Positions 1 through 63,724 of a stretch of 63,724 nucleotides of DNA are shown piece by piece. Both the position numbers and the translations under genes were made by a program. The notes below the pieces were generated by a model. The model was not told the DNA's origin, searched no databases, and saw only the letters and a list, made by a program, of their open reading frames with translations. Each line of letters begins with the position of its first letter. Position 1 is the stretch's first letter. Source of the stretch: Bacteroidota bacterium (GTDB taxonomy: Bacteria; Bacteroidota; Ignavibacteria; Kapaibacteriales; DASPKH01); NCBI GenBank assembly GCA_040386315.1, contig JAZKFS010000030.1, positions 13,135 through 76,858 on the forward strand, given 5' to 3'.

Positions 1-112
1 GCGGATCTGCGGTGTTCATATTGTGCTTGATGAGGAAACAGGAAAGGCAGAATATATTGAACCATTTATGTACCCCGAAGCAAATCGCGGTACGAAACCT
101 TCCAACATATAG
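1..112 (+). CDS. possible 3' end of an unidentified upstream gene (partial)
   Basis: Frame 2 is open from the window edge to TAG at 110-112. It reads RICGVHIVLDEETGKAEYIEPFMYPEANRGTKPSNI, which looks protein-like. No family recognised. Confidence 0.25.
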   Translation, partial: RICGVHIVLDEETGKAEYIEPFMYPEANRGTKPSNI

Positions 113-186
113 AACTTTAAAATCTTTTCTTTTAAAACATACTTTTAAAAACAATTTTAAAAGATACATTACATTGATATTTCATA

Positions 187-1653
187 ATGAGCACGATAAA
201 AACATTCATATCGCAGAAAACGAAAATTCTCTGCACAATGGGGCCGGCGATCGCTTCGGAAGAAAAACTAACGGAACTGATCGGTTGTGGCGCTAATGCC
301 TTTCGGCTCAATATGTCGCACAGCACACATGCCAATCACCTGGAATACATCAGGCTCATCCGTGATGTAGAAAAAAAACTGGGTGTATATCTGCCTATCA
401 TCGCCGATCTCCAGGGGCCAAAGATACGTGTGTCCAATCTGCCCGGCGATGGTGTGGTCAGTCTTTTAAACGGACGGGAAGTGGTGCTGGTAGATACCGG
501 GGTTTTAAAAAAACATCAGCCGGTGATCCCGGTTGATATGACGGTAATCCCGGTAGAATATCCGACAATTGCCAAAGATGTAAAAAAGGGCGATGCAATT
601 CTTTTTGATGACGGGCTTTTAAAAGTACAGGTCCTCGAAGCAAATGGCGTTTTTGTACGGGTACTTGTAGTGCACGGCGGGCTGTTGAAATCACGTAAAG
701 GTATTAATCTGCCGTATGTGAATATCCGCCAGCCGGCGATGACGAAAAAAGATAAGGAAGATCTTGATTTTGCGATAGCAAATGGCGCTGACTATGCAGC
801 CGTGTCATTTGTACGGACAGTAGATGATGTAAAAATGGTGCGAAAGCATCTCGATATGCGTGGCAGCGATATGTGGATAATTGCAAAGATTGAAAAGCCG
901 GAAGCGGTCGCTAATATCGAAAAGATCATCCAGATCTCCGATGCGATCATGGTAGCACGCGGCGATCTTGGCGTAGAGATCCCGGCAGCACAGGTTCCGC
1001 TGGTGCAGAAAAAAATTATCAATCTTTGCAAACATTTTGCAAAACCCGTCATTACCGCAACGCAAATGCTGGAATCAATGATCCAGAATCCGCGCCCGAC
1101 CCGTGCCGAAGCAAGCGACGTAGCAAATGCAGTCCTCGACGGAACAGATGCCGTGATGCTTTCAGCTGAAACATCCGTTGGAGCATATCCCGTGGAAGCA
1201 GTGTCTTACATGCGGATGATCTGCGCGGAAACAGAAAAAGGATTGTTGTATGAAGGTTTAAAACGATCAACAAAACGCCGCCCGGCTGAAGAGCTGACAC
1301 GAAATCAGATTGCTATGGCAGTCGGCTCCATCGCTGACAGCGGGACTATCAGCGGCATTTGTGTTCACACATTCACGGGTACGACCGTCCGGCTTATTTC
1401 CAAGCGCCGACCTACGGCGCCGATATTCGCTATTTCTCAGGTAGTAGGAGCAGCCCGGCGCGTTGGTATTTTTTCCGGTGTTGTCGGGTTAGTGCTTGAA
1501 GATGCCACAACTACGGACGAAACGATTGACGCTATTAAAAAAATGCTGCTCGACCTGGGGTGCTGCAGTCCGGGCGAAAAGATCGTAATTACTATCGGTC
1601 ATCCTTTAAAAGTCCGTACACGCACAAACATGCTTTCCATTGAATCGCTGTAA
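187..1653 (+). CDS. pyk: pyruvate kinase
   Basis: 488 aa. Contains KILCTMGPA, FRLNMSHS, ADLQGPKIRV, MVARGDLGVEIP and VMLSAETSVG, all classic pyruvate kinase motifs. Confidence 0.95.
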   Translation: MSTIKTFISQKTKILCTMGPAIASEEKLTELIGCGANAFRLNMSHSTHANHLEYIRLIRDVEKKLGVYLPIIADLQGPKIRVSNLPGDGVVSLLNGREVVLVDTGVLKKHQPVIPVDMTVIPVEYPTIAKDVKKGDAILFDDGLLKVQVLEANGVFVRVLVVHGGLLKSRKGINLPYVNIRQPAMTKKDKEDLDFAIANGADYAAVSFVRTVDDVKMVRKHLDMRGSDMWIIAKIEKPEAVANIEKIIQISDAIMVARGDLGVEIPAAQVPLVQKKIINLCKHFAKPVITATQMLESMIQNPRPTRAEASDVANAVLDGTDAVMLSAETSVGAYPVEAVSYMRMICAETEKGLLYEGLKRSTKRRPAEELTRNQIAMAVGSIADSGTISGICVHTFTGTTVRLISKRRPTAPIFAISQVVGAARRVGIFSGVVGLVLEDATTTDETIDAIKKMLLDLGCCSPGEKIVITIGHPLKVRTRTNMLSIESL

Positions 1654-1665
1654 TTTCTTTTAAAA

Positions 1666-2490
1666 ATGGTTTTAAAACCCTCACTGCCGCAGCGCGTGAT
1701 ATGCCTGACGGAGGAAACAACCGAAACGCTCTACGCACTCGGCGCGGATGAACTCATCGTTGGGATTTCCGGATTTACCGTGCGCCCCAAAATTGCACGG
1801 AAAACAAAGCCCAAGGTTTCCACGTATCTTGATGCGAATATTGAAGAGATTTTAAAACTAAAACCCGACATGGTCTTTGCGTGGAGCGATCTCCAGGCGA
1901 ATATCTGCGCACAGCTAATGAAGGAAGGAATTGAAGTTGTCGGTTTTAATCACCGCTCAATCTCCGGAATTCTCGGAATGATCGTTAAACTCGGCGCACT
2001 TGTTGGGAAATTGCCCGAAGCTGAAAAATATGCAGACAAATTATCCCAAAATCTCGAAATAGCTTTTAAAAAAGGCGCTGAGCGAAAACACAAACCACGC
2101 GTGTATTTTGAAGAATGGTACGATCCGCTGATAACGGGAATTACGTGGGTGAGCGAAATAATTGAACTGTGTGGCGGCGACGATATTTTTAAAGAAAACC
2201 GCTATTTTCAGGATGCAAAGCGACGGATTTTAGCAGATAATTCCGAAGTTGTACGCCGCGCGCCGGATATTATGCTCGCCTCGTGGTGCGGAAAGGGTTT
2301 TAAAAAGGAAAAAGTTTTGGCGCGTGATGGTTGGATGGAAATTCCCGCTGTGAAAAATAACCGGATGTTTGACATTCATTCTTCGATTATTTTGCAGCCC
2401 GGCCCGGCGGCACTGACGGAAGGCGTGAACATCGTAATGCAGATTTTTGATAATTGGGAAGCTGAAGTTTTAAAAACAGGAAGCTTTTAA
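1666..2490 (+). CDS. periplasmic-binding-protein-fold (BtuF/FhuD class, cobalamin/siderophore-binding-like) protein
   Basis: 274 aa. Contains RVICLTEETTETLYALGADELIVGIS and PDMVFAW, typical of class III substrate-binding proteins. No obvious signal peptide. Starts 12 nt after pyk. Confidence 0.65.
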   Translation: MVLKPSLPQRVICLTEETTETLYALGADELIVGISGFTVRPKIARKTKPKVSTYLDANIEEILKLKPDMVFAWSDLQANICAQLMKEGIEVVGFNHRSISGILGMIVKLGALVGKLPEAEKYADKLSQNLEIAFKKGAERKHKPRVYFEEWYDPLITGITWVSEIIELCGGDDIFKENRYFQDAKRRILADNSEVVRRAPDIMLASWCGKGFKKEKVLARDGWMEIPAVKNNRMFDIHSSIILQPGPAALTEGVNIVMQIFDNWEAEVLKTGSF

Positions 2491-2493
2491 AAA

Positions 2494-3171
2494 ATGGACG
2501 AAAAAATTTACAAGCTTGTTTTTAAAAACTACTTCGATGCAATTCTCTGTCTGGACGGAACGCTGCCGGAGGAAAGTTTTTTTAAAGCTTTTAAAAATAT
2601 TCCTGTCATCGCAGCGGATGGCGCGGCGGTAAAACTTTTTAAAAAGAATGTTTTTTCTGATATGATTGTCGGTGATCTGGATTCATTTAAAAAGCTCGCA
2701 AATCGCGAGGATTTTTTAAAAAGTGAAATCATCCAGATTGATGAGCAGGACACGAATGATTTTGAAAAGGCTTTAAAAATAATTATCGAACGCGGTTTTA
2801 AAAATATCCTTCTGCTCGGCTTTCACGGCGGTGAACTTGAGCATACGCTGAATAACTGGAGCGTTTTAAAACGTTTTTCAAAGCTCGTGAATATCTGTCT
2901 TTTTGATGAAAATCGTTACGGAATTTCGCTTTTTAAAAGTGTGGAATTTGATGTTGTAAAAAATGAAATAATTTCGCTGATTCCGCAGCCGCGCGTGGAA
3001 ATTACAACGGAAAATCTGGAATGGCCGCTTGTAAAAGAAACGCTTGAACTCGGGATGCGCGAAGGTGCGAGAAATCGGGCTTTGGGTGAAAAAGTTGTTT
3101 TAAAGATCCATTCGGGTGAGATTTTACTTTTTATAAATCCACGGCTGCCGTTTGCGCCGGAATTTCTTTAA
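2494..3171 (+). CDS. thiN: thiamine diphosphokinase
   Basis: 225 aa. Contains VIAADGAA...IVGDLDSF and EQDTNDFEKAL, matching TPK catalytic motifs (GDxDS, DxTDxEkAL). Confidence 0.8.
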   Translation: MDEKIYKLVFKNYFDAILCLDGTLPEESFFKAFKNIPVIAADGAAVKLFKKNVFSDMIVGDLDSFKKLANREDFLKSEIIQIDEQDTNDFEKALKIIIERGFKNILLLGFHGGELEHTLNNWSVLKRFSKLVNICLFDENRYGISLFKSVEFDVVKNEIISLIPQPRVEITTENLEWPLVKETLELGMREGARNRALGEKVVLKIHSGEILLFINPRLPFAPEFL

Positions 3172-3263
3172 AAGAAATTTGTTGGGAGAAGGTAAAAAGT
3201 GACGTATTTTGCAGGAAGTTTTAAAAAGGATTTAATTTTTAAAGAAATCAAAAAGGGTACGAA

Positions 3264-3995
3264 ATGCGCCGTGATATTACGAAATGGTGGAGTCCGAATC
3301 TCAACCGCGAAATGGAAATTGTTGCTTATGGGCATCACGGATTTGCGTTGCTGCTTTTTCCGACAGCCGCGGCGGATTATCTGGAGTATGAGCGTTTTCA
3401 GCTGATTGATTCGATCAAACCGTTCATTGAAGCGGGCCAGTGCAAAGTGTATTCGATCAATTCCATTAATTCGGAATCGTGGCTGAATTCTGAGATGCAG
3501 CCGCGCGATAAGGCAATTCGCCATCAGCAGTATAATTACTATATCACGGAAGAAGTTGTGCCGTTTATCCAAAATGACTGCAATGGTGAAGCATCCATCA
3601 TTACAAGTGGCGCCTCTCTTGGGGCGCTTCATGCAGCAAATTCTTTTTTCCGCAGGCCTGATCTTTTTGCCGGAACGCTGGCTATGAGCGGCGTCTATGA
3701 TCTCCATACATATTCAAAAGGATACTGGGACGAAACCTGCTATTTCAATTCGCCGGTACATTACGTTCCAAATCTGGGCGGCGCACATCTTGAGCTTTTA
3801 CAGAAAAAACAGCATATTTATTTTACGAGCGGGCGCGGCGACTATGAATCACCGGAAAGTTCGATCCTGATGGGGAAAATTCTCGATGCAAAGGGAATTC
3901 CCAATACAATAGACCTGTGGGGGCCGGAATACAAACACGACTGGCCGACATGGCGCGATATGCTGCCGCATTATCTAAATACGAAACTCAGGTGA
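3264..3995 (+). CDS. esterase-family alpha/beta hydrolase
   Basis: 243 aa. Nucleophile elbow GASLG within ITSGASLGALHAAN. The layout resembles the putative esterase family. The antisense ORF 3168-3707 shows no features. Confidence 0.6.
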   Translation: MRRDITKWWSPNLNREMEIVAYGHHGFALLLFPTAAADYLEYERFQLIDSIKPFIEAGQCKVYSINSINSESWLNSEMQPRDKAIRHQQYNYYITEEVVPFIQNDCNGEASIITSGASLGALHAANSFFRRPDLFAGTLAMSGVYDLHTYSKGYWDETCYFNSPVHYVPNLGGAHLELLQKKQHIYFTSGRGDYESPESSILMGKILDAKGIPNTIDLWGPEYKHDWPTWRDMLPHYLNTKLR

Positions 3996-4082
3996 TCAGT
4001 GTTTTAAAAAGAAAGAAAAAATCTGTGCAATCAGAGAAATCCGGTAATCTGTGATTCAGACAAACTGTTATTCAAATAAAAA

Positions 4083-4117
4083 AGAGCTTGTAGAAATTAT
4101 TCTGCAAGCTCTTTTTC
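4083..4117. terminator. bidirectional intrinsic terminator between the esterase gene and upp
   Basis: Stem AGAGCTTG (4083-4090) pairs with CAAGCTCT (4105-4112). It is flanked by an A-run upstream and a T-run downstream, between convergent genes. Confidence 0.6.
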
Positions 4118-4139
4118 TTTTAAAAGATTCTTTTAAAAC

Positions 4140-4754
4140 TTAACCATGGAATCTGTCACCCGCGTCACCCAAGCCCGGCAGGATAAAACCAATTTCATTG
4201 AGTTCGCGGTCGAGTGCTGCAGTTATAATCGGTATATCAGGAAATTCGGAGCGAACGCGCTCTATTCCCTCAGGAGCGGCGATCATGCAGGCAATAATGA
4301 TATTTTTAACACCTTCACGCCGGACACGCCTGATAGACGCACACATACTTCCACCTGTAGCCAGCATCGGGTCAAGGAGAAAAACCGTTGCTGGCTTTTC
4401 CGTTGGCGGAAAACTGAACATGTATTCTTCGGGCTGAAGCGTTTCCTCATTGCGCCGTAGGCCGAGATAACCAATAGCCGCCTGTGGAATTACTTCTGAA
4501 AAAGGCGCAAGCATAGCAACTCCTGCGCGCAGTATTGGCATGAGAATGAGCGGATTGGCAGTTTTAAAACCCTGCGTTTCCTCAAGCGGAGTCGTAATTG
4601 TAAAATTCTCCAGTTCAAGAGTTTGTGTTGCTGCGATTGCCAGATGTATCCCCACTCTTGCTGCTGCTGCACGAAAGGTCGCCGGATCTGTTTCCACATT
4701 TCGCAGTATAGTAATATCACGCCGGACAAGAGGATGCTCAAGAACAGTAATCAT
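4140..4754 (-). CDS. upp: uracil phosphoribosyltransferase
   Basis: 204 aa. Contains HPLV..DITILR, ILRAGVAM and the PRPP loop LLDPMLATGGS. Confidence 0.93.
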   Translation of the reverse strand: MITVLEHPLVRRDITILRNVETDPATFRAAAARVGIHLAIAATQTLELENFTITTPLEETQGFKTANPLILMPILRAGVAMLAPFSEVIPQAAIGYLGLRRNEETLQPEEYMFSFPPTEKPATVFLLDPMLATGGSMCASIRRVRREGVKNIIIACMIAAPEGIERVRSEFPDIPIITAALDRELNEIGFILPGLGDAGDRFHG

Positions 4755-4760
4755 ACATTT

Positions 4761-5501
4761 TTAAAAAGAAGGATACCACAGTAATGTAAACCGCGGAATA
4801 GAGTAGAATGTGGTAATATCAGCCCGCACGTTATTTTGATCTACGATCCGGTCCTTATCCTCGCCAAACTGAAAATTCAGCCGCCATTCAGCCACCGGGG
4901 TGATGATACCGAAAGGTGTGGGTATATTCCCTAAAATACCTGCTCCGCCACATAGCGCAGTACGCGAATTACCACTTGGTGGAGGCTCATTCGGTGCCGA
5001 TACTGCATCAGGCCCGCCATTAATATTACTAATAATATACGTCCCGCCGAATGTTGCAAAAAAATTAATCCTGCTTTCCGGGCGAAGTACGATATGCGAG
5101 CAAATTTCTATAAATTGATATGTATTGGAATTACTCTGAATCCCTTGTTTTCTATCAGGAGTGAAAATCACCTTTTTATTTTCAGAATATAGATACGTTC
5201 CTTCCAGTATCAGCCAGTCAAGAGGGCTGTATGTAATGGTCGGGCCAAATGATATAAGCCCGTCATAGGAAAACGGCCGCTCGCCTGTTGCCGGAGCAAG
5301 CAATTTCTGAGTTTCTACGATCGTATTTGTCCCAACAGTAAAGCCCACGCCAATAAACTTTTTATACGGATTGACAATTTCCTCTTCTTCATAATATTCG
5401 CCCTCGGTTTCTTCCTGCGCCCACGCCGTTTTAAAAGAAGCAACCACACAAAATGCTATGATCGAAAGCCTGAATAATTTCTTTGCTGTATTCGATGTCA
5501 T
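4761..5501 (-). CDS. possible nested or independent outer-membrane beta-barrel-like protein (internal start at Met241 of the TatD ORF)
   Basis: An ATG at 5501 gives a 246-aa protein with a positively charged n-region, a hydrophobic core and an AWA-Q cleavage-like site. An acidic linker follows, the rest is Gly/aromatic-rich, and the C-terminal residue is Phe. Confidence 0.45.
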   Translation of the reverse strand: MTSNTAKKLFRLSIIAFCVVASFKTAWAQEETEGEYYEEEEIVNPYKKFIGVGFTVGTNTIVETQKLLAPATGERPFSYDGLISFGPTITYSPLDWLILEGTYLYSENKKVIFTPDRKQGIQSNSNTYQFIEICSHIVLRPESRINFFATFGGTYIISNINGGPDAVSAPNEPPPSGNSRTALCGGAGILGNIPTPFGIITPVAEWRLNFQFGEDKDRIVDQNNVRADITTFYSIPRFTLLWYPSF

Positions 5502-6221
5502 TGATAAAACCTCATCAAGAGATGTATTTTTAATTTCTGCAATTTTTTCGGCAATTAATTTCACATAACCCGGCTCATTCCGCTTACCGCGATGCGGCAC
5601 CGGCGTCAGGTACGGCGAATCTGTTTCAATCATCATCCGCTCAAACGGCGTTTGTAAAACCGTTTCCGCCAGCGTTGACTTCTTATACGTAATATTTCCC
5701 GTGTAGGATACGTGAAAATTCAAATCAAGCGCACTTTTTAAAAACTCGGGCGTTCCCGAAAAGCAGTGAAGCACACCTTCCAGCGTCCCGTCCTGTGCTT
5801 CCGTCAGTATTTTTAAAACATCATCATCAGCATCGCGGTTGTGAATTATCACAGGCAATTTTCTGCGCTTCGCAATTTCAAGTTGCTTTTTAAAAATATC
5901 CTGCTGAACGTCCTTCGGCGCAAAATCGTAATAATAATCCAGCCCGATTTCGCCAATCGCCACAACCTTTTTTAAAAAACTTTCACGTTCAACCCGCTCT
6001 AAATCGTCGTCCGTCACATTCGCAACATTATGCGGATGAATCCCGATCCCGCGATACAAACGTGGCTCGCTTTCCACCAAATCCTGTAAATTTTTAAAAG
6101 CTTCCACGCCGATAGACGGAATAATAATATATTCCATTCCCGCATCAAATGCTCTTTTTAAAACCTCGTCGCGGTCTGCCTCAAACGCGTCCGTATCAAT
6201 GTGCGCGTGCGTATCTATCAT
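4761..6221 (-). CDS. TatD-family metal-dependent hydrolase continuing in frame into a beta-barrel-like domain that has its own signal peptide
   Basis: 486-aa ORF. Residues 1-255 are TatD-like (IDTHAHID, EIGLDYYY, IIHNRDA, HCFSG, ETDSPYL, NTAKKLF). Residues 241-486 begin MTSNTAKKLFRLSIIAFCVVASFKTAWA-QE and end in alternating beta-strand patterns with ...LLWYPSF. Confidence 0.85.
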   Translation of the reverse strand: MIDTHAHIDTDAFEADRDEVLKRAFDAGMEYIIIPSIGVEAFKNLQDLVESEPRLYRGIGIHPHNVANVTDDDLERVERESFLKKVVAIGEIGLDYYYDFAPKDVQQDIFKKQLEIAKRRKLPVIIHNRDADDDVLKILTEAQDGTLEGVLHCFSGTPEFLKSALDLNFHVSYTGNITYKKSTLAETVLQTPFERMMIETDSPYLTPVPHRGKRNEPGYVKLIAEKIAEIKNTSLDEVLSMTSNTAKKLFRLSIIAFCVVASFKTAWAQEETEGEYYEEEEIVNPYKKFIGVGFTVGTNTIVETQKLLAPATGERPFSYDGLISFGPTITYSPLDWLILEGTYLYSENKKVIFTPDRKQGIQSNSNTYQFIEICSHIVLRPESRINFFATFGGTYIISNINGGPDAVSAPNEPPPSGNSRTALCGGAGILGNIPTPFGIITPVAEWRLNFQFGEDKDRIVDQNNVRADITTFYSIPRFTLLWYPSF

Positions 6222-6694
6222 GCGCTTTGCAGCTCGTCAAGTGTTTTTAAAACCGCGTCCACGTGTCCCGGCACCTTCACTTTCGGGAATACATGCCGGA
6301 TAATTCCTTCGCCATCAATCACGTACGTCGTGCGCTCCACGCCCATATATTTCCGCCCGTACATGGACTTTTCCTTCCACACATCATAATTCGTACAGAT
6401 CGTCGTTTCCGTGTCCGGTAGCAGCAAAAAATTCAAATTATATTTTTCCGTAAATTTCCCATGCGCCTTCATATCGTTCGGGCTGACGCCGATCACAACA
6501 GTATTTTTCGCCGTGATCCGCTCCATATTATCACGAAAATCACACGCCTCAGCCGTACAGCCGCTCGTGTCGTCCTTCGGATAAAAATACAGCACCACCC
6601 ATTTCCCTTTAAAAGATTCTAGCGTGATCGGCGGCTCGCTATCACTGATGCGCGACGTAAAATCCGGTGCCGGAGTTCCAACTTCTAATGCCAT
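6218..6694 (-). CDS. bcp: thiol peroxidase / peroxiredoxin (Bcp type)
   Basis: Start taken at Met46 of the tracked ORF (ATG at 6694). Reads MALEVGTPAPDF...KWVVLYFYPKDDTSGCTAEAC. The tracked upstream extension runs into a palindromic repeat. The stop overlaps the TatD start by 4 nt. Confidence 0.9.
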   Translation of the reverse strand: MALEVGTPAPDFTSRISDSEPPITLESFKGKWVVLYFYPKDDTSGCTAEACDFRDNMERITAKNTVVIGVSPNDMKAHGKFTEKYNLNFLLLPDTETTICTNYDVWKEKSMYGRKYMGVERTTYVIDGEGIIRHVFPKVKVPGHVDAVLKTLDELQSA

Positions 6695-6710
6695 TTTTGA
6701 GTAATGTTTA

Positions 6711-6752
6711 GTTTTGAGTTTTAAATGTTGAGTTTTAAATGTTGAGTTTTTA
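6711..6752. repeat. short tandem repeat (about 14-nt unit GTTGAGTTTTAAAT, about 2.5 copies) in the bcp leader
   Basis: Read directly: gttttgagttttaaatgttgagttttaaatgttgagttttt. Confidence 0.7.
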
Positions 6753-6770
6753 AAAAGATACAGTATAATT

Positions 6771-6860
6771 GTCATTCCCGCGCAGGCGGGAATCCACACG
6801 TCAAAAGTTCGCGTAATCAATTGCGTCAAAAGATGGATTCCCGCCTGCGCGGGAATGACA
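6771..6860. repeat. palindromic intergenic element (arms GTCATTCCCGCGCAGGCGGGAATCC / GGATTCCCGCCTGCGCGGGAATGAC)
   Basis: Near-perfect 25-nt inverted arms. Each arm is itself a hairpin. The central spacer holds two CGTCAAAAG copies. Confidence 0.9.
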
Positions 6861-6870
6861 AACTTTTAAA

Positions 6871-6920
6871 ATCCAAAAATCTGTGAAATCCAAAAATCTG
6901 TGCAAATCCGTGATTCAGAA
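6871..6920. repeat. short dispersed or tandem repeat (AAATCCAAAAATCTGTG x2 ... CCGTGATTCAGA), related to 4021-4060
   Basis: 4021-4060 (atctgtgcaatcagagaaatccggtaatctgtgattcaga) shares the ATCTGTGCAA and TGTGATTCAGA-like blocks. Confidence 0.6.
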
Positions 6921-6937
6921 AAATCCTAATAAAAATC

Positions 6938-8971
6938 CTACTCCGCCTTCTTCGCCTTCACCGGCACAATCACTTCTCGCGCATTACTAAAATTATTCAT
7001 AATTTCCTGCTCAATCGGATGCCGAATAATTTCCGGCTGCGGTTCAGGCTCCTGCTGGATTTGCTCGACTTTTTCCTGCTCTTTAAAAACATTCGACGCA
7101 TTGGCCAGCGCATCCGCCGGACTTTGCGCAATATTTTCTTTTAAAAATTCTTTTACCGGTTCTTTTACAACTTCCTTCGCCGCTCCGTTTCCATTCGCTG
7201 AAGAACCATTTTTAAAACTTTCCTGCGGTAAAATTTCCTTCGCAACGCCATTTGCCATCGTGCCAACCGACAAATGCAGATTCACCGCTGCGCCAAAAAA
7301 ATTTGTCAGAGCTTCTATCAGCGCGCCTTTTACATCTTTAAAACTTTCCGATTCAAACTTACTGCCAAAATGCAGAATCACTTCGCCATTTAAAAACTGC
7401 GGTTTTAACGAAGCGGAATACTGGATCAAATATTGCAACGGCTTGTGTTCGGCTGCGAGATTTTGCACAAATTGCGGCCAGCCCGCCTGAAGTTTCCCTG
7501 CTGAAATATCACCTTTTAAAACTTCGCTTTCCGGTTTTTTAACAGTTTCCGGCGCAGGCGTTTCAATTTTACTTTCAGCTTTTAAAGAATTGTTTGTAAA
7601 ACCTTTTTCTTCACTTTTAAAAGCAACGTCCGGCGCGGCAATTTCACTTTTTACTTCTGCGGGAATATCAGTTTTTTTTACAACATTTTCCGGCTGTGCT
7701 GAATAACTTGGTGCTGTTTCTTTTAAAACCGGCTCGCTTTTAAAAGTTTGTGGCGGCGGAAATTGCTGTGATTGCGGAATATTTTGTTGGGAATTATTCT
7801 GCTGCGGAAATCCACCTTTTTTTAAAAGCTCGATTTCTTTTAAAAGCTGCGTGATTTCAATCGCCGAATCCATCGTCGCCATTTGCACGAGCGCTGTTTC
7901 AAAGCGGATGCGCGGCTGCGGAGCGTGTTTTAAAGCAGCTTCCGTGGATGTCGTCAGCGTCATTAAACGCAAAATATCGGGCTGAACAAAATGTGCCGCC
8001 TCAATTTCATATTTATCAAGGAAAAGCGACGACGTTTCGATCAGCTTCGTCGAACCCGTCGCGAGAATCGTGAGAATATTCCGGAAATGTTCCAGTAGCC
8101 CGTTTAAAAATTCCTGTGTGTCGTACCCTTTTGAAAGAACTTCGCGCGCGATGTCAAACATTTTCGGCACGTCGTGTTCGCGGATGGCGCGGCTCACGGT
8201 AAAGAAAAATTCCTGGTCAATCAGATGCAGCGCTTCATTCACATCGGAGTAATGAATATCGCGCCCGCAGAACGCGACAACCTGGTCGAAAACGCTCTGC
8301 GAATCACGCATCGAACCTTCCGCTTTTTTGGCAATTGCCACAAGTGATTGCTCATCCAGCTCAATTCCTTCCTTTCCTGCGATGTAGCGGATCTGCGCGA
8401 CAATCGTGTCAATTTCCATGCGGCGGAAATCAAAGCGCTGGCAGCGGCTGATAATCGTCGCGGGAAGCTTGTGCGGTTCGGTCGTGGCAAAAACAAAAAG
8501 CAGATGCGGCGGCGGCTCTTCAAGCGTTTTTAAAAGCGCGTTGAAGGCTGACGTGGAAAGCATGTGGACTTCGTCAATGATGTACATTTTGTACAGGCCG
8601 CTCACGGGCGGATATTTCGCGTTTTCGCGCAACTTGCGGATGTCGTCCACCGAGTTATTCGACGCGCCGTCAATCTCAATCACATCCATCGAACGCCCGT
8701 CCACGACTTCCTGACACGACGGGCAATTATTACATGGCTCGGCATCGTCGCCACGATTGGGACAGTTGACAGCGCGCGCCATCACGCGGGCGGTCGTCGT
8801 CTTGCCCACGCCACGCGGCCCATTAAAAAGGTACGCATGGTGAATCCGCCCCGAGCGCAACGCATTGCGCAGCGTCGTGGTGACGTGCTCCTGCCCCACG
8901 ATGTCTTCAAAGCGCATCGGACGCCACTTTCGCGCGGTAACGATAAATTGTTCGTGTGGATTTTCAGCCAT
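6938..8971 (-). CDS. dnaX: DNA polymerase III subunit tau/gamma
   Basis: 677 aa. Contains RKWRP..FEDIVGQEHV, GPRGVGKTT, the Zn module CNNCPSC, IIDEVHMLS and TTEPHKLPATIISRCQ, followed by a long low-complexity linker and a C-terminal tau-type region. Confidence 0.95.
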   Translation of the reverse strand: MAENPHEQFIVTARKWRPMRFEDIVGQEHVTTTLRNALRSGRIHHAYLFNGPRGVGKTTTARVMARAVNCPNRGDDAEPCNNCPSCQEVVDGRSMDVIEIDGASNNSVDDIRKLRENAKYPPVSGLYKMYIIDEVHMLSTSAFNALLKTLEEPPPHLLFVFATTEPHKLPATIISRCQRFDFRRMEIDTIVAQIRYIAGKEGIELDEQSLVAIAKKAEGSMRDSQSVFDQVVAFCGRDIHYSDVNEALHLIDQEFFFTVSRAIREHDVPKMFDIAREVLSKGYDTQEFLNGLLEHFRNILTILATGSTKLIETSSLFLDKYEIEAAHFVQPDILRLMTLTTSTEAALKHAPQPRIRFETALVQMATMDSAIEITQLLKEIELLKKGGFPQQNNSQQNIPQSQQFPPPQTFKSEPVLKETAPSYSAQPENVVKKTDIPAEVKSEIAAPDVAFKSEEKGFTNNSLKAESKIETPAPETVKKPESEVLKGDISAGKLQAGWPQFVQNLAAEHKPLQYLIQYSASLKPQFLNGEVILHFGSKFESESFKDVKGALIEALTNFFGAAVNLHLSVGTMANGVAKEILPQESFKNGSSANGNGAAKEVVKEPVKEFLKENIAQSPADALANASNVFKEQEKVEQIQQEPEPQPEIIRHPIEQEIMNNFSNAREVIVPVKAKKAE
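7668..7681 (-). promoter_or_regulatory. dnaX: putative dnaX recoding site (A8 slippery run plus -1 frame UGA)
   Basis: The coding strand reads GTA AAA AAA ACT GAT (V431 K432 K433 T434). A -1 slip on A-AAA-AAA reads AAC TGA. This position is equivalent to the E. coli gamma frameshift site. Confidence 0.5.
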
Positions 8972-9013
8972 GGTTTTAAAAGTCTATATAATTTGCTGAG
9001 TTTACAATATAAT

Positions 9014-9115
9014 TGTCATTCCCGCAAGCGACAGCGCGTCGGGAATCTTTCTTCCGACGTGAGCATGACGCGTCCTGCTTACGATTAAGAAAGATTCCGG
9101 GCAAGCCGGAATGAC
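9014..9115. repeat. palindromic intergenic element (GTCATTCCCGCAAGCGACAGCGCGTCGGGAATC ... GATTCCGGGCAAGCCGGAATGAC)
   Basis: Self-hairpin arms, an inner TTTCTT/AAGAAA pair and a central ATGACGCGTCC core. Near-copy at 44394-44484. Confidence 0.9.
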
Positions 9116-9366
9116 GGAAGGCAGAATTCTTTCTTTAAAGAAAATTTATACAAAACTAAGACAACGAAGCAAGCACTTTATTTCGTAATTTTCTTTTAAA
9201 AAATCACCTGCAAAGATACGGACAATTCGCGTATTCAATTTTTAAAACCGTAATGTTTTAAAAGTACAAGTGTTATTACAAAAAAGCAAAATATACTTTT
9301 TTAAAACGAAGCGCAAGGATATTCGTTACTTTTAAAAATCACCTTTTAAAGAAATTCCCCAATTGT

Positions 9367-12210
9367 ATGAAATCAATTCTTACTTTTCTTATTCTGGCTT
9401 TTTGTATCCTAACGGCGAGCGCGCAGGATTTTTCAAAAGCAAGAGTTCTGCCGGCTAATGATAAAAGAAAATCCGAAGTTCTGGCAAATACCGCGATAGT
9501 CCGTTTTAAAACAATGCCTGAGAATTCGCTTTTAAAAACATCGAAGGCGCAGATCTCCGGGCAGTTCTTAAAACCGGAACAATCGCTGAGCTTTAATAAA
9601 AGTCTTTTAAAAGCTCCGAAAAATTCAATTTTATCAGCGCAGAAAATTTCGGAGATCCAGCGGGCAGAAGCGCCTGTTTTAAAAACCGCGATCGTGACAT
9701 TTGAAGGGACGGAAACGCCGGAGGAATTCTGCCGGAGAATTGTAAAAGAAAATCCGAATGTGGAAATTGCCGAGCCGTATCGCGTTGCGCGGCTGCTCGG
9801 TGCGCCGAATGACGCTTTTAAAAGCCAGCAGGAATATCTGAATACGATTCACGCGTATGAAGCGTGGGATATTTTTGCGGGCGATACTTCTATGGTGATC
9901 GCGATTTCGGATAACGGGATTTTGCAGACGCATGAGGATTTGAAAAACTCAATTGCGCGGAATTACAAGGAAATCCCGAATAATGGAATTGATGATGATA
10001 ATAATTTCTATGTAGATGATTACGAAGGATATACCTTTGAGCCGGGCGTACCGAAGGGAAATACCGCCCCGGGCCAGGGCCTGAATGCCGGGCATGGAAC
10101 AAACGTGGCCGGAATAGCCGGAGCAACGTGGAATAATGGGATCGGAATAGCTGGCGTCGGGGCAAAGTGCCGGATATTTCCTTTAAAGATCGCACCAATA
10201 AGCGATCCAACCCAAATCGTGTATGGATATCAGGCGATCATCTATGCTGCCGAGAATAATTTTAAAGTGATTAACTGCTCGTGGGGTTCGCCGGGGGATT
10301 ATTCTTTTATAGAACAGTCTTTTATTGATCTTGCTGTGGCGCGGGGCGTTGCAATTGTAGCGGCGGCAGGGAATCTTTCAAATGCAATTCCGTATTATCC
10401 GGCTAATTATCGGGGTGTGCTGGGCGTTGGCGAGACGCAGCAGGATGATGTGATCTCCAATGTTTCCAATTATGGCGCGCACGTGGATATTATGGCGCCG
10501 GGCGATCACGCATATACCACCAGCAAAAATGATTATTACGAGGATGCAGGCGGCGGAACGTCATTTGCTTCGCCAATGGTGGCGGGAATGGTGGCGCTCA
10601 TCCAGGCAAAATATCCAAACCTTTCGCCGATCCAGGCGATAGAATTTGCACGGCATTCGGTTGATGATATTTCAGATGCAAATCCATTTTTTACAAAACT
10701 GATCCCGGGACGGATGAACCTGCTGAAAGCGATGACGGACAATCCGTTTGACCTGGCTTCAATTCGCCCGCTCGAACTTCAGGTGTTTACTCCGCAGCTT
10801 TTTGAAAAGTCGCGCCTTTCGCTTGGCGACACGGCTCTTTTAAAAATTCAGGCGCGGAATGAACTTGGCGCGGGGAAAAATGTGAAGTTTGTCATTTCCG
10901 TACATGAGGATTTCGATAATGCTGTGCAGATTATTCAGCCGGAAGTAATTATGGCTGACATTGCTCCATCGAGTAGTATTACCATTGAAAGTTTTAAAAT
11001 CAGGATTACACAGGCAAGCCGGAAAACAGTCTTTTTTCGTGTGGATATGACAGACGATAACGGCTATGTGGATTATTTCCTGCTGCCGTTCGTTCCGACA
11101 AGTGAAGTGACTACTTTTAAAAATCAGATTGCAGCATATTCGGTGAGTGATCGCGGCCGGCTGGGCTTTGGTAATTTTGAAAATCAGGGAAAGGAAGGCG
11201 TCGGATTTATCTATGCAGAACTTGGAAATATCCTGGATAAAGGCGGCCTGATCATTGCGCAAAGCCCGGAAAAGGTATTGAGCGCCGTTGAAAATAAAGA
11301 AAGTGAAAATGAATTCACTGTTGTAAAACCCTTCACTGCGCCGGATGAAAATACGGGAATCCTAAATGATGCTAATGCCGGCACAAAAAAGATCGGGATA
11401 GAAGCTACGCAATATTTCACGCTTTTAAAAGATTCCAATGGCATCGGCTACCTGAAAATTTCTTTAAAAAACACGTCAGGCGTGGTGCTGAATGATATTG
11501 CCGCAGGATATTTTTTCGATTGGGATGTGGAGTCGTATAAAAATAATTCCAGCCGGTTATTTCCTGAGGCAATTCCGCAAAATTCTTTAAAAACTGCCGA
11601 TGCGTGTATTGTTGAAAATAGCTTTACTCCTGTCGTGGCGGGTTGCGCGGTCAGCACATCGCAGCCGGGCGCTGAAGCACAGATATCGGTTTTTAATAAT
11701 AATGCCGAGCCGGGCGCATCATTTGACGACGCGACGCAATATGAAAGCATCACGAGCGGCACGTCGCTACGGTTTACCGGCACGTCGGATATTTTCGTGG
11801 TAGCCGGGATGAAATTTGCAGGCGCGTGGCAGCCAAATGAAATTAAAAGTTTCATCATGCTTTTTGGCGCGGCGAAAAATGCGGAAGAATTAAAAACGCG
11901 TTTTAAAACAATGCTGGATTCGACATTTACAAGGGTGAATGATATTACGTCTGAAAATGAGTTTTTAAAGATATATCCGCAGCCGGCGCGCAACATGTTT
12001 GTTTTGGAAGGGAATCTTAATGCGGAAAATGCCGAGATTTCTGTCTTTACTGTGGACGGACGAATTGTTTTGCCGCAGCATAGTATTTCAATTTCAAACG
12101 GAGTTTTAAAAACAAATATTTCTACGGAAAACCTCGCGCCGGGAATGTATTTCGTAAAGATACGCACGCAGGAAAGTATTACTGTACGCCCTTTTGTTGT
12201 AGCGCATTAG
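9367..12210 (+). CDS. S8 (subtilisin-family) serine peptidase with T9SS C-terminal sorting domain
   Basis: 947 aa with a signal peptide. The Asp-His-Ser triad lies in the contexts ISDNG, GHGTNVAGIAG and GGGTSFASPMVAG. The C-terminal about 80 aa (YPQPARNMF...GMYFVKI...) is a T9SS CTD. Confidence 0.9.
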   Translation: MKSILTFLILAFCILTASAQDFSKARVLPANDKRKSEVLANTAIVRFKTMPENSLLKTSKAQISGQFLKPEQSLSFNKSLLKAPKNSILSAQKISEIQRAEAPVLKTAIVTFEGTETPEEFCRRIVKENPNVEIAEPYRVARLLGAPNDAFKSQQEYLNTIHAYEAWDIFAGDTSMVIAISDNGILQTHEDLKNSIARNYKEIPNNGIDDDNNFYVDDYEGYTFEPGVPKGNTAPGQGLNAGHGTNVAGIAGATWNNGIGIAGVGAKCRIFPLKIAPISDPTQIVYGYQAIIYAAENNFKVINCSWGSPGDYSFIEQSFIDLAVARGVAIVAAAGNLSNAIPYYPANYRGVLGVGETQQDDVISNVSNYGAHVDIMAPGDHAYTTSKNDYYEDAGGGTSFASPMVAGMVALIQAKYPNLSPIQAIEFARHSVDDISDANPFFTKLIPGRMNLLKAMTDNPFDLASIRPLELQVFTPQLFEKSRLSLGDTALLKIQARNELGAGKNVKFVISVHEDFDNAVQIIQPEVIMADIAPSSSITIESFKIRITQASRKTVFFRVDMTDDNGYVDYFLLPFVPTSEVTTFKNQIAAYSVSDRGRLGFGNFENQGKEGVGFIYAELGNILDKGGLIIAQSPEKVLSAVENKESENEFTVVKPFTAPDENTGILNDANAGTKKIGIEATQYFTLLKDSNGIGYLKISLKNTSGVVLNDIAAGYFFDWDVESYKNNSSRLFPEAIPQNSLKTADACIVENSFTPVVAGCAVSTSQPGAEAQISVFNNNAEPGASFDDATQYESITSGTSLRFTGTSDIFVVAGMKFAGAWQPNEIKSFIMLFGAAKNAEELKTRFKTMLDSTFTRVNDITSENEFLKIYPQPARNMFVLEGNLNAENAEISVFTVDGRIVLPQHSISISNGVLKTNISTENLAPGMYFVKIRTQESITVRPFVVAH

Positions 12211-12278
12211 CGTGTTTTTAAAGCTTTTTTTTGTAATTTTAAAAAAACACGGCTGATAATTTTTAAAAGATCTTGATC

Positions 12279-13037
12279 ATGAATTCCATTCTCACCGACG
12301 TTCAGGGCGCAGTCGCCACGATCACGTTAAACCGTCCGGACAAACGAAACGCTCTCAATGCGGAAGTTCTACAAGAGCTTGCTGCTGCTTTTAAAAAATT
12401 CGAGCATGATGAATCGGTTCGCGTAGTGATACTCGCTGGAAATGGGAAGGTTTTTTGTGCGGGCGCGGACCTTAGCTATCTGCAGCAGGTTTCGCAATAT
12501 TCAATTTTAGAAAATGCGGCAGACTCACGGCTTTTGCAGGAAACATTCCACGCAATTTATACTTTTCCAAAACCTGTGATTGCCAAAGTTCATGGTGCGG
12601 CGATCGCGGGTGGATGCGGGCTTTCAACGGTTTGTGATTTTGTCGTTGGCGGTCGTGAGAAATCGCTTTTTGGTTATTCTGAAGTAAAGATCGGTTTTAT
12701 CCCGGCGGTTGTGATGGTCTATCTTTTAAAAAAGATCGGCGATACGCGCTCACGGAAACTGCTGCTTTCGGCGGAAAATATTTCAGCAGAAGAAGCGGAA
12801 AGGATCGGGCTGATCACACACGTTTGCGATGATGCGGAATTAGATGATTTCACACAGCAACTGGCTTTAAAACTTGCAGCGAACAGCATGTCATCCATGA
12901 TGCTGACAAAGGAAATGATGAATAACCTGCATGGAATGTCACTTGATTCAGGTTTGCGTTATGCGGCGCAGATGAACGCTTTCACGCGGATGACGGACGA
13001 TTGCAAAGCAGGGATTGCTTCATTTTTAAAACAATAA
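12279..13037 (+). CDS. enoyl-CoA hydratase/isomerase (crotonase) family protein
   Basis: Contains TLNRPDKRNALN, FCAGADL, KPVIAKVHGAAIAGGCGL and GFIP. ATG at 12279 (the tracked ORF starts at a TTG 6 nt upstream). Confidence 0.9.
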   Translation: MNSILTDVQGAVATITLNRPDKRNALNAEVLQELAAAFKKFEHDESVRVVILAGNGKVFCAGADLSYLQQVSQYSILENAADSRLLQETFHAIYTFPKPVIAKVHGAAIAGGCGLSTVCDFVVGGREKSLFGYSEVKIGFIPAVVMVYLLKKIGDTRSRKLLLSAENISAEEAERIGLITHVCDDAELDDFTQQLALKLAANSMSSMMLTKEMMNNLHGMSLDSGLRYAAQMNAFTRMTDDCKAGIASFLKQ

Positions 13038-13074
13038 CCTATCACTTTTTAAAAACTTTTTTAAAAGAATATTC

Positions 13075-13884
13075 ATGAAAAAACTGGCGACAATATTTAC
13101 CATGGCATTTTGTGCAATTGCTATTCACTCTGTAGCTTTTGCTCAGGCGGATATCCTGCTGACAGGGAAAATTACCGATGAAGCGACGGGAAAAGCTGTA
13201 AGCGCAAAATATGAAATTGTAGATTCCGAAGGAAAAAAAGTGCAGGGAAAATCTAATTCCGTAGGTGGCGCGTACCAGGCGATTTTAAAAGCCGGGCAGG
13301 ACTACACGATCAATATCACGAGTTTTGATATTTTAAAAAAGACGGAAGTTTTTTCTATCCCGGCAAGTGCGAAATACATAGAACATTCCCAGGATTTTAC
13401 TGTGAAAAAACTTGTGACGGGAACGCATCTTTACACGCTTCATGCATTTGACGCCAACCAGTCGTCCGTGCTTCCGACGGTAAATACCGAGCTTGGCGCA
13501 TTGCGTGATGTTTTAAAACAGAACCGGCTTTTAAAAGTGATCATCCAGGTAGGCTCGAATGATACGGAATTTCCAAAGCCAAAACCCGTGGAAGTGCCAA
13601 AAGCGAAAGCAAAAGCAAAACCAAAAAAAGGAAGTAAAAAAGGTGAAGTAGTGGTGCCGGTGCCTGATGTGGTAATCTCTACCGAGCCGGTAATTTCGCC
13701 GGAGCAGCAGCTGATGAATAATCGTATCGCGGCTTTAAAAGAATATTTCGCTGATGTGCGCAATGCTGAAGAGCGTATCAAATATGTCTGTGAAGTTCCC
13801 GGAACTGCTACAACTGCAAAAACGAAAACCGGAATTGCAAACCTGACGATCAATGTTGGCGAAGTAAAAGATATGTTTGAATAG
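13075..13884 (+). CDS. secreted protein with an OmpA-like C-terminal region interrupted by a Lys/Pro-rich insert
   Basis: Signal peptide ...VAFA-QA and an N-terminal CarboxypepD_reg-like beta segment. FDANQSSVLP...LRDVLKQN...VIIQV and NNRIAALKEYF resemble OmpA_C. The insert is PKPKPVEVPKAKAKAKPKKGSKK. Confidence 0.5.
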   Translation: MKKLATIFTMAFCAIAIHSVAFAQADILLTGKITDEATGKAVSAKYEIVDSEGKKVQGKSNSVGGAYQAILKAGQDYTINITSFDILKKTEVFSIPASAKYIEHSQDFTVKKLVTGTHLYTLHAFDANQSSVLPTVNTELGALRDVLKQNRLLKVIIQVGSNDTEFPKPKPVEVPKAKAKAKPKKGSKKGEVVVPVPDVVISTEPVISPEQQLMNNRIAALKEYFADVRNAEERIKYVCEVPGTATTAKTKTGIANLTINVGEVKDMFE

Positions 13885-13932
13885 TTTTTTAAAAGATTTC
13901 TTTTTAAAAGCGTGTTATGTTTTTAAAACGTA

Positions 13933-14328
13933 ATGCGCTTTTTTCTTTTAAAAAATATGAATTCCGACCTTTTTAAAAACTCGCCAAAACTGCCGAAAGA
14001 TTTTCACGAGCGCGTGTATGAGCTTGTCTGCCAGATCCCGTTTGGCAAAGTGACGACGTACGGGCACATCGCGCAGGCACTGGGTTTAAAATCTTCCGCA
14101 CGGATGGTTGGCTACGCACTGAATGCCGTGACTGACCGCGTCAATATTCCCTGCCACCGCGTGCTGAACCGCAACGGCGAGCTTTCCGGCAAAATGCACT
14201 TTGACACGCCGACGCTCATGCGCGAGCTGCTGGAAGGCGAAGGTGTGGAATTTGACGGTGATGCTGTAAATATGCAGAAGCACTTGTGGACGCCGCCGAT
14301 GCCGGATGATGATATGCGGCTGTTTTAA
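13933..14328 (+). CDS. MGMT-family (methylated-DNA-protein-cysteine methyltransferase DNA-binding domain) protein
   Basis: Contains VPFGKVTTYG-type IPFGKVTTYGHIA and the active-site-like IPCHRV. Only the C-terminal domain is present. An alternative start is ATG 13957. Confidence 0.8.
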   Translation: MRFFLLKNMNSDLFKNSPKLPKDFHERVYELVCQIPFGKVTTYGHIAQALGLKSSARMVGYALNAVTDRVNIPCHRVLNRNGELSGKMHFDTPTLMRELLEGEGVEFDGDAVNMQKHLWTPPMPDDDMRLF

Positions 14329-14427
14329 AAAAGCTTCTAAAATTTATCAGGGAATTATCCTTTTAAAAGCGCGTGTTTGATTTGTGCTTTTTAAAAGAAA
14401 CCTCAACGCATATAATTTCCCGCGCAC

Positions 14428-15063
14428 ATGCTATATTTGAAGCTTCTCATAACGCTTATTTTCCTGATACTTTTTTCTATGAATTCTATTTCAGAACCTG
14501 CGGCTATTATTACTGAGCCGCTCGTCAACATCGAACATATTGATCCGCGCATCGTTCTTGATATCCGCTACGCAACGACGAATAATTTTACAAAAAAAAT
14601 CCTGTATTCTGCGCCCAAATGTTTTCTTCGCGCGAGTGTTGCCGAGCGGCTGCATAAAGTACAGAACGACCTGGAGCCACTTGGGCTGGGTTTAAAAATC
14701 TACGATGGTTATCGTCCGCTCGCTGTACAGCGCGAACTCTGGCGGCTGACGCCAAGCAAAAAGTATGTAGCAAATCCGGCTATCGGCTCTAAGCATAATC
14801 GCGGTGCGGCGGTTGACCTCACGCTCATCCAGCTTTCTGATGGCGCAGAACTTCCTATGCCGTCGGGCTACGATGAATTTACAAAACGCGCGCACAGGAA
14901 TTATGCAGGCGCTACCGAAGAAGAAAAGAAAAACAGCAGAATGCTCGAATTTGCCATGATGAAGCATGGATTTATCCCGCTCCCGCATGAGTGGTGGCAT
15001 TTCGATGCAAAAGACTGGCGGAGATTTCCAATTATGGATATTCCTTTTAAAGATCTGCCATAG
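14428..15063 (+). CDS. D-alanyl-D-alanine dipeptidase (M15D, VanX/DdpX-like)
   Basis: Contains LDIRYATTNNF, IYDGYRP..VQ, SKHNRGAAVDLTL and EWWHFD. An N-terminal signal or anchor is present. Confidence 0.88.
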   Translation: MLYLKLLITLIFLILFSMNSISEPAAIITEPLVNIEHIDPRIVLDIRYATTNNFTKKILYSAPKCFLRASVAERLHKVQNDLEPLGLGLKIYDGYRPLAVQRELWRLTPSKKYVANPAIGSKHNRGAAVDLTLIQLSDGAELPMPSGYDEFTKRAHRNYAGATEEEKKNSRMLEFAMMKHGFIPLPHEWWHFDAKDWRRFPIMDIPFKDLP

Positions 15064-15093
15064 GAGCTTTTAAAAGAAATCGTTTTAAAAAGA

Positions 15094-15130
15094 AACCGGA
15101 ATAGTTTTTAAAAAGCTGTTCCGGTTTTTT
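15094..15130 (+). terminator. intrinsic terminator (member of the reused CCGGAATAG-TTTTTAAAA-CTGNTCCGG module)
   Basis: Reads AACCGGAATAGTTTTTAAAAAGCTGTTCCGGTTTTTT. Confidence 0.8.
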
Positions 15131-15245
15131 GTTTTTAAAAAGATCCTTTTTTAAGAAAACTTTTAAAAATTTTTTGCTTTAAAGAGAAAATTCCGTAAAT
15201 AGCTGAAAATTCACCTTCACTTTTTAAAACTAAGAGGAAACAGCT

Positions 15246-16910
15246 ATGAAAACGCTCCTTTTTCTTGCATTCATGCTCTGTGTATTCACCATCAGCGCAC
15301 AGGAATCTGTCATCACAGGACGCGTGACGGGCGCCGGTGGAACAATGCTACCGGTGGGCCATGTGCATCTGGTGCGCTACCAGACAAATGAAAAGCCGAT
15401 CTCAGCGGAAATCGGCAGAGATGGAAAGTACGTTTTAAAAACAACGGAAACCGGGCTTTTTTCGCTGCAATTTACCGGCGTAAACCACGATATGGCGTCC
15501 TTTCACCCACTTCTTCTGGACAAACCAAAAACATTTACAGCCGATGCTTCTTTAAAAAAGTACGGTTATAGTACTGATTTTAAAGAATTGTCCGTGATCG
15601 GTGATTTTAATAAGTTCTCTTTTACAGATCCGCTGCCAATGCAAAAGCAGCCGAACGGAACGTATTCAGTAGAAATTCCCACGACAGAAAGCGCTGTTAA
15701 ATACCAGATTTTAGGAATTGTAGAAATGAACGGCGGTGCGCGCAGCGTAAATGGTACGCAAAGTGAATCCTACGAATATGACGGTGGTGGAGATTACCGC
15801 TCAATTGTTACAGCGAAAAATGGCGTGGCAAAAATAGTCTTTGATCCGAAAAAGATCTCCCGTTCCACAGCAGAAGAAAAGATATTTGTAGATGAGATAG
15901 CAAGCCGATCTTTTAAAGAAATGACTGACCGCATTAATGTGCAGTCGCGTAAATATTACGGTGCATACATGTCGCACAAGTCGCAGGGTAAGCCGATGGG
16001 AGAATTTAAATTTGACCTATCAAAAGAATTTGAAGATGCTTTCCGTCGCGCTATCACAAAAAGCCCGGCTGAGCGCAGCGCGGGCTTATTTGAGTATATG
16101 TCGCTGGCAGCGCTTGCTAAAATGAATAATGACAGCACAGCATATCGTCCGGAAATCGTACGGCAGGCGCTGGCAGAAACCCCTGCGACATCATGGTACT
16201 GGGCGGTAAATCCCCAGTTGCCTGCACAGATCACGAGTCTAACTCGTGAAGAACGTTTTAAAAACTTCGCTGATGATATTGCAGAAAAGCATCCTGATAA
16301 AAGTCTTCGCGCGACTGTTCTCCTAAGACTGATGGAATTTAATTACAAAAAAGAGCATAACGAAACTTCGCTGAAATATTATAATCGCCTGGTAACTGAA
16401 TTTCCCGAGTCGTATCAGGCGAACATGGCTAAAGGACGTTTTAGCCCGGATCGCAATATCCAGCTGGGCAAGATAATTCCCCAATTTTCCATCGCATCGC
16501 TTGATGACAAGAACGTGACATTCAGCAATGAATCTTTAAAAGGAAAAGTGTGGCTCGTGGATTTCTGGGCGACGTGGTGCGGCCCGTGTATGGGGGAAAT
16601 GCCAAAAATCCATGCGGCGTATGAAAAATTTAAAGATCGCGGTTTCGATATTATCAGCTTGTCTTTCGACGCAAAACCGGAGGATGTTGGCAAAATGCGC
16701 GCAAAAGGGAAATTCCCAATGCCGTGGAAACACGCGTTTGTAGAAGGCGGTTTTAAAAGCGATCTTGGCAAGCAGTTTGAAGTGATGGGAATTCCAAAGC
16801 CGATCCTGATTGATTCACAGGGAAAAATTATCGCAGTAGAAAGTGAACTGCGCGGTGATAACCTGGATAAAACTTTAGAAAGTGTTCTTGGTGACTCATC
16901 TCAGAAATAG
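15246..16910 (+). CDS. TlpA/redoxin-family thiol:disulfide oxidoreductase with long N-terminal extension
   Basis: 554 aa with a signal peptide. The C-terminal part has WLVDFWATWCGPCMGEMP (thioredoxin CxxC). The N-terminal part has Ig/CBM-like and helical regions. Confidence 0.85.
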   Translation: MKTLLFLAFMLCVFTISAQESVITGRVTGAGGTMLPVGHVHLVRYQTNEKPISAEIGRDGKYVLKTTETGLFSLQFTGVNHDMASFHPLLLDKPKTFTADASLKKYGYSTDFKELSVIGDFNKFSFTDPLPMQKQPNGTYSVEIPTTESAVKYQILGIVEMNGGARSVNGTQSESYEYDGGGDYRSIVTAKNGVAKIVFDPKKISRSTAEEKIFVDEIASRSFKEMTDRINVQSRKYYGAYMSHKSQGKPMGEFKFDLSKEFEDAFRRAITKSPAERSAGLFEYMSLAALAKMNNDSTAYRPEIVRQALAETPATSWYWAVNPQLPAQITSLTREERFKNFADDIAEKHPDKSLRATVLLRLMEFNYKKEHNETSLKYYNRLVTEFPESYQANMAKGRFSPDRNIQLGKIIPQFSIASLDDKNVTFSNESLKGKVWLVDFWATWCGPCMGEMPKIHAAYEKFKDRGFDIISLSFDAKPEDVGKMRAKGKFPMPWKHAFVEGGFKSDLGKQFEVMGIPKPILIDSQGKIIAVESELRGDNLDKTLESVLGDSSQK

Positions 16911-16937
16911 TTTTTAAAAGAAATTCTTTTTAAAAAG

Positions 16938-16978
16938 AAAACCGGAGTAGTTTTTAAAAAGCTAATCCGGTTTTTTTT
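16938..16978 (+). terminator. intrinsic terminator (same module family)
   Basis: Reads AAACCGGAGTAGTTTTTAAAAAGCTAATCCGGTTTTTTTT. Confidence 0.8.
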
Positions 16979-17079
16979 GTTTTTAAAATCAAATCTTTTA
17001 AAGAAAAATCTCATTATATACGATAAATTCTTATCTTGCAGGAAGTAAACAGACGCTATATTTTTTTTAAAGAACTGAT

Positions 17080-20000
17080 ATGAAGAATCTTCTCTTTATA
17101 GTTTTTAGTTTTATTGCGTTATCGCTTTTTGGGAGCGCGCAAAGTCTGGATGTATTTAATATTGACGCATCGGGTTTTCCTGTGATAAAGGCGAATTTTT
17201 ATGCTTTTGATAAAGATGGAAAGCAAATATCAACTCTGGCGCCTTCTGATTTTAAGATCACGGAAGATGGGGTAGCACGAACAGTCAAGACTATATCCTG
17301 CCCACCTGTTGCTCCCCCGCGTGCTTTATCCTCAGTGCTTACAATGGATATATCAGGTTCTATGGGTTCGAGATCGGGAAATATATCAAATCTGGAACTT
17401 GCAAAAACTGCTGCCCGTGCGTGGATTGCGGGGTTGCCTCCGGGGCGATCAGAATGTGCTATTACTGCTTTTGATGATAATAATTATTTTATACAGGATT
17501 TTACAAATAATAAACAAAAGTTATTTGATGCTTTACAGAAACTTGGACCAAACGGTGGAACAGATTATAATAAAGGATTCCTGCTCCCACAGGCCGGCGG
17601 CCTTGAGGTGATAAAGCAGGCTAAATATAAGCGTGTTCTTATATTCCTGTCAGATGGAATACCCAACTTTCCACCTGACGAAAATGCAATAGTGGCATTA
17701 GCTAATCAACTTCAGGTAACGGTTTTCTGTGTAACTCTGGGGCTTCGAATGCCAGAAGTTCTTAAAAATATTGCAAATAAGACCGGTGGAGAATGTTATG
17801 AGAATGTTACCACCCAGTCTCAGGCAGAAGATACGTATATAAAAATCCTGAAGGCAGCCTTGGGAGAGGAGCCGTGTGAATTACAGTGGCTGAGTCAACC
17901 AGAGTGTACTACAGAAAGAAATGTGGACTTCTCTATACCTGCTTATAATGCAAGTGCTAAGACAACCTATAATGCACCTAATAATTCTATTGTTACATTA
18001 GAAGTGGAGCCTTCATCTGTTATCAGTATGGGGAGCGTAGTCCCAGGCACATTTAAGGATACGAGTATCATAGTCAGTGTACATAATTCTATGATTCAAA
18101 TCACCGACGTAACAGTATCTAATCCTACATTAACTATTATTGACTATGGGGGATCTCCACCACCATTTATATTACAGGATGGAGAAAATAGAGTATTGAA
18201 AATACGATTTGCTCCTACAGATTCATCAAGGATTTTCGGGAAAATCATTATTGAAAATGATAAATGCAGCCCTGTCTATGCCTATATAGTGGGAGGCTTT
18301 CGTGGCAAAAAATCTGCAAGCCAGCAATTAAAGCTTACTCATCCTAATGGAGGAGAGGTATTTGTAGTTGGAAGTGATACTACAATTACATGGGGTGGGG
18401 TTCCTTTACGAAATACTGTTAAACTTGACTATAGTGCAGACAATGGAAAAAACTGGGAAAGCATCAAAGAAAAAACTATGGGATTCCAACATGAATGGCA
18501 TGTGCCTAATACTGTTAGTGACCAGTGCCTTGTAAAAGTAAGTTCCTATGAAAGTGATAATAACGATTGGGCAAAATCTATTGCTGGGAAAGGCAATTTT
18601 GCCGTTTATTCTAAAATATCGACAATGACTGTTGATGAATTTGGCGATATGTATTTCTGTGGTTTCCTCCAAACTTCTGGTATTGACTTCGGGCATGGTA
18701 CAACCTTAGATATTAATGGGGGAAAAGATTTATTTGTAGCAAAATATAATTCTGACGGGATCATACTTTGGGCTAAATCTATTATTTCAGGTAGTAGTAT
18801 TGTGAATAGAAATATGATCACTGATATTAAAGCGGATAAATTAGGAAATATTTATATTACCGGCCATTTTGAACAAACGCTGGATTTTGGTAATGGGAAC
18901 ACCTTATCAAGATACACTACACTCACCGAGTCTTCGGATTCTTTCCTTGCAAAACTTGATGGTAATGGTAAGACAATATGGGCAAAAGTATTAGGAGGAC
19001 ACTACGGAGCTACTATACAATCATTGTCCATTGGTAAAGACGGTAATATATATATGGGAGGAAGTTCTCACTCTACTGTACTCTATTCGGATAATATCCC
19101 TGTTATTACTAATCCTGGGGTTCAACAAAGCGATGGTTTTATTATTAAATACGATCCTGAAGGAAACGCATTATGGGGAAGACCTATTAGTGGGGACAAA
19201 AATGATTATGCAATGGCTATAACGACTGATACGTTAAACAATAGTTATATCTGTGGTTCATTCTCGTCCAAGAAGCTTACCATAGATAATGGAGTATCAC
19301 TCGTACATTCATTAGAAGACCCTTATAGTACTACAGAAAGTAAGAATAGTTTTATTATAAAATATAACGCTCAGGGTGGGATGATTTGGGGTAAAAAAGC
19401 CGGAACAAGCAACTACGATCATGCATATGATATTGTCACTAATAATAGTGGGGATATTTATTTGAGTGGTCAATTTTACGATACATTGATTACTTTAGGA
19501 AATGGGATCGAACTTACATTTAAAGATAGAAAACCTGCTCAAGGAAAAAATTATTTGGCAAACTATGATAACAATGGTAATATTCTCTGGGCTAAAATAT
19601 CTCCTGTTGCACAATCTATAGCATCTGATTTGGATGGAAATCTCGTTGTTGGCGGACAATTTCAGGGTTTGGCTGAATTTGGGAATGGGGCTATTCTTAA
19701 TGGATATCCGTATAATCCATCTGGCTTTGTTGCGAAGTATACTCCTGAAGGGGATGTTCTTTGGGCAAAGAAAATAAATAGTTTAGATAGTATTGGTAAT
19801 TTTAATGTAACGGCAGTAGCAACCGATGAAAGAAGTAATATTTACTTTGGTGGAGAATATTTTGGGTCTCTCATCAATTTTGATAATGGCATTACTCTTT
19901 CTTCAACAAAAGAAGGCTTCTTTACCGGTAAATATGCCAAAGCTTCTATTGACCAGACTGATACTTCCGACGCAGTATTCTCCATCGTCAAGCCAATAGC

Positions 20001-21327
20001 CACAAGCCAAAACATTGACATGGGGCGCGTCCTCGTCACATCTTCAAAAGATTCCCTCATTCAAAGTTTTATCATCAATACAGGAAGCTATCCTATCCGC
20101 ATTGATGCCATCAATATTACAGGCACAAATGCTTCTGAATTTCAGCTTGTCTCCGGCATCCCGCCTTTTACTATTCCCGTTGGCGAGAAAAAATCTGTTG
20201 AGTTTCGTTTTCGTCCGACAGCTGTTGGCGGGCGCTCGGCTGATCTGTCGGTAATTACGCAGGCGGATACGCTTTATCAGGCAATTATAGGCGAAGGAGT
20301 CAAGCCTGTTATTCAGATAGCTGCATCACTTATTGATTTTGGTGTAATAGAAGTTGGTTCTTTAAAAGACACAACTGTTACAGCGGTTTTAAAAAACATC
20401 GGCGATGTGCCGCTTTCCATCACCAATACACAAATGCTGGGACCTGATAAGGAGCAGTTTGAAATTATTTCTGGTGGCGGAAGTTTTTCGCTGGCAGCAG
20501 GTGCACAACAGACCATGCAGCTTCGATTCTCGCCGAAATATATCGGCCGTACATCAGGGCAGATCGGCTTTGATTATGCAGGCATGGCAGGCGGCCGTCC
20601 GGCAGTCGTGCAGCTTTTTGGCCAGGGAATTGGAGGTATGGTGTATGTTGTGGACGATTCTGCTTATGTCGGCAAAACCTACGATATGAAACTCATGCTC
20701 GGCAAAATAAAACCGTCGAGCATCGCACAAACGTCTGCAACAGCTTTTAAAGCAAAACTCGCCTTTTCAAATACAATTCTGACTCCAACAAAAAAAGCGC
20801 TTTCAGGCAGTACTGTTTTTAAAAGGAGTACTGAAGTAGATACGCTTGAAATAACCAGACAATGGAACTCGCAGTCAAGCGAACTTGCGCGTATTCCCAT
20901 GGTCGCTACACTTGGAGACAGGATTCAAACTGATGTAGAACTCCTCGAATTTGACTGGCTGGATGATGCAGGTAAGAGCATCGGCTACGATACAGAAGTC
21001 CGGAGCGGAGTTTTTAAAACGCTGGGAATCTGCCCTGAAGGCGGCGACCGCCTGTATGACATCGGTGGAACGGCCCAAATGATGATGGTCGCGCCGAACC
21101 CGGTAAATGGTGTTTCTGAAATAACTTTTGAAACTGTCGAGCGCGGCACAACACGTATTATGATAACCGATGTCCTCGGACGGCAGCAGGTTTTAAAAAG
21201 CGGGGATTTTGAAAAAGGAGATCATTCTTTCCAATTCGATACGGAAAACCTCACATCGGGAATCTACATACTCACGATGCAGACGCCGACGCAAATATTC
21301 ACGCAACAGATCATTATCAATAAATAG
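17080..21327 (+). CDS. giant secreted vWA-domain / beta-propeller-repeat (SBBP-like) protein with T9SS C-terminal sorting domain
   Basis: 1415 aa with a signal peptide. vWA MIDAS-like LTMDISGSMGS. Many D.xGNIY..G.F propeller repeats. Two Ig-like ASH/choice-of-anchor-like segments. The C-terminal about 230 aa is paralogous to 23566-25962, ending in a T9SS CTD. Confidence 0.85.
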   Translation: MKNLLFIVFSFIALSLFGSAQSLDVFNIDASGFPVIKANFYAFDKDGKQISTLAPSDFKITEDGVARTVKTISCPPVAPPRALSSVLTMDISGSMGSRSGNISNLELAKTAARAWIAGLPPGRSECAITAFDDNNYFIQDFTNNKQKLFDALQKLGPNGGTDYNKGFLLPQAGGLEVIKQAKYKRVLIFLSDGIPNFPPDENAIVALANQLQVTVFCVTLGLRMPEVLKNIANKTGGECYENVTTQSQAEDTYIKILKAALGEEPCELQWLSQPECTTERNVDFSIPAYNASAKTTYNAPNNSIVTLEVEPSSVISMGSVVPGTFKDTSIIVSVHNSMIQITDVTVSNPTLTIIDYGGSPPPFILQDGENRVLKIRFAPTDSSRIFGKIIIENDKCSPVYAYIVGGFRGKKSASQQLKLTHPNGGEVFVVGSDTTITWGGVPLRNTVKLDYSADNGKNWESIKEKTMGFQHEWHVPNTVSDQCLVKVSSYESDNNDWAKSIAGKGNFAVYSKISTMTVDEFGDMYFCGFLQTSGIDFGHGTTLDINGGKDLFVAKYNSDGIILWAKSIISGSSIVNRNMITDIKADKLGNIYITGHFEQTLDFGNGNTLSRYTTLTESSDSFLAKLDGNGKTIWAKVLGGHYGATIQSLSIGKDGNIYMGGSSHSTVLYSDNIPVITNPGVQQSDGFIIKYDPEGNALWGRPISGDKNDYAMAITTDTLNNSYICGSFSSKKLTIDNGVSLVHSLEDPYSTTESKNSFIIKYNAQGGMIWGKKAGTSNYDHAYDIVTNNSGDIYLSGQFYDTLITLGNGIELTFKDRKPAQGKNYLANYDNNGNILWAKISPVAQSIASDLDGNLVVGGQFQGLAEFGNGAILNGYPYNPSGFVAKYTPEGDVLWAKKINSLDSIGNFNVTAVATDERSNIYFGGEYFGSLINFDNGITLSSTKEGFFTGKYAKASIDQTDTSDAVFSIVKPIATSQNIDMGRVLVTSSKDSLIQSFIINTGSYPIRIDAINITGTNASEFQLVSGIPPFTIPVGEKKSVEFRFRPTAVGGRSADLSVITQADTLYQAIIGEGVKPVIQIAASLIDFGVIEVGSLKDTTVTAVLKNIGDVPLSITNTQMLGPDKEQFEIISGGGSFSLAAGAQQTMQLRFSPKYIGRTSGQIGFDYAGMAGGRPAVVQLFGQGIGGMVYVVDDSAYVGKTYDMKLMLGKIKPSSIAQTSATAFKAKLAFSNTILTPTKKALSGSTVFKRSTEVDTLEITRQWNSQSSELARIPMVATLGDRIQTDVELLEFDWLDDAGKSIGYDTEVRSGVFKTLGICPEGGDRLYDIGGTAQMMMVAPNPVNGVSEITFETVERGTTRIMITDVLGRQQVLKSGDFEKGDHSFQFDTENLTSGIYILTMQTPTQIFTQQIIINK

Positions 21328-21359
21328 CTATAGTCTTTTGAAAGTCTAATTCCATTCTT

Positions 21360-21442
21360 GTAGGGGTGGGTTTAAAACCCGCCCTGCGTCAGAAGATCAC
21401 GCTTGCTGCTCAAAAGAGGACAGGTTTTAAACCTGCCCCTAC
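21360..21442. repeat. palindromic intergenic element (GTAGGGGTGGGTTTAAAACCCGCCC ... GGACAGGTTTTAAACCTGCCCCTAC)
   Basis: Inverted arms, each a self-hairpin. The centre contains CTGCGTCAGAAG (the core on the other strand). Confidence 0.85.
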
Positions 21443-21523
21443 GAAGAAAGAAATCTTTTCGACTTTTAAAAGAACGCTACTACATTTTTAAAACTTTTTA
21501 AAAGATCATCTACTGATTTCAGA

Positions 21524-23530
21524 ATGAAATATTATCAAAAAATCACCAGTATAGTTCTTCTTTCAATTCTCTGCACTTCTTTCCTGTATGCGCAAACCGA
21601 CCGCGCGGCATACGGAATATTCGGCGATGGCGCATATAATCTGCACTCGGCGGATTTTCGTGCGCTGCCGGGTGTGCCGAACTGCTGTGAGCGATTTGGC
21701 TCAGGTCAGGGAGTGGGAATGAATCTTGGCGCAACTGCACTATTCCCACTTTTTAAAGATGTCTTTTTAAATGCACGGCTGGGCTATTCAACACTCGGCG
21801 CAACGCTTGTGCGCTTAGAGCAAACAACTGTAACGGGCAACGTGCCGGGAGAATTTGAACATCGTCTGGAATCCGATATTTCCATTATAAATTTTGAGCA
21901 ACTCGGCGCGTACCGGCTTTTTAAAAACTTTTCCTTTCAGGCGGGACTGAGCATGGGATATGTTTTAAAAACGAATTTCCATCAGCGCGAAACGATCATC
22001 TCACCTGGCAATGGCACATTTTTAAACGAGCAGGCGCGCTATCGCAATGATTCAAGCGGCGAGATCCCCGATGCGAATAATCTTGCAGCAGGAATAGTAG
22101 CAGGCATCAGCTATTCATTGCCTTTAAATGCTTCACGCACACTTTTCCTTGCACCGGAATTATTTGGAACATACGCGCTAACGGATTTCGTCAACGGGCT
22201 GACGTGGAATGGCCATTCTGTGCGGCTTGGAGCGTCGCTGTATTACTCGCCTGCGGCAACGCCAACGGACGTATTGCCACCGGTGGAAATCCCGCCTGCA
22301 ACACCTACGCCAACACCTAAACCGCCAATTGCAACATTACCAGTTCTTAGCGCTGAATTAACTGCTGTTGGCGTGGATACAAGCGGTGTTGAAGTGCCAA
22401 ATGTCACGCTGCGTGTTGAGGAATTTCTATCAACGCGGATGCAGCCGCTCCTGCCGTATATTTTCTTTGATGAGGCCTCTGCTGTACTACCGGAGCGATA
22501 TTCTCTTTTAAAAAATAATGAGACAAACAGCTTTACCATTGATGATCTTTTACGATCAGAAACACTCCCGACGTATTATCATTTGCTGAATATTGTCGGG
22601 CGGCGCATGACGGAAAATCCTGCTGCCACGATCCGTATCGTCGGTTGCAATGATAATGGAGCTGAAAAATCAGATCTAAATCTCTCACAGAAACGCGCTG
22701 AGATTATCCGTAATTATCTTGTATCTGTGTGGAATATTCCTTCCGGGCGAATGACAATTGAAACGCGTAATCTTCCTGAAAATCCTTCTAATATCGCTGA
22801 ACCGGATGGTATTGAGGAGAATCGGCGCGTGGAAATTTACTCAGATGAATGGGAAATTTTAAAACCCGTTATCACCAATGACACTCTCCGCCAGGCAAAT
22901 CCCCCCGTTCTGCGCATACGCTCAAAAGCTACTGCCGAAGCGGGCCTCGCCAACTGGAAGATCAATATTGAGCAATCATCCGGGCTTTTAAAAGAATTCT
23001 CAGGTGAGAATACGATCCGGCCTGTTATTGACTGGAGTATTGGTCATGCTCAAAATAAGCCTGTGCAGAATTCGCAGCCGCTCGAAGTTTCACTTAGTGT
23101 CAGTGATGCTAAAGCGCAGAGCTTTACAACGCAAAAAGTATCGGTTCCGGTGGATTTTATATCGCTTCAGACAAAGCGCCGTGAACGTATCGCCGATAAG
23201 GAAATTGACAGATTCAGCTTAATTCTTTTTGACTTTGATAAGTCCACGCTTGGTACGGCAAATCAACGTATCGCCAATATTATAAAGCCGTATATCAGAC
23301 CAATGTCGAGTCTAACCATAACAGGACATACAGACCGCATGGGTGATGCGCTGTACAATCAGCAGCTTTCAAAAAGTCGAGCGCAGGCAAGCGCCGCTGC
23401 ACTTCAGACAAAGAACGTCCAGATAAACGGCGTTGGCGAGGAAAATCTTTTATTTGATAACACGTTGCCGGAAGGCAGGTTTTATTCAAGGACGGTGAAT
23501 ATTGTGATTGAAACGCCGGTGGGGAAGTGA
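21524..23530 (+). CDS. OmpA-family outer-membrane protein (N-terminal beta-barrel, two OmpA-like domains)
   Basis: 668 aa with a signal peptide. The N-terminal region is rich in beta-strands, followed by a Pro/Thr linker. RIVGCNDN...LSQKRAEIIRNYL...NRRVEIY and ITGHTDRMGDALYNQQLSKSRAQ are OmpA_C motifs. Confidence 0.85.
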   Translation: MKYYQKITSIVLLSILCTSFLYAQTDRAAYGIFGDGAYNLHSADFRALPGVPNCCERFGSGQGVGMNLGATALFPLFKDVFLNARLGYSTLGATLVRLEQTTVTGNVPGEFEHRLESDISIINFEQLGAYRLFKNFSFQAGLSMGYVLKTNFHQRETIISPGNGTFLNEQARYRNDSSGEIPDANNLAAGIVAGISYSLPLNASRTLFLAPELFGTYALTDFVNGLTWNGHSVRLGASLYYSPAATPTDVLPPVEIPPATPTPTPKPPIATLPVLSAELTAVGVDTSGVEVPNVTLRVEEFLSTRMQPLLPYIFFDEASAVLPERYSLLKNNETNSFTIDDLLRSETLPTYYHLLNIVGRRMTENPAATIRIVGCNDNGAEKSDLNLSQKRAEIIRNYLVSVWNIPSGRMTIETRNLPENPSNIAEPDGIEENRRVEIYSDEWEILKPVITNDTLRQANPPVLRIRSKATAEAGLANWKINIEQSSGLLKEFSGENTIRPVIDWSIGHAQNKPVQNSQPLEVSLSVSDAKAQSFTTQKVSVPVDFISLQTKRRERIADKEIDRFSLILFDFDKSTLGTANQRIANIIKPYIRPMSSLTITGHTDRMGDALYNQQLSKSRAQASAAALQTKNVQINGVGEENLLFDNTLPEGRFYSRTVNIVIETPVGK

Positions 23531-23565
23531 TTTTTTAAAAGTGTCTTTTTAAAAGAGTTTTACCT

Positions 23566-25962
23566 ATGAAAAAATTTCTCTTTATACTTTGGTTTGCTAC
23601 ATCGCTAACGGTGTATGCGCAGCAGGCTTTAAAGCTCACATATCCGAATGGCGGCGAGCAGCTTGTAGCCGGAACTGATGTGGAAATTCTGTGGGAAGGA
23701 GTTTCGCCGCAGGATACGGTAGTGCTTGAGTATAGTGTGGATAGTGGAGTGCGGTGGAATAGTATTACAACTAAGGCAACAGGATTGAGATATCTATGGA
23801 ATGTTCCGAATGCTGTAAGTGATAATTGTTTAATACATATTCAAACTCTACCACAGAAAGATATTAACAATCTTTGGGCAAGACAGGCTGGCAGTAATAA
23901 TTATGACATAGGAAAAGATTCAGAAGCGTATAGTGATATGGCTGTCGATGATTCAGGTAATATTTATATCTGTGGAGCTTTTACTGATAAGGTTGATTTT
24001 GGGAATGGAATAATTTTAGAAAGTATCAGCAATACTGATGCTTTAGTTGCCAAATATTCTCCTCAGGGAGAAATTATTTGGGCACGGCAGGCTTCTGGGA
24101 AAGGTGCAAACTATCACAGCAAAATAGTTCTTGATAAACTAGGCAATCTTTACGTTACAGGTGCGCATAAAGGTGATGAAGGATTCAGTTTTGAAAGTGA
24201 TACTTCATTCTCTACAACAGGAGAAATAAACACTTATATTGCCCAATATACCACAGATGGTGAATTTAACTGGGTGAGAAATATTAATGGAATTCGCCAG
24301 GGTGGTACACAATTTGATAAGCGTCCCTTAAGTACCGGATATTTTGGAACAGCTATTGCAGTTGATAGTTCTGGTTATGTTTATTGGTGTGGTTTAGCAC
24401 ACGACCTTTATCAAAAATCTACTTATGATTATAGAGGTTTTGATACAATGTTCGTTTCCAAATTAAATATTAATGGGGAAATAATTTGGAACAGAAAGGT
24501 ATTAGGGGAAGGGGTTTTGACAACTAATATAGCTTTCGACAAAAGGGGAGCATTAATTATAACAGGAAGTTTTTCAGGTGAAGTAAATTTTGACGGTAAA
24601 GTGAAAACTAATTCTGGAGTTTACTGGGACGCTTTTACTGCAAAACTGGATATGAATGGCGATTTTGTCTGGCTGAACACAGTAGACGGTATGTATCACC
24701 AGAACGGAATAGATATAACAACAGATTTAGAGGGCAATGTAATAATAGTTGGGGAGTTTAGTGAAGATACGGATTTTGGTCAAGGTTTTAAACTCAATGT
24801 GAAACAATCTCCATGCATTTTTATTGCCAAATATAACTTGGATGGAATTCTGTTATGGGTAAAATCCATTATCGGCGAAGACGGGTATATAGCAGGAGGA
24901 ATTACTTGTGACACAGCAGATAATATTTTCATATGCAGTACATTTCGAAATATTGCTACAATTGATAATGGTGTAATTGTTACAAGTAATGGGGAAAGGG
25001 ACTTCCTCATTGCAGCTTATAAAGGTTCAGGTGATTACTTATGGGCAAAATCGTTTGGAAGTACAGGAAACGACCATAGTGCTGATATAAAAGTGGATAA
25101 ATACATGAACTTTTATCTCTGTGGCAACTTTACCCAAACAGTGGATTTTAATAAAAATACCCGTCTGACAAGCTTAGGCGTGCATGATGCATTTCTTGTA
25201 AAGTTTTTTGTTGAAGAACAACCAATTCAAACAGATACTTCTGATGGGTTTTTCTCAATTATTAGTCCAGATAAAAACCTGGTGTATATCTCTGATACAT
25301 CTGTTTATGCAGGTAAAAGGGCAAATATTGTAGTACAACTCAATGGCAATAGCAGCATAACCATTGCCCAACAAAAACCAACCGGTTTTAAAGCCCGCAT
25401 TGCATATCAGAATTCTATTCTTACTCCTTTTAAAAAGATTCCCGGTGCAACAGTTTTAAAAGGAAACGGCGTTGATACACTCAATATTACCGGAAACTGG
25501 AACGCCACAAATACTGAACTTGCCTCAATTCCCATCACAGCCACTCTCGGCGACCGCACGGAAACTGCCCTCGAACTGCTCTCCTTCAACTGGCTCAACG
25601 ACGCAGGTGAAATTCTCAATTACAATACAGAACTTCAAGACGGAGTTTTTACAATTCTCGGAATATGCGCCGAAGGTGGCGAGCGGCTTTATGACATCAA
25701 TGGACAGGCCCAGATGATGAGCGTCGCGCCACATCCGGCAAATGGTGTTGTAATAATAAATTTTGAAACGATTGAGCGCGGTGAAACACGATTGATGCTG
25801 ACGGATGTATTGGGACAGCAAACAGTTTTAAAAAGCGGGAATTTTGAAAAAGGCAACTATTCGTTTGAGTTTGATACGGAAAATCTTGCATCAGGAATAT
25901 ATATGCTCACAATGCAAACCCCAACTCAGATTTTTACACAGCAGGTAATTATTCACAAATAG
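23566..25962 (+). CDS. secreted beta-propeller-repeat (SBBP-like) protein with T9SS C-terminal sorting domain; paralogue of 17080-21327
   Basis: 798 aa. The N-terminal LKLTYPNGGE...WNVPNAVSDNCLI module matches an internal module of the 1415-aa protein. It shares the same propeller repeats and the same C-terminal about 230-aa module. Confidence 0.85.
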   Translation: MKKFLFILWFATSLTVYAQQALKLTYPNGGEQLVAGTDVEILWEGVSPQDTVVLEYSVDSGVRWNSITTKATGLRYLWNVPNAVSDNCLIHIQTLPQKDINNLWARQAGSNNYDIGKDSEAYSDMAVDDSGNIYICGAFTDKVDFGNGIILESISNTDALVAKYSPQGEIIWARQASGKGANYHSKIVLDKLGNLYVTGAHKGDEGFSFESDTSFSTTGEINTYIAQYTTDGEFNWVRNINGIRQGGTQFDKRPLSTGYFGTAIAVDSSGYVYWCGLAHDLYQKSTYDYRGFDTMFVSKLNINGEIIWNRKVLGEGVLTTNIAFDKRGALIITGSFSGEVNFDGKVKTNSGVYWDAFTAKLDMNGDFVWLNTVDGMYHQNGIDITTDLEGNVIIVGEFSEDTDFGQGFKLNVKQSPCIFIAKYNLDGILLWVKSIIGEDGYIAGGITCDTADNIFICSTFRNIATIDNGVIVTSNGERDFLIAAYKGSGDYLWAKSFGSTGNDHSADIKVDKYMNFYLCGNFTQTVDFNKNTRLTSLGVHDAFLVKFFVEEQPIQTDTSDGFFSIISPDKNLVYISDTSVYAGKRANIVVQLNGNSSITIAQQKPTGFKARIAYQNSILTPFKKIPGATVLKGNGVDTLNITGNWNATNTELASIPITATLGDRTETALELLSFNWLNDAGEILNYNTELQDGVFTILGICAEGGERLYDINGQAQMMSVAPHPANGVVIINFETIERGETRLMLTDVLGQQTVLKSGNFEKGNYSFEFDTENLASGIYMLTMQTPTQIFTQQVIIHK

Positions 25963-25987
25963 TTTTTGAAAGAAGTTCTTTAAAAGA

Positions 25988-26024
25988 AAACCGGAATAGT
26001 TTTTAAAACTGCTCCGGTTTTTTG
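25988..26024 (+). terminator. intrinsic terminator (same module family)
   Basis: Reads AAAACCGGAATAGTTTTTAAAACTGCTCCGGTTTTTTG. Confidence 0.8.
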
Positions 26025-26198
26025 TTTTTAAAAACATTCCGTAAGTTTGAAACGCGGGTTTTTAAAAGGGACGCCCGTTCTCACAAAAGACGACGTCACC
26101 CTTTTTAAAAACTGCCTCAAAACCTGTTCTTTGTCAAAATTGTTTGTAAATAAAATTCCGCCTATTGTGAGATGTGGCGAAGTAATGGAGTATGTTTT

Positions 26199-26801
26199 AT
26201 GAACAATCTACGACGACGCAATCCTCTGGAAGAACTCAAGATCCAGGCATCAATTCTCCTCAAAGACCTCAATTCCGATGAACCCGAAAAGTTTTTAAAA
26301 GCCACAGCGCGTTTTAAAAATTTGCCGCATTATGCTGAAAAATCAGCAGAAGAAATCGGGCTTTTAAAAAGTGAAATTAAACGCAAACACGTGCTTGCAG
26401 TTTTGGCTGCCGAGCGCGGTTTTAAAACGTGGAGCGAGCTGCGCGATGATATTATCTCGAAGGAATGTCTGCATCGTCCGATGGGCGGCAGCAGCTTTTT
26501 AAATCACTGGTTTGCAAAGTATGACGAAGCGCGTGAGCAGTTGGAAAAGCACGGTGGATATTTGCTTCAGTATCGCGATAGTTATTTTGTGTGCGAGAGT
26601 GGTTATATTAAATTTCTCGGGCTGGATTCTTTTAAAAACGAATGGGAAAAGATCGGTTATGATTGGGTAAAACCCGCCGACAAAAAAGCGTGGGAAGTGA
26701 TCTTTAAAAAGGCAAAAGAAAATTATCTACTTGACCCGGTTTCTTTTAAAAAGAAGGAGTTTTTTAAAACTTTTAAAGCGCGCAACAATGAAAACAAATA
26801 A
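26199..26801 (+). CDS. hypothetical protein
   Basis: About 200-aa ORF, ATG at 26199 (an alternative ATG is at 26172). No family recognised. Overlaps the next gene by 14 nt. Confidence 0.55.
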   Translation: MNNLRRRNPLEELKIQASILLKDLNSDEPEKFLKATARFKNLPHYAEKSAEEIGLLKSEIKRKHVLAVLAAERGFKTWSELRDDIISKECLHRPMGGSSFLNHWFAKYDEAREQLEKHGGYLLQYRDSYFVCESGYIKFLGLDSFKNEWEKIGYDWVKPADKKAWEVIFKKAKENYLLDPVSFKKKEFFKTFKARNNENK

Positions 26802-27159
26802 GGAATTAAAAGCAGAATATAAACTGATGAAATTTCCCACTGGCGTGTACCAGATCCGCAATACAAAAAACGGGAAAATCTTCGTTGACAGTAGCACGCA
26901 GCTCGACAAAGTATGGAATTCAAAACGATTTCAGCTTCAGCTTGGCGGACATCCAAATCGTAGTTTGCAGGCGGATTGGAATACATTTGGCGAAGACGCT
27001 TTTGTGTTTGAAATTCTTGACGAAGTAAGGCAATTGGACGATGAACGCGAGCTTGATTTTAAAAAGGAGGCGGAAGTTTTAAAAGAATTGTTTATTGAAG
27101 AATTGCAGCCGTTTGGCGAGAAGGGTTATAATAATTCACCGAAAAACAGGATTTTTTAA
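26788..27159 (+). CDS. GIY-YIG nuclease-family protein
   Basis: Start at MKTNKELKAEYK. PTGVYQIRNTKNGKIFVDSSTQL plus R....L..G.H.N..LQ.DW...G...F.FE is the small GIY-YIG family pattern. Confidence 0.7.
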   Translation: MKTNKELKAEYKLMKFPTGVYQIRNTKNGKIFVDSSTQLDKVWNSKRFQLQLGGHPNRSLQADWNTFGEDAFVFEILDEVRQLDDERELDFKKEAEVLKELFIEELQPFGEKGYNNSPKNRIF

Positions 27160-27166
27160 AACGCAA

Positions 27167-27206
27167 AAAGCCGGAATAGTTTTTAAAAACTGCTCCGGCT
27201 TTTTTA
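27167..27206. terminator. bidirectional intrinsic terminator (same module family)
   Basis: Reads AAAGCCGGAATAGTTTTTAAAAACTGCTCCGGCTTTTTT, between convergent genes. Confidence 0.8.
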
Positions 27207-27234
27207 CTTTTAAAAACAAGATTTTTAAAAGGAA

Positions 27235-27687
27235 TTATTCTGCTGCCAGCCACGCGCGGGCTTCCTCAACATCATCAAAATACATTGTGTCAAATGTAAT
27301 AATGCCGCTGGCTTTTGAAACGATTTTCTGCACGCCGCGCTTGTTGAAAATATCTTCTGCTTCTACAATTGCCATCTTTTTAAAATCATTTTGCAGTAGG
27401 CGCGGAAACCAGTATTCCGACGTCCAATCCTGATCGTTCGGCGCGATGACACGCATCAGTTTATTATTGCCGAGCCAGTGCGTCGGCTCGAATTCAAGGA
27501 CATACGGAATGCATTCATCAAGTGTACGGCGGAAATCCGCGCTTTCGACAAAACCAAACCACGTCAGCTCAAAAATTAACACATTGTTCATTGTATAGAT
27601 ACATGCCTTCGCATACCGCTTATCAAATAAAACTTTTACATGAGGAAAGTCGCCTGCGGGCTTCGGCATTGTGGAAGTATTATTCAC
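27235..27687 (-). CDS. hypothetical protein (possibly SpoIIAA/STAS-like fold)
   Basis: 150 aa. The overall pattern and the C-terminal F.D.EEA.AWL tail are reminiscent of STAS-like proteins. Weak resemblance in layout to 62476-62937. Confidence 0.5.
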   Translation of the reverse strand: MNNTSTMPKPAGDFPHVKVLFDKRYAKACIYTMNNVLIFELTWFGFVESADFRRTLDECIPYVLEFEPTHWLGNNKLMRVIAPNDQDWTSEYWFPRLLQNDFKKMAIVEAEDIFNKRGVQKIVSKASGIITFDTMYFDDVEEARAWLAAE

Positions 27688-27771
27688 GATAATTATGGTG
27701 TTGGTAATCGTATTTTTTAAATTTTCCGGTGATACTTTGACTAATAAATAGCCATTATATTTTTAAAAATT

Positions 27772-29565
27772 CTACACGAGTCTTCGCGCTGCAATGCACT
27801 TCATCAACCAATTCCGTTTCTTGACAAGTTCCAGCAAACTCATCTGTTCCTGCGCTTTTGAAAAACGTTTTTTCGCTTCTGCGTGAATTTTACTCACCTC
27901 AAAACTATTGCCCGACTGCTTTAAAACATACGCGAGTTTTGCTGCCAGAAGCGCACATTCCTGCCGCAATTCCTGCTCCTGCGCGGTAACGTCAATGACA
28001 TTTGCATCGGTATTTTTTTCAGGTTTTACCGTGTGAATTTTCATCTGCGGCTGCTCGGTAAATCCGGGAAAAAGTTCTAAACGATGCGAGGCGCTGCCCG
28101 TTTGCTCAACATTCTCAAGCTGCCAGACGCTCGCCTGTGGTTCAGAATTTCGCTCGGAACGCTCCTTTTGTTCAGTCAGCTTTTTGATCTTTAAACCGAG
28201 CTGCTCTTCGCCGGAAAGCCATTCCAAAATGCTCACAACGTCTGAATCATTCGCCGCATAAATATCACAGACATTTGCCTCTTCGCTCCAATCGCCGAAG
28301 TAGCGCATCCCGCGAAAAACTTGCTGCATCGTTTTTGAAAATGCGCGCACGAGATCGGCTTTAATAATGACACTGATCGGCTTAATATCCGTACCTTCAC
28401 CGATCATATCCACCTGCACCATCACGTCTATCGAGCCGTTTCGGTATTCATTTAAAAGCCCTAAACGCTCGCCTTCGGGAACATCCTGCCCGATCCGGGC
28501 AGAAGAATATTGCGGGAAATTTATCTGGATATAATCAAGGATCGCCGACGCGTGCTTATTGCTCATCGCAATTACCAACATTTGGTGCATCCGGCTTTGC
28601 GAATTTAATTTTCCCGTTGTGGCTAATTCCTCACGAAGCGCTTTCCGCTTTTCAGCGAATTTTTCAAACGCCGGAAAGAGCAGTGAATGCAGATAGACTT
28701 CATGAAAACGCATTTTCTTCCGCGCGAGAAAAGCGTCCACTTCGTTTTTATTTTTGACGATTTCCATCATTTTCGAGAGCGACATTTCGACGGTTTCGCC
28801 CGTGTCGGTTCGCGCCATTTTTATCGTGTAATCTACAATGTGAACGCCAACTTTCTTTAAAATCTTTCCTTCCGCGTGTGCATCGCGAAGTGTGACTTCA
28901 TGCAGCGCAACGTAATACTGTTCGGGATTTCCATCAAGTCCCGCACGAACCTCAAACGGAACGCCAAAAAGCGTTTTATTATCTGAGCGAAGCGGAGTTC
29001 CCGACATCGCTACGCTTGCTACATGCGGAAAATCGGAGATTTTATTTGCCCACGTGCCTTCTTCGGAAAGGTGATGCACTTCATCAAAAATAAACATGCA
29101 GGGTGCGGTCGAGCAAAATTCCCGCAGTGCGCGATGTCCGCCTTTTCCCGCCGCATATTGATATGTCGTGACGATAATCCGCGTTTGCAGGTTTTTTAAA
29201 AACACACGTTCAGAATCCGCTACACAAAATGAAAACGGCGGCGCACCAAGATTAGCAAAAACGCGGGTGAGTTCGCGCGTGTCGGCGTACTGGTCGCGAA
29301 GATTACCGCGCGGCACGAATATCACGAGCTTTTGCGCCACTTTTAAATGATTGGCAATTACAAAAGCCGCAAGTGCCGTGATGGTTTTCCCGTAGCCCGG
29401 CACGAAAACGCCAAGCTGATTTGGCTCAGCCCTTTTAAAAGCGCCTGCGAGCTTTTCTAGGAAAACGCGCTGCCCGGTTCTAAGCCGGAAGCCGTTTTTT
29501 AAAGAAATGCCGGGAAGATAATGTTCGTCGTGTGATGAATTTTTTAAAACCGGAAGCGCTGTCAT
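27772..29565 (-). CDS. superfamily-2 DEAD/DEAH-box (ResIII-type) helicase with C-terminal extension
   Basis: 597 aa. Walker A VPGYGKT, motif II FDEVHH, motif III MSGTP, and helicase-C motifs VDMIGEGTDI and QQVFRGMR. The about 150-aa C-terminal tail is unassigned. Confidence 0.8.
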   Translation of the reverse strand: MTALPVLKNSSHDEHYLPGISLKNGFRLRTGQRVFLEKLAGAFKRAEPNQLGVFVPGYGKTITALAAFVIANHLKVAQKLVIFVPRGNLRDQYADTRELTRVFANLGAPPFSFCVADSERVFLKNLQTRIIVTTYQYAAGKGGHRALREFCSTAPCMFIFDEVHHLSEEGTWANKISDFPHVASVAMSGTPLRSDNKTLFGVPFEVRAGLDGNPEQYYVALHEVTLRDAHAEGKILKKVGVHIVDYTIKMARTDTGETVEMSLSKMMEIVKNKNEVDAFLARKKMRFHEVYLHSLLFPAFEKFAEKRKALREELATTGKLNSQSRMHQMLVIAMSNKHASAILDYIQINFPQYSSARIGQDVPEGERLGLLNEYRNGSIDVMVQVDMIGEGTDIKPISVIIKADLVRAFSKTMQQVFRGMRYFGDWSEEANVCDIYAANDSDVVSILEWLSGEEQLGLKIKKLTEQKERSERNSEPQASVWQLENVEQTGSASHRLELFPGFTEQPQMKIHTVKPEKNTDANVIDVTAQEQELRQECALLAAKLAYVLKQSGNSFEVSKIHAEAKKRFSKAQEQMSLLELVKKRNWLMKCIAARRLV

Positions 29566-29652
29566 CTATAGAAAATCTTGTGAAATTGCGATATTTTTAA
29601 AACCTTTTTAAAAGCCGGAAAATGAAAAGCAGATTTTTCCGGGTTTCAAAAA

Positions 29653-29669
29653 TCGCTAAACTTTAGCGA
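29653..29669. promoter_or_regulatory. perfect 17-bp palindrome TCGCTAAACTTTAGCGA in a divergent promoter region (possible operator)
   Basis: 8+1+8 inverted repeat read directly, between the divergently transcribed helicase and GNAT genes. Confidence 0.3.
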
Positions 29670-29766
29670 GTGAACAAGTTATTTTGAAAAGATGTGGGAA
29701 AGTTTTTAAAAGAAGAGTTTTTAAAAGTATATTCGTTGAAAAATATGTTTAAAGGAATTAAAAAAG

Positions 29767-30288
29767 ATGAATTCTGAAAAGATTATCATCCGGTTTACCG
29801 AAAATTCTGATGCCGAAAAGCTGGCTGAATATGTAGCAAATATCTTTAAAGAAAATCTTGATACGATTTTTAAAAGAAATGCTAAACCAACCGTAGAAGA
29901 GCAGAAAGCTTTTATTGAAAGAATGTCTACGGCGGAAAATTCATTTTTGCTCATTGCCGAATATGAACATCAGATTGTGGGAATGTTGGATTTTCATGTG
30001 TTTAAAGTGCCGCAGAAAGCGCACGGCGGTTCATTTGGCATGTCAGTTTTAAAAGATTTTCGTGGAATGGGAATTGGAAAAGAGCTTTTAAAACACATGA
30101 TTGCGGTTTTGCAAAATGCCGGAAAAATCCAACGGATTGAATTGCAGGTGTTTAGCAATAATGCAAACGCCATAAAGCTCTATGAGTCGCTCGGCTTTGA
30201 GCATGAAGGCAGGCAACGGCGGGCGGTACAGATAAATAATGAGTTTTATGATATTCTGTTTATGGCGAAGTTTTTAAAAGCGTTTTAA
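29767..30288 (+). CDS. GNAT-family N-acetyltransferase
   Basis: 173 aa. Contains RGMGIGKELL (acetyl-CoA loop Q/RxxGxG/A) and a YESLGF motif. Confidence 0.85.
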   Translation: MNSEKIIIRFTENSDAEKLAEYVANIFKENLDTIFKRNAKPTVEEQKAFIERMSTAENSFLLIAEYEHQIVGMLDFHVFKVPQKAHGGSFGMSVLKDFRGMGIGKELLKHMIAVLQNAGKIQRIELQVFSNNANAIKLYESLGFEHEGRQRRAVQINNEFYDILFMAKFLKAF

Positions 30289-30294
30289 AATCAA

Positions 30295-30330
30295 AAAAGC
30301 CACAAAGCACTATCGCTTTATGGCATTTCC
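30295..30330. terminator. hairpin terminator between the GNAT gene and the tryptophanase-like gene
   Basis: Stem GCCACAAAGC (30299-30308) pairs with GCTTTATGGC (30315-30324). The A-run upstream acts as a U-run for the minus-strand transcript. Confidence 0.55.
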
Positions 30331-30348
30331 TTTAAACCTTTTTAAAAG

Positions 30349-31785
30349 CTACACAATGAAATTTTCTTCAATATAACTGCTCGCTTCGGTGGTAATTTCC
30401 GCCGGAATATCCGGCTCCACAACCTCAAACTGCGCAGTAAAATGACGCAAATACGGCGCTTCAAACACAATTTTAAAACCTTTTAAAAAGTGGCGGTTTT
30501 CAAAAACCTCAATGACGGCTTCCGCCACGTAGTCAATATGGCTTTGCGTGTAGACGCGGCGTGGAATGGCGAGGCGCACCAGCTCCATTGGCGGCGCGAC
30601 GTGTTTGCCGTCTGCGTCATATTTGCCGAACATCACCGAGCCGATTTCCACGCTGCGGATGCCCGCGTGCTCATACAGCGCGCAGCTCACCGCCTGACCG
30701 GGGAATTGTGACGGCGGAATATGCGGCGCGAAACGTTTTGCGTCCAAGTACACGGCATGTCCGCCAGTCGGCACGAGCAGCGGAACGCCCGCCGCAAGCA
30801 GCTTGTCGCCGAGATATTCGATTGAGCGGATGCGGTATTCGAGATAGCGTTCGTCGAGCACTTCTTCCAGGCCGATAGCGATTGCCTCAAGGTCGCGCCG
30901 CGCCAGCCCGCCGTACGTCGGGAAACCTTCCGTCACGATAAGCACTGTGCGGGATTTCATCGCGAGCGCTTCGTCATTCATCGCGATAAAGCCGCCGGTA
31001 TTCACCATGCCATCCTTTTTCGCGCTCATCGTGCAGCCGTCGGCGTACGAAAACATCTCTCTCGCAATATCGCGCACAGACACATTTTCAAAACCCAGCT
31101 CGCGCTTTTTAATAAAAAATGCATTCTCAGCAAATCGGCACGCGTCAAGGAAAAGCGGAATCCCGTAGCGTTTTAAAACGCCCTTCACATCGCGAATATT
31201 CTGCATCGAAACAGGTTGCCCGCCTCCGCTGTTATTCGTGACCGTGAGCATGCACAGTGGGATATTTTCAGCGCCAGTTTCTATGATAAATTTTTCTAAT
31301 GCCGCAACATCCATATTTCCTTTAAAATCGCCCGGGATTTCAGGACGTTTGCCCGCTTCCGTCAGCAGGTCAACGGCCTCCGCGCCGGAATACTCGATAT
31401 TCGCGCGCGTGGTGTCAAAGTGCGTGTTATTCGGAATGAATTTGCCCGCACCGCCGGTGATGCTGAAAAGGATTTTTTCTGCCGCGCGGCCCTGGTGCGT
31501 TGGGATGACAAATTTAAAATTCGTCAAATCCTGCACCACTTTTTCAAATTTAAAATAGCTGCGCGAACCCGCATACGCCTCGTCGCCGTCCATCATTCCT
31601 GCCCACTGTTTTGCGCTCATCGCGGTCGTGCCGGAGTCCGTCAGCAGGTCAATTAAAACATAGTCAGATTTTAAAAGAAAAGGATTATAATGCGCCTTTT
31701 TTAAAAGCGACGTGCGTTCCTCCGGCGTGGTGAAATTTAGCGCTTCCACCATTTTTATTTTAAAAGGCTCGATGATTGTTTTCAT
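30349..31785 (-). CDS. tnaA: tryptophanase-like PLP-dependent beta-eliminating lyase
   Basis: 478 aa. Contains [36 protein letters not shown], the PLP-lysine context MSAKKDGMV, GIRSVEIGS and LRHFTA. These are closer to my recollection of E. coli TnaA than to TPL. Confidence 0.8.
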   Translation of the reverse strand: MKTIIEPFKIKMVEALNFTTPEERTSLLKKAHYNPFLLKSDYVLIDLLTDSGTTAMSAKQWAGMMDGDEAYAGSRSYFKFEKVVQDLTNFKFVIPTHQGRAAEKILFSITGGAGKFIPNNTHFDTTRANIEYSGAEAVDLLTEAGKRPEIPGDFKGNMDVAALEKFIIETGAENIPLCMLTVTNNSGGGQPVSMQNIRDVKGVLKRYGIPLFLDACRFAENAFFIKKRELGFENVSVRDIAREMFSYADGCTMSAKKDGMVNTGGFIAMNDEALAMKSRTVLIVTEGFPTYGGLARRDLEAIAIGLEEVLDERYLEYRIRSIEYLGDKLLAAGVPLLVPTGGHAVYLDAKRFAPHIPPSQFPGQAVSCALYEHAGIRSVEIGSVMFGKYDADGKHVAPPMELVRLAIPRRVYTQSHIDYVAEAVIEVFENRHFLKGFKIVFEAPYLRHFTAQFEVVEPDIPAEITTEASSYIEENFIV

Positions 31786-31843
31786 TTTTTTTGAAGTAAA
31801 AAGGTAAAAGGAAAAGGAAAAATGTTTTTAAAATTAATTGGTC

Positions 31844-31965
31844 AATTCCCCTCCTCGGAGGGGTGGCCGCAGGCCGGGGTGGGTTCACGGTAGCAATCGT
31901 TGGCAATCGCGACCTTCTGACGCGACCCCCCCCGCCCGATGGGCACCCCTCCGAGGAGGGGAATT
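31844..31965. repeat. palindromic intergenic element (AATTCCCCTCCTCGGAGGGGTGGCCGCAGGCCGGGGTGGGT ... ACCCCCCCCGCCCGATGGGCACCCCTCCGAGGAGGGGAATT)
   Basis: Long imperfect inverted arms with a CTTCTGACGCG core. Related copy at 45195-45314. Confidence 0.9.
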
Positions 31966-31974
31966 TTTAAAAAT

Positions 31975-32116
31975 TGTCATTCCCCTGAAAAGGGGAATCA
32001 ACGTCAGAAGAAGTTGGAAAATGAGCTTTTAAAAATTTTAAAAATGCTGTTTTAAAACGAGAATTGTAACCTGACGCGTCCAACTGGAGTTGATTCCCCT
32101 TTTCAGGGGAATGGCA
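31975..32116. repeat. palindromic intergenic element (TGTCATTCCCCTGAAAAGGGGAATCAAC ... GTTGATTCCCCTTTTCAGGGGAATGGCA)
   Basis: Perfect-looking 27-nt arms. The spacer holds CGTCAGAAGAAGTTGG on the left and CCTGACGCGTCCAACTGG on the right. Confidence 0.9.
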
Positions 32117-32142
32117 GACTCAGGTATTGCAAATTTCACTTT

Positions 32143-33648
<1,506 letters not shown>

Positions 33649-33919
33649 TTATTTAAGACTCTTTTATCCTTTTAAAAGCCGCATTTTTAAAACGGCGTTT
33701 TTCATCTGCAACAAAATTATGGGTTTTTAAAAAAGGAAAATATGATATTTGTCAGGTGGGAGGGATTTTTAAAATGCTTTTAAAAACAAAGGTTTTAAAA
33801 TGCAAAAAGGCAACTCAATAAGAATTACCTTTTAAAAACTTTCAATGCGGTATAGCAGAAATCGCTGCGCGCATAAATGCATTCAGCGACTTCGCACAAA
33901 TAATTATTTCTTCATCTAA

Positions 33920-34630
33920 TTATTTAAGTTTATATTTAACAAGTTCGCCATCGGGATAGGGGCCATTGGATGAATTGATAGATTGAATAATTCCGATTCC
34001 CTTAACGTAGCGTTGATAAAAGAAACCGTCATAGTCAACAGGAATCCCCGAGCCTTTCTCAGTGTCCCAAACCACTCTATTCTCTCCGTCAAATTCTATC
34101 TTAAAATCAGGATTCCACCAAAGGATTTGGACATCCATAGCATAAACTGTGTCATATGGTCTCTTGGGATTTGCTGGGAGATAGTTGCAAACAACAAGCC
34201 TTTTGTTTAGATTATAATTCTGATTGTAGGTTCCTCTATGCAATCCTTCTGGTGTTACGTAGTAATATCTATAGAAAGTCTGACCATCAGCTTTATTATA
34301 AACCATTCTATAGGTCTTAAGAGTTAATATAGTATCTTCTTCAAAACGTCTTGGTTTAAGCCTTATATCCCATGTCATCATTTTAACTTCATCAATACGC
34401 ATAGTTTCAAACTTGCCGTTTGTACACTCATATGTCCACTCGTTACCTACAGCAATAGGTATCATTTGGTTGTAGTTTAGCTCCCTTTCCTGTGGTGTGA
34501 GGCTATCGAGTGGAAGTGGTTTTGATGTAGTGTCGATTGGATTTTTATTCCCATCAACAGGATTGACAGTTTCATCTTTACATGAACTGCAAAGAATTAT
34601 AGCGCTAATAGCAACAAGAATAGTTTTCAA
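33920..34630 (-). CDS. hypothetical lipoprotein (AT-rich gene, TTG start)
   Basis: 236 aa. (M)KTILVAISAIILCSSC has a lipobox-like LCSSC. Markedly lower G+C than its neighbours. No TTTTAAAA copies. Confidence 0.6.
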   Translation of the reverse strand: MKTILVAISAIILCSSCKDETVNPVDGNKNPIDTTSKPLPLDSLTPQERELNYNQMIPIAVGNEWTYECTNGKFETMRIDEVKMMTWDIRLKPRRFEEDTILTLKTYRMVYNKADGQTFYRYYYVTPEGLHRGTYNQNYNLNKRLVVCNYLPANPKRPYDTVYAMDVQILWWNPDFKIEFDGENRVVWDTEKGSGIPVDYDGFFYQRYVKGIGIIQSINSSNGPYPDGELVKYKLK

Positions 34631-34860
34631 TGGAGTATATCTTAGTTGTATAAAATATTTACTGCAATCTACAAACCACTACTGACAATTACAAAATAGT
34701 TTATTAGAAAAACTAAAATAAGTAAAATAAATAATTGCAAAGCGTGAGATTTGCTAACTTTGCTGAAATATAATGAATATTGCACTGCTGTTTGTAAGGA
34801 AATGTCCGCAGTTATGTCTGAATTTATTAAATCAAATCGAAAAGTTAACAAATTAAGCCA

Positions 34861-36771
34861 ATGACCATATTTTCAGTCAATAATCTCTCAAAAGCATTTC
34901 TCGATAAAACCCTTTTTAAAGGCATTTCCTTCGGTATGGAGGAGGGCGAGCGCGTGGGCATCATCGGGCGGAATGGCGCGGGAAAGTCCACGTTTTTAAA
35001 AATTATCGCAGGGCTGGAAGTGGCCGATGAGGGCACCGTTGCTGCGAACCGCGAGCTGCGCATCGAATATCTCAATCAGTTGCCGGAATTTGCCGAGCAT
35101 GCCCGCGTGCTGGATGCCGTGATGGATGCGCGTCCCGAGGTGAATGAGCTTTTGCGCGAGCACGCACGCATTTGCAAGCTGATGGAAACCTCGCATGATG
35201 AGGAAATCCAGAATCGCCTTGAAACAGTTTCCTCGCGGCTTGAGCAGACGGACGGCTGGAATCTTGAAACGGAAGCAAAAATAATTCTGCAAAAGCTCGG
35301 CGTTACGCGCTTCGACGAGGATGTGAAAAATCTTTCGGGCGGGCTGCGGAAACGTGTTGCACTGGCGCGTGTGCTGCTGATTGACCCGGATTTGCTGATA
35401 CTGGATGAGCCGACGAACCACCTTGATGCGGATTCAGTTCAGTGGCTTCAGGACAGGTTGCAGCACTCGTCGAAGGCCCTACTGATTGTGACGCACGACC
35501 GGTATTTCCTCGATGCGGTGAGCAATAAAATCGTGGAGCTCGACCAGAATAAAATGTTTTATTACCCGGGAAATTACGAGCAATATCTCATTCAAAAAGA
35601 AGCGTTTCTCGACACGCAGGAATCCACTGCCGACCATCAACGCAATAAACTCCGGCAGGAACTTTTCTGGCTGGCAAAAGGTGCGAAAGCCCGCCGCACC
35701 AAGCAACAGAGCCGCATCAAGTGGATTGACGAAATGCAAAACCAGGAAAAGCACGTTGAGCAGAAAAATCTTAAAATTGAGCTCGGCAATTCCTTCCTCG
35801 GCAGCAAAGTCATTGACGCGGTGAATATTAGCAAAAGCATCGGTGGGAAACTGCTTTTTAAAAACTTTGAATATAACGCCGCGCCCGGCGACCGCATCGG
35901 TATCATCGGGCCAAACGGAACGGGAAAATCCACGCTTTTAAACACACTCGCGGGAAAAATCCAACCTGACACGGGAAAAGCCACGCTCGGCGCAACCGTA
36001 AAGTTGGGTTTTTTCCATCAGGAAATCAAGCATTTTGACGAATCGCAAACCGTCATCGGCAGTCTCCGCGAAATCGCCGAATTCATCGACACCGGCGTTG
36101 GAAAAGACCGTTTCCTCACGGCAAAAGATTTGCTTGAGCGCTTCCTTTTTCCCGCAAAACAGCAGCACTCGCGCATCGAAACGCTTTCCGGCGGTGAGCG
36201 GCGGCGGCTGGCCCTTCTGCATATTCTCATGGCCAATCCAAACGTGCTTTTACTCGATGAGCCGACGAACGATTTCGACGTTGCCACACTTTCCGCGCTC
36301 GAAGATTACCTGCGGAATTTCCTCGGCGCGCTCATCGTCGTGTCGCACGACAGGTCGTTTTTGGATAATACCGTTGAGCATATTTTCGCGTTTGAAGAAG
36401 GCGGAACCATCAAAAAATATCCGGGCAATTATTCCGCATATCTTGAGAAAAAAGAAGCGAAAAATCAGGAAAAAGCAGACGAGAAAGTTTTAAAAGAAAA
36501 AGCTTTTAAAAGCGAGTCTTTAAAACCCCAACAGCCAATTGCCAATAACCAAAAGCCGAAAAAACTTTCTTTTAAAGACCAACAGGAATTTAAAAAACTG
36601 GAAGAAGAAATTAAAAAATTAGAAAAGCAGAGAACTGAAATAAATGAATTTTTGGCCTCAGGCGGTACGAACTATAAAGAGCTTGACGAAAAATCAAAGC
36701 TTTTAAAAACAATCGAAGAGCGGCTTGAAGAAGCGGAAATGCGCTGGCTGGAATTAAGCGAACTGGCATGA
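34861..36771 (+). CDS. ABC-F family ATPase (two ABC cassettes, no TMD)
   Basis: 636 aa. Walker A GRNGAGKST and GPNGTGKST, signatures LSGGLRKR and LSGGERRR, and a Lys/Glu-rich coiled C-terminal tail. Confidence 0.92.
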   Translation: MTIFSVNNLSKAFLDKTLFKGISFGMEEGERVGIIGRNGAGKSTFLKIIAGLEVADEGTVAANRELRIEYLNQLPEFAEHARVLDAVMDARPEVNELLREHARICKLMETSHDEEIQNRLETVSSRLEQTDGWNLETEAKIILQKLGVTRFDEDVKNLSGGLRKRVALARVLLIDPDLLILDEPTNHLDADSVQWLQDRLQHSSKALLIVTHDRYFLDAVSNKIVELDQNKMFYYPGNYEQYLIQKEAFLDTQESTADHQRNKLRQELFWLAKGAKARRTKQQSRIKWIDEMQNQEKHVEQKNLKIELGNSFLGSKVIDAVNISKSIGGKLLFKNFEYNAAPGDRIGIIGPNGTGKSTLLNTLAGKIQPDTGKATLGATVKLGFFHQEIKHFDESQTVIGSLREIAEFIDTGVGKDRFLTAKDLLERFLFPAKQQHSRIETLSGGERRRLALLHILMANPNVLLLDEPTNDFDVATLSALEDYLRNFLGALIVVSHDRSFLDNTVEHIFAFEEGGTIKKYPGNYSAYLEKKEAKNQEKADEKVLKEKAFKSESLKPQQPIANNQKPKKLSFKDQQEFKKLEEEIKKLEKQRTEINEFLASGGTNYKELDEKSKLLKTIEERLEEAEMRWLELSELA

Positions 36772-36844
36772 TTTTCGCACTTTAAAAATCGTGCCTTTAA
36801 AAAGCACGATTTTTAAAACATCGAGCAGCATAAAAAAACGGAAA

Positions 36845-37381
36845 ATGAAACAAACGTACGCGAAATATATTTTGCTTGCAGTGTTGGCTGTTCTCATACA
36901 GTCATGCCAGAGCACCGTGCGTTTTGCTTCGACTTCTTCTGCGCCGACTCGCGGAAATATTGAATTACCCAGCCGCAATGAAGCGCCATCGCTTGAAAAC
37001 GCCTCGGACACACAGGTGAAAATTATCAAAACCGCTGAAACGTATCTTGGAACGCCGTATGTGTGGGGTGGAAATACGAAAGGTGGAATTGACTGCTCCG
37101 GGCTTGTCTGCCAGGTTTTTAAAACGGTGAATCTGCCGCTTCCACGAACGTCATTTGAGCAGTTTCAAAAAGGGCAGCCGGTTGGCGGTGGAAGTTTGGA
37201 AGTTGGCGATTTAGTTTTTTTTAGTTTTGAATCCGGCCGTGCCGTAACGCATGTCGGTATTTACGCAGGCGAAAATAAATTTATTCACGCTTCTTCATCG
37301 CGCGGCGTCACGTATCAGTCGTTGTACGACCAGCCGTATTCGAGTTCACTGGTCGGGTACAGGCGATTTTTAAAAGAATAG
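36845..37381 (+). CDS. C40 (NlpC/P60) peptidoglycan endopeptidase lipoprotein
   Basis: Start at MKQTYAKYILLAVLAVLIQSC (lipobox). Contains GTPYVWGGNTKGGIDCSGLV and THVGIY. Confidence 0.88.
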   Translation: MKQTYAKYILLAVLAVLIQSCQSTVRFASTSSAPTRGNIELPSRNEAPSLENASDTQVKIIKTAETYLGTPYVWGGNTKGGIDCSGLVCQVFKTVNLPLPRTSFEQFQKGQPVGGGSLEVGDLVFFSFESGRAVTHVGIYAGENKFIHASSSRGVTYQSLYDQPYSSSLVGYRRFLKE

Positions 37382-37551
37382 ATTTTTCAACTATTTGATT
37401 TTAAAAAGGTTAATTAAACGCGCCGATTTTTAAAACTCATTTCAAATAATACCCGTACTTAAACTTTAATAGGGAACATCAGAACGTTTTTGGCGGATCG
37501 TTGTTCTTCAAGAAAGTCTGTTTCATAATTTTAAAAATCAGTTTAGTTGGA

Positions 37552-38643
37552 ATGAAGAACGTAAAATTTGTTAGCACGTGTGAAGTGCAAAAGGGCTTCG
37601 CTGCTGCTGTCCGCCGGAATGTAAATAATTATTTTAAAGAGCAGGGGATTTCGCCAAAGGGAAATTCCACGATGGCTTTTAAAACGGTGGCGATGCTTTC
37701 GATGTATATCCTTCCTTTTTTGGCTCTTCTTTTTGTTCCGATGAATCCGTGGTTTGGCCTTCCGCTGGTGATGCTGATGGGAGTCGGCAGCGCGGGAATC
37801 GGCATGTCGGTAATGCACGATGCGGTTCATGGCTCATATTCTAACAATGAAAAATTAAATAGAAATCTTGGACGCACAATATACATGTTGGGAAATAGCG
37901 TTTTCACGTGGAGATTGCAACACAATGTTTTCCATCACGCGTACACGAATATTGATGGTTTTGACGACGACATCGCCGGTGCGAGAATCATGCGTCTGTC
38001 CGAGCACGCCCCGCTTTTAAAAATCCATCGCTTTCAACATATTCATGCGTTTTTCTTCTACGGATTTCTCACAATTGCGAAGTTTTTTAAAGATTTCGTG
38101 CAGCTGCGCCAATTTCAAAAATTGGGTGCAATTGAAAGCCGTGTGAGCGTGAAAAAAGAATATGCAAAAATGACAATTGTCAAAATCGTGTATTTTCTCT
38201 ACATCGTCGGTTTGCCGCTTTGGCTGACGGAATTTACGTGGTGGCAGGTCGCGATTGGTTTTTTCATGCTGCACTGGACTGCGGGATTTATTCTCAGCAC
38301 GATCTTCCAGATGGCGCATATTGTGGAAGGCGCGGAGCAATTCCAGGCGAATGAGCAGGGAATAATTGAAAAAGATTGGGCTGTACACGAGTTGCTTACG
38401 ACGGCAAATTTTGCGCGTAATAACCGATTTTTAAACTGGTATATAGGCGGGCTGAATTTTCAAATTGAACATCACCTTTTTCCAAAAATCTGTCACGTTC
38501 ATTATAGCAAAATTTCTCCAATCGTTGAAAAAACAGCGAAGGAATTTGGGATTCCGTATAATGTAAAACCAACGTTTTTAAAAGCATTTGCTTCGCATGT
38601 TCGGCGGTTGAAGGAATTGGGACGGACGCCGGCGATTGGGTAG
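37552..38643 (+). CDS. membrane fatty-acid desaturase (front-end-type histidine boxes)
   Basis: His boxes HDAVHGS, HNVFHHAYTN and QIEHHLFP (Q in the third box), with several TM segments. Start taken at ATG 37552. Confidence 0.85.
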   Translation: MKNVKFVSTCEVQKGFAAAVRRNVNNYFKEQGISPKGNSTMAFKTVAMLSMYILPFLALLFVPMNPWFGLPLVMLMGVGSAGIGMSVMHDAVHGSYSNNEKLNRNLGRTIYMLGNSVFTWRLQHNVFHHAYTNIDGFDDDIAGARIMRLSEHAPLLKIHRFQHIHAFFFYGFLTIAKFFKDFVQLRQFQKLGAIESRVSVKKEYAKMTIVKIVYFLYIVGLPLWLTEFTWWQVAIGFFMLHWTAGFILSTIFQMAHIVEGAEQFQANEQGIIEKDWAVHELLTTANFARNNRFLNWYIGGLNFQIEHHLFPKICHVHYSKISPIVEKTAKEFGIPYNVKPTFLKAFASHVRRLKELGRTPAIG

Positions 38644-38663
38644 AGGTTTTTAAAAGTTCTCAC

Positions 38664-38780
38664 GGCCACTCACACTGAGCTTGTCGAAGTGCGCGATAGC
38701 AGTTCGCGTTAGTTTTTAAAAAGGTCATTCTGTCAAAACACCTGTCGAAAAATTTCGTGCTTCGACTACGCTCAGCATGA
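38664..38780. repeat. palindromic intergenic element (CACTGAGCTTGTCGAAGTGCG ... CGTGCTTCGACTACGCTCAGCATG)
   Basis: Imperfect inverted arms read directly. A different arm family from the GTCATTCC elements. Confidence 0.75.
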
Positions 38781-38863
38781 AATTTTAAAAAGAGATTTTA
38801 AAAAATAGAAGTTTTAAAACCTTTTTTTATTTGCCCGGACAAGCCTTGTCACCCCACCTGCCG

Positions 38864-38871
38864 TATATTTG
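38864..38871 (+). promoter_or_regulatory. possible Bacteroidota-type -7 promoter element (TATATTTG = TAnnTTTG)
   Basis: Exact match to the TAnnTTTG consensus, 25 nt upstream of ATG 38897. The -33 TTG spacing is not convincing. Confidence 0.3.
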
Positions 38872-38896
38872 AAAAGATTATCTTTTAAAAAAAATC

Positions 38897-39178
38897 ATGA
38901 TAAATGAAGGCCCGCCAAAGAAAATCATCCGGCGCGAAACGCAGACGTACATTCCCGGTAAAGTTTTAATGCGCACGCAAAATACTGCGGAATTTGTCGG
39001 GCTTTTAAAAGAACTCGGTTTTGACGGAGAGCTGGAGCTGGAATATTTGCAGGTGTATTATCACAAATTATATCTTTTTACAAATCCACTTCGCACTTCT
39101 GATTACGAATTTGATTATTTTGACGGCTGGTATTATGTGAAGCAGTTGGAGAAAAGGATAGTCGAATACGAATATTAA
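38897..39178 (+). CDS. hypothetical small protein preceding the WYL regulator
   Basis: 93-aa ORF ending 15 nt before the WYL gene. No family recognised. Confidence 0.5.
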   Translation: MINEGPPKKIIRRETQTYIPGKVLMRTQNTAEFVGLLKELGFDGELELEYLQVYYHKLYLFTNPLRTSDYEFDYFDGWYYVKQLEKRIVEYEY

Positions 39179-39193
39179 CTTTTTAAAAATCCC

Positions 39194-40174
39194 ATGAACG
39201 AAACGCAATCCATTTATCGCCCGGAGCTTCACCGCTTGTTCGTGCTTCTCGGCAAACTGCGCCGTAAGGAAAAATTCACGGCAGATTCGCTTGCAGATGA
39301 GTTGCAGGTGAGCGAACGCACGATACGGCGAGACATCAATTACCTGCGTGATATGCTGCAATCTCCGATAGAATTTGACCGCTGGAAACGTTCGTTTGTG
39401 CTGCATGGCGATATCGCGGATTTCCCGATGCTGCAAGTGAGCACGGGCGAAATGCTTTCGCTCTATCTTGGTCAGGCGGCGCTCCAGTCGTTTGGTGCGG
39501 GGCCTCATGCGGAATATCTTGCAGCGGCAATTCAAAAGCTCACTGCTCAGCTCCCGCAACAAATGACCGTCGGACTGGATACGCTCAGCCAGAGCATTTC
39601 CCTTCATGCCGAGCCATTGACTGCCGTTTCAGGTGAGGTCTTTAAAACTCTTGCCGAGGCGTGGCATCTGCGGCGAACAGTTGAGATGCGCTACCGCAAA
39701 AGCGACAGCCCGACGGCTGAACTGCGCCGCGTACAGCCGTATTATCTCTATCACAACGCCGGGCGCTGGTATCTTTTCGGCTACTGTTTAAAAAGCGGGG
39801 AAATCAAGACATTTCGCCTCGACAGGATGGAAGCCGTAACGATGACCTCCGACACGTTTCCTGAGCCCGATTTCGACGTTCACGCCTTTTTAAAAAACTC
39901 CTTTGGCATCTACAACGGCGGTGAGCCAAGTGATATAAAAATCCGCTTTATGGCATACGGCGCGCAGCTCGCCCGCGAAAAGCAATGGCACCCGACGCAG
40001 CTTTTAAAAGAACTGCCCGACGGCGAAGTGGAAATGCAGCTCAACGTGGTGATAAGCTCCGACCTCTACCGCTGGATACAGAGTTTCGGCGCAGAAGCCG
40101 AAGTGCTCCAGCCGCCCGAAGCCCGCGAGGAATTACGCCGCGTAGCGAGGATTATGAATGAGATGTACGGTTAG
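39194..40174 (+). CDS. WYL-domain transcriptional regulator (HTH-WYL-WCX architecture)
   Basis: 326 aa. The N-terminal HTH is FTADSLADELQVSERTIRRDINYLRD. The WYL core is RVQPYYLYHNAGRWYLFGYCLKSGEIKTFRLDRM. The C-terminal region is WCX-like. Confidence 0.88.
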   Translation: MNETQSIYRPELHRLFVLLGKLRRKEKFTADSLADELQVSERTIRRDINYLRDMLQSPIEFDRWKRSFVLHGDIADFPMLQVSTGEMLSLYLGQAALQSFGAGPHAEYLAAAIQKLTAQLPQQMTVGLDTLSQSISLHAEPLTAVSGEVFKTLAEAWHLRRTVEMRYRKSDSPTAELRRVQPYYLYHNAGRWYLFGYCLKSGEIKTFRLDRMEAVTMTSDTFPEPDFDVHAFLKNSFGIYNGGEPSDIKIRFMAYGAQLAREKQWHPTQLLKELPDGEVEMQLNVVISSDLYRWIQSFGAEAEVLQPPEAREELRRVARIMNEMYG

Positions 40175-40248
40175 GTTTTTAAAAGGGGTTTTGGTAAGTT
40201 GTGGGAGAATTTTGTTTTAAAAACTTTTTTAAAAATTGGGGTGTGAAG

Positions 40249-40983
40249 ATGAAAGTGGTTTTATTAAGAGTTGGAGTAGATTCATCCTTCGGTGAAAGTC
40301 ATGGGCCATTATTTAAAGATAATAAATTTGAATTTATTCCTATCCCAGATCCTTATAATATTGGTTCTAGAAAATATGGAAATACATCCTCTGCATCTAA
40401 TAAATCTAAAAATTTAATCGACTATTTCCCTACGTCAAAAATGAAAGATAAATCTATTCATTGGGACCCGGAATTTGAAACGAAAACTTATGGAGAGCCT
40501 AATCCTCATAGAAGAAGATTAAGAGAATTAGAGGCTGGTGATATTCTAGGATTTTATTCAGGACTCCAAAGTTTTAAAGATAAATATGATTCTAAAGGAA
40601 ACCCAGAACTCTATTTGATAGGATACTTTGAAGTGGAAAAGGTTTGGATGAAGGAAAGAGATAAACTTCCCGATGATTCGATTATGAATAATTTCCATAT
40701 AAAATATATGGATGAATTAAACAAAGAAAACAAGGAAAAGAAGCTAATAGTGATAAAAGGGACAGCTAAAAGTAGGCTCTACAAGCAAGCTTATCAAATT
40801 AGCCGGAAAGTAAGTTGTTTAGATAAAAATAAAAAGCTTTATACTGATTACCGCTTAACTTATGAAATGGAAAAGGTTTTTGGACAACTCACTGGAAAAG
40901 GCTCAATTAAACGAAGTAGTGCTAGATTAATTAATGAAAATTTTGTTGATACGGCAGCGCGTTTTCTGAAAAGTTTAAATTAA
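40249..40983 (+). CDS. hypothetical protein A of the WYL-linked cassette (AT-rich; possible PUA-like barrel)
   Basis: 244 aa from ATG 40249. Conspicuously low G+C with no TTTTAAAA. LRVGVDSSFGESHGPLF..FEFIPIPD and AGDILGFYSG...LYLIGYFEVEKV only loosely resemble EVE/ASCH-type patterns. Confidence 0.6.
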   Translation: MKVVLLRVGVDSSFGESHGPLFKDNKFEFIPIPDPYNIGSRKYGNTSSASNKSKNLIDYFPTSKMKDKSIHWDPEFETKTYGEPNPHRRRLRELEAGDILGFYSGLQSFKDKYDSKGNPELYLIGYFEVEKVWMKERDKLPDDSIMNNFHIKYMDELNKENKEKKLIVIKGTAKSRLYKQAYQISRKVSCLDKNKKLYTDYRLTYEMEKVFGQLTGKGSIKRSSARLINENFVDTAARFLKSLN

Positions 40984-40990
40984 GAACCCT

Positions 40991-41880
40991 ATGTCAATCT
41001 GCAACATCTGTAATCAGGAAATGCTCACTGCCAGTTCCTGCGAAAACAAAACGGTCTTAGGGCTTGATGCTATTCGTTTCGGCGATGAGCGCGATGTGTT
41101 TATTGAGGGGCGGCAAGTTGCAATGAAGCCGGTGCCGACCGAGAAGTGCCGTGATTGCGGTGTGTCGCAAGGCGGCTATCATCATCGCGGCTGCTGTGTG
41201 GAGCAATGTCCTAATTGTTGGGAGCAGGTTTTTTGTTGCGGCTGTTTGGATGCCGAAATGCTTCTTTCACTATCATTTGAAGACTTTGTAGATAACTTCG
41301 ACTATGAAGGCGCAATTATCCTGCTCGAAGGCAAGCGCGACGTTTTGCCGGAGCTACAGGAAAAGCTGACCGCGCTTGGCGCAAAGCTCTGCCGCGAAAC
41401 GAAGCACGCACGGTTCAGGAGTGGTAATGCTTCCGGTGCTGACGAGTTCTTTTCTAAAGGTGTTGCAAGCGTTGATGCGGGCCGGCTGGAAGTCATTACG
41501 CCATTTGACAATCATCGGAAGGCGAAAAATGCTGCGCACACAACCTATTCGCTTGATGCAATTGATTTAGTACATGAACCCGAAGTAGTGTACCAGACAA
41601 GGGCGAATAAAAAAATCGAAAAACTTGTAGATTCGTACGTGCAGGGAATTAACAATAAATTAACAATAAAGTAACGATAAAAGCTGCGTATCTGCTGCGC
41701 GATACGGTAAAAGTAATCGGCGCTCAAAGTAGTGGAATTCCGAGCACAGACTTTGCAATTTTCTACGACGACCTTTCTGCTCCGCGTCAAGGCGGAACCG
41801 GCCATACAATGGGAATTTGTGATGCCAATAACGTTCCGTTTGTCAATCAGGAAGTCTGGTTGAAGTGGCTGGAAGATTGA
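40991..41880 (+). pseudogene. Cys-rich zinc-ribbon + SLOG (Smf/DprA-LOG-like) protein, frameshifted by an 11-bp tandem duplication
   Basis: The ORF 40991-41674 has CxxC pairs (CNIC, CRDC, CPNC, CCGC) and RSGNASGADEFF. After the duplication the +2 frame continues open to TGA 41878-41880. It encodes ...AAYLLRDTVKVIG...PRQGGTGHTMGIC...VPFVN, the second SLOG glycine loop. Confidence 0.7.
41649..41670 (+). repeat. perfect 11-bp tandem duplication TTAACAATAAA x2
   Basis: 41649-41659 and 41660-41670 are identical. Deleting one copy fuses the two reading frames into a 292-aa ORF. Confidence 0.95.
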
Positions 41881-41919
41881 TTGCTAAAGTACAAGACATA
41901 AAGATTTTAAAGTTTGCTC

Positions 41920-43557
41920 ATGAAGCTCACAGGCAATACCATTCTCATTCCTGATGCAAATTCTCCGCTCATGGTCGAGCTTGTGAAGCGGCTGTATGCG
42001 TTTGGCAATACGCTTGTTATCGGAAGCCATAGTCCTGAAGATATTCGCAAAGCGTGCCGTCCGAAAATTGCCGGGAGCAAAGTTTTTAAAAAGGAATTCG
42101 ATAAATATTCCAGCCGGGATCGCGAAAAATTTGTGCAATGGGCTTTAAAAACTCATCCTGATATAAACGGTGCTTTTCTGCTTCCGTGGGGTTTTAAAAC
42201 GGACGCGCAGTTCCATCGTCCCGTGGCCCATTGGATGATTGGGCCGCAGCTGTCGGATACCATTGTCCAGCCGCTTCACTTTACGGGATTGCTCGCCGCG
42301 CATCTGGCTTCAAAAAAGGAAAGTTTTATCGCGTTTTTCTCCGGCAAACCTTTTTCCGAACAGCCGCTTGTTGATGCGGCACACGCGGCGATTCACGCAT
42401 TTGCCGCATCGGCACGTTCGCAGCTTGAGGATACTTCTGTCCGGCTTTTTGAATTTGAATATCTCCAGAACAATGACGGCGCGGAAGCATATAAGGGCGA
42501 TGAGCTGAAAAAATTTTGCGCTAACGTGCTTCACGCCTTACAGCAAAATTCCTTTAAAAATCCCGTACATCCGCACAATGACATGCAAGCTCCTAATGGA
42601 AATGACTATCGCTTTACAACACTTCATTCCGTTCCAAAAGCAATACTCTTCGGCGTGGCTATCGGCGACGCGCTCGGCGTTCCTGTTGAATTTTTAAGCC
42701 GAGAAGAGCTTTTAAAAAATCCCATTACCGGAATGTGCGGCTACGGCACGCACAGCCAGCCGCCAGGCACGTGGTCGGACGATAGCTCGCTTACATTTTG
42801 CCTTGCGGAAAGTCTGCTGAAAGGCTATGATGTAAAGTCAATGGCGGGAAATTTCCTGATGTGGCTGCATTACGCCTCGTGGACGGCGCATGATGAAGTT
42901 TTCGACGTTGGCATTACGACGCAGGGCGCTTTGCAGAATCTTGCTGATGGCGCAGAACCCACAATGTCGGGACTCGCAGACGAAAATAGCAACGGCAATG
43001 GTTCGCTTATGCGGATTTCGCCGCTGCTGCTGGAAATTCACGACAAGCCGATTAAAGAACGCTTTTTAAAAACGCGGGAAGTTTCGTTCATCACGCACCG
43101 GCATATCCGCTCGGTGATTTCGTGTTTTATGTACCTGGAATTTGCGCGGGAGATCCTTTTAAAAAAGAATAAATTTACGGCCTTTAAAAAGGTGCAAAAA
43201 TCCGTTCCTGAGTTTTTAAAAAATGAGAATATTGATAAAAGGGAAATTGCAATTTTCGACCGCGTTTTAAAAGGCGATATTTCAGAATTGCCGGAAAGCG
43301 AGATTAAAAGCAGCGGCTACGTCGTTCATACGCTGGAAGCAAGTATTTGGTGCTTTTTAAAAACGGATTCGTACAAAAGCGCGGTTTTAAAAGCGGTGAA
43401 TCTTGGCGATGACACGGATACAACGGGCGCGGTAACCGGCGGACTGGCAGGGCTGTATTACGGCGTGGAAGAGCCATTGGATGATCCAGAATGGCGGATT
43501 GCGCAGCACGAAAGAATTGAAGCTCTTGCTGAAAAGCTTCAAGAAAAATATTTTTAA
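41920..43557 (+). CDS. degenerate Rossmann (SDR-like) N-terminal domain fused to ADP-ribosylglycohydrolase (ARH/DraG family)
   Basis: The C-terminal half has FGVAIGDALGVPVEF, WSDDSSLT, GNGSLMRISP and GDDTDTTGAVTGGLAG (ARH metal-binding motifs). The N-terminal about 230 aa has an SDR-like beta-alpha pattern but lacks GxxxGxG and YxxxK. Confidence 0.85.
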   Translation: MKLTGNTILIPDANSPLMVELVKRLYAFGNTLVIGSHSPEDIRKACRPKIAGSKVFKKEFDKYSSRDREKFVQWALKTHPDINGAFLLPWGFKTDAQFHRPVAHWMIGPQLSDTIVQPLHFTGLLAAHLASKKESFIAFFSGKPFSEQPLVDAAHAAIHAFAASARSQLEDTSVRLFEFEYLQNNDGAEAYKGDELKKFCANVLHALQQNSFKNPVHPHNDMQAPNGNDYRFTTLHSVPKAILFGVAIGDALGVPVEFLSREELLKNPITGMCGYGTHSQPPGTWSDDSSLTFCLAESLLKGYDVKSMAGNFLMWLHYASWTAHDEVFDVGITTQGALQNLADGAEPTMSGLADENSNGNGSLMRISPLLLEIHDKPIKERFLKTREVSFITHRHIRSVISCFMYLEFAREILLKKNKFTAFKKVQKSVPEFLKNENIDKREIAIFDRVLKGDISELPESEIKSSGYVVHTLEASIWCFLKTDSYKSAVLKAVNLGDDTDTTGAVTGGLAGLYYGVEEPLDDPEWRIAQHERIEALAEKLQEKYF

Positions 43558-43573
43558 ATTCGGGTTTTAAAAT

Positions 43574-43666
43574 TGTCATTGCGAGCGGAGCGTGGTAATC
43601 GCGAATACTTCGGACGCGTCATTCTGTATTTGCGATTGCCACGTCGGAAGACCTCCTCGCAATGAC
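43574..43666. repeat. palindromic intergenic element (TGTCATTGCGAGCGGAGCGTGGTAATCGCGAA ... TTGCGATTGCCACGTCGGAAGACCTCCTCGCAATGAC)
   Basis: Inverted arms with a central CGGACGCGTCA core. Confidence 0.85.
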
Positions 43667-43905
43667 GAAATATAAATTAAGGTTTTAAAAGCTGCATCTT
43701 TTAAAACCTTTTTTTCTGCCAAAATTGCTTTTTAGGCCTGACAGTTTTTCAAAGTCCTGCCACGGCTTGCGCCAATATTTCCGAAAAATGCTTTTAAAAA
43801 GCTGAAAAACGAGTTTGGCACACTTCTGCTATAAAGATTCTTCGACACTTTACACCGTCAAAAAAAGTAACAGTTTTTAAAAGATTTTTATCAGGAGTTT
43901 TAAAA

Positions 43906-44382
43906 ATGCCACAGGTAAAATTTGATGTTCCGTTCAACATTCCGGTTGAAGTGGAAAATGTTCTCCGCCAGGTGAATAATTTCATCGGCGAATTTGAGAA
44001 AGGCGGACGCCATAATGTTCATCACGAAGCAAAGGTTTCAAAACCGGTTGAAAAATCTGATTTTTCGCCGCGCGTGGATATTGCTGAAGATGAGAATAAT
44101 TATTATGTTTTTGCCGAACTTCCGGGAACCGCGAAAGAGGAAATTAAAGTTTCCGTTAGCGAGGAAAGAATTTTAACAATCAAAGGCACGAAAAGAGTTT
44201 ACGATACTGTCGAAGGCCGTAAATTTATTCGCACAGAAAGCCGCCGCGGTGAATTTTCTCGCGCAATCCAGCTTCAGGATGATATTAAATTAGATTCGAT
44301 TGAAGCAAGATTTGAAAATGGAATTCTGGAATTGGTTCTGCCGAAAGCTGAATTGAAAGAAGTTCATGTAGAAATTAAATAA
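43906..44382 (+). CDS. Hsp20/alpha-crystallin small heat-shock protein
   Basis: 158 aa. Contains PRVDIAEDENNYYVFAELPG, RGEFSR and ARFENGILELVLPK. Confidence 0.92.
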   Translation: MPQVKFDVPFNIPVEVENVLRQVNNFIGEFEKGGRHNVHHEAKVSKPVEKSDFSPRVDIAEDENNYYVFAELPGTAKEEIKVSVSEERILTIKGTKRVYDTVEGRKFIRTESRRGEFSRAIQLQDDIKLDSIEARFENGILELVLPKAELKEVHVEIK

Positions 44383-44393
44383 GCAACAGAATG

Positions 44394-44484
44394 GTCATTC
44401 CCGCAAGCGATAGCGCGTCGGGAATCTTTCTTCTGACGCGAACTTTTGACGATTAGGAAAGATTCCGGACAAGCCGGAATGACA
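44394..44484. repeat. palindromic intergenic element, near-copy of 9014-9115
   Basis: Reads GTCATTCCCGCAAGCGATAGCGCGTCGGGAATCTTTCTTCTGACGCG...GGAAAGATTCCGGACAAGCCGGAATGACA. Confidence 0.9.
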
Positions 44485-44550
44485 GAGTGTTTCATTGTTC
44501 TTTTACATTTTACGTTTTTTTTAATCATCATTTTTAAAGGGAGGTGTGAT

Positions 44551-45123
44551 ATGTCACTCATGAAGTATGACCCACTCCGCGAATTTGATGCGATTTCGCG
44601 GGGATTTGACAGCTTTTTTAATCAATTGCGCCCGACATTTGAAGCGGGGCTGACGCAGCAAATGTATTCACCGAAAGTGGATATTCATCAGGACGACAAG
44701 AATATTTACATCGAGGCCGAACTGCCTGGCATGAAGCCCGAAGATGTGAAAATTTCGATTAATGAAGATAAATTCCTCGTAATAAAAGGCGAAAAACGCA
44801 GTGAGCGCCGTTGGGGAAATGATGCTGATGAGAATTCAAATAACAGCACTGAAAATAAGAACAGCAGCAACGGCAAAGAGTCGAAAAGTAAAGGTGAAAA
44901 AAGCGCAGAAATAGAAAGCAGAAATGGCGGAAGTGTGATGCGCGCTGAACGCCAGCCGCTTCGTATTGAGCGCTCTTACGGAAGCTTTACACGTACATTC
45001 ACGTTGCCGGAAACTGCCGACACCGGGAATATTGATGCCAAATTTGAAAACGGCGTTCTCGAAATTACGGTTCCGAAAAAAGAACCGGCAAAGCCACGTC
45101 AGATTGATGTGAATATTAAGTAA
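44551..45123 (+). CDS. Hsp20/alpha-crystallin small heat-shock protein with Asn/Ser/Lys-rich insert
   Basis: ATG 44551, preceded by AAAGGGAGG. Contains PKVDIHQDDKNIYIEAELPG, YGSFTR and AKFENGVLEITVPK. The about 45-aa low-complexity insert is NDADENSNNSTENKNSSNGKESKSKGEK. The tracked upstream extension crosses the repeat. Confidence 0.88.
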   Translation: MSLMKYDPLREFDAISRGFDSFFNQLRPTFEAGLTQQMYSPKVDIHQDDKNIYIEAELPGMKPEDVKISINEDKFLVIKGEKRSERRWGNDADENSNNSTENKNSSNGKESKSKGEKSAEIESRNGGSVMRAERQPLRIERSYGSFTRTFTLPETADTGNIDAKFENGVLEITVPKKEPAKPRQIDVNIK

Positions 45124-45137
45124 GTGATTTTTAAAAA

Positions 45138-45175
45138 CAGGGCGGATTTTTTAAAAGATTCGCCCTGAGTTTTTA
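45138..45175 (+). terminator. intrinsic terminator after the second hsp20
   Basis: Stem CAGGGCG (45138-45144) pairs with CGCCCTG (45161-45167). The loop contains TTTTTTAAAA and a T-run follows. Confidence 0.7.
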
Positions 45176-45194
45176 AAAGTTTTCTTTTTAAAAG

Positions 45195-45314
45195 TCCCCT
45201 CTCGGGAGGGGTGGCCGCAGGCCAGGGTGGGTTCTGCGTTTGAAGTTGCCCAAGAGCGAATGTTCTTTTGACGCGAACCCACCCCGCCCGATGGGCACCC
45301 CTCCGAGGAGGGGA
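45195..45314. repeat. palindromic intergenic element, relative of 31844-31965
   Basis: Reads TCCCCTCTCGGGAGGGGTGGCCGCAGGCCAGGGTGGGT ... TTTTGACGCGAACCCACCCCGCCCGATGGGCACCCCTCCGAGGAGGGGA. Confidence 0.9.
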
Positions 45315-45498
45315 TTTTTAAAAACTACTTTTAAAAAAGCCCAATGCTGATGGCTCAAAGCTCACAGCTAAATTTTAAAAACCCTGTTTAAAATTATTTT
45401 CTGCTATTTTTGCAGCTCTTAATTCTGAACAGGCAGAAAAATTTTAAAAACAAAAACAACAAACCTATTTTTAAAACAATTTACATTGGGAAAGGAAA

Positions 45499-47424
45499 AT
45501 GTCAAAAGTAATTGGAATTGACTTGGGAACGACGAACTCGTGCGTTTCGGTAATGGAAGGCTCACAGCCAGTCGTTATCGCAAACTCCGAAGGCGGGCGC
45601 ACAACGCCGTCTATCGTTGCCTTCACAAAAAGCGGTGAGCGTATCGTAGGCCAGGCGGCAAAACGCCAGGCAATCACAAATCCGAAAAACACGGTGTATT
45701 CAATCAAACGCTTCATGGGCCGCAAGCTCGCTGAAGTGGGCGATGAGACGAAGATGGTTCCGTATAAAGTGGTGCCGTCGGAAGATGGAAATGCAATTCG
45801 TGTGGACGCTGAAGGCCGCATGTATTCTGCGCCGGAAATCTCTGCGATGATTCTTCAGAAAATGAAGCAGACGGCGGAAGATTATTTGGGGCAAAAAGTA
45901 ACGGACGCGGTTATTACTGTTCCGGCGTATTTTAATGACGCTCAGCGCCAGGCAACAAAAGATGCGGGTGAAATCGCAGGACTGAATGTTCGCCGTATCA
46001 TCAACGAGCCGACAGCGGCTGCGCTTGCGTATGGAATGGACAAGAAAGGCCAGAATATGACGATCGCTGTGTATGACCTTGGTGGCGGTACATTTGATAT
46101 TTCGGTTCTGGAAATCGGCGAAGGCGTTTTTGAAGTAAAATCAACAAACGGTGATACGCACCTTGGCGGTGATAACTTTGACCAGCGTTTGATTGAATAT
46201 CTTGCTGATGAATTTAATAAACTGGAAGGAATTGACCTTCGCAAAGACCCGATGGCGCTTCAGCGTTTGCGCGAAGCTGCTGAAAAAGCGAAAATGGAGC
46301 TTTCGCAAATGCTCCAGACGGATGTTAATCTTCCGTTCGTAACAGCAACCGCTGACGGCCCGAAACACTTGAATGTAAACCTGACACGCGCGAAATTTGA
46401 AAGCTTGTGCGCTGACCTTTTTGAAGGTACTTTAAAGCCGGTTGAGCAGGCGATTCGTGATGCGAAAATTACTCCGGCGGAAATTGATGAAGTGATTTTG
46501 GTTGGTGGTTCGACGCGTATTCCGAAAATTCAGGAATTAGTGAAAAAGTACTTCGGAAAGGAGCCGTCAAAAGGCGTAAATCCTGATGAAGTTGTTGCTA
46601 TTGGCGCAGCAATTCAGGGTGGCGTATTAACCGGTGAAGTAAACGACGTTCTTCTTCTTGACGTGACACCGCTTACGCTTGGTATCGAAACGCTTGGTGG
46701 CGTGATGACGCCGATGATTCCGTCAAATACGACAATCCCGACAAAGAAAACAGAAACATACTCGACAGCAAGCGACAGCCAGACGTCGGTAGAAATCCAT
46801 GTGCTCCAGGGCGAACGCTCGATGGCGCGTGATAACCGCTCGCTTGGTAAATTCCACCTTGACGGAATTCCACCTGCTCCGCGCGGCGTGCCTCAGGTAG
46901 AAGTTACGTTCGACATTGATGCAAATGGTATTTTGTCCGTGAGCGCGAAAGATAAAGCGTCCGGCAAAGAGCAGAATATCCGCATCACATCAAGCGGTGG
47001 CTTGGCTAAAGAAGAAGTTGAGCGCATGAAACGCGAGGCGCAAGACCACGCAAGCGAAGACAAAAAGCGCAAAGAGGAAATTGACCTGCGCAATCAGGCC
47101 GACAACCTTATCCACTCAACCGACAAGCAGTTGAAAGACCTTGGCGACAAAATGGACGACGCGACAAAAACAAAAATCGAAGAAGCGAAAACCCGTCTCC
47201 AGGACGCTATGAACAACAATGCAGCCGACCTCAGCCCGGCAATGGACAACCTGAACCAGATCTGGAGCGAAGCATCAACCGCAATGTACCAGAATGCAAG
47301 CGCAGGAGCAGCACAACCGGGAGCAGAAGGTGCAGCAGGCGAAGGCCAGCCAAACGCAGGCGGAAACGCCAACAGCGGCGCGGAAGAAGCTGAATACACG
47401 GTAGTAGATGACGACAAAAAATAA
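45499..47424 (+). CDS. dnaK: molecular chaperone DnaK (Hsp70)
   Basis: 641 aa. Contains [30 protein letters not shown] and the EEVD-like acidic tail. Confidence 0.98.
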
Positions 47425-47460
47425 TCTTTTAAAACGATAAAATTTTTAAAAGTTTTTAAA

Positions 47461-47490
47461 AGCGTTCTGAGAAATCAGGACGCTTTTTTT
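47461..47490 (+). terminator. intrinsic terminator after dnaK
   Basis: AGCGTTCTGA-GAAA-TCAGGACGCT followed by TTTTTTT. Confidence 0.75.
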
Positions 47491-47597
47491 GTTTTTAAAA
47501 GATTTTAAAAGAAATTCTCACGATTTTTAAAAACATTTCTCTAAATTGTGTGTTATGCAAAAGATGATGTTTAAAAAAGACTTTTTAAAAGGATTTC

Positions 47598-48512
47598 ATG
47601 AATGATAATACTGTTTCCCGCGATTCATATTTTGAGCTGAGCGAGCATAATGCGACGCAGTTTATGTTGTTTTTTATTATTGCTCTTACTGCTGCTGCCT
47701 TCTTTTTTATATCAGGTGTGCTTCCTGCGATGTCTGCATTTTTTAAAAGCTTCATGCAGGCAACTATTACCAAGACTTCGCAGTATTTTGGCTGGTCAAT
47801 TCTGGCATTCCCTGATACAGCTGCTGAAACAGAGTATTGGTTCAATCCGCTTCTGGCGCTTTTTCCGCTGATCTTCGCGGTTGGGATGATAGCGGGCGTC
47901 TATCTTACAGCACTCCTTCCGCAAAAGATCGGCTTTATGCGGAGGAAAATAGAACGTGAAATTATTAATTTCCTCGACAGGATTTCCCGCATTAAATATG
48001 GCGAGCACACAGAGAGCGAGCTTCGTGAAATTGTTGATGAGATCCTTACCGCCGACGTTCGCCAGCTTCACGATTATGCAGAAGATTACGGCGTTTCCTT
48101 TGAGGAATTAGATATTCTCCGCGATGCTTTAAAATGGCGCGAAGGAAGTCTTGTTTACAAAATTCTTCATATCCAGGATGCAATCCAGTTTTACCTGCGC
48201 GTGTATTATACGTTACAATACGGCAATGCAATTCTTGGTTGGGTGTATGTAGGTGCGGCAGTGCTGATCATTATTATCGGTATTCGCGGGTTAAAATTCA
48301 TTCCTGCTTCGGCCCCATCCATTATTCTTTTTGCGCTGTCGCTGGAATTCGTGATGCTTATGTTTTACGCTATCACGGTAATTTACTCAAAGCAGGACGA
48401 CATGCCGGACAATCAACCCAAAATGCAAAATGCACAACAGCCGGTTTCTGCTCTTGGCAATGCAGCCGAAGTGGAAAATCTTTTAAAAGTTTTCATTGCA
48501 AAGAAAAGATAA
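47598..48512 (+). CDS. hypothetical integral membrane protein
   Basis: 304 aa. Two N-terminal and two C-terminal hydrophobic segments flank a charged helical region. No family recognised. Confidence 0.6.
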   Translation: MNDNTVSRDSYFELSEHNATQFMLFFIIALTAAAFFFISGVLPAMSAFFKSFMQATITKTSQYFGWSILAFPDTAAETEYWFNPLLALFPLIFAVGMIAGVYLTALLPQKIGFMRRKIEREIINFLDRISRIKYGEHTESELREIVDEILTADVRQLHDYAEDYGVSFEELDILRDALKWREGSLVYKILHIQDAIQFYLRVYYTLQYGNAILGWVYVGAAVLIIIIGIRGLKFIPASAPSIILFALSLEFVMLMFYAITVIYSKQDDMPDNQPKMQNAQQPVSALGNAAEVENLLKVFIAKKR

Positions 48513-48525
48513 GTTTTAAAAATAT

Positions 48526-50589
48526 ATGCCTCAAATTTTTGAACATCAGCCGATTGTCGCACGAACTGAACAGCTCGGGACTTTACGTGCTCAGCTGCAA
48601 CTTTTAAAAAGCAAAAAAGGCAGCGTAATCTGCATTGCGGGCGAATCCGCTTTTGGCAAAACAACGCTTTTACGGGCATTTGCCGGAGAAGCAAGCCGCG
48701 ATACGGAAATCAACGTCATTTACGCAGAATGCCAGGCGCCTGTCGGGGCATTTAATCTTGGAAATTTACAGCCATTTCTGCCATTTGCGCGAGCTTTGGA
48801 GGAACTGCTCAGCCATGAAAGCACGACGGCAAAAAAGAAACTCGCACTCAATATCGGCATGACTGTTCTCTCGACGATCCCACTTGCGGGCGACCTTTTT
48901 TACGCTTTTAAAGAAATTTCGCGTGATGTGAAAGATTTTAAAAAAGACAAATCTTTTAAAAGCACAAACCCTGCTGTGCGCGAATATTTTGACGCTTTTA
49001 AAAACTATTCTGACAGTATGCCGCTTGTGCTGCTGCTCGATGATATGCAGTGGAGCGATGCACAATCTGTCGAGCTGCTTAAAGCTCTTGCTGCGGAAAT
49101 TACCAATCTGCCAATCATGCTTGTCGTGGCATATCGTCCGAGCCTGGTGGAAAAAACGGGAATTCCACTCGCCGGATTTTTACAGGATTTTAAAAAAGAC
49201 ACAGCTTTTATTAAACACCTTGAAGTGTCGGAATTTTCTTTAAAAGATATTTCCGACTGCTGCCGCGCGCTTTTAAAAAATTACAAACCAAATCAGAAAT
49301 TTGAAGAATGGCTGCTCGTGCGCTCGGGTGGCGTTCCCGGAATTGTTGTGGAATATCTGCGCTATTTCCAAAAATTCTCGCCGTTTCGCGCTGATGGAAG
49401 TTTTAATGAAGAGAATTTTAAAGATGAATTCCTTCCGGCAAGTGTGTCAGCGGCTTTTGAAAAACAGCTTGAGGAATTGAGTGAAGAAGACCGTACGATC
49501 CTTGCCATTGCCAGCGCGGAAGGAATTGAAAGTACGGCTTTTGTGATGGCCGACCTGCTTAATACAGATGTTTTGACTACAATCAAAAAGCTACGTTCAA
49601 TTACCCAGCGAACCGGGATCCTGCGTTCGATGGGCGCTCATGCGCGCTACGGAGTACGAACCACGGTGTATCAGTTTACAAAAACATTTTACTACACGCA
49701 CTTTGAAAACACGCTGGAATACGAAGAAAAACTCGCACTCCACGCACAGATCGCTGCGCTTTTAAATCGCCAGTTCGAGCAGACGGATTCCGAGGAATTG
49801 CGCCGCCAGCTCGCGCCATACATCGCCGCGCACAGTTCTGAAGCCGGCGATGATGAATTAACAAAAGAGATGCTTTTAAAAAGTGCTGAAACGGCAGAAA
49901 AAGTCGGCAGCCGCGAAATGGCAGAAACCGCTTTTAAAGAATTCCAAAGCCGCGAAATTGAAACGGAGATAAAGTCAGATTTGCAGGAAAAGTTTGAAAA
50001 AATCCTTGCTGATGAGGAAATTTCAGACGAAACTCCTGACGAAAATCTTTTAAAAACATCCGGCGGCGAAGCGGTTGTAAAAGCTCCGTTCGACTTCCAG
50101 ATGGCGTGGCATGAAATTGTGCAATATCACCTCAACGGCGACTTTAAAAACGCAGAAACAAAAGCGCTCGACTACAGCGAACGTTTTAAAATGCAATTAT
50201 TAACAAGTGAACGCGCGCTCTTTTTAATTCTCGCAGCCCGCGCCGCCACAGAGCTTTCCGAGCTTGACCGCGCGGAAGATCTTTGTATGCAAGCGTCAGC
50301 GCTCACGAGCGATGCCGCTGATATTTCCACAGAATGTTTGCTTTTAAACGCGTTCGCAGCGATTCGTTTACGGCAAAATCAATTTGACGAAGCGCATAAC
50401 TTCCTGCTTAAAGCTGCCGAGCAATCTTTAAAACTCCCACAGGAAATGCGTCTGCTGACAATCAGCAATATTGCATTGCTGCTTGAAGACCGCGATCCGG
50501 CACAAGCCGCCAAATATCGCAGCGCCGCAACAAAAATGAGTACGAGCTTGCGTTTCAACGGATTTGCGCGGGAAGCGCTTTCGGCGTAA
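48526..50589 (+). CDS. STAND-like P-loop NTPase (AAA_16-type) with C-terminal TPR-like helical repeats
   Basis: 687 aa. Walker A GESAFGKTT and Walker B LVLLLDDMQWSD (the typical AAA_16 DD.QW.D motif). The C-terminal half is helical-repeat. Starts 13 nt after the membrane protein gene. Confidence 0.75.
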   Translation: MPQIFEHQPIVARTEQLGTLRAQLQLLKSKKGSVICIAGESAFGKTTLLRAFAGEASRDTEINVIYAECQAPVGAFNLGNLQPFLPFARALEELLSHESTTAKKKLALNIGMTVLSTIPLAGDLFYAFKEISRDVKDFKKDKSFKSTNPAVREYFDAFKNYSDSMPLVLLLDDMQWSDAQSVELLKALAAEITNLPIMLVVAYRPSLVEKTGIPLAGFLQDFKKDTAFIKHLEVSEFSLKDISDCCRALLKNYKPNQKFEEWLLVRSGGVPGIVVEYLRYFQKFSPFRADGSFNEENFKDEFLPASVSAAFEKQLEELSEEDRTILAIASAEGIESTAFVMADLLNTDVLTTIKKLRSITQRTGILRSMGAHARYGVRTTVYQFTKTFYYTHFENTLEYEEKLALHAQIAALLNRQFEQTDSEELRRQLAPYIAAHSSEAGDDELTKEMLLKSAETAEKVGSREMAETAFKEFQSREIETEIKSDLQEKFEKILADEEISDETPDENLLKTSGGEAVVKAPFDFQMAWHEIVQYHLNGDFKNAETKALDYSERFKMQLLTSERALFLILAARAATELSELDRAEDLCMQASALTSDAADISTECLLLNAFAAIRLRQNQFDEAHNFLLKAAEQSLKLPQEMRLLTISNIALLLEDRDPAQAAKYRSAATKMSTSLRFNGFAREALSA

Positions 50590-50590
50590 A

Positions 50591-51988
50591 TTATAATTTA
50601 ACATTTTGCTGGATATGCTCTAAAATATTATTTGCCGCTACATTGGCAATTTGAGCACACTCTTCATTTGTTAATGTTTCATAATAGAACTTTTTAAAAG
50701 CAAAATTATTAACTGTTTCCGCATTACTTAGGATTACATTTTTGCTGTTTACTACACCAAATTTATAATCGCCGAACCAGACTGAAATCGATTGTGTAAC
50801 ATCAAAGTTGTTGTCAATTTCTCGATTAAACATTCTTAGAAAATAACTTAGAGAAATATAACCACCATTTTTTAAGAATATAGAAGCGTTATCTTTTAAA
50901 AATGTAAAAATCTCTAATGTTGAAATTGAGTTTAATCTTATAGCGTCATTTGTGTTAGAACTCTTCTTTATCGCTATGGCTATATTCTTTTCAAAAAAGA
51001 GCTCATCGAAATGGCTTAGCTTTTGTATTGTCGTTTTAAAAAGTGGTATTACTGAATTTTCAACCACGTGAAGAATCGCCTCTTCTGATCGCCGCGTATG
51101 TTTAATTCCTTCCTCCGGCTTCTTCAGCTTTGCTTTAAAAAGCGCAATCTTCTTATCAACTTCATCTAAATCTTCTATATTCTCGCCGTATGCGCCTTTT
51201 AAAAAGAGTTCAAGCGAGCGGATGAGCTGTTCGCCGAGGTAGATTACAAAGCTATCTAAATCACCTATGTTTGCCTGCTGTAATGCGCGTAGGTAATTTA
51301 CTTTGTCCTCGGTATGGATTATAGCCGGTAAAAAGTTGTTCATCATCAGGATAAGATTCATCAGTAATCTGGCAATACGACCATTGCCATCATCAAACGG
51401 ATGAATCATAATGAATCTATAATGAAAGGTCGCAGCCAGTGTAAGAGGATGGATTTCCTTTTTTAAAAGCTCGTTCCGTAACCATTCTATAAGTTCCTGC
51501 ATTTTCGGTGCAGTATCTTCAGGGCTTGTAAAGTCAATCTGCTCACCCGTTGTTGTCGTTACATAATTTGGTTGGGATTTATATCGTCCTGGATAAATTG
51601 TACGATGTGTATTTTTCCCATCCGGTGTGAAAGCCTCATCGTTATATGGCTCTATTCCAAAAATCATTTGATGAAGTTGTCTGATTACTAATTCTGATAT
51701 TGGCTTATTATTGCTTACAATATCCTCAAGTTCCAAAATAGCTTCATTATGACCTCTAATTTCCAAATGGTCGCGAAATGGTTTGCCGCCAGCCGTCAAA
51801 CCATGAAGGAGGAAAGCTTTCGTTTCGCCGTATGTAAGGGAATTTCCCTCAATGTTACTTGAGTGATAGCTCCAGTCAAACCTGAATTTGCGGTTAATTC
51901 TATTGAGAATATCCGGCGAAATCGGGCGGAGTTCATCTATCTGTGTTTTTAAAAAATCGATCCGCTCAATTATTTCTACGACGTCCAT
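50591..51988 (-). CDS. Fic-family protein (AMPylase-type) with N-terminal inhibitory motif and unassigned C-terminal extension
   Basis: The Fic motif is HPFDDGNGRIARLLMN. An upstream SNIEGN fits the (S/T)xxxE(G/N) auto-inhibition motif. The about 170-aa C-terminal region is unknown. Start taken at ATG 51988. Confidence 0.85.
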   Translation of the reverse strand: MDVVEIIERIDFLKTQIDELRPISPDILNRINRKFRFDWSYHSSNIEGNSLTYGETKAFLLHGLTAGGKPFRDHLEIRGHNEAILELEDIVSNNKPISELVIRQLHQMIFGIEPYNDEAFTPDGKNTHRTIYPGRYKSQPNYVTTTTGEQIDFTSPEDTAPKMQELIEWLRNELLKKEIHPLTLAATFHYRFIMIHPFDDGNGRIARLLMNLILMMNNFLPAIIHTEDKVNYLRALQQANIGDLDSFVIYLGEQLIRSLELFLKGAYGENIEDLDEVDKKIALFKAKLKKPEEGIKHTRRSEEAILHVVENSVIPLFKTTIQKLSHFDELFFEKNIAIAIKKSSNTNDAIRLNSISTLEIFTFLKDNASIFLKNGGYISLSYFLRMFNREIDNNFDVTQSISVWFGDYKFGVVNSKNVILSNAETVNNFAFKKFYYETLTNEECAQIANVAANNILEHIQQNVKL

Positions 51989-52087
51989 TGCAAAAACCTC
52001 TGTAAATTTGCTTTTAAAAAGCAGGAATGCCACAAGCAAGTGGTATATTGCAAATATAAACGGTTTGCACTCATTATTCAGAAATTC

Positions 52088-52828
52088 ATGTCACTCATCC
52101 GCGAATACATTTCCTCCGGCGAAGAGCTTTTTAAAAAACGCAGCTACGTTCCGCTTTTGCTACTTCCGCTTGTCATTATCGTTATGGTTTTCAGCGATGA
52201 TTATCCGCAAAATTTCGCACAAAGTTTCGGCTGGAAAATATTTGGGCTGTTCGTCGGATTGTGCGGAATGGCATACCGCGCGTGGGTCATTGGGCAGGTT
52301 CCGGCGGGAACGTCAGGCCGCAATACGCACGGACAAGTCGCGGAAGTTTTAAATACGACTGGGCCGTATTCTGTTGTACGTCATCCTCTGTATGTGGGGA
52401 ATTTTATTATCATTCTGGGTATCGTTCTGTGGGCGGGCGTCTGGTGGCTGACGCTGCTGTATTGCCTGCTTTTCTGGGTGTATTACGAGCGGATCATGAT
52501 GGCGGAGGAGAATTTTATTCACGGGAAATTCGGTCGTGATTTTGAAGAATGGTCGGCGCGCGTTCCGGCATTTATGCCGAGCTTTAAAAACTATGTCCCG
52601 TCAAAATTAGAGTTTTCTTTTAAAAATGTTCTACGCCGTGAATATTCGGGTTTGATCAATCTTGTGCTGTCATTTTTCATTTTAGAGCGCGCGCATGATT
52701 TGATTTTTAAAAAAGAATTTCCGCTTTTTGATTTCTGGATGAATCTGCTTTTGGCGACGCTGATCTTCACGCTTTTCCTGCGCTTTTTAAAAAAGAAAAC
52801 GGAAGTTTTGTACGTGGAAGGCCGTTGA
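52088..52828 (+). CDS. isoprenylcysteine carboxyl / phospholipid methyltransferase-family membrane protein
   Basis: Multiple TM segments. GPYSVVRHPLYVGNFIIILG is the ICMT/PEMT family signature. Start at ATG 52088. Confidence 0.75.
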   Translation: MSLIREYISSGEELFKKRSYVPLLLLPLVIIVMVFSDDYPQNFAQSFGWKIFGLFVGLCGMAYRAWVIGQVPAGTSGRNTHGQVAEVLNTTGPYSVVRHPLYVGNFIIILGIVLWAGVWWLTLLYCLLFWVYYERIMMAEENFIHGKFGRDFEEWSARVPAFMPSFKNYVPSKLEFSFKNVLRREYSGLINLVLSFFILERAHDLIFKKEFPLFDFWMNLLLATLIFTLFLRFLKKKTEVLYVEGR

Positions 52829-52903
52829 AATTTCAGAACTTAATTTTTTCTTCTGCGTAATTATTTTTAAAACTCTTTTTTTAAACTATTCTTTTAAAAA
52901 TCT

Positions 52904-54310
52904 ATGCAGATTTCTCCTTTTTTAAAAAGCTCTTTTAAAAGCATAATTCTCTGTGCGATACTTTGTACAACAGCTTCCGCAAAGGAAATTGACACGCTTC
53001 TGGCTGACCAATTGCAAACAACGCTCGAAGTGCAGCAGGCGAAATACAAACTTGTCGGCGCGGCCGCGGCGGTAATTATTCCCGGCAAAGGAACGTGGAA
53101 AGGCGAAACGGGAAGTTCTGCGCAAGGGCAAAAACTCAGCAGCAATATGCTTTTCGGCGTTGGCTCGGTGACGAAAACGTACACAGCAGCGGTGATTCAC
53201 CAGCTTGCGGAAGAAGGGAAATTATTGCTGAATGATTCGCTTTTTACATTCCTCCCGGCGTTTGAAAATATTGATACTACCATCCAGATTCGCCAGCTTT
53301 TAAACCACACGAGCGGTATTTTTAATTATACGAATCATCCTGACTGGGCGCCGTCCGTCAATTCCGATCTGTATAAAATTTGGCAACCGGAGGAAATCGC
53401 TGCAACATTTGTAAATAAACCTGATTTTAAAAAAGGTGCGGGCTGGAAATATTCCAACACGAATTATTTGCTGCTTGGTATGATAATTCAGAATGTTACG
53501 GGAAATAAAGTTTCGGCGGAAATCCGTGAGCGGCTTTTAAAACCGAATCAACTTTTCAATACATATTTCGATATTGAAGAAAAAGTGCCGCAAGCGCAGA
53601 TCGCACATAACTGGACGGATATTACGGGCGACGGCGTTCGCGATGATGCCACCCATATTCCGCGCGAGGCGCTCAACAGCATGGCGTGGGCTGCGGGAAC
53701 CATCATGGCAACACCGGAAGACATTGCGCTTTGGGCGCAGCATCTTTTTAAAGGAAATGTTTTAAAGCCGGAATCTCTGACTGAGATGCTGAAATTCCGT
53801 TCGCTATCGCTTGGCGCTACGACGGGCTGGGGACTTGGCGTTTCACGGCAAAGCGCGAATGGAAAGATTTATTACGGTCATGGCGGAAAAACATTTGGCT
53901 ATGCGGCAGATATGGAATATTCACCGTCGGACAGCGTGAGCGTGGGTGTTGTTATTAACCAGGATGCAGACGCCGAGCCAGTTGCGCTGGAGCTTTTAAA
54001 AACCGTAAAAGCTTCTCTGGCAACGAGTGTTGCTGAAGATGAGGTTTTAAAAAATGGTTCACTTTCCTGTACGCCACAGGTTTCCTCCGGCATTATGCGT
54101 ATCAACTATGTGCTTGAAAAACCTGCCAATGTGCAGCTTTCGTTCTACAACGCACAAGGGCGTGAAGTGATGCCGCTTTTAAAAAGCTGGCAGGATGCAG
54201 GCAGTCACGAGGAATTCAGCAATGTGGCGAATCTGCCTCAAGGCGTATACTTCATGCGGCTGATAGCTGACGGAAAAGCACAAACCTTCCCAATTTCTGT
54301 TGTGAAATAA
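52904..54310 (+). CDS. serine hydrolase (class C beta-lactamase / DD-peptidase family) with T9SS C-terminal sorting domain
   Basis: 468 aa with a signal peptide. SxxK is present as GSVTKTY, with YSNTNY and HGG motifs. The C-terminal about 80 aa (...GVYFMRLIADGKAQTFPISVVK) is a T9SS CTD. Confidence 0.85.
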   Translation: MQISPFLKSSFKSIILCAILCTTASAKEIDTLLADQLQTTLEVQQAKYKLVGAAAAVIIPGKGTWKGETGSSAQGQKLSSNMLFGVGSVTKTYTAAVIHQLAEEGKLLLNDSLFTFLPAFENIDTTIQIRQLLNHTSGIFNYTNHPDWAPSVNSDLYKIWQPEEIAATFVNKPDFKKGAGWKYSNTNYLLLGMIIQNVTGNKVSAEIRERLLKPNQLFNTYFDIEEKVPQAQIAHNWTDITGDGVRDDATHIPREALNSMAWAAGTIMATPEDIALWAQHLFKGNVLKPESLTEMLKFRSLSLGATTGWGLGVSRQSANGKIYYGHGGKTFGYAADMEYSPSDSVSVGVVINQDADAEPVALELLKTVKASLATSVAEDEVLKNGSLSCTPQVSSGIMRINYVLEKPANVQLSFYNAQGREVMPLLKSWQDAGSHEEFSNVANLPQGVYFMRLIADGKAQTFPISVVK

Positions 54311-54336
54311 TTTTATAAAACCTTTTTAAAAGATAG

Positions 54337-54567
54337 ATGAATTCTGATAAATTGCGCGCTGTAGCAATGCCGTTTTTAATGCTCGGCTTGGCTGCGATAG
54401 CGTTCGGATTTAATACAAAAAATGATATATTCTTATACACAGGAATAGCCGGAATTGCAGGCGGGCTCGCGTTTTTAAAAGCTAGCGTATGGAAAAAGCC
54501 GAAAGGAAGCCGGTCCTGGCGGCGCACGGAAGAGGATTTAAAAAATTCTGCATCATCGCAGGAGTAA
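54337..54567 (+). CDS. small hypothetical membrane protein
   Basis: 76 aa, with two hydrophobic segments followed by a basic tail. Confidence 0.45.
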   Translation: MNSDKLRAVAMPFLMLGLAAIAFGFNTKNDIFLYTGIAGIAGGLAFLKASVWKKPKGSRSWRRTEEDLKNSASSQE

Positions 54568-54576
54568 ATTGAAAAA

Positions 54577-54610
54577 AGGCAACTGTTTTAAAACGGTTGC
54601 CTTTACCTTT
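54577..54610. terminator. bidirectional hairpin terminator
   Basis: AGGCAAC (54577-54583) pairs with GTTGCCT (54596-54602) with TTTTAAAA in the loop. Lies between convergent genes. Confidence 0.65.
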
Positions 54611-54670
54611 TAAGTATCGAAAATTTAACTGAATAAAAATTTTTTTAAAAAGTTTTTAAAAGTCAAAGTC

Positions 54671-55114
54671 TCACCTTATTTTTAAAACATGCGTCACAAA
54701 TTCATCACCCGCAACTTTATCAAAACCCAGACTTTTATAAAAGGCAAACGCGCCCGGATTATCTGTTTTTAAAACAATCGTGTCAAAATTCTCACGCGCA
54801 TTTTTGATAATTTCCTCCGTCAGTTTTCGTGCAATTCCCATCCGGCGATATTCTTTTAAAACGTACATCCGCCGTAGCCGCGCTACATTTTCGCCCCAAT
54901 AATCATAGCGGTTCAGCCCGCACACTCCAACAACTTTTTCGCCAATTTTCGCAAGCAAAAGTATTTCGCCCCGCTTGTCAAAACGGTTTTTGCCGATTTG
55001 AAAATCGTCCCAAAGGCGCTGCATGTGGCGGAAATTTTCGGCGGTGCTGGTGGTGATGAGTTCGGCGATATCTGCGTAGGAAAACTCTGTAACCTTATAG
55101 AGTGAAATATCCAT
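54671..55114 (-). CDS. GNAT-family N-acetyltransferase
   Basis: 147 aa. Contains RRMGIARKLT and a YKSLGF motif. Confidence 0.85.
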   Translation of the reverse strand: MDISLYKVTEFSYADIAELITTSTAENFRHMQRLWDDFQIGKNRFDKRGEILLLAKIGEKVVGVCGLNRYDYWGENVARLRRMYVLKEYRRMGIARKLTEEIIKNARENFDTIVLKTDNPGAFAFYKSLGFDKVAGDEFVTHVLKIR

Positions 55115-55209
55115 CTTTTTATAGAAATGTAAAAGAGAAAAATACTAAATTTTAAAAGAATACTTTTAGTTTTGTAGCGAAACTCGTAGTTTTAAAAGAA
55201 AAATACTTT

Positions 55210-55785
55210 ATGCAAATTTTTAAGAACATTCTTCTTTTTATTACCCTTGCAATAGCTTCGCTATCATGCGATTCATACACAGATCCGCTTAGCACAAGGG
55301 CGCCGACGCTTATTCTCACGGAAGAGCCAACTGTAACAGGCATTTGGATGAGTGACGTTGTAGGTAATTCTCTTGGCGCTTGGGGCAATCCAGCTATACC
55401 AGATACTTCAGACGAATATAGCCGCGTATACGGAACGCCAAATCCGGTTCTTGAGGCAATGACATTTTCTTTCATGCTACCTAAGCAATCGAATACTCGC
55501 GTGTTCATTGTGCGGGCACATCTTGCGGGCACGCAGGAGATAAATTCTGTTGGCGGCGCTGTAATGGCAGAATCGAAAGATATAATTGTTCGCACATTCC
55601 CTCCGGGAACCCGACCGGCAGGTGAATTTAGCTTCACTTGGGACGGAATGGATGACGACGGACGCCGCTTGCCGACGGGCTTTTACAGGATTTATGTCGT
55701 CACGCAGCAGCGCGTAATGTTCTTTGACATTTATTTTGCCAATAGCCGCGAAGAATTCCTACCGGGAATGCCGGGCAAAAATTAG
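55210..55785 (+). CDS. lipoprotein with FlgD-Ig-like (FlgD_ig-type) C-terminal domain
   Basis: 191 aa with lipobox LSC. FSFTWDGMDDDGRRLPTGFYRIYVV matches the W.G.D..G..l..G.Y pattern. Confidence 0.6.
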   Translation: MQIFKNILLFITLAIASLSCDSYTDPLSTRAPTLILTEEPTVTGIWMSDVVGNSLGAWGNPAIPDTSDEYSRVYGTPNPVLEAMTFSFMLPKQSNTRVFIVRAHLAGTQEINSVGGAVMAESKDIIVRTFPPGTRPAGEFSFTWDGMDDDGRRLPTGFYRIYVVTQQRVMFFDIYFANSREEFLPGMPGKN

Positions 55786-55802
55786 ATCTAAAATATTATA
55801 TA

Positions 55803-56363
55803 ATGAAAAAATACAGAGTTTTTCTTGTCTTTCTCTTTTTTTGCGGAATATCATGCTCTACACCATCTGAGCCTTCTGATCCGGAACGGCTTACATTTTC
55901 TCTTTCGGAAATTCCTGTCATTAAGGGATTTTATCGGACTGATGCCGCCGGACATATATTAGGATATATCGGGCAACCTCCGGAAAAGCAGGAATTTCCT
56001 GATGGTGTCAATCTCATTATTGTGCCTAACTATGGTGCAAATGTTTTTCACACTGAATTTGCTCTTCCTTTTTCAGGAAGAGTCCTCATTGTCGTAGCGA
56101 AAGCCAGCTTCATGGGGTATGAACAGAATACATCCGTTGGCGGGGCTGCTGTTTTAGGTTCACAAAAGATAATTGTCCGCACATTACTTAATCAGCGGCT
56201 TGAAGCAGGGATATTTACTGTCGAATGGGATGGTAAAGATGACGATGGATATAAACTTGCCTCCGGCTTTTACAGAATATACTACGTCACAAAAGATTTT
56301 ACTGTCTGGGGCGATACTTTTTACGCAAAAAACCCCGGTGATAAGCCACCTTTTATACCATAA
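55803..56363 (+). CDS. lipoprotein with FlgD-Ig-like domain, tandem paralogue of 55210-55785
   Basis: 186 aa with lipobox ISC. FTVEWDGKDDDGYKLASGFYRIYYV. It shares IIVRT and SVGGAxxxxSxxIIVRT blocks with its neighbour. Confidence 0.6.
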   Translation: MKKYRVFLVFLFFCGISCSTPSEPSDPERLTFSLSEIPVIKGFYRTDAAGHILGYIGQPPEKQEFPDGVNLIIVPNYGANVFHTEFALPFSGRVLIVVAKASFMGYEQNTSVGGAAVLGSQKIIVRTLLNQRLEAGIFTVEWDGKDDDGYKLASGFYRIYYVTKDFTVWGDTFYAKNPGDKPPFIP

Positions 56364-56399
56364 AGCAATTTATTTTTAAAACATATCAATAACAAAAAC

Positions 56400-56906
56400 A
56401 TGAACCGAGCAACAGCATTTTTTGCAGCAACTTTTCTTTTTATCTTTTCATCTGGAGCGCTTCACGCACAAAGCGGCAAACCTGAGCATAATATCGGCCT
56501 TACAGCTTCTGTTCAGAATAACCAGTTTGACGTACTGCTTCCGATCTGGACGAGCAATTCTTTTGTTTTGGCACCTGCTCTCGGTATGGCATGGACGGAA
56601 GATGGCGGTTCGGATGTTGCGGCAGGTCTTGCAATGCGATTTTATACTTCTCGGGCTGCATTAGCGCCATATTTCGGTGTAAAGGGCGGAATTCTCTATG
56701 CATCTCCCAATAGTGGTGACGGTATTATGGATTTTATCTTTGGATTAGCCGGCGGCGGTGAGTATTTCTTTCACGAGCAGTTCAGCATGGGTGTAGAAGC
56801 GCAGCTCAATATCGCAAAATCTGACGATAATTCAGGCAGATTTGGTGCACCCGGTAGGATTACTCTCAACACTGCTTCTGCAATTTTTGCAACGATATAT
56901 TTTTAA
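56400..56906 (+). CDS. small outer-membrane beta-barrel protein
   Basis: 168 aa. Signal peptide ...GALHA-QS, alternating Gly/aromatic strands and C-terminal ...FATIYF. Confidence 0.7.
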   Translation: MNRATAFFAATFLFIFSSGALHAQSGKPEHNIGLTASVQNNQFDVLLPIWTSNSFVLAPALGMAWTEDGGSDVAAGLAMRFYTSRAALAPYFGVKGGILYASPNSGDGIMDFIFGLAGGGEYFFHEQFSMGVEAQLNIAKSDDNSGRFGAPGRITLNTASAIFATIYF

Positions 56907-56926
56907 AAGTGCTTTTTTAAAACGCA

Positions 56927-56967
56927 AAAAGCCGGAACGCATCACGCATTTCGGCTTTTACTTTTTT
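56927..56967 (+). terminator. intrinsic terminator
   Basis: AAAAGCCG (56927-56934) pairs with CGGCTTTT (56952-56959), followed by a T-rich tail. Confidence 0.7.
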
Positions 56968-57002
56968 AAAGCGATTAGCAATTCTACGATGAATTTTAAA
57001 AA

Positions 57003-57677
57003 TCACCACAAAAAACGCAACCTGTGCCCAAGACTAATAGCGAGCGAACCAACACACAGCCCAAAAAGAATAAATGTAATCAAATATTTATTCTTACCAT
57101 ATAGCCCGGTCACAACGAATAAAATTGCGTACATCACCGGTAAATACGTCAGTGGCGAGGCACTAATTTTTCTAATCCACCAGTAATTGAATGGGTTAAA
57201 ACATTCGTCGTTAGGAAAAAGTAGCAAAAGACTTGAAGCTAACAGGATGAAAATTCCGGCTTCTTTTTTGCCGCGGAGATATACGAATAATACGATGAAT
57301 GGCACAATCAACAGCCCAATCCTGATAATAGTGCTTGCGAGATATGGCGCGATGAGAATATTCCCCGTGGAGCAAACCGGGCTTACACACAGCACCGTCA
57401 GTGGAATAGCCAGCAGGAAAATATATGTCCAGACATCGCGGCGCGGTTGCAATTCCGTTTCAGCATTCCAGATTCCTTTTAAAACATAAGCACTCAAAGC
57501 AATATTCAGTAAGGCTCCGGCTACGAAGAGAATATTGAATATCGCAGGAAAGCTAAAACGCGGATTGACGGTGTGATATTGCGAAATATCATACAGCGTC
57601 TTTACCCAAAGAAGGTTTCCAATAATAAATCCAAAAAGTAACAGCCATCGGTTGGTTTTTTGCAGGCGAGATGACAT
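57003..57677 (-). CDS. hypothetical polytopic membrane protein
   Basis: 224 aa with about 7 hydrophobic segments. No family recognised. Confidence 0.6.
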   Translation of the reverse strand: MSSRLQKTNRWLLLFGFIIGNLLWVKTLYDISQYHTVNPRFSFPAIFNILFVAGALLNIALSAYVLKGIWNAETELQPRRDVWTYIFLLAIPLTVLCVSPVCSTGNILIAPYLASTIIRIGLLIVPFIVLFVYLRGKKEAGIFILLASSLLLLFPNDECFNPFNYWWIRKISASPLTYLPVMYAILFVVTGLYGKNKYLITFILFGLCVGSLAISLGHRLRFLW

Positions 57678-57757
57678 TTTTTAAAAGTTTTAAAAAGAGA
57701 TGAAAGCTTTTTTGCAATATAGCAAATTTGTGCATCAGTTTTCTTCTTTAAAACTCC

Positions 57758-58318
57758 CTACAAATCAATATACCAAAGCAGCATAATGTCATCATCGCCA
57801 TACGCATATTTATTTATCGCCCCAAGACGCGCGCCGTTTTTCACATAAAAATTGCACGCAGGCACATTCACATTTTGCGTTTCAATTTTCAATTGCGCAC
57901 AGCCGCGCTCTTTCGCCCACAATTTCGCTGTTTTTAAAAGCTCTGCGCCGATGCCTTTTTGCTTGTGGTCGGGGTGAACGCGAATGTCCCACAGCACGCA
58001 CAAATCCTCGCGCCCGTCCAGCATTCCAACACTTTCCGTTTTAAAAGCGAGCGTCATCGCGCCGACGGGCTTTCCGGCATCACGCGCGATGAAATATCCC
58101 CAGTTGCGCGTGTCGAACTGCTGCGTCCATTCGTGCGGATTTGCGTGCGGCGCGTAGTCCTTCACATACGGCTCGACTGCTACTGTTTTAAAAAGTATTC
58201 CGCCCAGGCCGTTGTCAATTTCCTCCGGCTGAAGTATTTCCGTCACGGTCAGTAACATGGGAATTGCTGCGTATTCGGCGAGATGTTCGGGTGTGATTTG
58301 GGTGATGGTGAGGTGCAT
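57758..58318 (-). CDS. GNAT-family N-acetyltransferase
   Basis: Start at MHLTITQ. Contains HKQKGIGAELL and an NFYVKNGA motif. Confidence 0.8.
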   Translation of the reverse strand: MHLTITQITPEHLAEYAAIPMLLTVTEILQPEEIDNGLGGILFKTVAVEPYVKDYAPHANPHEWTQQFDTRNWGYFIARDAGKPVGAMTLAFKTESVGMLDGREDLCVLWDIRVHPDHKQKGIGAELLKTAKLWAKERGCAQLKIETQNVNVPACNFYVKNGARLGAINKYAYGDDDIMLLWYIDL

Positions 58319-58361
58319 TGGATAATGTTTTAAAAAGACTTTTAAAATCAAAGCCAAATTC

Positions 58362-58844
58362 TTATTGTTGATGTCTTTTTGAAGAACCGATATATGGCTT
58401 TCGAGACTGATTTAAAATTAAAACTCTTGATTCAGTATAATTACTTCCAGTTATTGTTACTTTACATGAAATACTATCTTTATCAGTTTTAAAAAAGTGA
58501 AACTGATAAAGCTCATCTCGCCAGTTCTTGGTTTTAAAATGCCGAAAGCTTGCCCATAAACTGTCCTTGTAGCTGAGATACCAATCATTTTCACCGTAGC
58601 CTTCTGGAATTTTATATATTTTAAAATCATCAAAAATAGTCTGGTCAATATAGTCCGTTCCCCAGATTGACATTTCTATTTTTAAAAATTTTGCATCAAT
58701 ATTTGTAGTTGCAATTTCAACTTCTGAATATTCAAATGGAATACCTAAAAGCTGTGAATCATTAAGCTGAAACCTAAAGTGATAAATTGCAAAAATTGAA
58801 ATTACTAGAAATAAAGTGCCAATTACGAGTATTTTATATTTCAT
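58362..58844 (-). CDS. hypothetical protein with N-terminal membrane anchor
   Basis: 160 aa. MKYKILVIGTLFLVISIFAIY is the anchor. AT-rich. Confidence 0.55.
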   Translation of the reverse strand: MKYKILVIGTLFLVISIFAIYHFRFQLNDSQLLGIPFEYSEVEIATTNIDAKFLKIEMSIWGTDYIDQTIFDDFKIYKIPEGYGENDWYLSYKDSLWASFRHFKTKNWRDELYQFHFFKTDKDSISCKVTITGSNYTESRVLILNQSRKPYIGSSKRHQQ

Positions 58845-58870
58845 AAAATTTTAAAAGTCGTATTTAAAAA

Positions 58871-59551
58871 CTACATCCTAATCACCCGCCCATCTTCCAT
58901 CTCAATTATCCTTCCCGTATTCGCCGCGAACTCGGGGTCATGCGTGACGATGAGGAGCGTTTGGTTCAGCTCTGCGGAGAGCTTTTTAAAAGTGTCGAAA
59001 ACGATGGTGCTGTTTTTCTTGTCGAGGTTGCCTGTGGGCTCGTCGCCCATGATTATCTGTGGGTCGTTTATCATGGCGCGGGCGATGGCGACGCGCTGCT
59101 TTTCGCCGCCGGAAATCTGGTTGGATTTTTTTAAAGCAAGGTTGTCTATGCCGAGTGTTTTCAGGCGTTCGATGGCGCGGTGCTCGATTTCCTGCGCGGA
59201 AAATTTACCGAGTTTCAGCCCCGGCAGCATCACGTTTTTTAAAACGGTGAATTCGTTTAAAAGGTAGTGGAACTGGAAGACGAAACCGATCTTTTCGTTG
59301 CGGATGCGGGCGAGTTCGCGTTCGGATTTGCCGCGCGTGGTCTCGCCGTCTATGAGCAGTTCGCCCTGAAAATCAGTGTCCATCGTGGAGAGGACGTAGA
59401 GCAGCGTGGATTTGCCGGAGCCCGATTTACCGATGATGGAGACGAATTCGCCTTTATTCACCGTGAAGCTGACGTCTTTTAAAACGTCAATCGTGACGGG
59501 GTCATGAAAGCTTTTTGAAATTCCGCGCAGTTCTAAAATCAGGCCGCTCAT
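58871..59551 (-). CDS. ABC transporter ATP-binding protein (LolD/MacB-ATPase type)
   Basis: 226 aa. Contains GKSGSGKST, LSGGEKQRVAIARA and IIMGDEPTGNLD. Confidence 0.92.
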   Translation of the reverse strand: MSGLILELRGISKSFHDPVTIDVLKDVSFTVNKGEFVSIIGKSGSGKSTLLYVLSTMDTDFQGELLIDGETTRGKSERELARIRNEKIGFVFQFHYLLNEFTVLKNVMLPGLKLGKFSAQEIEHRAIERLKTLGIDNLALKKSNQISGGEKQRVAIARAMINDPQIIMGDEPTGNLDKKNSTIVFDTFKKLSAELNQTLLIVTHDPEFAANTGRIIEMEDGRVIRM

Positions 59552-59552
59552 G

Positions 59553-60806
59553 CTATTTCCCCCGGATAATCACGACCGGATCTATCCTCGCCGCCTTCCG
59601 CGCCGGGAAAAACCCCGCAAAGTACGTTGTGACAAGCGAGAACGACGAACCGATAAAGTAAAAAACGGGATTGAAATTAATCGGGTACGTGGTAATCGTC
59701 GGCAGCGCGGCGGTATTAAACGGAATCCGGTCAATGATGGACGTGAGGATAAAACCCATTATCAGCCCCAACGTGCCGCCAAAAAAACCAATGCTGAGCG
59801 CAATAATGATGAAAATAAAATTGACATCGCGCCCCGAAAAACCCGTTGCTTTTAAAATCGCGATGGAATCCATTTTCTCGACAATCATCATATTTAAAAT
59901 GTTGTAAATCCCGAATCCCGCCACCGTGAGCAGCGTAATTCCAACAACATACGAAATAAGCGTGCGGATTGTCGTTCCGGTTTCAAACTGCGAATTCGCC
60001 GTCTGAATATCCTCCGCTTCAGTTTTAAAAACCGCCGCAAATTCCTTTGCAACAGCCGGCGCACTCTTTAAATCTTTCAGCTTTACGGAAATATCCGTCA
60101 TGTAATTTGCCGGCTTGCCAAGGAGTTTCTGCACCGTGCCGATGCTCGCGTAGCATTGCACTTTGTCATATTCCTGGATGCCCGACTGGAAATAACCGAC
60201 GACTTTTAAAGGAAAACGCTCGCCCTGCGCGGTCGTCACCTGCACCACATCGCCGACGTCCGCGAGCAGTTTTTCCGCAAGGCCTTTGCCGAGGATAATG
60301 CTGTTGGCAGTATTTTTTGCGTCAGTTGCCGAACCCGCAACGACGTAATCCGTAAAAAAGAAAAGCTTCGTTTCGGACTCCACATCAATGCCATTCACCA
60401 CGCCCGCCAGTTCGATAGCGCCATCATTAAAAAACACCTGCGTTGTGAGCCGCGGCGCAAAACCCAGCACACGCTCATCGCGCGAAAGCGCCTGCAAAAT
60501 CGCGCCGCTATTGTAAATTTCCACGCGGCTGCCGCTTGATTTCACCGAGTGAACGAAATTATGACTGTTTTTAAAAACATGATCCACCGGCTGATTCGCA
60601 TTCGGCTTGATTTCATTGAACATGCGCACATGCGGCGTCCGGTTCAGGATCAGCCCGTCGAGCATCTCATTCAGCCCCGTCATAAAGCTCAGCAGCGTGA
60701 TAAACATCGTAATGCTGAACGTAACGCCGACCGCCGCCACCACCGTTTGTTTCAAACGCGCCAGCAGTAGCGATTTTGCGATGTCGAAAAGCAGTGCGAA
60801 GTTCAT
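59553..60806 (-). CDS. ABC transporter permease (FtsX/LolCE-like)
   Basis: Start at MNFALLFDIAKSLL. Four TM segments with a large periplasmic loop and a C-terminal FtsX motif ...PARKAARIDPV. The tracked upstream 54 codons translate a palindromic repeat. Confidence 0.88.
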   Translation of the reverse strand: MNFALLFDIAKSLLLARLKQTVVAAVGVTFSITMFITLLSFMTGLNEMLDGLILNRTPHVRMFNEIKPNANQPVDHVFKNSHNFVHSVKSSGSRVEIYNSGAILQALSRDERVLGFAPRLTTQVFFNDGAIELAGVVNGIDVESETKLFFFTDYVVAGSATDAKNTANSIILGKGLAEKLLADVGDVVQVTTAQGERFPLKVVGYFQSGIQEYDKVQCYASIGTVQKLLGKPANYMTDISVKLKDLKSAPAVAKEFAAVFKTEAEDIQTANSQFETGTTIRTLISYVVGITLLTVAGFGIYNILNMMIVEKMDSIAILKATGFSGRDVNFIFIIIALSIGFFGGTLGLIMGFILTSIIDRIPFNTAALPTITTYPINFNPVFYFIGSSFSLVTTYFAGFFPARKAARIDPVVIIRGK

Positions 60807-60866
60807 TTTTTTCTTTTTAAAAAGTCTTTTTAAAATTTTCGGATTGTAATGCGTAATTTTTAAAGC

Positions 60867-61159
60867 TGTCATTCCCAGCGCAAGCGGGAATCTCACGATA
60901 GTTTGACGTGTCCGGCTACCGCGACCTTCTGATGTATTCATCCCTCTGCCTGCGGCATCCCCCTTCAAAGGGAGACTTTCGTTTTTGTATATTTTCCGAA
61001 AAAGTCCCCTTTTGAAAGGGGTGCCCGAAGGACGGGGAATGACCGCGCCGGAAGAAGTTGAAAAACGCTGTTATTAATTTTAAAAGTCTATTTTTAAAAA
61101 GGGATAGTAACCTGACGCGTCCGGCTAATGTGAGATTCCCGCTTGCGCTGGGAATGACA
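60867..61159. repeat. nested palindromic element (outer arms TGTCATTCCCAGCGCAAGCGGGAATCTCAC / GTGAGATTCCCGCTTGCGCTGGGAATGACA enclosing a second palindromic element at about 60938-61043)
   Basis: The outer arms are perfect complements 235 nt apart. The inner pair is TCATCCCTCTGCCTGCGGCATCCCCCTTCAAAGGGA / TCCCCTTTTGAAAGGGGTGCCCGAAGGACGGGGAATGA. TTGACGTGTCCGGCT and CCTGACGCGTCCGGCT cores are present. Confidence 0.9.
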
Positions 61160-61239
61160 TTTTAAAAAGTATTTCAAAAGTTTAAAAGGTTTTACAAATC
61201 ACTTTTAAAAACTCCCAAAACTCACCACACTCCCAAAAC

Positions 61240-62322
61240 TTATTTCCCCGGTTTCACAATCGCTTCACCCGATGAAAGCCCACCCAGAATTTCCACTTTC
61301 TGATAATCTTTTAAACCGACTTTCACCTTTTTCCTTTCGTTATTTTCTTTTAAAACGTACGTTTCGTCTACGAGGTAATTGCGCGGAATCGTCAGCGCTT
61401 TTTCTTTCGTTTGGATCACGATATTCGCCTCGGCGGTGAGGTTCGGATATAGCGTCGGCGGCGCTTTTAAAAACTCGGCCTCGACAGTAAACGACTTTGA
61501 GCGCTCATTCATGATCGGGAAAATCTTCGTCACCTCCGCTTCAAAAACATCGCCTTTGTAGCTGTCAAGCGTGACGAGAACTTTCTGCCCGGGCTTCACG
61601 CGCGCGATGTCGTATTCATCAATTTGCAGCTCCAGCAGGAACACGTTCGCGTCTCCGATAATCGCCACAGGAAGCTGCGGGGAAATAATCTCGCCGCGCT
61701 CTTTTAAAATGCGGTACACGCGCCCGTCGGTTTCGCTTTTCACGGTAAAATCCTGCGCTGTTGCACGCGAAATTTCGAGCTGTTTCCGCGATTGCTCTTC
61801 GGCGAATTTCAGCTGTTTCTGCACATCTTTTAAACGCAGATTTGCCGACTGATACGCTGTTTGCGAGTTTTTAAAAGCAAGTTCGCGCTGCTCAACTTCC
61901 ACGCGCGCGCCGACGCCTTCAGCAAATAAATTGCGCTGGCGTTTCAGCATCAGTTCATCATTATTCATGCGTGCACGCGCGAGGTCAATATTTTCGCGGA
62001 GTTCGCCAAGCTTGGCAGAATTTGCGCTCACGTCGTTGTAGCGCGTGGCAATTTCAGCATTCTGCGACTGCAATCTCGACTGCTCATTTTTAATGCGCAG
62101 CAGCGGCTCGCCTTTAAAAATCACATCGCCTTCCTTCACTAGGATTTCCTGCAAAAGCCCGCTCACGGTCGAAAAAACCTCGTACTGATTTTTCGCTTTT
62201 ACCACGCCCGACGCGTACACCGATTCGGAAATATTTTCAACGGTTGGCTTTATCGTTTCTTCTTTTTTGCCGCAGGAGGCCAGCAGGAGAATCGGCAGGA
62301 GGATTTTTAAAAGGAATTTCAT
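61240..62322 (-). CDS. efflux transporter periplasmic adaptor (HlyD/MacA family) lipoprotein
   Basis: 360 aa with lipobox LLASC. Contains a biotinyl-lipoyl-like segment, a long coiled-coil hairpin and a beta-barrel region typical of MFP adaptors. Confidence 0.88.
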   Translation of the reverse strand: MKFLLKILLPILLLASCGKKEETIKPTVENISESVYASGVVKAKNQYEVFSTVSGLLQEILVKEGDVIFKGEPLLRIKNEQSRLQSQNAEIATRYNDVSANSAKLGELRENIDLARARMNNDELMLKRQRNLFAEGVGARVEVEQRELAFKNSQTAYQSANLRLKDVQKQLKFAEEQSRKQLEISRATAQDFTVKSETDGRVYRILKERGEIISPQLPVAIIGDANVFLLELQIDEYDIARVKPGQKVLVTLDSYKGDVFEAEVTKIFPIMNERSKSFTVEAEFLKAPPTLYPNLTAEANIVIQTKEKALTIPRNYLVDETYVLKENNERKKVKVGLKDYQKVEILGGLSSGEAIVKPGK

Positions 62323-62424
62323 GGCGAATACTTTTGGTGATCTTTTTTAAAGAAACAATACAGCAAACTTACAGCAAATTTTACTTTTAAAACATGATAT
62401 TCGGCATGTTTTTAAAAAGCAAAA

Positions 62425-62457
62425 AAGCCGGAATGCACATCGTATTCCGGCTTTTTT
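62425..62457 (-). terminator. intrinsic terminator
   Basis: AAAAGCCGGAAT...ATTCCGGCTTTTTT hairpin downstream of the 62476-62937 gene. Confidence 0.7.
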
Positions 62458-62475
62458 GCTTTTTGAAATATAGTT

Positions 62476-62937
62476 TTAATCCGCAATTTTTAAAGCTCTA
62501 ATCCATTCATCCGCTTTTTCCGGGTCGGTAAAAAATCGTTCATTTTCACGACCAAAATTCGTTTCATATTTTTCAATTTTCGTTTCGTCCTGATGAACGT
62601 GTGCTGCGCCAACGCAGCGAATTCCACGAATATTTTTAAAAACCATATCTTTTGATTCTTCGAATAAATCCACGTAACCGACTTTCCATCCATAATCGGC
62701 GAGCGTTTGCGGGATAATATTACGATAGCGTTTGTGTGCCTCAATATCGGCCGCTTTAAAACCAAAAAGATTGACGAATATTTTAAAAACACCGTTGTCT
62801 TCTATTTGCCCGAGCGCGTTTTTAAAAGAAGTTTCCCAGCGTTCAACATCACTCATTTCCACATCGCCCCTGAGTTGCGTGACGATGAGTTTTTTGTCGG
62901 AATGCCATTCGGTTTTTATGATTTTCGGGTAATCCAT
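62476..62937 (-). CDS. hypothetical protein (possibly SpoIIAA/STAS-like fold)
   Basis: 153 aa. No motif recognised. The C-terminal F.D.EKADEWI tail resembles that of 27235-27687. Confidence 0.5.
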   Translation of the reverse strand: MDYPKIIKTEWHSDKKLIVTQLRGDVEMSDVERWETSFKNALGQIEDNGVFKIFVNLFGFKAADIEAHKRYRNIIPQTLADYGWKVGYVDLFEESKDMVFKNIRGIRCVGAAHVHQDETKIEKYETNFGRENERFFTDPEKADEWIRALKIAD

Positions 62938-63036
62938 TGTGCGTAGTTGTTGGTTTTAAAAAAAACAGAATTAGCAGGCAAAATTACAGCGTGATTTTCC
63001 GCTTCGCAATTCTTTTACAACCGCTTCTTAAAAATC

Positions 63037-63069
63037 AAAAAGCCGGAATGCAAATACATTCCGGCTTTT
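63037..63069 (-). terminator. intrinsic terminator
   Basis: Reads AAAAGCCGGAATG-CAAATA-CATTCCGGCTTTT. Confidence 0.75.
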
Positions 63070-63101
63070 AAAAACCTATCCTTTAAAAAGATTCACGCAA
63101 G

Positions 63102-63554
63102 TTATTCCGCATAAATTGACTGAAGGCGAATTGACGGCTCCAGCGTGATGTGCGTTTTCAGCGATTCGGTAATCAGGCAATTCGCCTCAGCTTTAAAAAG
63201 CAGCCGCGACGCTTTGTCAACATCTTCGTCTTTTAAAACCGTCAAAACGGGCCTTAGCGTAATTTCGCTAATCATGTATTTCCCGTCCACCTGTTCCAAT
63301 TTCCCGGTTGCGTGCGACGTAAATTCAAAAAAGTCCAGCCGCGATTTTTCTGCAATTGCGAGAAATGTCGTCATCAGGCAACTATTCGCTGCGGCTACAA
63401 GCAGGTGTTCCGGCGACCAGATTCCGGCGACTCCTTTATCAAATTCCGGCGGCGTGGCCACTTCAATCGTGTCGTTCAAAATTTGCGAGCTAAGCGTACC
63501 GGTGCGGCCGCCGTCCCAGTGTAGCCCGACTTCATAATAATGTGCGTTTTCCAT
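63102..63554 (-). CDS. OsmC/Ohr-family peroxiredoxin-like protein
   Basis: Start at MENAHYY. Contains SPEHLLVAAANSCLMTTF and EANCLITESL (the two conserved Cys contexts of OsmC). Confidence 0.85.
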   Translation of the reverse strand: MENAHYYEVGLHWDGGRTGTLSSQILNDTIEVATPPEFDKGVAGIWSPEHLLVAAANSCLMTTFLAIAEKSRLDFFEFTSHATGKLEQVDGKYMISEITLRPVLTVLKDEDVDKASRLLFKAEANCLITESLKTHITLEPSIRLQSIYAE

Positions 63555-63597
63555 GATATTCACCTTTTTACAATATTTGTGAGAGTTTTTAAAACTG

Positions 63598-63724
63598 TTA
63601 TAATTTACGTTGCAAACCCGTCCAGCTGCCGCCATTATACACTTCGCTGAAACCGCCGGTTTTTAAAAGATTCACAGCCGCGCCGCTGCGAACGCCCGAA
63701 GCGCAACACGTGATGACGGGTTTA
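63598..63724 (-). CDS. rhodanese-domain protein, 3' end (partial)
   Basis: The minus-strand frame reads ...KPVITCCASGVRSGAAVNLLKTGGFSEVYNGGSWTGLQRKL*. CxSGxRS is the rhodanese active-site loop. The gene runs off the window edge. Confidence 0.75.
   Translation of the reverse strand, partial: KPVITCCASGVRSGAAVNLLKTGGFSEVYNGGSWTGLQRKL

Follow-up and report, generated by a model that had tools for sequence, protein, structure and literature searches.

Among the closest described systems, the cyanobacterial octamer HIP1 (GCGATCGC) and the alternative HIPs are palindromes of coding and non-coding DNA, over-represented 15-300-fold, conserved between genomes above control palindromes together with their single-mismatch variants, different in word from lineage to lineage, and scarce in some highly expressed genes. 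A periodicity of 10-90 kb has been reported for HIP1, which was recently linked to transformation and for which a self-marker role in recombinational processing has been suggested; its purpose is still debated. The uptake sequences of the Neisseriaceae (DUS) and Pasteurellaceae (USS) form many clade-specific, highly conserved copies that prefer permissive and intergenic places, gene 3' ends and terminators, and that arise and are kept through mutation-selection balance or molecular drive. Uptake sequences approximately double the tripeptides that they encode (Findlay & Redfield 2009), and the majority of DUS are intergenic, often as terminator inverted repeats, and highly conserved in permissive regions (Treangen 2008). 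Here we describe the palindromic octamer TTTTAAAA in a window of 63,724 nt (the whole stretch of DNA that was analysed; 43.9% G+C). It resembles HIP1 in lying in both genes and spacers, in its strong over-representation, in the conservation of the word and of its single-mismatch variants, in being particular to a lineage, and in its scarcity in some highly expressed genes; with DUS and USS it shares clade-specificity, conservation, placement and a rough doubling of the encoded peptides. A preceding sequence-only reading had not recognised the word as a described element, listing four candidate roles for it with no choice made among them, and we likewise found no published description of it in the searchable literature.

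Motif counting across positions 1-63,724 returned 310 exact copies, that is, 4.9 per kb or about one per 200 bases, 25 to 130 times the chance level, and the earlier hand counts are exact, both for nt 1-3240 (20 copies) and for nt 47425-47597 (7 copies). The word is thereby denser, as had been claimed, than DUS and USS, whose reported frequency is about 1 per 1.1-1.5 kb, and than HIP1, reported at roughly one copy per gene. The proposed excess of two orders of magnitude holds against base composition only (order 0: 2.4 expected, 127-fold); it shrinks against order 1 (12.2, 25-fold), order 2 (18.2, 17-fold) and order 3 (41, 7.5-fold), and dinucleotide-preserving shuffles gave 12.2 ± 3.2 copies and never more than 19. 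At orders 5-6 the excess shrinks to a ratio of 1.1-1.0, but only because 84% of the TTTTAAA and TTTAAAA heptamers in the window sit within the octamer. The sequence-only reading had offered a ratio near one under a maximal-order model as grounds for rejecting the excess; such a ratio is formally what is found, but it is uninformative, since the model is conditioned on the signal itself and is therefore unable to refute the excess. Among all octamers of the window, TTTTAAAA ranks first in copy number as well as in order-3 z-score (z=42); the most frequent unrelated octamer has 23 copies, and the same-composition control AAAATTTT is not enriched (10 copies vs 18.7 expected).

The enriched unit is sharply delimited. 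A table of T-run and A-run lengths (n, m) displays an isolated island at n,m = 4-5: each of the two runs has to reach a length of 4 or more. The single-mismatch spectrum is mirror-symmetric, with mismatches falling mostly at the first and last letters (58 copies at each end, vs 6-16 at positions 2, 3, 6 and 7). Flanks are random, reaching background composition beyond ±2 nt; they are no more complementary to each other than chance predicts, and the palindrome does not extend beyond the word. Repeat finding in the window recovered only families made by the word itself and one small terminator family, and orthologous non-motif states lie 1-2 substitutions away, so that copies turn over through point changes. 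These observations show TTTTAAAA to be a dyad-symmetric 8-bp site that arose genome-wide via independent point substitutions, a true hyper-iterated palindrome of genes and spacers as first described; given this symmetry, a dimeric protein reader is likely.

Open reading frames hold 179 of the copies (58%), evenly spread along genes, while 125 are intergenic and 6 straddle stop codons, with densities of 3.1/kb in genes vs 18.5/kb between them. The coding copies occur only in the two frames that avoid TTT-TAA (101 as xTT-TTA-AAA, 78 as xxT-TTT-AAA-A, none as TTT-TAA), and the peptides quoted earlier (VLKK, LLKV, VFKN) are correct. Their number far exceeds that obtained on shuffling synonymous codons (26.7) or codon order (5.7), and 86% of compatible contexts are realised as the word (78/90 of x-F-K-x and 101/118 of [FLIV]-L-K). 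The suggested bias on protein sequence is supported: FK and LK dipeptides are about two-fold enriched over outgroups (FK observed/expected 1.89 here, 1.38 in clade relatives, 0.80-0.84 in outgroups), and at aligned sites of TatD (4761-6221, minus strand, 7 copies) the VLE, IFR and VLR of a motif-free sister lineage stand as VLK, IFK and VLK here, that is, as R/E to K replacements. These data show that the word is retained by selection or molecular drive, which fills nearly every position that coding allows and changes amino acids in the process. Especially dense are the thiamin pyrophosphokinase gene (2494-3171, plus strand), with 7 in-frame copies (10.3/kb) encoding FK and LK, and a 209-aa ORF of unknown function (26172-26801, plus strand), with 7 copies (11.1/kb). 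At the other extreme, dnaK (45499-47424, plus strand) indeed has no copy, with one correction to the earlier description of it as highly constrained: the gene offers no compatible F-K or [FLIV]-L-K context, and it is this, not avoidance of the word, that accounts for the absence. AT-rich genes have fewer copies, not more, and density is uncorrelated with GC3. Copy-free stretches of 1.2-3.4 kb are tolerated in the window, including 3.4 kb (16989-20386, plus strand) inside an AT-rich (GC3 0.33) gene for a VWA/T9SS-sorted surface protein, and a patch at 33838-34993 that comprises a 236-aa ORF without a family and an AT-rich 230-nt spacer (34631-34860, no copies), with a flank not common to relatives.

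Gene boundaries carry a second pattern, in that 40% of copies lie in the non-coding 11% of the window, at gene 3' ends and terminators; the claimed clustering after stops and before starts is borne out. A copy begins at most 10 nt after the stop in 27/52 genes here and in 16/37 in relatives, independently of stop codon type and spacer length, and does so in 17/33 long 3' flanks (p=3e-5); no post-stop motif was found in outgroups. Upstream of the start codon, a copy ends no more than 8 nt away in 15/52 genes, the commonest distance being 4 nt. Spacers of at most 60 nt hold 38 copies per kb vs 17 in longer ones, and neighbouring spacer sites are mostly 12-16 nt apart. Examples are the 12-nt spacer between pyk and the next gene (1654-1665, plus strand; TAA-tttc-TTTTAAAA-ATG), where the word makes up 8/12 nt, and a 48-nt operon spacer (13885-13932) with copies at 13887, 13902 and 13921. 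The word's own TAA is the stop codon of six genes: the copy at 2485-2492 (plus strand) ends the gene at 1666-2490 and its A-run leads to the start at 2494, the others starting at 4759, 14323, 30283, 32141 and 56901. A gene-end module at 15064-15168 (plus strand), composed of a stop, T4A4, 7 nt, T4A4, the hairpin CCGGAATAGT-T4A4-AGCTGTTCCGG, a T-run and T4A4, resembles a bidirectional terminator. It recurs at 16911-16988 (plus strand; 83% identical to the first), 25963-26033 (plus strand) and 27154-27230 (minus strand), the last downstream of the minus-strand gene at 27235-27687. Only about 7/125 intergenic copies sit at a hairpin apex, so the statement that the word fills terminator loops is overstated. 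True REP-like elements, distinct from TTTTAAAA, are also present in the window and often abut a copy.

At least three other assemblies with DnaK at least 93% identical are likewise enriched (2.8-5.6/kb), in contrast to the next relatives (DnaK ~81%), which are not. Relatives whose G+C content is comparable reach 0-0.3 copies per kb; they do not show the same count by chance, which the sequence-only reading had named as grounds for rejection. The enrichment is thus of abrupt, genus-level onset, in one uncultured clade of the Bacteroidota/Chlorobiota (FCB) group, and the next relative L086 has 2 TTTAAA vs 9-15 expected. Orthologous copies are kept at 85%, 83% and 61% in genes (25-40% for control octamers) and at 56%, 69% and 26% in spacers (11-31%), and 16/52 site clusters are common to all four assemblies. 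The spacer between dnaK and the next gene (47425-47597), with 7 copies, has most of them position-conserved in three related assemblies, with T- and A-run-length variants. The three quartet topologies are all represented (190/168/115), in proportions that change along the alignment (p=0.008). Recombination between members of the clade would fit this pattern, which could also be homoplasy at ~16% divergence.

We tentatively posit, though with less than even confidence, that TTTTAAAA is a dyad-symmetric self tag at the DNA level, of the USS/DUS/HIP1 kind, maintained by selection or molecular drive, with a secondary role as gene-end punctuation. It would most likely mark 'self' when members of the clade take up each other's DNA and/or recombine homologously, and it may be in methylated form that it is read, which has been reported for HIP1; alleles carrying the word would spread through preferential uptake or recombination, under the same mutation-selection balance or drive as DUS and USS. 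Copies accumulated at permissive gene ends might then have been put to further use as a source of TAA stop codons, as A-runs and T-runs flanking bidirectional terminator hairpins, and as A/U-rich unstructured leaders before starts in a lineage whose relatives lack Shine-Dalgarno sequences. The genus-level onset, which resembles DUS 'dialects' and the alternative HIPs, counts in favour of this proposal, as do the symmetry, independence and conservation of the sites, the near-saturation of coding contexts, the altered proteins, the placement in permissive DNA, the mixed quartets and the link of HIP1 to transformation. Against it, a model of permissive sites alone does not predict the 17/33 post-stop copies, and the word is as dense as usual in accessory genes that the relatives lack (Fic 4.8/kb, ADP-ribosylglycohydrolase 5.5/kb), whereas recently acquired genes are reported to be free of DUS and USS. 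Neither the 64 kb nor ~60 kb from relatives showed any competence, pilus or recombination-specific gene or any DNA methyltransferase, and no AT-hook/HU-like gene was seen in the window.

It is rather unlikely, in our estimate, that the word is instead bound by an abundant dimeric protein of the nucleoid or architectural type, which would read the flexible TpA step between T-tract and A-tract and shape the chromosome or delimit genes, with binding weakly selected for at each site. The sharp differences between T4A4 and A4T4 in curvature and in the flexibility of the TpA step count for this possibility, as do the strict dyad symmetry, the 12-16-nt spacing of adjacent spacer sites, the strong placement at gene ends and starts, and the same role having been proposed for HIP1 (Xu et al. 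2018). Nevertheless, no known nucleoid protein needs an exact octamer or drives saturation of 86% of synonymous opportunities, neighbouring copies lack 10-11 bp helical phasing, long copy-free stretches are tolerated, and the window encodes no candidate binder.

We consider it quite improbable that the word is made and kept by methylation-linked biased repair of the very-short-patch type, after Elhai's model for HIP1, with an orphan methyltransferase acting at the inner TTTAAA and repair turning near-matches into the full word, so that abundance would be a by-product of drive and not a function. Compatible contexts are near saturation whatever the gene, and the core is typical of type II palindromic sites. 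TTTAAA is the specificity of DraI. The concentration of deviations at the two outer positions also fits, a pattern that Elhai (2015) reports for HIP1 as well. Efficient repair should, however, erase near-matches, yet 52-65% of single-mismatch neighbours are unchanged between species and 7-18% correspond to the full word; the post-stop placement is left unexplained, and neither the window nor related loci hold a DNA methyltransferase or Vsr-like gene.

Comparably doubtful is a role in RNA, with UUUUAAAA punctuating gene ends and starts in a bacterium lacking Shine-Dalgarno pairing, through termination or recycling and a re-initiation context, or as a processing site, the in-gene copies being secondary. 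A-rich leaders replace Shine-Dalgarno sequences in Bacteroidota, and the frequent post-stop and pre-start copies, the crowding of copies into short spacers, the outgroups without a post-stop motif and a mild asymmetry of flanking bases relative to transcription all point this way. But most copies lie within genes, evenly spread and saturating compatible contexts; dyad symmetry is not needed in RNA, yet both halves are equally required; the word's TAA shows no frame preference relative to the upstream gene (gaps modulo 3: 4, 11, 6); and copies are just as dense in divergent promoter regions, parts of which probably escape transcription.

A neutral by-product of lineage-specific mutational bias (run slippage or context-dependent substitution), with no function and no drive towards the exact word, is very improbable and already disfavoured: run lengths do vary between species at orthologous sites (T4A4, T5A4, T7A3), but conservation of the sites is two to three times that of matched A/T-rich octamers, amino-acid replacements have accommodated the word, there is no enrichment of AAAATTTT or of other A/T octamers, and AT-rich genes are the poorer in copies. 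That all copies form one mobile repeat family (MITE or REP), which the sequence-only reading had named as a further ground for rejection, has next to no probability, since, despite a 60-75-nt terminator module with 3-4 copies that recurs 4-5 times and the abutting REP-like elements, it is refuted for >90% of copies by background flanks and chance-level flank complementarity, and 179 copies lie in frame within unrelated genes, with orthologous states one or two substitutions from the word.

Returning to the proposed self tag, Chi sites are a similarly short, over-represented word that could mark self while DNA is processed in recombination; the known ones are G-rich, asymmetric, replication-oriented and at most few-fold enriched. 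REP/BIME and MITE elements likewise abound in spacers, sometimes with terminators, but are hairpin-forming units of 20 to >100 nt whose sequence is conserved and which spread by transposition and stay out of genes, unlike an 8-nt unit with random flanks found mostly in frame. Restriction sites share the short palindrome and the TTTAAA core, and host genomes normally avoid their own; TTTTAAAA is enriched 25-fold or more, and L086 shows the opposite for TTTAAA. DUS and USS are asymmetric 9-12-mers with G+C, about five times sparser, with uptake bias and receptors shown experimentally, whereas TTTTAAAA is its own reverse complement and is present in accessory genes too. Unlike HIP1, TTTTAAAA is A/T-only, occurs in a genus of the FCB group and not in cyanobacteria, is several-fold denser, and favours intergenic DNA six-fold, with ties to stop and start codons, whereas a gene-level association was not found for HIP1. 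TTTTAAAA looks like an independent, denser cousin of the DNA-uptake sequences and the cyanobacterial HIP1 palindrome.

The A/T-only palindromic octamer TTTTAAAA (the word), named here beside a control octamer of the same composition, AAAATTTT, and two comparison molecules, a TTTGAAAA duplex and a UUUUAAAA RNA, occurs in 310 exact copies in the window, i.e. at 4.9 per kb over 63,724 nt of 43.9% G+C; both hand counts made in the sequence-only reading proved exact on recount. Shuffles that preserve dinucleotides yield 12.2 ± 3.2 copies and never more than 19; under Markov models 2.4 copies are expected at order 0 (composition), and the expectation climbs to 41 by order 3. The observed/expected ratio comes to about 1 at orders 5-6 (1.01 at order 6), because the sub-words consist of the word itself and the model already contains the signal: 310 of the 368 TTTTAAA and TTTAAAA heptamers are nested in it, as are, via TTTAAA, 443 of the 599 TTAA sites. 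We therefore dropped maximal-order Markov modelling as a test of the excess. No octamer of the window is more frequent than TTTTAAAA or has a higher order-3 z-score (z=42); the remaining top octamers are all shifted versions of it, the commonest unrelated octamer is found 23 times, and for the control AAAATTTT 10 copies compare with an expectation of 18.7. When maximal T-run/A-run junctions are tabulated, an isolated island appears at T4-5A4-5, with nothing comparable at A-run/T-run junctions; the unit is therefore a run of four or more T leading into a run of four or more A, the two halves being equally needed. Single-mismatch variants are mirror-symmetric; changes at inner positions are rare, and the two outer positions account for the commonest variants (CTTTAAAA and TTTTAAAG, 38 each). 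The flanks beyond ±2 nt have background composition and show complementarity at chance level. We conclude that TTTTAAAA is a real dyad-symmetric word at the DNA level, made of independent sites.

Genes were taken to be the 52 non-overlapping ORFs that reach 93 aa or more; Pfam supports 41 of them. Wholly genic copies number 179 (3.1/kb) and intergenic copies 125 (18.5/kb), some of which may be coding as a few small genes were probably overlooked; six more straddle a stop codon, because the word's own TAA is the stop. A 110-aa ORF at 26827-27159, first counted as intergenic, falls in a region that aligns with the related assembly L082; Pfam gave nothing for it at E ≤ 0.01, leaving its candidacy by eye as a nuclease-like protein without support. 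Together with a likely small ORF at ~54330-54600, it implies that intergenic length is slightly overestimated. As the sequence-only reading had claimed, the genic copies are restricted to the two stop-free frames, with 101 in the form xTT-TTA-AAA, encoding [FLIV]-L-K, and 78 in the form xxT-TTT-AAA-A, encoding x-F-K-x, and they are distributed evenly along genes. Shuffling synonymous codons within genes leaves 26.7 ± 4.7 copies and shuffling codon order 5.7 ± 2.3, against the 179 observed; as both fall short, codon choice and amino-acid order each contribute. The word is used in 86% of the peptide contexts compatible with it (78 of 90 x-F-K-x and 101 of 118 [FLIV]-L-K), and one third of the TTA leucine codons in window genes lie within it. 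Relative to the shuffle expectation (26.7 of 208 contexts) this usage has an odds ratio of about 40, which by our own reckoning would put the scaled advantage, as 2Ns or as an equivalent conversion bias, at roughly 4, the strength of the strongest codon bias, yet exerted across all genes.

The consequences extend to the proteins: FK is the most over-represented dipeptide of the window (1.87-1.89x; 0.80-0.84 in outgroups) and LK the third (1.56-1.61x; 1.0 in outgroups), and aligned sites of TatD read VLK, IFK and VLK in the window versus VLE, IFR and VLR in a word-free relative. The word has thus reshaped both codons and proteins. The dnaK gene is indeed free of copies, as had been noticed by eye; it and two hsp20 genes lack the word because none offers a compatible peptide context, and active avoidance in dnaK was rejected on this ground. 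Upstream of dnaK lies a ~50-nt inverted repeat, CCTGTTTAAAATT...AATTCTGAACAGG (45383-45433), which is almost invariant in four assemblies while the adjoining spacer diverges; it contains TATTTTTG, resembling the Bacteroidota -7 promoter box, and is a candidate heat-shock operator or RNA element. We also note that the 101 copies in the frame xTT-TTA-AAA (e.g. at 503, 617, 2714 and 2864) spell U UUA AAA (X XXY YYZ), a canonical heptamer at which -1 slippage would be expected; some 100 of them are tolerated in 57 kb of coding sequence.

Beyond its general abundance, the word has an extra positional association with gene ends. A copy begins within 10 nt past the stop in 27 of the 52 genes, in 16 of these at 1-5 nt, and a copy ends within 8 nt ahead of the start codon in 15 of 52. 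Where the 3' flank is at least 60 nt long, 17 of 33 genes carry a post-stop copy, whereas the intergenic density would predict one in about 19% (p=3e-5). This preference is present for TAA, TAG and TGA stops and recurs in relatives (16 of 37 genes), and outgroup genes have no post-stop motif. Density peaks in short spacers, at 38/kb, and some operon junctions consist of little more than stop-NNNN-TTTTAAAA-ATG. A role as in-frame or all-frame backup stops is unsupported: the TAA of the word shows no preference relative to the frame of the upstream gene (post-stop gaps modulo 3 are 4, 11 and 6), and the spacings between neighbouring copies modulo 3 are 28, 27 and 21. The earlier proposal that the word fills the loops of terminator hairpins stands for about seven intergenic copies, which form the apex of longer palindromes or terminator loops, and fails for the others. 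As a separate observation, TAG is the stop codon in 16 of 51 window genes (31%), a share that is lower in sampled relatives (4/45 and 36/177).

Contigs syntenic with the window, at 77-89% nucleotide identity, allowed the fate of individual sites to be followed. In the related assembly L081 the word is conserved at 85% of genic sites (control octamers 29-38%) and 56% of spacer sites (25-29%); the corresponding values are 83% (34-40%) and 69% (26-31%) in L082, and 61% (25-27%) and 26% (11-18%) in L083. Within a four-way alignment of ~8 kb we recognized 52 site clusters, of which 16 are common to all four assemblies, 17 are absent from one and 12 are present in one only. Where an orthologous position lacks the word, it holds a neighbour at one or two mismatches or a T/A run-length variant; copies are therefore gained and lost through ordinary point changes, and they last far longer than neutral sequence. 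The word is under strong retention. Single-mismatch variants are themselves fairly stable between species. The three quartet topologies are backed to a similar degree, by 190, 168 and 115 sites, with support varying along the alignment (p=0.008), a pattern compatible with recombination among clade members, with homoplasy as the alternative.

The window also differs from its relatives in gene content and holds several other elements. A 4.9-kb island (38829-43715), coding for a 93-aa ORF, a WYL/HTH regulator, an Nmad3 protein, a 227-aa ORF and an ADP-ribosylglycohydrolase, is missing from three related assemblies; it is bordered by the direct repeat TTTTAAAACCTTTTTT at 38812 and 43699, a single copy of which is found in relatives, and no integrase was seen in it. 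A Fic-domain gene (50591-52039) is inserted between genes that are adjacent in L081, its junctions being devoid of TTTTAAAA. Conversely, the Acyl_transf_3 gene that L081-L083 carry between the ABC-F and NlpC/P60 genes is missing in the window (36772-36790). The spacers harbor two REP/MITE-like inverted-repeat families, GTCATTCCCGC...GCGGGAATGAC and CCCCTCC...GGAGGGG, with elements at 6771-6859, 9015-9115, 31976-32115, 44394-44483, 60868-61158, 31844-31965 and 45195-45314. The GTCATTCCCGC...GCGGGAATGAC element at 6769-6861 has perfect 28-nt arms; several of these elements adjoin copies of the word, and that at 45195-45314 has one on each side. Tandem paralogous genes for beta-eliminating lyases of the tryptophanase or tyrosine phenol-lyase family (30349-31785 and 32143-33621) are ~80% identical over stretches of DNA; the spacer between them is crowded with REP-like elements and holds the word five times. 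Rfam and tRNA scans of the window gave no match.

DnaK places the window in the FCB group: the best matches among species representatives are Ignavibacteria/Kapabacteria MAGs at no more than 78%, and overall the nearest sequences, from Kapabacteria/Ignavibacteria, stand at 78-82%. Several window genes additionally code for T9SS sorting domains. A large protein collection contains four DnaK proteins at 93-96% identity to that of the window, the next being at 82% or less. Contigs with such close DnaK (at least 93%), from JGI, Logan, ENA and NCBI assemblies of separate samples, carry 2.8-5.6 copies of TTTTAAAA per kb at 44-45% G+C. The sequence-only reading had named an equal count by chance in close relatives as grounds for refutation; this was not observed, contigs with ~81% DnaK having 0-0.46 copies per kb, and among 80 related loci none is enriched (all at or below 0.34/kb). 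As assemblies of different samples share the enrichment, it is not a product of assembly; its range is limited to one genus-level clade. Broader scans are weaker guides: among the matches listed, a metagenome scan added at least three loci of this clade, all from a single sample, the rest being tandem arrays and AT-rich noise, and two viral scans gave no phage with this habit, merely noise apart from one Campylobacter prophage. The latter (IMG/VR UViG_2718217985_000001) is Mu-like and shares 97.6% identity with phage CAM-P21; it contains no AAAATTTT, and its 21 scattered copies of the word (6.3 expected) amount to a mild ~3-fold excess in an unrelated AT-rich lineage. NCBI assigns one enriched contig (DASPKH010000362.1, GCA_035628175.1) to a 'Patescibacteria group bacterium' MAG; this contig is nearly identical to the clade contigs L083 and L085 and has FCB-type genes including a T9SS sorting domain, and it is probably mis-binned. 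The sister lineage L086 (DnaK ~81%) displays a trend opposite to the clade, with 2 TTTAAA in 21.9 kb versus 8.7-14.6 expected. This depletion might reflect a DraI-type restriction system; TTTAAA avoidance is not general among relatives, L086 alone being depleted.

Turning to function, we tentatively rank first the possibility that TTTTAAAA would serve as a self-DNA tag for uptake and/or recombination, because, in published work, uptake sequences and HIP1 behave most like it. Such a tag would be kept by selection or molecular drive, and its gene-end copies would have been co-opted secondarily; the post-stop preference itself is left unpredicted by the model. The ~64 kb of the window and ~60 kb of close relatives contain neither a competence gene nor a candidate binder. 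That the word is instead the site of an architectural protein appears unlikely: neighbouring copies show a broad hump of spacings at 12-16 nt, with no helical phasing at ~10.5 bp and no preference for 10-11 or 21 nt. Less probable still is a drive by methylation-linked biased repair, and neither the 52 proteins of the window nor the genes listed for related loci, together <5% of a genome, include a DNA methyltransferase domain. We accord the same low standing to the proposal that the word is primarily an RNA-level punctuation signal; the gene-end association would suit it, but it does not predict the genic saturation and the strict symmetry. A neutral mutational by-product is very improbable for this A/T-only word: its density is independent of GC3 and several AT-rich genes are among the poorest in copies, so that neither A/T richness nor codon usage accounts for it, and the shuffles reject such an origin. 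Finally, descent from a mobile repeat, a possibility raised in the sequence-only reading, can practically be dismissed, given the background flanks and a repeat search that recovered only families made by co-occurring copies, bar one 60-75-nt gene-end terminator module with 4-5 occurrences; the REP/MITE hallmarks of a longer conserved element, a hairpin and exclusion from coding sequence are likewise absent, 179 copies lying in frame inside genes.

A further reading, which we hold to be doubtful, is that a lineage-specific system for tagging the genome arose recently and has the word as its cis-element; its reader (and perhaps writer), gained at the base of the genus, would have driven the spread of the word. 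Similarly guarded is the corollary that an 8-bp palindrome would have been installed at about 1 in 200 positions, rewriting synonymous sites and amino acids and becoming standard gene-end punctuation. If true, this would offer the first view of a HIP/USS-type word originating and sweeping a genome. As the word is young and sharply bounded, and the sister lineage at ~81% DnaK lacks it, comparative genomics of the clade minus the sister genomes could pinpoint the responsible gene and protein; the tie to stop and start codons provides a second testable handle on function. In practical terms, octamer-aware binning would recognise the clade, and gene callers and composition-based tools would be biased by the word.

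Hyper-abundant words such as HIP1, USS and DUS are among the most striking features of bacterial genomes, and their origin, as well as the role of HIP1, has been argued over for ~30 years. HIP1 is a conserved palindromic octamer, 15-300-fold enriched, recently reported to confer a methylation-dependent boost to transformation and to co-vary with DNA-uptake-related genes; HIP elements further have one or more cognate orphan DNA methyltransferases for the word or its core and a 10-90 kb periodicity in density. Like them, TTTTAAAA is an over-represented palindromic octamer, also in three related assemblies, and is conserved above control octamers in genes and spacers, as are its mismatch variants; in contrast to the G+C-rich cyanobacterial words built around GATC/CGATCG, it is A/T-only and resides in an uncultured FCB-group host. 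With the DUS/USS of Neisseriaceae and Pasteurellaceae it shares clade-specificity and, for words that number hundreds to thousands of copies, a density of about one per kb or more (4.9/kb in the window). DUS/USS are further marked by preferential uptake or transformation in competent cells that possess the uptake machinery. The peptides encoded by uptake sequences are about doubled in the proteome, with a frame bias; FK and LK, in two frames, are the counterparts here. The uptake sequences themselves lie in permissive regions and are highly conserved. Neisseria uptake sequences are mostly intergenic or in terminators, and with both DUS/USS and TTTTAAAA there is a surplus between genes and at terminators or 3' gene ends; TTTTAAAA also occurs in recurrent terminator modules. 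DUS/USS are missing from recently acquired genes; in the window, non-syntenic or atypical stretches at 33838-34993, 40235-42083 and 16989-20386 lack the word, and the Fic and ADP-ribosylglycohydrolase genes, which relatives lack, have it at undiminished density. Searches of the literature for TTTTAAAA returned, among the matches listed, nothing on genome-wide enrichment in bacteria; when the search was directed at uptake sequences, iterated palindromes or this bacterial group, the papers obtained all dealt with HIP1 or DUS/USS. By analogy, then, uptake sequences and HIP1 appear to be the closest published behaviours. TTTTAAAA is independent of these known cases, belonging to another phylum-level group, and is unusual in its A/T-only alphabet, its greater density, its tie to stop and start codons and its near-saturation of coding opportunities, the clearest so far.

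Follow-up and report, generated by a model that had tools for sequence, protein, structure and literature searches.

A lineage-restricted gene cassette joining a WYL regulator with Nmad3, DprA-like SLOG and ADP-ribosylglycohydrolase proteins in a Bacteroidota bacterium

Organization and conservation of the cassette

A WYL regulator gene followed by genes for a putative nucleotide-binding protein and an ADP-ribosylglycohydrolase raises the question of whether such genes belong together and, if so, what kind of system they form. We asked this of the window, the whole 63,724-nucleotide stretch of DNA analysed here. All five co-oriented ORFs of the initial annotation were present on the + strand, and the following features were defined.

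38897-39178, + strand: g1, 93 aa
39194-40174, + strand: g2, HTH_11 + WYL + WCX regulator
40249-40983, + strand: g3, Nmad3 (PF18754), 244 aa; a GTG at 40201 is an alternative start
40991-41880, + strand: g4, Cys-rich N-terminal domain + SLOG; stop at 41674, other frame to 41880
41647-41668, + strand: exact 11-bp tandem duplication, AATTAACAATA twice, frameshifting g4
41914/41920-43557, + strand: g5, SDR-ADP-ribosylglycohydrolase (ARG) fusion, 545 aa
41920-42621, + strand: g5 N-terminal domain, degenerate classical SDR, pseudo-enzyme
42622-43557, + strand: g5 C-terminal domain, ARG, DraG/Tri1-like

The genes hsp20-hsp20-dnaK lie directly downstream of the cassette.

The sister genome L167 has an intact copy of the cassette at another chromosomal location. 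The order g1, WYL, Nmad3, ZnR-SLOG, ARG is identical in L167/L168, where the flanking genes are unrelated to those of the window. Identity to L167 was 89% for g1, 81% for the WYL regulator, 87% for ZnR-SLOG and 80% for the ARG, and comparison with L167 indicated strong purifying selection on all shared genes (dN/dS 0.06-0.18, dS 0.75-1.0). Recurrence of the order at a second site in another chromosomal context, together with purifying selection, supports the five genes as one conserved unit, as first proposed. The distribution of the cassette is rare and patchy, it is absent at the syntenic hsp20-dnaK site in the nearest Ignavibacteria and Kapabacteria genomes, and housekeeping genes flank both copies, with a recognisable defence island around neither.

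PADLOC recognised nothing in the cassette except the WYL regulator. Profile searches (Pfam, PADLOC, NCBIfam) revealed no ART or sirtuin in the cassette, and searches of Pfam, NCBIfam, PADLOC and PHROGs revealed no ART, NADase (TIR/SIR2) or nuclease domain in the five proteins. The product of g1 had no match in Pfam, NCBIfam, PADLOC, PHROGs or the PDB; its gene has a dN/dS of 0.06 against the L167 orthologue. The g2 protein matched HTH_11 (E 7e-10), WYL (E 9e-23) and WCX (E 2e-15), which bears out its annotation as an HTH-WYL-WCX regulator (dN/dS 0.15 against L167), and its nearest solved relatives are PafBC (7e-16), DriD (1e-11), CapW (2e-9) and BrxR (7e-5).

Promoter region and flanking palindromes

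Analysis of the intergenic sequences on both sides of the cassette identified five elements.

38664-38780, no strand: imperfect palindromic region, upstream; RNA fold -34.6 kcal/mol, z -1.9
38838-38850, no strand: palindrome GACAAGCCTTGTC (6-1-6), candidate g2 operator
38864-38871, + strand: TATATTTG, fitting the -7 element TAnnTTTG, 26 nt 5' of the g1 ATG
43574-43666, no strand: long nested hairpin immediately past the stop codon of g5; -49.5 kcal/mol, z -6.6
43679-43717, + strand: intrinsic-terminator-like hairpin, two TTTTAAAA words forming its 13-bp stem, with a T-run behind it

The block common to the window and L167 begins at 38834 and leaves the upstream palindromic region outside; the latter probably belongs to the 3' end of the upstream desaturase gene and not to the cassette. 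The hairpin after g5, whose outer 11-nt arms are perfect, is not repeated in the window and is missing from L167. The cassette had been described as bounded by palindromic elements on both sides; the downstream element is indeed strongly structured while the upstream one is weak, and neither lies in the block conserved with L167. The palindrome GACAAGCCTTGTC is unique in the window (0.07 expected) and lies inside a conserved block of about 40 bp, reading GACAACGCTTGTC in L167; g2 may bind it. TAnnTTTG is the Bacteroidota-type -7 promoter element, and TATATTTG, read directly from the sequence and identical in L167, is a putative promoter in the light of what is generally known of Bacteroidota promoters. 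A sigma-70 scan of the region gave nothing above chance. Terminator-like sites in the region were likewise not above chance, so that the hairpin at 43679-43717 is argued for from its position only.

The exchanged Nmad3 gene

The 244-aa protein g3, initially assigned to no family, is an Nmad3 protein (PF18754, E 1.9e-29). Foldseek searches with its AF2 model (pLDDT 85) gave EVE, ASCH and YTH proteins as top matches at weak E values (0.01-0.3), including EVE PH1033, the m5C reader TgMcrB-N, ASCH and YqfB. The model thus supports a PUA-like (EVE/ASCH/YTH) fold at fold level only, and the initial guess of a loose PUA/EVE likeness holds to that level and no further. Residues R7, D11, D24, H71, D73, D98 and H150 do not vary between subfamilies.

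DNA homology between the window and L167 ends at the start of Nmad3 and returns at the start of SLOG. The L167 allele is only 20% identical to g3 and a third allele occurs in L166, so that three cassettes carry three Nmad3 alleles, Nmad3 being the only ORF exchanged. The GC content of g3 is 31%, and both sequenced-through alleles have 31-33% versus 47-56% in the neighbouring genes. Judged from these alignments, Nmad3 is the hypervariable slot of the cassette. The closest relatives of g3 (36-45% identity) are the Nmad3 proteins of Nmad2-Nmad3 pairs, and Nmad3 relatives adjoin type I RM, HNH, Dcm and AbiJ genes.

Another reading of the cassette is a modification-dependent attack on foreign nucleic acid, an immunity resembling type IV restriction or DNA glycosylases in which the swappable Nmad3 reads a phage-specific modified base and the SLOG protein and/or the ARG act as glycosidases, excising the base or a ribosyl adduct and damaging the invader. 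Type IV restriction enzymes swap PUA-like readers (EVE, YTH, ASCH), the top g3 matches include TgMcrB-N, the allele swap is precise, Nmad3 relatives have the gene neighbours listed above, an Nmad2 protein belongs to the NTTI system, and the SLOG and ARG folds are both glycosidase-capable. We nevertheless regard this explanation as improbable: the cassette lacks a nuclease and a GTPase/ATPase motor, Nmad3 has an enzyme-like invariant polar cluster and not an aromatic cage alone, and the nearest characterised relatives of the ARG act on protein Arg-ADP-ribose.

The frameshifted SLOG gene

The g4 product consists of a Cys-rich N-terminal domain of about 90 aa followed by a DprA-like SLOG domain. 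The SLOG assignment had no Pfam support; it is based on PHROG 768 (E 1e-8) and Foldseek, both g4 halves match the SLOG HMM, and the loops GNASGAD and GGTGHT do not vary within the family, so that the proposed Cys-rich SLOG protein is upheld by these searches though not by Pfam. The best Foldseek match was HpDprA (E 1.8e-5), with LOG, MoCo carrier, ShosA (8zva, E 0.012) and the ThsA SLOG (7uxs, E 0.017) also found. Since the domain is closest to DprA, a ssDNA binder, and not to the cADPR sensor ThsA, the ThsA-like sensor role first suggested is not favoured.

Removal of one AATTAACAATA copy from g4 restored a 292-aa protein with 87-88% identity to unbroken proteins of that length elsewhere (dN/dS 0.08 against the intact L167 gene). 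The frameshift costs the C-terminal 65 residues of SLOG and with them about half of the family-invariant residues; as read here g4 is a pseudogene in the window, and the system is probably disabled there. Beyond the frameshift, identity to L167 is 95% and dN/dS is 0.02, which points to a lesion that is either young or an artefact of the assembly. Across Bacteroidota, SLOG family members share about 60% identity, a conservation that looks more like that of a conserved enzyme than of a fast-evolving immune protein.

The ADP-ribosylglycohydrolase fusion

The degenerate Rossmann domain noted in g5 proved to be a degenerate classical SDR: it gave 66 phmmer matches, the top ones scanned being all adh_short (best E 2e-11), and the cofactor and catalytic motifs TGxxxGxG, NNAG and YxxxK are all lost. 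It is missing from L167 and represents an insertion of about 750 bp relative to the sister cassette, with no SDR paralogue in the window. The ATG of the L167 ARG is replaced in the window, and without its own start codon the ARG domain can be produced only as part of the 545-aa fusion. The ARG (PF03747, E 2e-71) matched Lmo0067 (1e-77), Tri1 (6dre, 6e-39) and DraG in the PDB, while its closest named NCBIfam match is Tri1/Tre1-type. D16, S52-D53-D54, H159/H161 and D264-T265-D266-T268 are invariant; with metal and catalytic motifs in place the ARG looks catalytically intact, as had been claimed.

The truncated SLOG and the dead SDR fragment in front of an ARG whose start codon is gone could mean that the window copy is a functionless, horizontally acquired remnant in the course of loss. 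We consider this very unlikely, as the four other ORFs are intact, the SDR-ARG frame is uninterrupted over 545 codons, the identity and dN/dS after the frameshift indicate no decay since the lesion, and the duplication could stem from misassembly or be a variant within the population.

Alternatively, the cassette could be a toxin-antitoxin or abortive infection system in which Nmad3 or ZnR-SLOG is a toxin modifying or cleaving NAD, nucleotides or nucleic acids, while the ARG serves as an antidote undoing or limiting the damage and the WYL regulator holds the operon off until infection. ARG-type antidotes are known (DraG/DraT, Tri1/Tre1, DarG3), the DprA-like ShosA of the Shosta toxin-antitoxin defence is among the structural matches of g4, inactivation by duplication is a frequent fate of toxic genes, and the Nmad3 slot is hypervariable. 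The DprA-like protein of Shosta, however, is the antitoxin and not the toxin, and no ART, NADase or nuclease domain was detected in the five proteins; we hold this explanation to be possible but unlikely.

Gene neighbourhoods of the homologues

Three neighbourhood surveys showed the Nmad3/SLOG/ARG trio combined in none of 80 SLOG, one of 80 Nmad3 and none of 80 ARG loci. Its occurrence is limited to one lineage, and a wider co-occurrence of the three effector genes across genomes was not borne out. Nmad3 elsewhere pairs with Nmad2, while the SLOG family is mostly solitary with the WYL regulator as its only recurrent neighbour. WYL regulators similar to g2 occurred within 4 kb of SLOG homologues at 11 of 80 loci and beside ARG homologues at seven of 80 (four adjacent), against a rough expectation of less than one per 80.

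The ARG relatives adjoin KptA/Tpt1 (37/80), calcineurin-like phosphoesterase (27/80), Macro (16+14), Sir2 (15) and PRPP-synthase-like (15) genes, and the closest ones outside the cassette (50-60% identity) lie in KptA/Macro/Sir2 ADP-ribose-processing clusters. These clusters, with their PRPP-synthase-like genes, may serve housekeeping RNA repair or NAD metabolism. Placement in a known metabolic pathway had been named as evidence against a conflict role, and this is approached since the ARG relatives reside in such clusters. The cassette itself would then be a housekeeping or stress-inducible operon for salvage or detoxification of ADP-ribose/NAD-derived metabolites or RNA/DNA repair by-products, induced by a DNA-damage-sensing, PafBC/DriD-type WYL regulator. 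The greater closeness of g2 to PafBC and DriD than to BrxR, the nucleotide N-glycosidase activity of LOG-type SLOG enzymes and the housekeeping flanks in both genomes, with hsp20-hsp20-dnaK in the window, agree with such a role. Against it stand the absence from the syntenic site of the nearest genomes and the other site in the sister genome, the lack of KptA, Macro, Sir2 and phosphatase in the cassette, the rare, patchy distribution and the swap of one gene for 20-34%-identical low-GC alleles, unexpected in a metabolic operon; the explanation is accordingly rather doubtful.

Proposed function

The cassette is real and lineage-restricted, and it is probably conflict-related: one slot is allele-swapped, with alleles of low GC, a domain has been accreted and a gene inactivated, all hallmarks of conflict systems. 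Tentatively, we favour an autoregulated single operon acting as an inducible conflict module whose task is to recognise ADP-ribose-type (ribosyl) adducts and to remove or process them; the adducts would probably sit on nucleic acids or on proteins that foreign ADP-ribosyltransferases have attacked. We infer the mechanism, with its biochemical roles, operator and inducer, as follows. The WYL regulator would bind the conserved promoter palindrome and switch state on a nucleic-acid-derived or ADP-ribose-derived ligand. The PUA-like Nmad3, with divergent alleles and a conserved Arg/Asp/His cluster, could recognise the substrate or a modified base or carry out an initial chemical step, the Zn-finger/DprA-like SLOG protein may bind single-stranded nucleic acid or a nucleotide ligand, and the ARG would be the catalytic core hydrolysing the ribosyl linkage. 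The suggestion that cassette proteins themselves make a signal or ADP-ribose finds no support, no cassette gene being a recognisable generator of either.

Comparison with known systems

In Shosta (ShosA) and Thoeris (ThsA) the SLOG superfamily fold of g4 recurs, although DprA and LOG are better structural matches; the cassette lacks the ShosT phosphoribosyltransferase, the TIR protein ThsB and a SIR2 or TM effector, and the PADLOC models of both systems had no match in it. The YafY (HTH-WYL)-EVE operons with SRPBCC or VOC ligand-binding partners and a proposed role in antibiotic resistance (Bell, Wolf and Koonin 2020, BMC Biol 18:159), likewise join a WYL regulator to a PUA-like domain protein, but true EVE domains occur there and Nmad3 with SLOG and ARG here. 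The validated NTTI defence system (DefensePredictor, Science 2026) includes an Nmad2 protein; g3 is a bona fide Nmad3 as in Nmad2-Nmad3 modules (PF18753/PF18754), yet no Nmad2 lies anywhere in the window, and none of 80 other Nmad3 loci has Nmad3 between a WYL regulator and SLOG/ARG genes.

The Bacteroidota KptA/Tpt1-ARG-Macro-Sir2-phosphoesterase clusters contain the closest ARG homologues, some with an adjacent WYL gene, but the cassette is without KptA, Macro, Sir2, DUF4291, metallophosphatase and a PRPP-synthase-like gene, and none of the 80 loci has an Nmad3 or SLOG gene. DarG3 is reported as the ARG-fold antitoxin of the DNA-ADP-ribosylating DarT in the validated DarTG/DarHTG defence (NAR 2026, PMC13069673), reversing DNA ADP-ribosylation in phage defence; by analogy, the DprA-like and PUA-like partners of our ARG-fold hydrolase would fit a nucleic-acid substrate. 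Unlike these systems, the cassette has no DarT (ART) and no helicase, and its ARG is closest in sequence to Lmo0067, Tri1 and DraG.

The nearest described kind comprises ARG-centred host systems under WYL or Nudix regulation, for which Iyer, Burroughs, Anantharaman and Aravind (2022, Viruses 14:1977, section 3.8) predicted a role against viral ADP-ribosylation; the kind itself is only predicted. The combination had initially been called unrecognised; this agrees with PADLOC, which matched the regulator only, but a WYL-controlled ARG without an ART partner was predicted by Iyer et al. (2022). The accessories of their systems (rhodanese; calcineurin, HD and HAD phosphatases; vWA, SseB and TY chaperone; Macro, NADAR, REase and ARPP) are missing here and in their place stand Nmad3, the ZnR-DprA-like SLOG, the 93-aa protein and the dead SDR, and the hosts are actinobacteria, planctomycetes and proteobacteria versus an Ignavibacteria-like bacterium. 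What the cassette shares with them is an ARG linked to neither ART nor sirtuin, a one-component regulator of the HTH-WYL type, varying accreted accessory genes and component displacement between close relatives.

Gene content of the cassette

The five open reading frames of the cassette, g1 to g5, have the same + orientation with tight spacing and are listed below together with a palindrome upstream and a hairpin downstream of them.

38838-38850, upstream of g1: 6-1-6 palindrome GACAAGCCTTGTC, one copy in the window against 0.07 expected
38897-39178, + strand: g1, 93-aa protein
39194-40174, + strand: g2, HTH_11-WYL-WCX regulator (Pfam)
40249-40983, + strand: g3, Nmad3 (Pfam PF18754, E 1.9e-29, above the gathering score)
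40991 to a stop at 41674, repaired frame to 41880, + strand: g4, a frameshifted gene for a Cys-rich, Zn-finger-like N-terminal region (ZnR) followed by a SLOG domain
41920 (ATG)-43557, + strand: g5, 545 aa, with a C-terminal ADP-ribosylglycohydrolase (ARG; Pfam PF03747, E 2e-71)
43574-43666, after the g5 stop: nested hairpin of 93 nt (-49.5 kcal/mol, z -6.6)

For g1, Pfam, NCBIfam, PADLOC and PHROGs contained no matching model, and sequence searches of the PDB with g1, the SLOG profile and the N-terminal part of g5 (g5N) gave nothing significant. The regulator g2 has the HTH-WYL-WCX architecture of the BrxR/CapW-type defence regulators, while in sequence it is nearer to PafBC (7e-16) and DriD (1e-11), with CapW (2e-9) and BrxR (7e-5) farther away.

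Comparison with a sister cassette

The closest ARG homologue (P0146, 80% identity) was located on a 615-kb metagenomic contig, L167, to which the Logan contig L168 is identical. The gene order of L167 is that of the window, with g1 (89% identity), the WYL regulator (81%), an Nmad3 gene, an intact 292-aa ZnR-SLOG (87%) and the ARG (80%), while its flanks, carrying a P-type ATPase and a TonB receptor on one side and OmpA and a sigma-54 activator on the other, are wholly unlike those of the window. The dN/dS values between the two loci (Nei-Gojobori) were 0.06 for g1, 0.15 for the WYL regulator, 0.08 for the SLOG and 0.18 for the ARG at dS of 0.75-1.0, and thus these are real genes under purifying selection in long-diverged lineages. 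The cassette is one unit.

Alignment of the two loci revealed that DNA homology ends exactly at the RBS and start codon of Nmad3 and returns at the SLOG start codon. The intervening gene of L167 is also an Nmad3 (E 5e-56), yet it is 20% identical to g3. A third, partial instance (L166) carries a SLOG with 88% identity and another Nmad3 allele, 34% identical to that of L167 and with no detectable similarity to g3. Both complete Nmad3 alleles have 31-33% GC and the surrounding operon 47-56% GC. Given these exact homology breaks and divergent low-GC alleles, the Nmad3 position is an exchangeable hypervariable slot.

A stretch of about 40 bp just 5' of g1 is common to the two cassettes and holds both the palindrome GACAAGCCTTGTC and a TAnnTTTG-type -7 box; from its sequence we infer a promoter with a candidate operator. 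Scans of sigma-70 promoters and terminators gave counts not above the shuffled expectation. Between g1 and the WYL gene, where the window has a 15-bp spacer, about 157 bp are additionally inserted in L167 (6762-6932), and they include an ORF of 44 codons.

Nmad3 (g3)

The gene g3, left without a family in the initial annotation, belongs to Nmad3. An AlphaFold (AF2) model built from 22 homologues (pLDDT 85, pTM 0.84) had best PDB matches that were all PUA-like, namely the EVE proteins PH1033 and MJECL36, the m5C-reading N-domain of T. gammatolerans McrB, ASCH proteins including the ac4C amidohydrolase YqfB, and YTH; the top matches among viral structures (BFVD) were again ASCH proteins. With weak scores (E 0.01-0.3 in the PDB, likewise 0.01 or worse in BFVD, TM 0.3-0.5), the earlier suggestion of a loose PUA/EVE relationship would hold, at most, at the level of fold. 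Set beside a modification reader such as the McrB N-domain, the cassette could be a modification-dependent attack system, which we consider improbable; residues R7, D11, D24, H71, D73, D98 and H150 are invariant across two very divergent Nmad3 subfamilies, and this polar set resembles an active site more closely than a cage that only binds.

Scanning genomes with g3 by itself as query brought up no relatives and an alignment-based search was required, while the Nmad3 profile gave nothing significant in a sequence search of the PDB and a single weak match in a scan of viral contigs. No relevant literature was found on Nmad3, PF18754 or Lmo0067, a solved relative of the ARG; the text and supplements of the DefensePredictor paper name Nmad2 and not Nmad3.

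ZnR-SLOG (g4)

An exact 11-bp tandem duplication, AATTAACAATA x2 at 41647-41668, frameshifts g4, and removal of one copy restores a 292-aa protein ending at 41880. The SLOG-family HMM matches both halves of the broken gene and the frameshift is present in the window copy alone. Past the frameshift, the SLOG segment and its L167 counterpart share 95% identity at a dN/dS of 0.02, so that the lesion is recent, polymorphic or an assembly error. The window copy of the cassette may be non-functional.

Residues 95-292 of g4 were modelled confidently (AF2 pLDDT >88) and the Cys-rich 90-aa N-terminal domain poorly. Foldseek gave H. pylori DprA as the best match (E 1.8e-5), followed by LOG, a MoCo carrier protein (MCP), ShosA (0.012) and the ThsA SLOG (0.017); the probability was 1.0 against DprA, LOG and MCP, in agreement with the Rossmannoid alpha/beta fold of SLOG domains. 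Neither the SGNAxGxD nor the GGTGHT loop varies across the family, which has at least 1,330 members (clusters) and no Pfam or NCBIfam model; Pfam searched at E up to 10 gave no match for the isolated SLOG domain, the Zn-finger region or g5N. The members are mostly standalone proteins of about 197 aa with 55-63% identity from Bacteroidota, and also from Ignavibacteria and Chlorobi, and about 47 residues are invariant among them (80 loci, L006-L085; P0027-P0144). The Cys-rich 90-aa N-terminal domain was found in the cassette copies only; apparent Zn-finger-like extensions of the SLOG proteins of L018, L023 and L170 were spurious, being read through stop codons.

SDR-ARG fusion (g5)

The first 236 or so residues of g5 (g5N) are homologous to classical short-chain dehydrogenases (SDRs), with 66 matches (best E 2e-11); Pfam adh_short was found in all eight of the top matches scanned and not in g5N itself. 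Its motifs are lost (TGxxxGxG to PDANSPLM, NNAG to LPWG, YxxxK to V-DAA-H) and its Ser loop has a 4-residue deletion. This dead SDR is an insertion of about 750 bp present in the window copy only. The ARG of L167 begins 15 bp past the SLOG stop with an ATG that is absent from the window, and since its own start is lost the window ARG could be made only as the SDR fusion. Two origins of g5N were considered and rejected, a replacement of Nmad2, which a six-frame search of the window did not find, and a recent duplication of an SDR gene from the neighbourhood. Unrelated domains of about 157 aa, one of them annotated as PF20118, precede the ARG in homologues of 460-490 aa (P0147, P0168, P0196, P0254 and others), which suggests that domain accretion at the N-terminus is frequent in this clade and is paralleled by the dead-SDR fusion.

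The GDALG, SDDSS, THRH and GDDTDTTGA positions of the ARG were invariant in an alignment of 18 sequences; as all metal and catalytic positions are kept, the enzyme is apparently active, as the initial annotation had proposed. The nearest solved structures are Lmo0067 (1e-77), Tri1, the Tre1-immunity protein (6e-39), and DraG.

Gene neighbourhoods outside the lineage

For each of the SLOG, Nmad3 and ARG families the neighbourhoods of 80 genome loci were surveyed with 10-kb flanks, our own HMMs and clustering. No SLOG homologue had an ARG or an Nmad3 nearby (0/80 each). The sole recurrent SLOG neighbour was a g2-like WYL regulator (13/80 loci, 11 of them within 4 kb, often directly downstream), with AAA ATPase, PDDEXK_4, DUF2779 and metallophosphatase genes occurring sporadically; apart from this enrichment beside WYL regulators, SLOG genes of the family mostly stand alone.

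The Nmad3 homologues, 36-45% identical, came from Acidobacteria, Planctomycetes, Verrucomicrobia and Chloroflexi, and in at least 43 of the 80 loci an overlapping Nmad2-like gene lay directly 5'; neither SLOG nor WYL genes were found in these loci. An ARG was near Nmad3 in one locus (L117), divergently oriented beside a normal Nmad2-Nmad3 pair, possibly by coincidence. In L003 and L004, which hold the closest g3 relatives, the Nmad2-Nmad3 pair (4500-8218) directly follows the type I RM genes hsdM-hsdS, which are whole in L004 and broken into fragments in L003, with NERD, ParE and DUF433/DUF5615 toxin-antitoxin genes nearby, a defence-island-like setting. Plasmid neighbours of the L167-type Nmad3 were AbiJ-NTD4 at a prophage end, a metallophosphoesterase with an HD protein, and HNH and Dcm genes.

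The ARG homologues, from Bacteroidota and 50-60% identical, had KptA/Tpt1 directly downstream in 37 of 80 loci, and further neighbours were calcineurin-like phosphoesterase (27), DUF4291 (18), Macro (16+14), Sir2 (15), PRPP-synthase-like (15) and WYL genes (7, of which 4 adjacent); SLOG and Nmad3 were found in none. The three effector genes, whose co-occurrence the initial annotation had proposed to map, were never together outside the lineage in the 80 loci per family, and a metagenome scan with full-length g4 recovered standalone SLOG genes alone and no further cassette. The cassette is a lineage-restricted assembly from the WYL-SLOG association, Nmad2-Nmad3 pairs and ADP-ribose-processing clusters of the KptA/Macro/Sir2 type.

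Flanking structures and surroundings

The hairpin after g5 has perfect 11-nt outer arms (GTCATTGCGAG/CTCGCAATGAC), has no second copy in the window and is missing from L167; a REP-like element or a structure that stabilises RNA are possible readings. The g5 stop is also followed by a terminator-like stem and T-run, and neither these structures nor the weaker upstream palindrome are in common with L167. The palindromes (38664-38780 and 43574-43666) that had been taken to bound the cassette thus fall outside the block common with L167, and neither has a second copy in the window; on these grounds mobile-element ends were rejected. An Rfam search of the window gave zero RNA families.

By its DnaK (77-78% identity) the host is Ignavibacteria/Kapabacteria-like. 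Its nearest relatives have hsp20-hsp20-dnaK synteny without the cassette, and in the window the cassette is flanked by housekeeping genes with no defence island. Possibly conflict-related genes at 9-10 kb from the cassette are a ResIII/SNF2-type helicase (27772-29565, - strand), a 687-aa AAA_16 ATPase (48526-50589, + strand) and a Fic/DOC protein (50591-52039, - strand). Two tandem paralogous beta-eliminating lyases of the tryptophanase/tyrosine phenol-lyase type (PF01212, E 1e-80 each) are encoded at 30349-31785 and 32143-33621 (- strand).

The palindromic octamer TTTTAAAA has 310 copies in the window (4.9 per kb), where dinucleotide shuffles predict 12 +/- 3, while AAAATTTT and TTAATTAA have 10 and 2. 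Long ORFs contain about 3.3 copies per kb and the sequence between them about 20; examples are at 38576-38890, 40177-40234 and 43563-43900. Being dense in the window and in L167 (5.2 per kb) and near-absent from the nearest Ignavibacteria and Kapabacteria loci (0-0.3 per kb), it is a lineage-specific genome-wide word; could it be uptake-signal-like, a nucleoid-protein site or a promoter/terminator building block? No literature on it was found.

Interpretation

The PUA-like Nmad3, the DprA-like SLOG with its Zn-finger and the PafBC/DriD-like WYL regulator, closest to ssDNA-sensing ones, suggest that the substrate is linked to nucleic acid. Classic signatures of conflict systems are seen in the swapping of divergent low-GC Nmad3 alleles, in domain accretion, in relocation and in gene inactivation. 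WYL-headed ARGs without an ADP-ribosyltransferase (ART) were the basis on which host systems reversing virus-inflicted ADP-ribosylation were predicted (Iyer et al. 2022, Viruses 14:1977), and DarG3, an ARG-fold antitoxin to the DNA-ADP-ribosylating DarT, has been reported from a validated defence system (PMC13069673). Because of the partner-less WYL-headed ARG, the DarG3 precedent, the nucleic-acid partners and the conflict signatures we tentatively favour, at somewhat less than even chances, an inducible module removing or processing ADP-ribose or ribosyl adducts, in which all biochemical roles are those that we infer.

Unlikely is a module of the toxin-antitoxin or abortive-infection kind, in which the ARG would serve as antidote in the way of DarG3 and Tri1. 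A stress or metabolic operon for ADP-ribose processing, compatible with the housekeeping flanks and to be weighed against the conflict signatures, is as improbable as the attack system; in that case PafBC/DriD-like WYL factors of the FCB group would gain a new type of regulon. Slightly less probable still is an undescribed base- or ribosyl-excision immunity or repair system under ssDNA- or ADP-ribose-sensing WYL control, in which the choice of modified or ADP-ribosylated nucleic acid would lie with the swappable, enzyme-like PUA-fold Nmad3, and the subsequent excision or reversal of the adduct with the DprA-like SLOG and the ARG-fold glycohydrolase. If true, the Nmad3 family and the large Pfam-less SLOG family of Bacteroidota would each receive their first function.

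If functional, the cassette would be a compact test case for the predicted ARG-centred, WYL-regulated reversal of hostile ADP-ribosylation and would tie three so far uncharacterised families, Nmad3, the DprA-like SLOG family of about 197 aa (>1,300 members, no Pfam model) and the 93-aa g1 to ADP-ribose chemistry. The exact swap of very divergent Nmad3 alleles within a conserved operon points to the component facing the enemy and offers natural specificity variants. Four points lower the significance of the cassette: it is narrowly distributed, its kind had already been predicted, one of its genes is broken and no signal-generating enzyme can be recognised in it, the last of which also speaks against the earlier proposal that a nucleotide or ADP-ribose signal is generated within the cassette.

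Comparison with known systems

The ARG systems of Iyer et al. (2022, section 3.8) have a one-component transcription factor with a WYL or Nudix sensor in about 42% and a coupled phosphatase in about 55% of cases. The cassette resembles them in the intact binuclear-metal and catalytic site of its ARG, in a transcription factor with a WYL sensor (HTH_11, WYL and WCX) and in having no coupled ART or sirtuin, as found with Pfam, NCBIfam, PADLOC and PHROGs on the five proteins and flanks, g1 being without family. It differs in that the same four resources showed no phosphatase, peptide-binding chaperone or Macro/NADAR/REase/ARPP, the accessories being instead Nmad3, ZnR-SLOG, g1 and the dead SDR.

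With the Nmad2-Nmad3 module the cassette shares g3 but not Nmad2. Thoeris, composed of the TIR protein ThsB and a ThsA with SLOG-SIR2/TM, differs as the cassette has no TIR or SIR2 (Pfam) and no PADLOC Thoeris match, the ThsA SLOG being a distant structural match to g4. DarTG/DarHTG differ in their DarT (DUF4433 ART), which like any other ART domain was absent from the cassette (Pfam, PADLOC), and Shosta in its ShosT-type PRTase domain, also absent, with no PADLOC Shosta match and a g4-ShosA likeness at fold level only. Compared with classical SDRs, g5N is genuinely homologous and lacks the catalytic Ser-Tyr-Lys together with the TGxxxGxG and NNAG motifs.

PADLOC recognised the WYL protein alone, and the claim that the cassette is not a known system stands to the extent that it is unnamed; the g1-WYL-Nmad3-ZnR/SLOG-ARG architecture with its hypervariable Nmad3 slot was not found in PADLOC, Pfam annotations or searchable literature. 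The parts of the cassette are known families and the WYL-ARG logic was already predicted, while the specific architecture and the Nmad3 slot appear new against these sources.

What the first reader, a model, noticed from the sequence alone, without database searches (positions are those of the whole stretch)
41649..41670. Perfect 11-bp tandem duplication (TTAACAATAAA x2) frameshifts the SLOG gene between its two nucleotide-binding loops
The tracked ORF ends ...GINNKLTIK* at 41674. The +2 frame is open from 41659 to TGA 41878-41880. It encodes INNKVTIKAAYLLRDTVKVIGAQSSGIPSTDFAIFYDDLSAPRQGGTGHTMGICDANNVPFVNQEVWLKWLED, which is clearly the missing C-terminal half of the SLOG domain (GGTGHT loop).

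Removing one 11-nt copy joins the frames seamlessly into a 292-aa protein. Both frames even read I-N-N-K across the repeat. An exact tandem duplication is a typical replication-slippage product and can revert. It could therefore be an inactivating mutation that relieves toxicity of the cassette, or a reversible ON/OFF switch. It is less likely to be an assembly error.
Basis: seen in the sequence. Interest (0 to 1): 0.7.

Follow-up and report, generated by a model that had tools for sequence, protein, structure and literature searches.

The report
Frameshifting 11-bp duplication in SLOG gene
An exact 11-base tandem duplication has recently broken a DprA/LOG-like (SLOG) gene in a small WYL–Nmad3–SLOG–ADP-ribosylglycohydrolase cassette of an uncultured Ignavibacteria-like bacterium; this is an ordinary slippage mutation that can in principle revert, and nothing shows it is a programmed switch.

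Summary
TTAACAATAAA occurs twice in tandem at 41649-41670. It stops the ORF at 41674 (227 aa) and puts the last 70 codons in the +2 frame. Removing one copy gives a 292-aa protein.

Three orthologous contigs (87-88% amino-acid identity) carry a single copy and encode an intact 292-aa protein. All 86 other related loci examined read straight through the site. Every invariant residue from K227 to the GGTGHT loop lies after the shift.

An independent Logan assembly is 100% identical to the window over 4580 bp and has the same two-copy allele, so an assembly error is unlikely.

Fold search and a PHROG hit place the protein in the SLOG (DprA/LOG) superfamily.

The out-of-frame tail still shows strong purifying selection (dN/dS 0.05; 7 synonymous versus 2 non-synonymous changes on the window's own branch). 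The lesion is therefore young.

An older imperfect third copy, GTAACGATAAA, provides the misalignment substrate for slippage.

The evidence points away from a programmed switch or recoding: orthologues lack the repeat, there is no slippery heptamer, and there is no stimulatory RNA structure. Read-level copy-number heterogeneity could not be tested.

Verdict: a real, recent loss-of-function allele of a known mutational kind. Interest is low to moderate.

The parts
41649..41659 (+). Copy 1 of the 11-nt unit TTAACAATAAA
41660..41670 (+). Copy 2 of the unit. This is the extra 11 nt relative to the orthologues; which of the two copies is 'new' cannot be decided.
   Evidence: 11-nt gap in L001 and L088
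41671..41681 (+). Pre-existing imperfect third copy GTAACGATAAA (9 of 11 matches; 11 of 13 when the flanking AA is included). Inferred misalignment partner for the slippage event.
   Evidence: 3.2 copies, 91% matches; the slippage model itself is inference
41672..41674 (+). Premature TAA stop created by the frameshift
40991..41674 (+). Truncated ORF of 227 aa. It holds the Cys/His-rich N-terminal extension (residues 1-90) and the first two-thirds of the SLOG domain, including the GNASGAD loop (nt 41423-41443).
41659..41880 (+). Out-of-frame (+2) remnant encoding the last 70 residues of the SLOG domain: helix 226-239, strand 251-255, and the GGTGHT loop at nt 41791-41808. There is no ATG, GTG or TTG before M270, so it cannot be translated on its own.
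   Evidence: no ORF of at least 40 aa in this frame
38897..39178 (+). orf93, the conserved first gene of the cassette (89% identical in L088); no family match
39194..40174 (+). HTH-WYL-WCX transcription regulator of the cassette
   Evidence: WYL E 9e-23; 81% identical in L088
40201..40983 (+). Nmad3-domain protein. Its G+C is about 31% against about 50% for its neighbours, and it is only 24% identical to the Nmad3 of the orthologous cassette.
41914..43557 (+). ADP-ribosylglycohydrolase (residues 244-519) with an extra 236-aa N-terminal domain of unknown family that the orthologous cassette lacks
43679..43710 (+). Terminator-like 13-bp hairpin followed by a T-run after the last cassette gene

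Best explanation
A real and evolutionarily recent slipped-strand tandem duplication of 11 bp has frameshifted the Zn-ribbon-SLOG gene of a four- to five-gene cassette (orf93, WYL regulator, Nmad3, SLOG, ADP-ribosylglycohydrolase).

Shown:
- The duplication exists in two assemblies.
- Orthologues have one copy and an intact 292-aa protein.
- The truncated 227-aa product lacks about 25 invariant family residues, a core beta-strand and the GGTGHT loop.
- The downstream piece has no start codon of its own.
- The downstream piece shows no relaxation of selection.

Inferred:
- In this lineage, synonymous drift produced two adjacent imperfect 11-nt repeats, TTAACAATAAA and GTAACGATAAA, which encode INNK-VTIK.
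- During synthesis of the minus strand, the nascent copy of the first repeat mispaired with the second repeat on the template and the first repeat was copied again, giving R1-R1-R2.
- The result is a loss-of-function allele (a young pseudogene) that is dominant or fixed in the sampled population.
- Slippage between the two now-perfect copies could delete one and restore the gene exactly, but this is a property of any tandem duplication, not evidence of a designed switch.
For: - Sequence and frames.
- The same allele in a Logan contig (SRR26324626) that is 100% identical to the window over 4580 bp.
- The window's protein is on record from both NCBI and Logan.
- Single-copy orthologues: L001 and L088/L089, aligned with an 11-nt gap.
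- 1330 homologues found. The 20-sequence alignment shows invariant K227, Y230, R233, D234, T235, K237, G240 and GGTGHT, all after the shift.
- 86 of 87 related loci give one tblastn segment (HSP) across the site; the only split one is the window's twin.
- PHROG 768 matches residues 114-282 as one stretch.
- The AF2 model (pLDDT 84-98 over the SLOG part) places a helix, a core strand and the second loop after the break.
- dN/dS against L001 is 0.066 before the shift and 0.052 after it.
- On the window's own branch, the post-shift segment has 7 synonymous and 2 non-synonymous codon changes.
- Chance expectation is 0.03 such duplications per window.
Against: - No reads could be inspected, so the allele frequency in the population is unknown. 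If both assemblies derive from the same library, a library artefact is not formally excluded.
- The slippage pathway is inferred from the sequence only.
- Loss of function is inferred from conservation and the model, not measured.
- A low level of -1 slippage at A-AAG-TAA could still yield some full-length protein.
Confidence: 0.8

Rival explanations
1. Selected, reversible ON/OFF (contingency) switch. The population toggles the SLOG gene, and hence the cassette, by gaining and losing one 11-bp copy. This would resemble the tandem duplications in pneumococcal cap3A, which turn the capsule off and revert by precise loss.
For: - The two copies are perfect and a third imperfect copy follows, so slippage in both directions is plausible.
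- Loss of one copy restores the frame exactly.
- The tail is undecayed.
- There is precedent for duplication/reversion switching: Waite et al. 2001, as summarised in PMC11163986.
- The cassette looks like a conflict system, a class of gene often switched or lost.
Against: - The orthologues have no repeat tract at this site: GTTAATAACCGG and TATTAATAACAGG precede GTAAC.
- There are only two exact units, far fewer than in classical contingency loci.
- No one-copy version of this strain's protein exists in the collection, and both assemblies of the strain are two-copy.
- Undecayed sequence is equally expected for a very recent plain mutation.
Confidence: 0.1
2. Sequencing, library or assembly artefact: the genome really carries one copy.
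For: The window is from a metagenome-derived contig. No reads were available. The two assemblies may rest on the same library.
Against: - Two different assemblies give the identical allele.
- From general knowledge, a de Bruijn-graph contig contains only k-mers present in the reads. The novel junction AATAAATTAACAA must therefore be in the reads.
- An exact 11-nt tandem insertion is not a typical base-calling or consensus error.
Confidence: 0.04
3. Translational recoding. A -1 slip of the P-site Lys-tRNA from AAG (41669-41671) to AAA (41668-41670) while the TAA stop waits in the A site would read on into the +2 frame. This would give a 296-aa protein with an LTIK insertion, so the gene would stay partly functional.
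For: - The 13-nt overlap window (41659-41671) ends in A-AAG-TAA.
- From general knowledge, Lys-tRNA is slippage-prone on A-AAG (E. coli dnaX, B. subtilis cdd), and stop codons favour P-site slippage.
Against: - There is no X-XXY-YYZ heptamer; the preceding codon ATA cannot re-pair.
- There is no stimulatory RNA structure downstream (MFE z-score +0.54).
- Orthologues use a single frame, so nothing here is conserved as a recoding site.
- The effect of a 4-aa insertion is unknown.
Confidence: 0.03
4. Footprint of a transposable element that made an 11-bp target-site duplication and then excised, leaving both copies.
For: From general knowledge, some IS families (for example IS4-like elements) make 10-13-bp target duplications. 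The window contains MITE/REP-like elements.
Against: - No element remnant lies between the copies.
- From general knowledge, clean two-copy footprints are unusual in bacteria.
- The adjacent imperfect third copy gives a simpler slippage explanation.
- The 11-mer is not an insertion hotspot elsewhere in the window.
Confidence: 0.03

Closest known systems
Slipped-strand tandem duplications that inactivate a gene and can revert (pneumococcal cap3A type; Waite et al. 2001, cited through PMC11163986)
   Same: A short exact tandem duplication inside an ORF causes a frameshift and premature stop. Precise loss of one copy restores the gene.
   Different: No reversion or population heterogeneity has been shown here. 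Only a single event in a single population is known. The organism and the gene are unrelated to the pneumococcal case.
SLOG superfamily (SMF/DprA, LOG, YpsA, MoCo carrier protein, ThsA sensor domain)
   Same: - The predicted fold is Rossmannoid, and the best structural matches are DprA, TM1055/LOG, MoCo carrier protein, ShosA, the ThsA SLOG domain and phage DprA-like/YspA proteins.
- It has a Gly-rich loop (GNASGAD) and a GGTGHT loop.
- PHROG 768 'DprA-like' matches at E 1.2e-8.
   Different: - No Pfam, NCBIfam or PADLOC model matches, and sequence search of the PDB finds nothing.
- It belongs to an unnamed family of about 197 aa that is widespread in Bacteroidota-like MAGs.
- This subfamily adds a 90-aa Cys/His-rich N-terminal extension, seen in only three populations.
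ART-less, ARG-centred conflict systems with WYL or Nudix regulators (Iyer et al. 2022, PMC9503650, section 3.8)
   Same: - An ADP-ribosylglycohydrolase gene under a WYL-HTH regulator, with no ADP-ribosyltransferase detected in the cassette.
- A conserved core with rapidly exchanged accessory modules: the Nmad3 gene has been replaced and an N-terminal domain added to the ARG.
   Different: - No phosphatase, chaperone or REase partner was found.
- The partners here are Nmad3 and a Zn-ribbon-SLOG protein, neither of which is mentioned in that section.
- The described systems were reported in actinobacteria, planctomycetes and proteobacteria, not in Ignavibacteria-like genomes.
Simple-sequence-repeat contingency loci (Neisseria/Haemophilus type phase variation)
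   Same: Repeat copy number sets the reading frame of a gene of a kind that is plausibly under fluctuating selection.
   Different: The unit is 11 nt and there are only two exact copies. The tract is absent from the orthologues. No variation in copy number has been seen.

Membership tests
SLOG superfamily | Rossmannoid three-layer alpha/beta fold whose nearest structural neighbours are DprA, LOG or YpsA | tested here: met
   AF2 model with pLDDT 84-98 over residues 91-292. Foldseek against PDB: DprA 5mll E 1.5e-5, TM1055 1rcu, LOG, MoCo carrier protein, ShosA, ThsA SLOG. Foldseek against BFVD: phage DprA-like and YspA SLOG proteins down to E 1.7e-10.
SLOG superfamily | Conserved glycine-rich loop after an early strand, plus a second GGxGT-type loop | tested here: met
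   Invariant G145, N146, A147, G149, D151 and G264, G265, T266, G267, H268, T269 in 20 sequences. Their roles in nucleotide binding are inferred by analogy and were not tested.
SLOG superfamily | Significant sequence-profile match to a curated SLOG family | tested here: inconclusive
   PHROG 768 'DprA-like' matches at E 1.2e-8 over residues 114-282. There is no Pfam, NCBIfam or PADLOC hit and no PDB sequence hit.
Pseudogene / loss-of-function allele | Reading frame disrupted relative to intact orthologues | tested here: met
   P0001 and P0121 are 292 aa with 100% coverage. The orthologue DNA has an 11-nt gap at the site. 86 of 86 other loci are contiguous.
Pseudogene / loss-of-function allele | The product lacks residues that the family conserves | tested here: met
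   About 25 invariant columns, from K227 to W289 and including GGTGHT, lie after the shift. The remnant has no start codon.
Pseudogene / loss-of-function allele | Relaxed selection or secondary lesions in the disabled part | tested here: not met
   dN/dS after the shift is 0.052. The window's own branch has 7 synonymous and 2 non-synonymous changes there. No further stops occur in the remnant. This is read as a very recent event.
Phase-variable contingency locus | Repeat tract conserved in orthologues or strains, with varying copy number | tested here: not met
   L001 and L088 have a single, non-repetitive sequence at the site. The collection holds neither a one-copy nor a three-copy allele of this strain.
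Phase-variable contingency locus | Copy-number heterogeneity within a population | not testable with these tools
   No reads were available. The two assemblies agree on two copies.
Programmed -1 ribosomal frameshift | Slippery heptamer X-XXY-YYZ in the overlap of the two frames | tested here: not met
   The overlap 41659-41671 reads ATTAACAATAAAG. It contains only A-AAG before the TAA stop.
Programmed -1 ribosomal frameshift | Downstream stimulatory RNA structure, and conservation of the two-frame arrangement | tested here: not met
   MFE z-score is +0.54 for 41640-41730. Orthologues use a single frame.
ARG-centred ART-less conflict system (Iyer et al. 2022) | ARG gene with a WYL or Nudix one-component regulator and no adjacent ART or sirtuin | tested here: met
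   ADP_ribosyl_GH E 2e-71 and WYL E 9e-23. No ART or SIR2 hit in any cassette protein. orf93 and the ARG N-terminal domain remain unassigned.
ARG-centred ART-less conflict system (Iyer et al. 2022) | Coupled phosphatase (rhodanese-phosphatase, calcineurin-like, HD or HAD) or chaperone module | tested here: not met
   No such Pfam domain occurs in the cassette. The paper reports a phosphatase in about 55% of these systems, so this feature is not obligatory.
ARG-centred ART-less conflict system (Iyer et al. 2022) | Anti-phage or de-ADP-ribosylating activity | not testable with these tools
   This needs experiment. The system is also only a prediction in the source paper.

The most novel reading that the evidence does not exclude
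The 11-bp unit acts as a genuine contingency switch. Cells of this Ignavibacteria-like population flip a WYL-regulated Nmad3-SLOG-ARG conflict cassette between OFF (two copies) and ON (one copy) by slippage. This would be a cap3A-style duplication/reversion switch applied to an uncharacterised ADP-ribose or nucleotide-centred immunity-like system in an uncultured lineage.
Probability: 0.08. Interest if true: 0.55.

Novelty: new member of a known kind. Interest (0 to 1): 0.3.

Why it matters
In itself this is a textbook slippage frameshift.

Its practical value is for annotation. The locus should be called as one disrupted 292-aa gene, not as a 227-aa protein followed by an unannotated gap.

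It also marks a rare cassette (orf93, WYL, Nmad3, Zn-ribbon-SLOG, ARG) seen in only three populations, with a natural knock-out allele in one of them. If the cassette proves to be a conflict system, then the intact versions (L088/L089 and L001) and the broken version (this window) form a ready-made comparison. The very recent inactivation would be one more example of rapid loss or switching of such systems.

The roughly 197-aa SLOG family behind it (at least 1330 clusters, no curated model) deserves a family definition.

Tried and rejected
- Exact-flank DNA searches that allowed one to three copies found nothing in genome contigs or metagenome contigs. No other strain of this population could be compared.
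- A metagenome scan with the N-terminal extension (alignment A3) gave 600 pattern hits but no true relative. A conserved 33-nt DNA pattern found nothing in genome contigs. The 292-aa subfamily is therefore rare in the collections searched.
- Pfam, NCBIfam, PADLOC and PDB sequence searches of the repaired protein gave no usable hit. Assignment to a superfamily needed the structure model and PHROGs.
- L020 and L025 appeared to have N-terminal extensions, but these were spurious upstream alignment. Their genes are ordinary 196-aa forms.
- Two functional polypeptides from a split gene: rejected, because the remnant has no start codon before M270.
- Transcriptional slippage at the A7 run (41613-41619): rejected, because the +2 frame has stops between that run and 41659.
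- The papers that define Nmad3 and SLOG (Iyer 2013; Burroughs 2015) are not held in the library. Statements about them rest on Pfam names and on later papers from the same group.
- Absence of TTTTAAAA from the Nmad3-SLOG segment, as a sign of foreign origin: not conclusive, because other genes in the window (DnaK, the 1415-aa ORF) show equally long gaps.

Full report
**1. The observation**

The window reads ...GTGCAGGGAA TTAACAATAAA TTAACAATAAA GTAACGATAAA AGC.... The 11-mer TTAACAATAAA sits at 41649-41659 and is repeated exactly at 41660-41670. Exact period-11 identity covers 41647-41670.

Tandem Repeats Finder reports 3.2 copies over 41647-41681 at 91% matches. The third copy, GTAACGATAAA, matches 9 of 11 positions.

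The ORF that starts at 40991 ends at the TAA at 41672-41674 after 227 codons (...GINNKLTIK*). The +2 frame from 41659 is open to the TGA at 41878-41880 and encodes INNKVTIKAAYLLRDTVKVIGAQSSGIP...GGTGHT...WLKWLED. Removing one copy gives one 292-codon ORF.

The repeat is not a chance feature. Markov simulations of the window expect 0.03 exact tandem duplications with units of 11-30 nt. The 11-mer is not a dispersed repeat.

**2. It is an insertion into a gene that is otherwise contiguous**

A search with the repaired protein found 1330 relatives.

- The best is P0001: 292 aa, 88% identity, 100% coverage. A member of its cluster, P0121 (292 aa), lies on a 615-kb JGI contig and on a Logan contig.
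- About 197-aa relatives, 53-63% identical, cover residues ~93-292.

In a 20-sequence alignment the site falls inside YVxG-x-N-x-VTIKAAYLLRDTVKV. The invariant residues K227, Y230, R233, D234, T235, K237, G240, F251, F254-D256, P261, G264-T269, C273, Q283, W286 and W289 all lie after the shift.

The single split locus is L002, the window's twin.

At the DNA level both orthologues align with an 11-nt gap exactly here:

- window: GGGAATTAACAATAAATTAACAATAAAGTAACGATAAAAGC
- L001: GGGAGTTAATAACCGGGTAACGATAAAAGC
- L088: AGGTATTAATAACAGGGTAACCATCAAAGC

**3. It is very probably not an artefact**

The 227-aa product is on record from both NCBI and Logan. The Logan contig from SRR26324626 (10,482 bp) is 100% identical to window 37991-42570 over the 4580 bp held, including both copies.

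From general knowledge, a de Bruijn-graph contig contains only k-mers that occur in reads. The new junction must therefore be present in reads. I could not see the reads, so allele frequency is unknown.

**4. What the gene is**

No Pfam, NCBIfam or PADLOC model matches the repaired protein, and the PDB sequence search gave nothing.

An AlphaFold2 model built on the alignment is confident over residues 91-292 (block pLDDT 84-98) and unreliable over residues 1-87. Foldseek gave two sets of matches:

- PDB: Helicobacter DprA (E 1.5e-5), TM1055, LOG proteins, MoCo carrier proteins, ShosA, the ThsA SLOG domain and TRPM N-terminal domains.
- Viral library: phage DprA-like, LOG, DUF2493 and 'YspA cpYpsA-related SLOG' proteins, down to E 1.7e-10.

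PHROG 768, 'DprA-like DNA recombination-mediator protein', matches residues 114-282 in one stretch at E 1.2e-8.

The call 'SLOG superfamily' is therefore supported. The GNASGAD loop (145-151) and the GGTGHT loop (264-269) are the family's two invariant Gly-rich loops, and the break lies between them. After the break the model places helix 226-239, core strand 251-255, the GGTGHT loop with helix 264-275, and the C-terminal helix. The 227-aa product cannot form the complete fold.

The remnant has no ATG, GTG or TTG before M270, so it is not a separately translated second gene.

**5. Age of the lesion**

Against L001, dN/dS is 0.066 for the SLOG part before the shift and 0.052 after it, with dS of 0.67-0.80.

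On the window's own branch (positions where L001 and L088 agree and the window differs), the post-shift 70 codons carry 7 synonymous and 2 non-synonymous codon changes. Under neutrality roughly three-quarters would be non-synonymous. By my own binomial estimate from the site counts, P is about 8e-4.

There are no secondary stops. The segment was therefore in frame for nearly all of this lineage's history, and the duplication is recent.

**6. How it arose (inference)**

The one-copy ancestor of this lineage already had two adjacent imperfect repeats: AA-TTAACAATAAA-GTAACGATAAA. These match at 11 of 13 positions when the flanking AA is included. The orthologues lack this similarity, so it arose by drift in this lineage.

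During minus-strand synthesis, the nascent complement of the first repeat can mispair with the second repeat on the template. The first repeat is then copied a second time. This yields exactly the observed order R1-R1-R2.

The reverse slip between the two now-perfect copies would restore the gene.

**7. Genomic setting**

The gene sits in a tight same-strand cassette:

- orf93, 38897-39178
- HTH-WYL-WCX regulator, 39194-40174
- Nmad3-domain protein, 40201-40983
- the SLOG gene, 40991-41880 when repaired
- a 547-aa protein, 41914-43557, whose residues 244-519 are an ADP-ribosylglycohydrolase
- a terminator-like hairpin, 43679-43710

The same cassette, with an intact 292-aa SLOG gene, occurs in L088/L089. 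Identities to the window are orf93 89%, WYL 81%, SLOG 87% and ARG 80%. The short L001 contig also has an Nmad3 gene directly upstream.

DNA homology runs from about 38834 to 43558 and the flanking genes differ, so this is a small island of about 4.7 kb.

Two modules have been exchanged:

- The Nmad3 genes are only 24% identical, and the window's copy has 31% G+C against about 50% for its neighbours.
- The window's ARG carries an extra 236-aa N-terminal domain with no family match.

A conserved core with exchangeable modules, a WYL regulator and an ARG without an ADP-ribosyltransferase resembles the ARG-centred systems that Iyer et al. 2022 predict to counter viral ADP-ribosylation (PMC9503650, section 3.8). 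Their usual phosphatase or chaperone partners are absent here, however, and Nmad3 and SLOG are not part of their description.

By contrast, the roughly 197-aa relatives are mostly stand-alone genes in varied contexts. About 11 of the 80 genome loci have a WYL regulator nearby.

The host is an uncultured Ignavibacteria/Kapabacteria-like bacterium; the best DnaK identity to any GTDB species representative is 78%.

**8. Rivals**

*Selected ON/OFF switch.* This is possible in principle. Tandem duplications in pneumococcal cap3A switch the capsule off and revert (Waite et al. 2001, via PMC11163986). Three points argue against it here:

- the orthologues have no tract at the site;
- there are only two exact copies;
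- no one-copy allele of this strain is in the collection.

*Programmed -1 frameshifting.* This is not supported. There is no heptamer, no RNA structure (z-score +0.54) and no conservation of a two-frame arrangement. Incidental P-site slippage at A-AAG-TAA could give traces of a 296-aa product with an LTIK insertion.

*Transposon footprint.* This cannot be formally excluded, but it is less economical than slippage given the adjacent imperfect repeat.

*Artefact.* Unlikely, as set out in section 3.

**9. Verdict**

The identification as SLOG, the position between the two loops and the frameshift reading are all supported.

The best explanation is a young loss-of-function allele produced by slipped-strand duplication. 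It is revertible in principle. The 'toxicity relief' and 'programmed switch' ideas remain untested, and the comparison with the orthologues argues against a conserved switch.

This is a new instance of a well-known kind of mutation, in a rare and uncharacterised cassette. Interest is low to moderate.

Noticed in passing
whole window (e.g. 13887-13978, 15068-15229, 33639-33837); also L088: The palindromic octamer TTTTAAAA occurs 310 times in 63.7 kb, about one per 205 bp, against 12.2 +/- 3.2 in dinucleotide shuffles. Its density is one per 87 bp outside long ORFs and one per 333 bp inside them, where it never sits in the stop-creating frame. The related genome L088 shows the same density (112 in 20.9 kb), while the few other Ignavibacteria and Bacteroidota loci checked have almost none; the Ignavibacteria ones are short DnaK loci, and the window's own DnaK gene also lacks the motif, so they are weak comparators. 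This resembles a lineage-specific 'highly iterated palindrome' of the kind known as HIP1 in cyanobacteria. Its function is unknown.
   Followed up: partly
40201-40983: The Nmad3 gene has about 31% G+C against about 50% in the flanking cassette genes. It is only 24% identical to the Nmad3 of the otherwise 80-89% identical cassette in L088. This looks like an in-place replacement of one module by a distant homologue.
   Followed up: partly
41914-42622: The window's ADP-ribosylglycohydrolase carries an extra 236-aa N-terminal domain that is absent from the orthologous 315-aa ARG of L088. It has no Pfam, NCBIfam or PHROG match.
   Followed up: partly
homologues of window 41260-41880 (P0003-P0120, L008-L087): The ~197-aa SLOG family behind this gene has at least 1330 clusters at 90% identity and is 50-63% identical across many Bacteroidota, Ignavibacteria and Chlorobi-like MAGs, yet it has no Pfam, NCBIfam or PADLOC model. 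Most members are stand-alone genes. About 11 of the 80 genome loci have a WYL regulator nearby, and one member lies next to a ParE-like toxin gene.
   Followed up: partly
6700-6940 and 43575-43668: The intergenic DNA carries MITE/REP-like elements with terminal inverted repeats. One is TGTCATTCCCGCGCAGGCGGGAATCC...GGATTCCCGCCTGCGCGGGAATGACA at about 6771-6861; the other is GTCATTGCGAG...CTCGCAATGAC at about 43575-43668. There are also exact tandem repeats of 14 nt x 2.6 (6714-6750) and 17 nt x 2.3 (6869-6909).
   Followed up: no
38897-39178: orf93 is a 93-aa ORF with no family match. It is 89% identical in L088 and sits in the same position, upstream of the WYL regulator, so it is probably part of the cassette.
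   Followed up: no
L088 7685-7778 vs window 21358-21443: In L088, a ~94-nt stretch in the orf93-WYL spacer, where a 44-aa ORF is called, matches window 21358-21443 on the opposite strand at 77% identity. This is probably a small dispersed repeat element shared by the two genomes.
   Followed up: no
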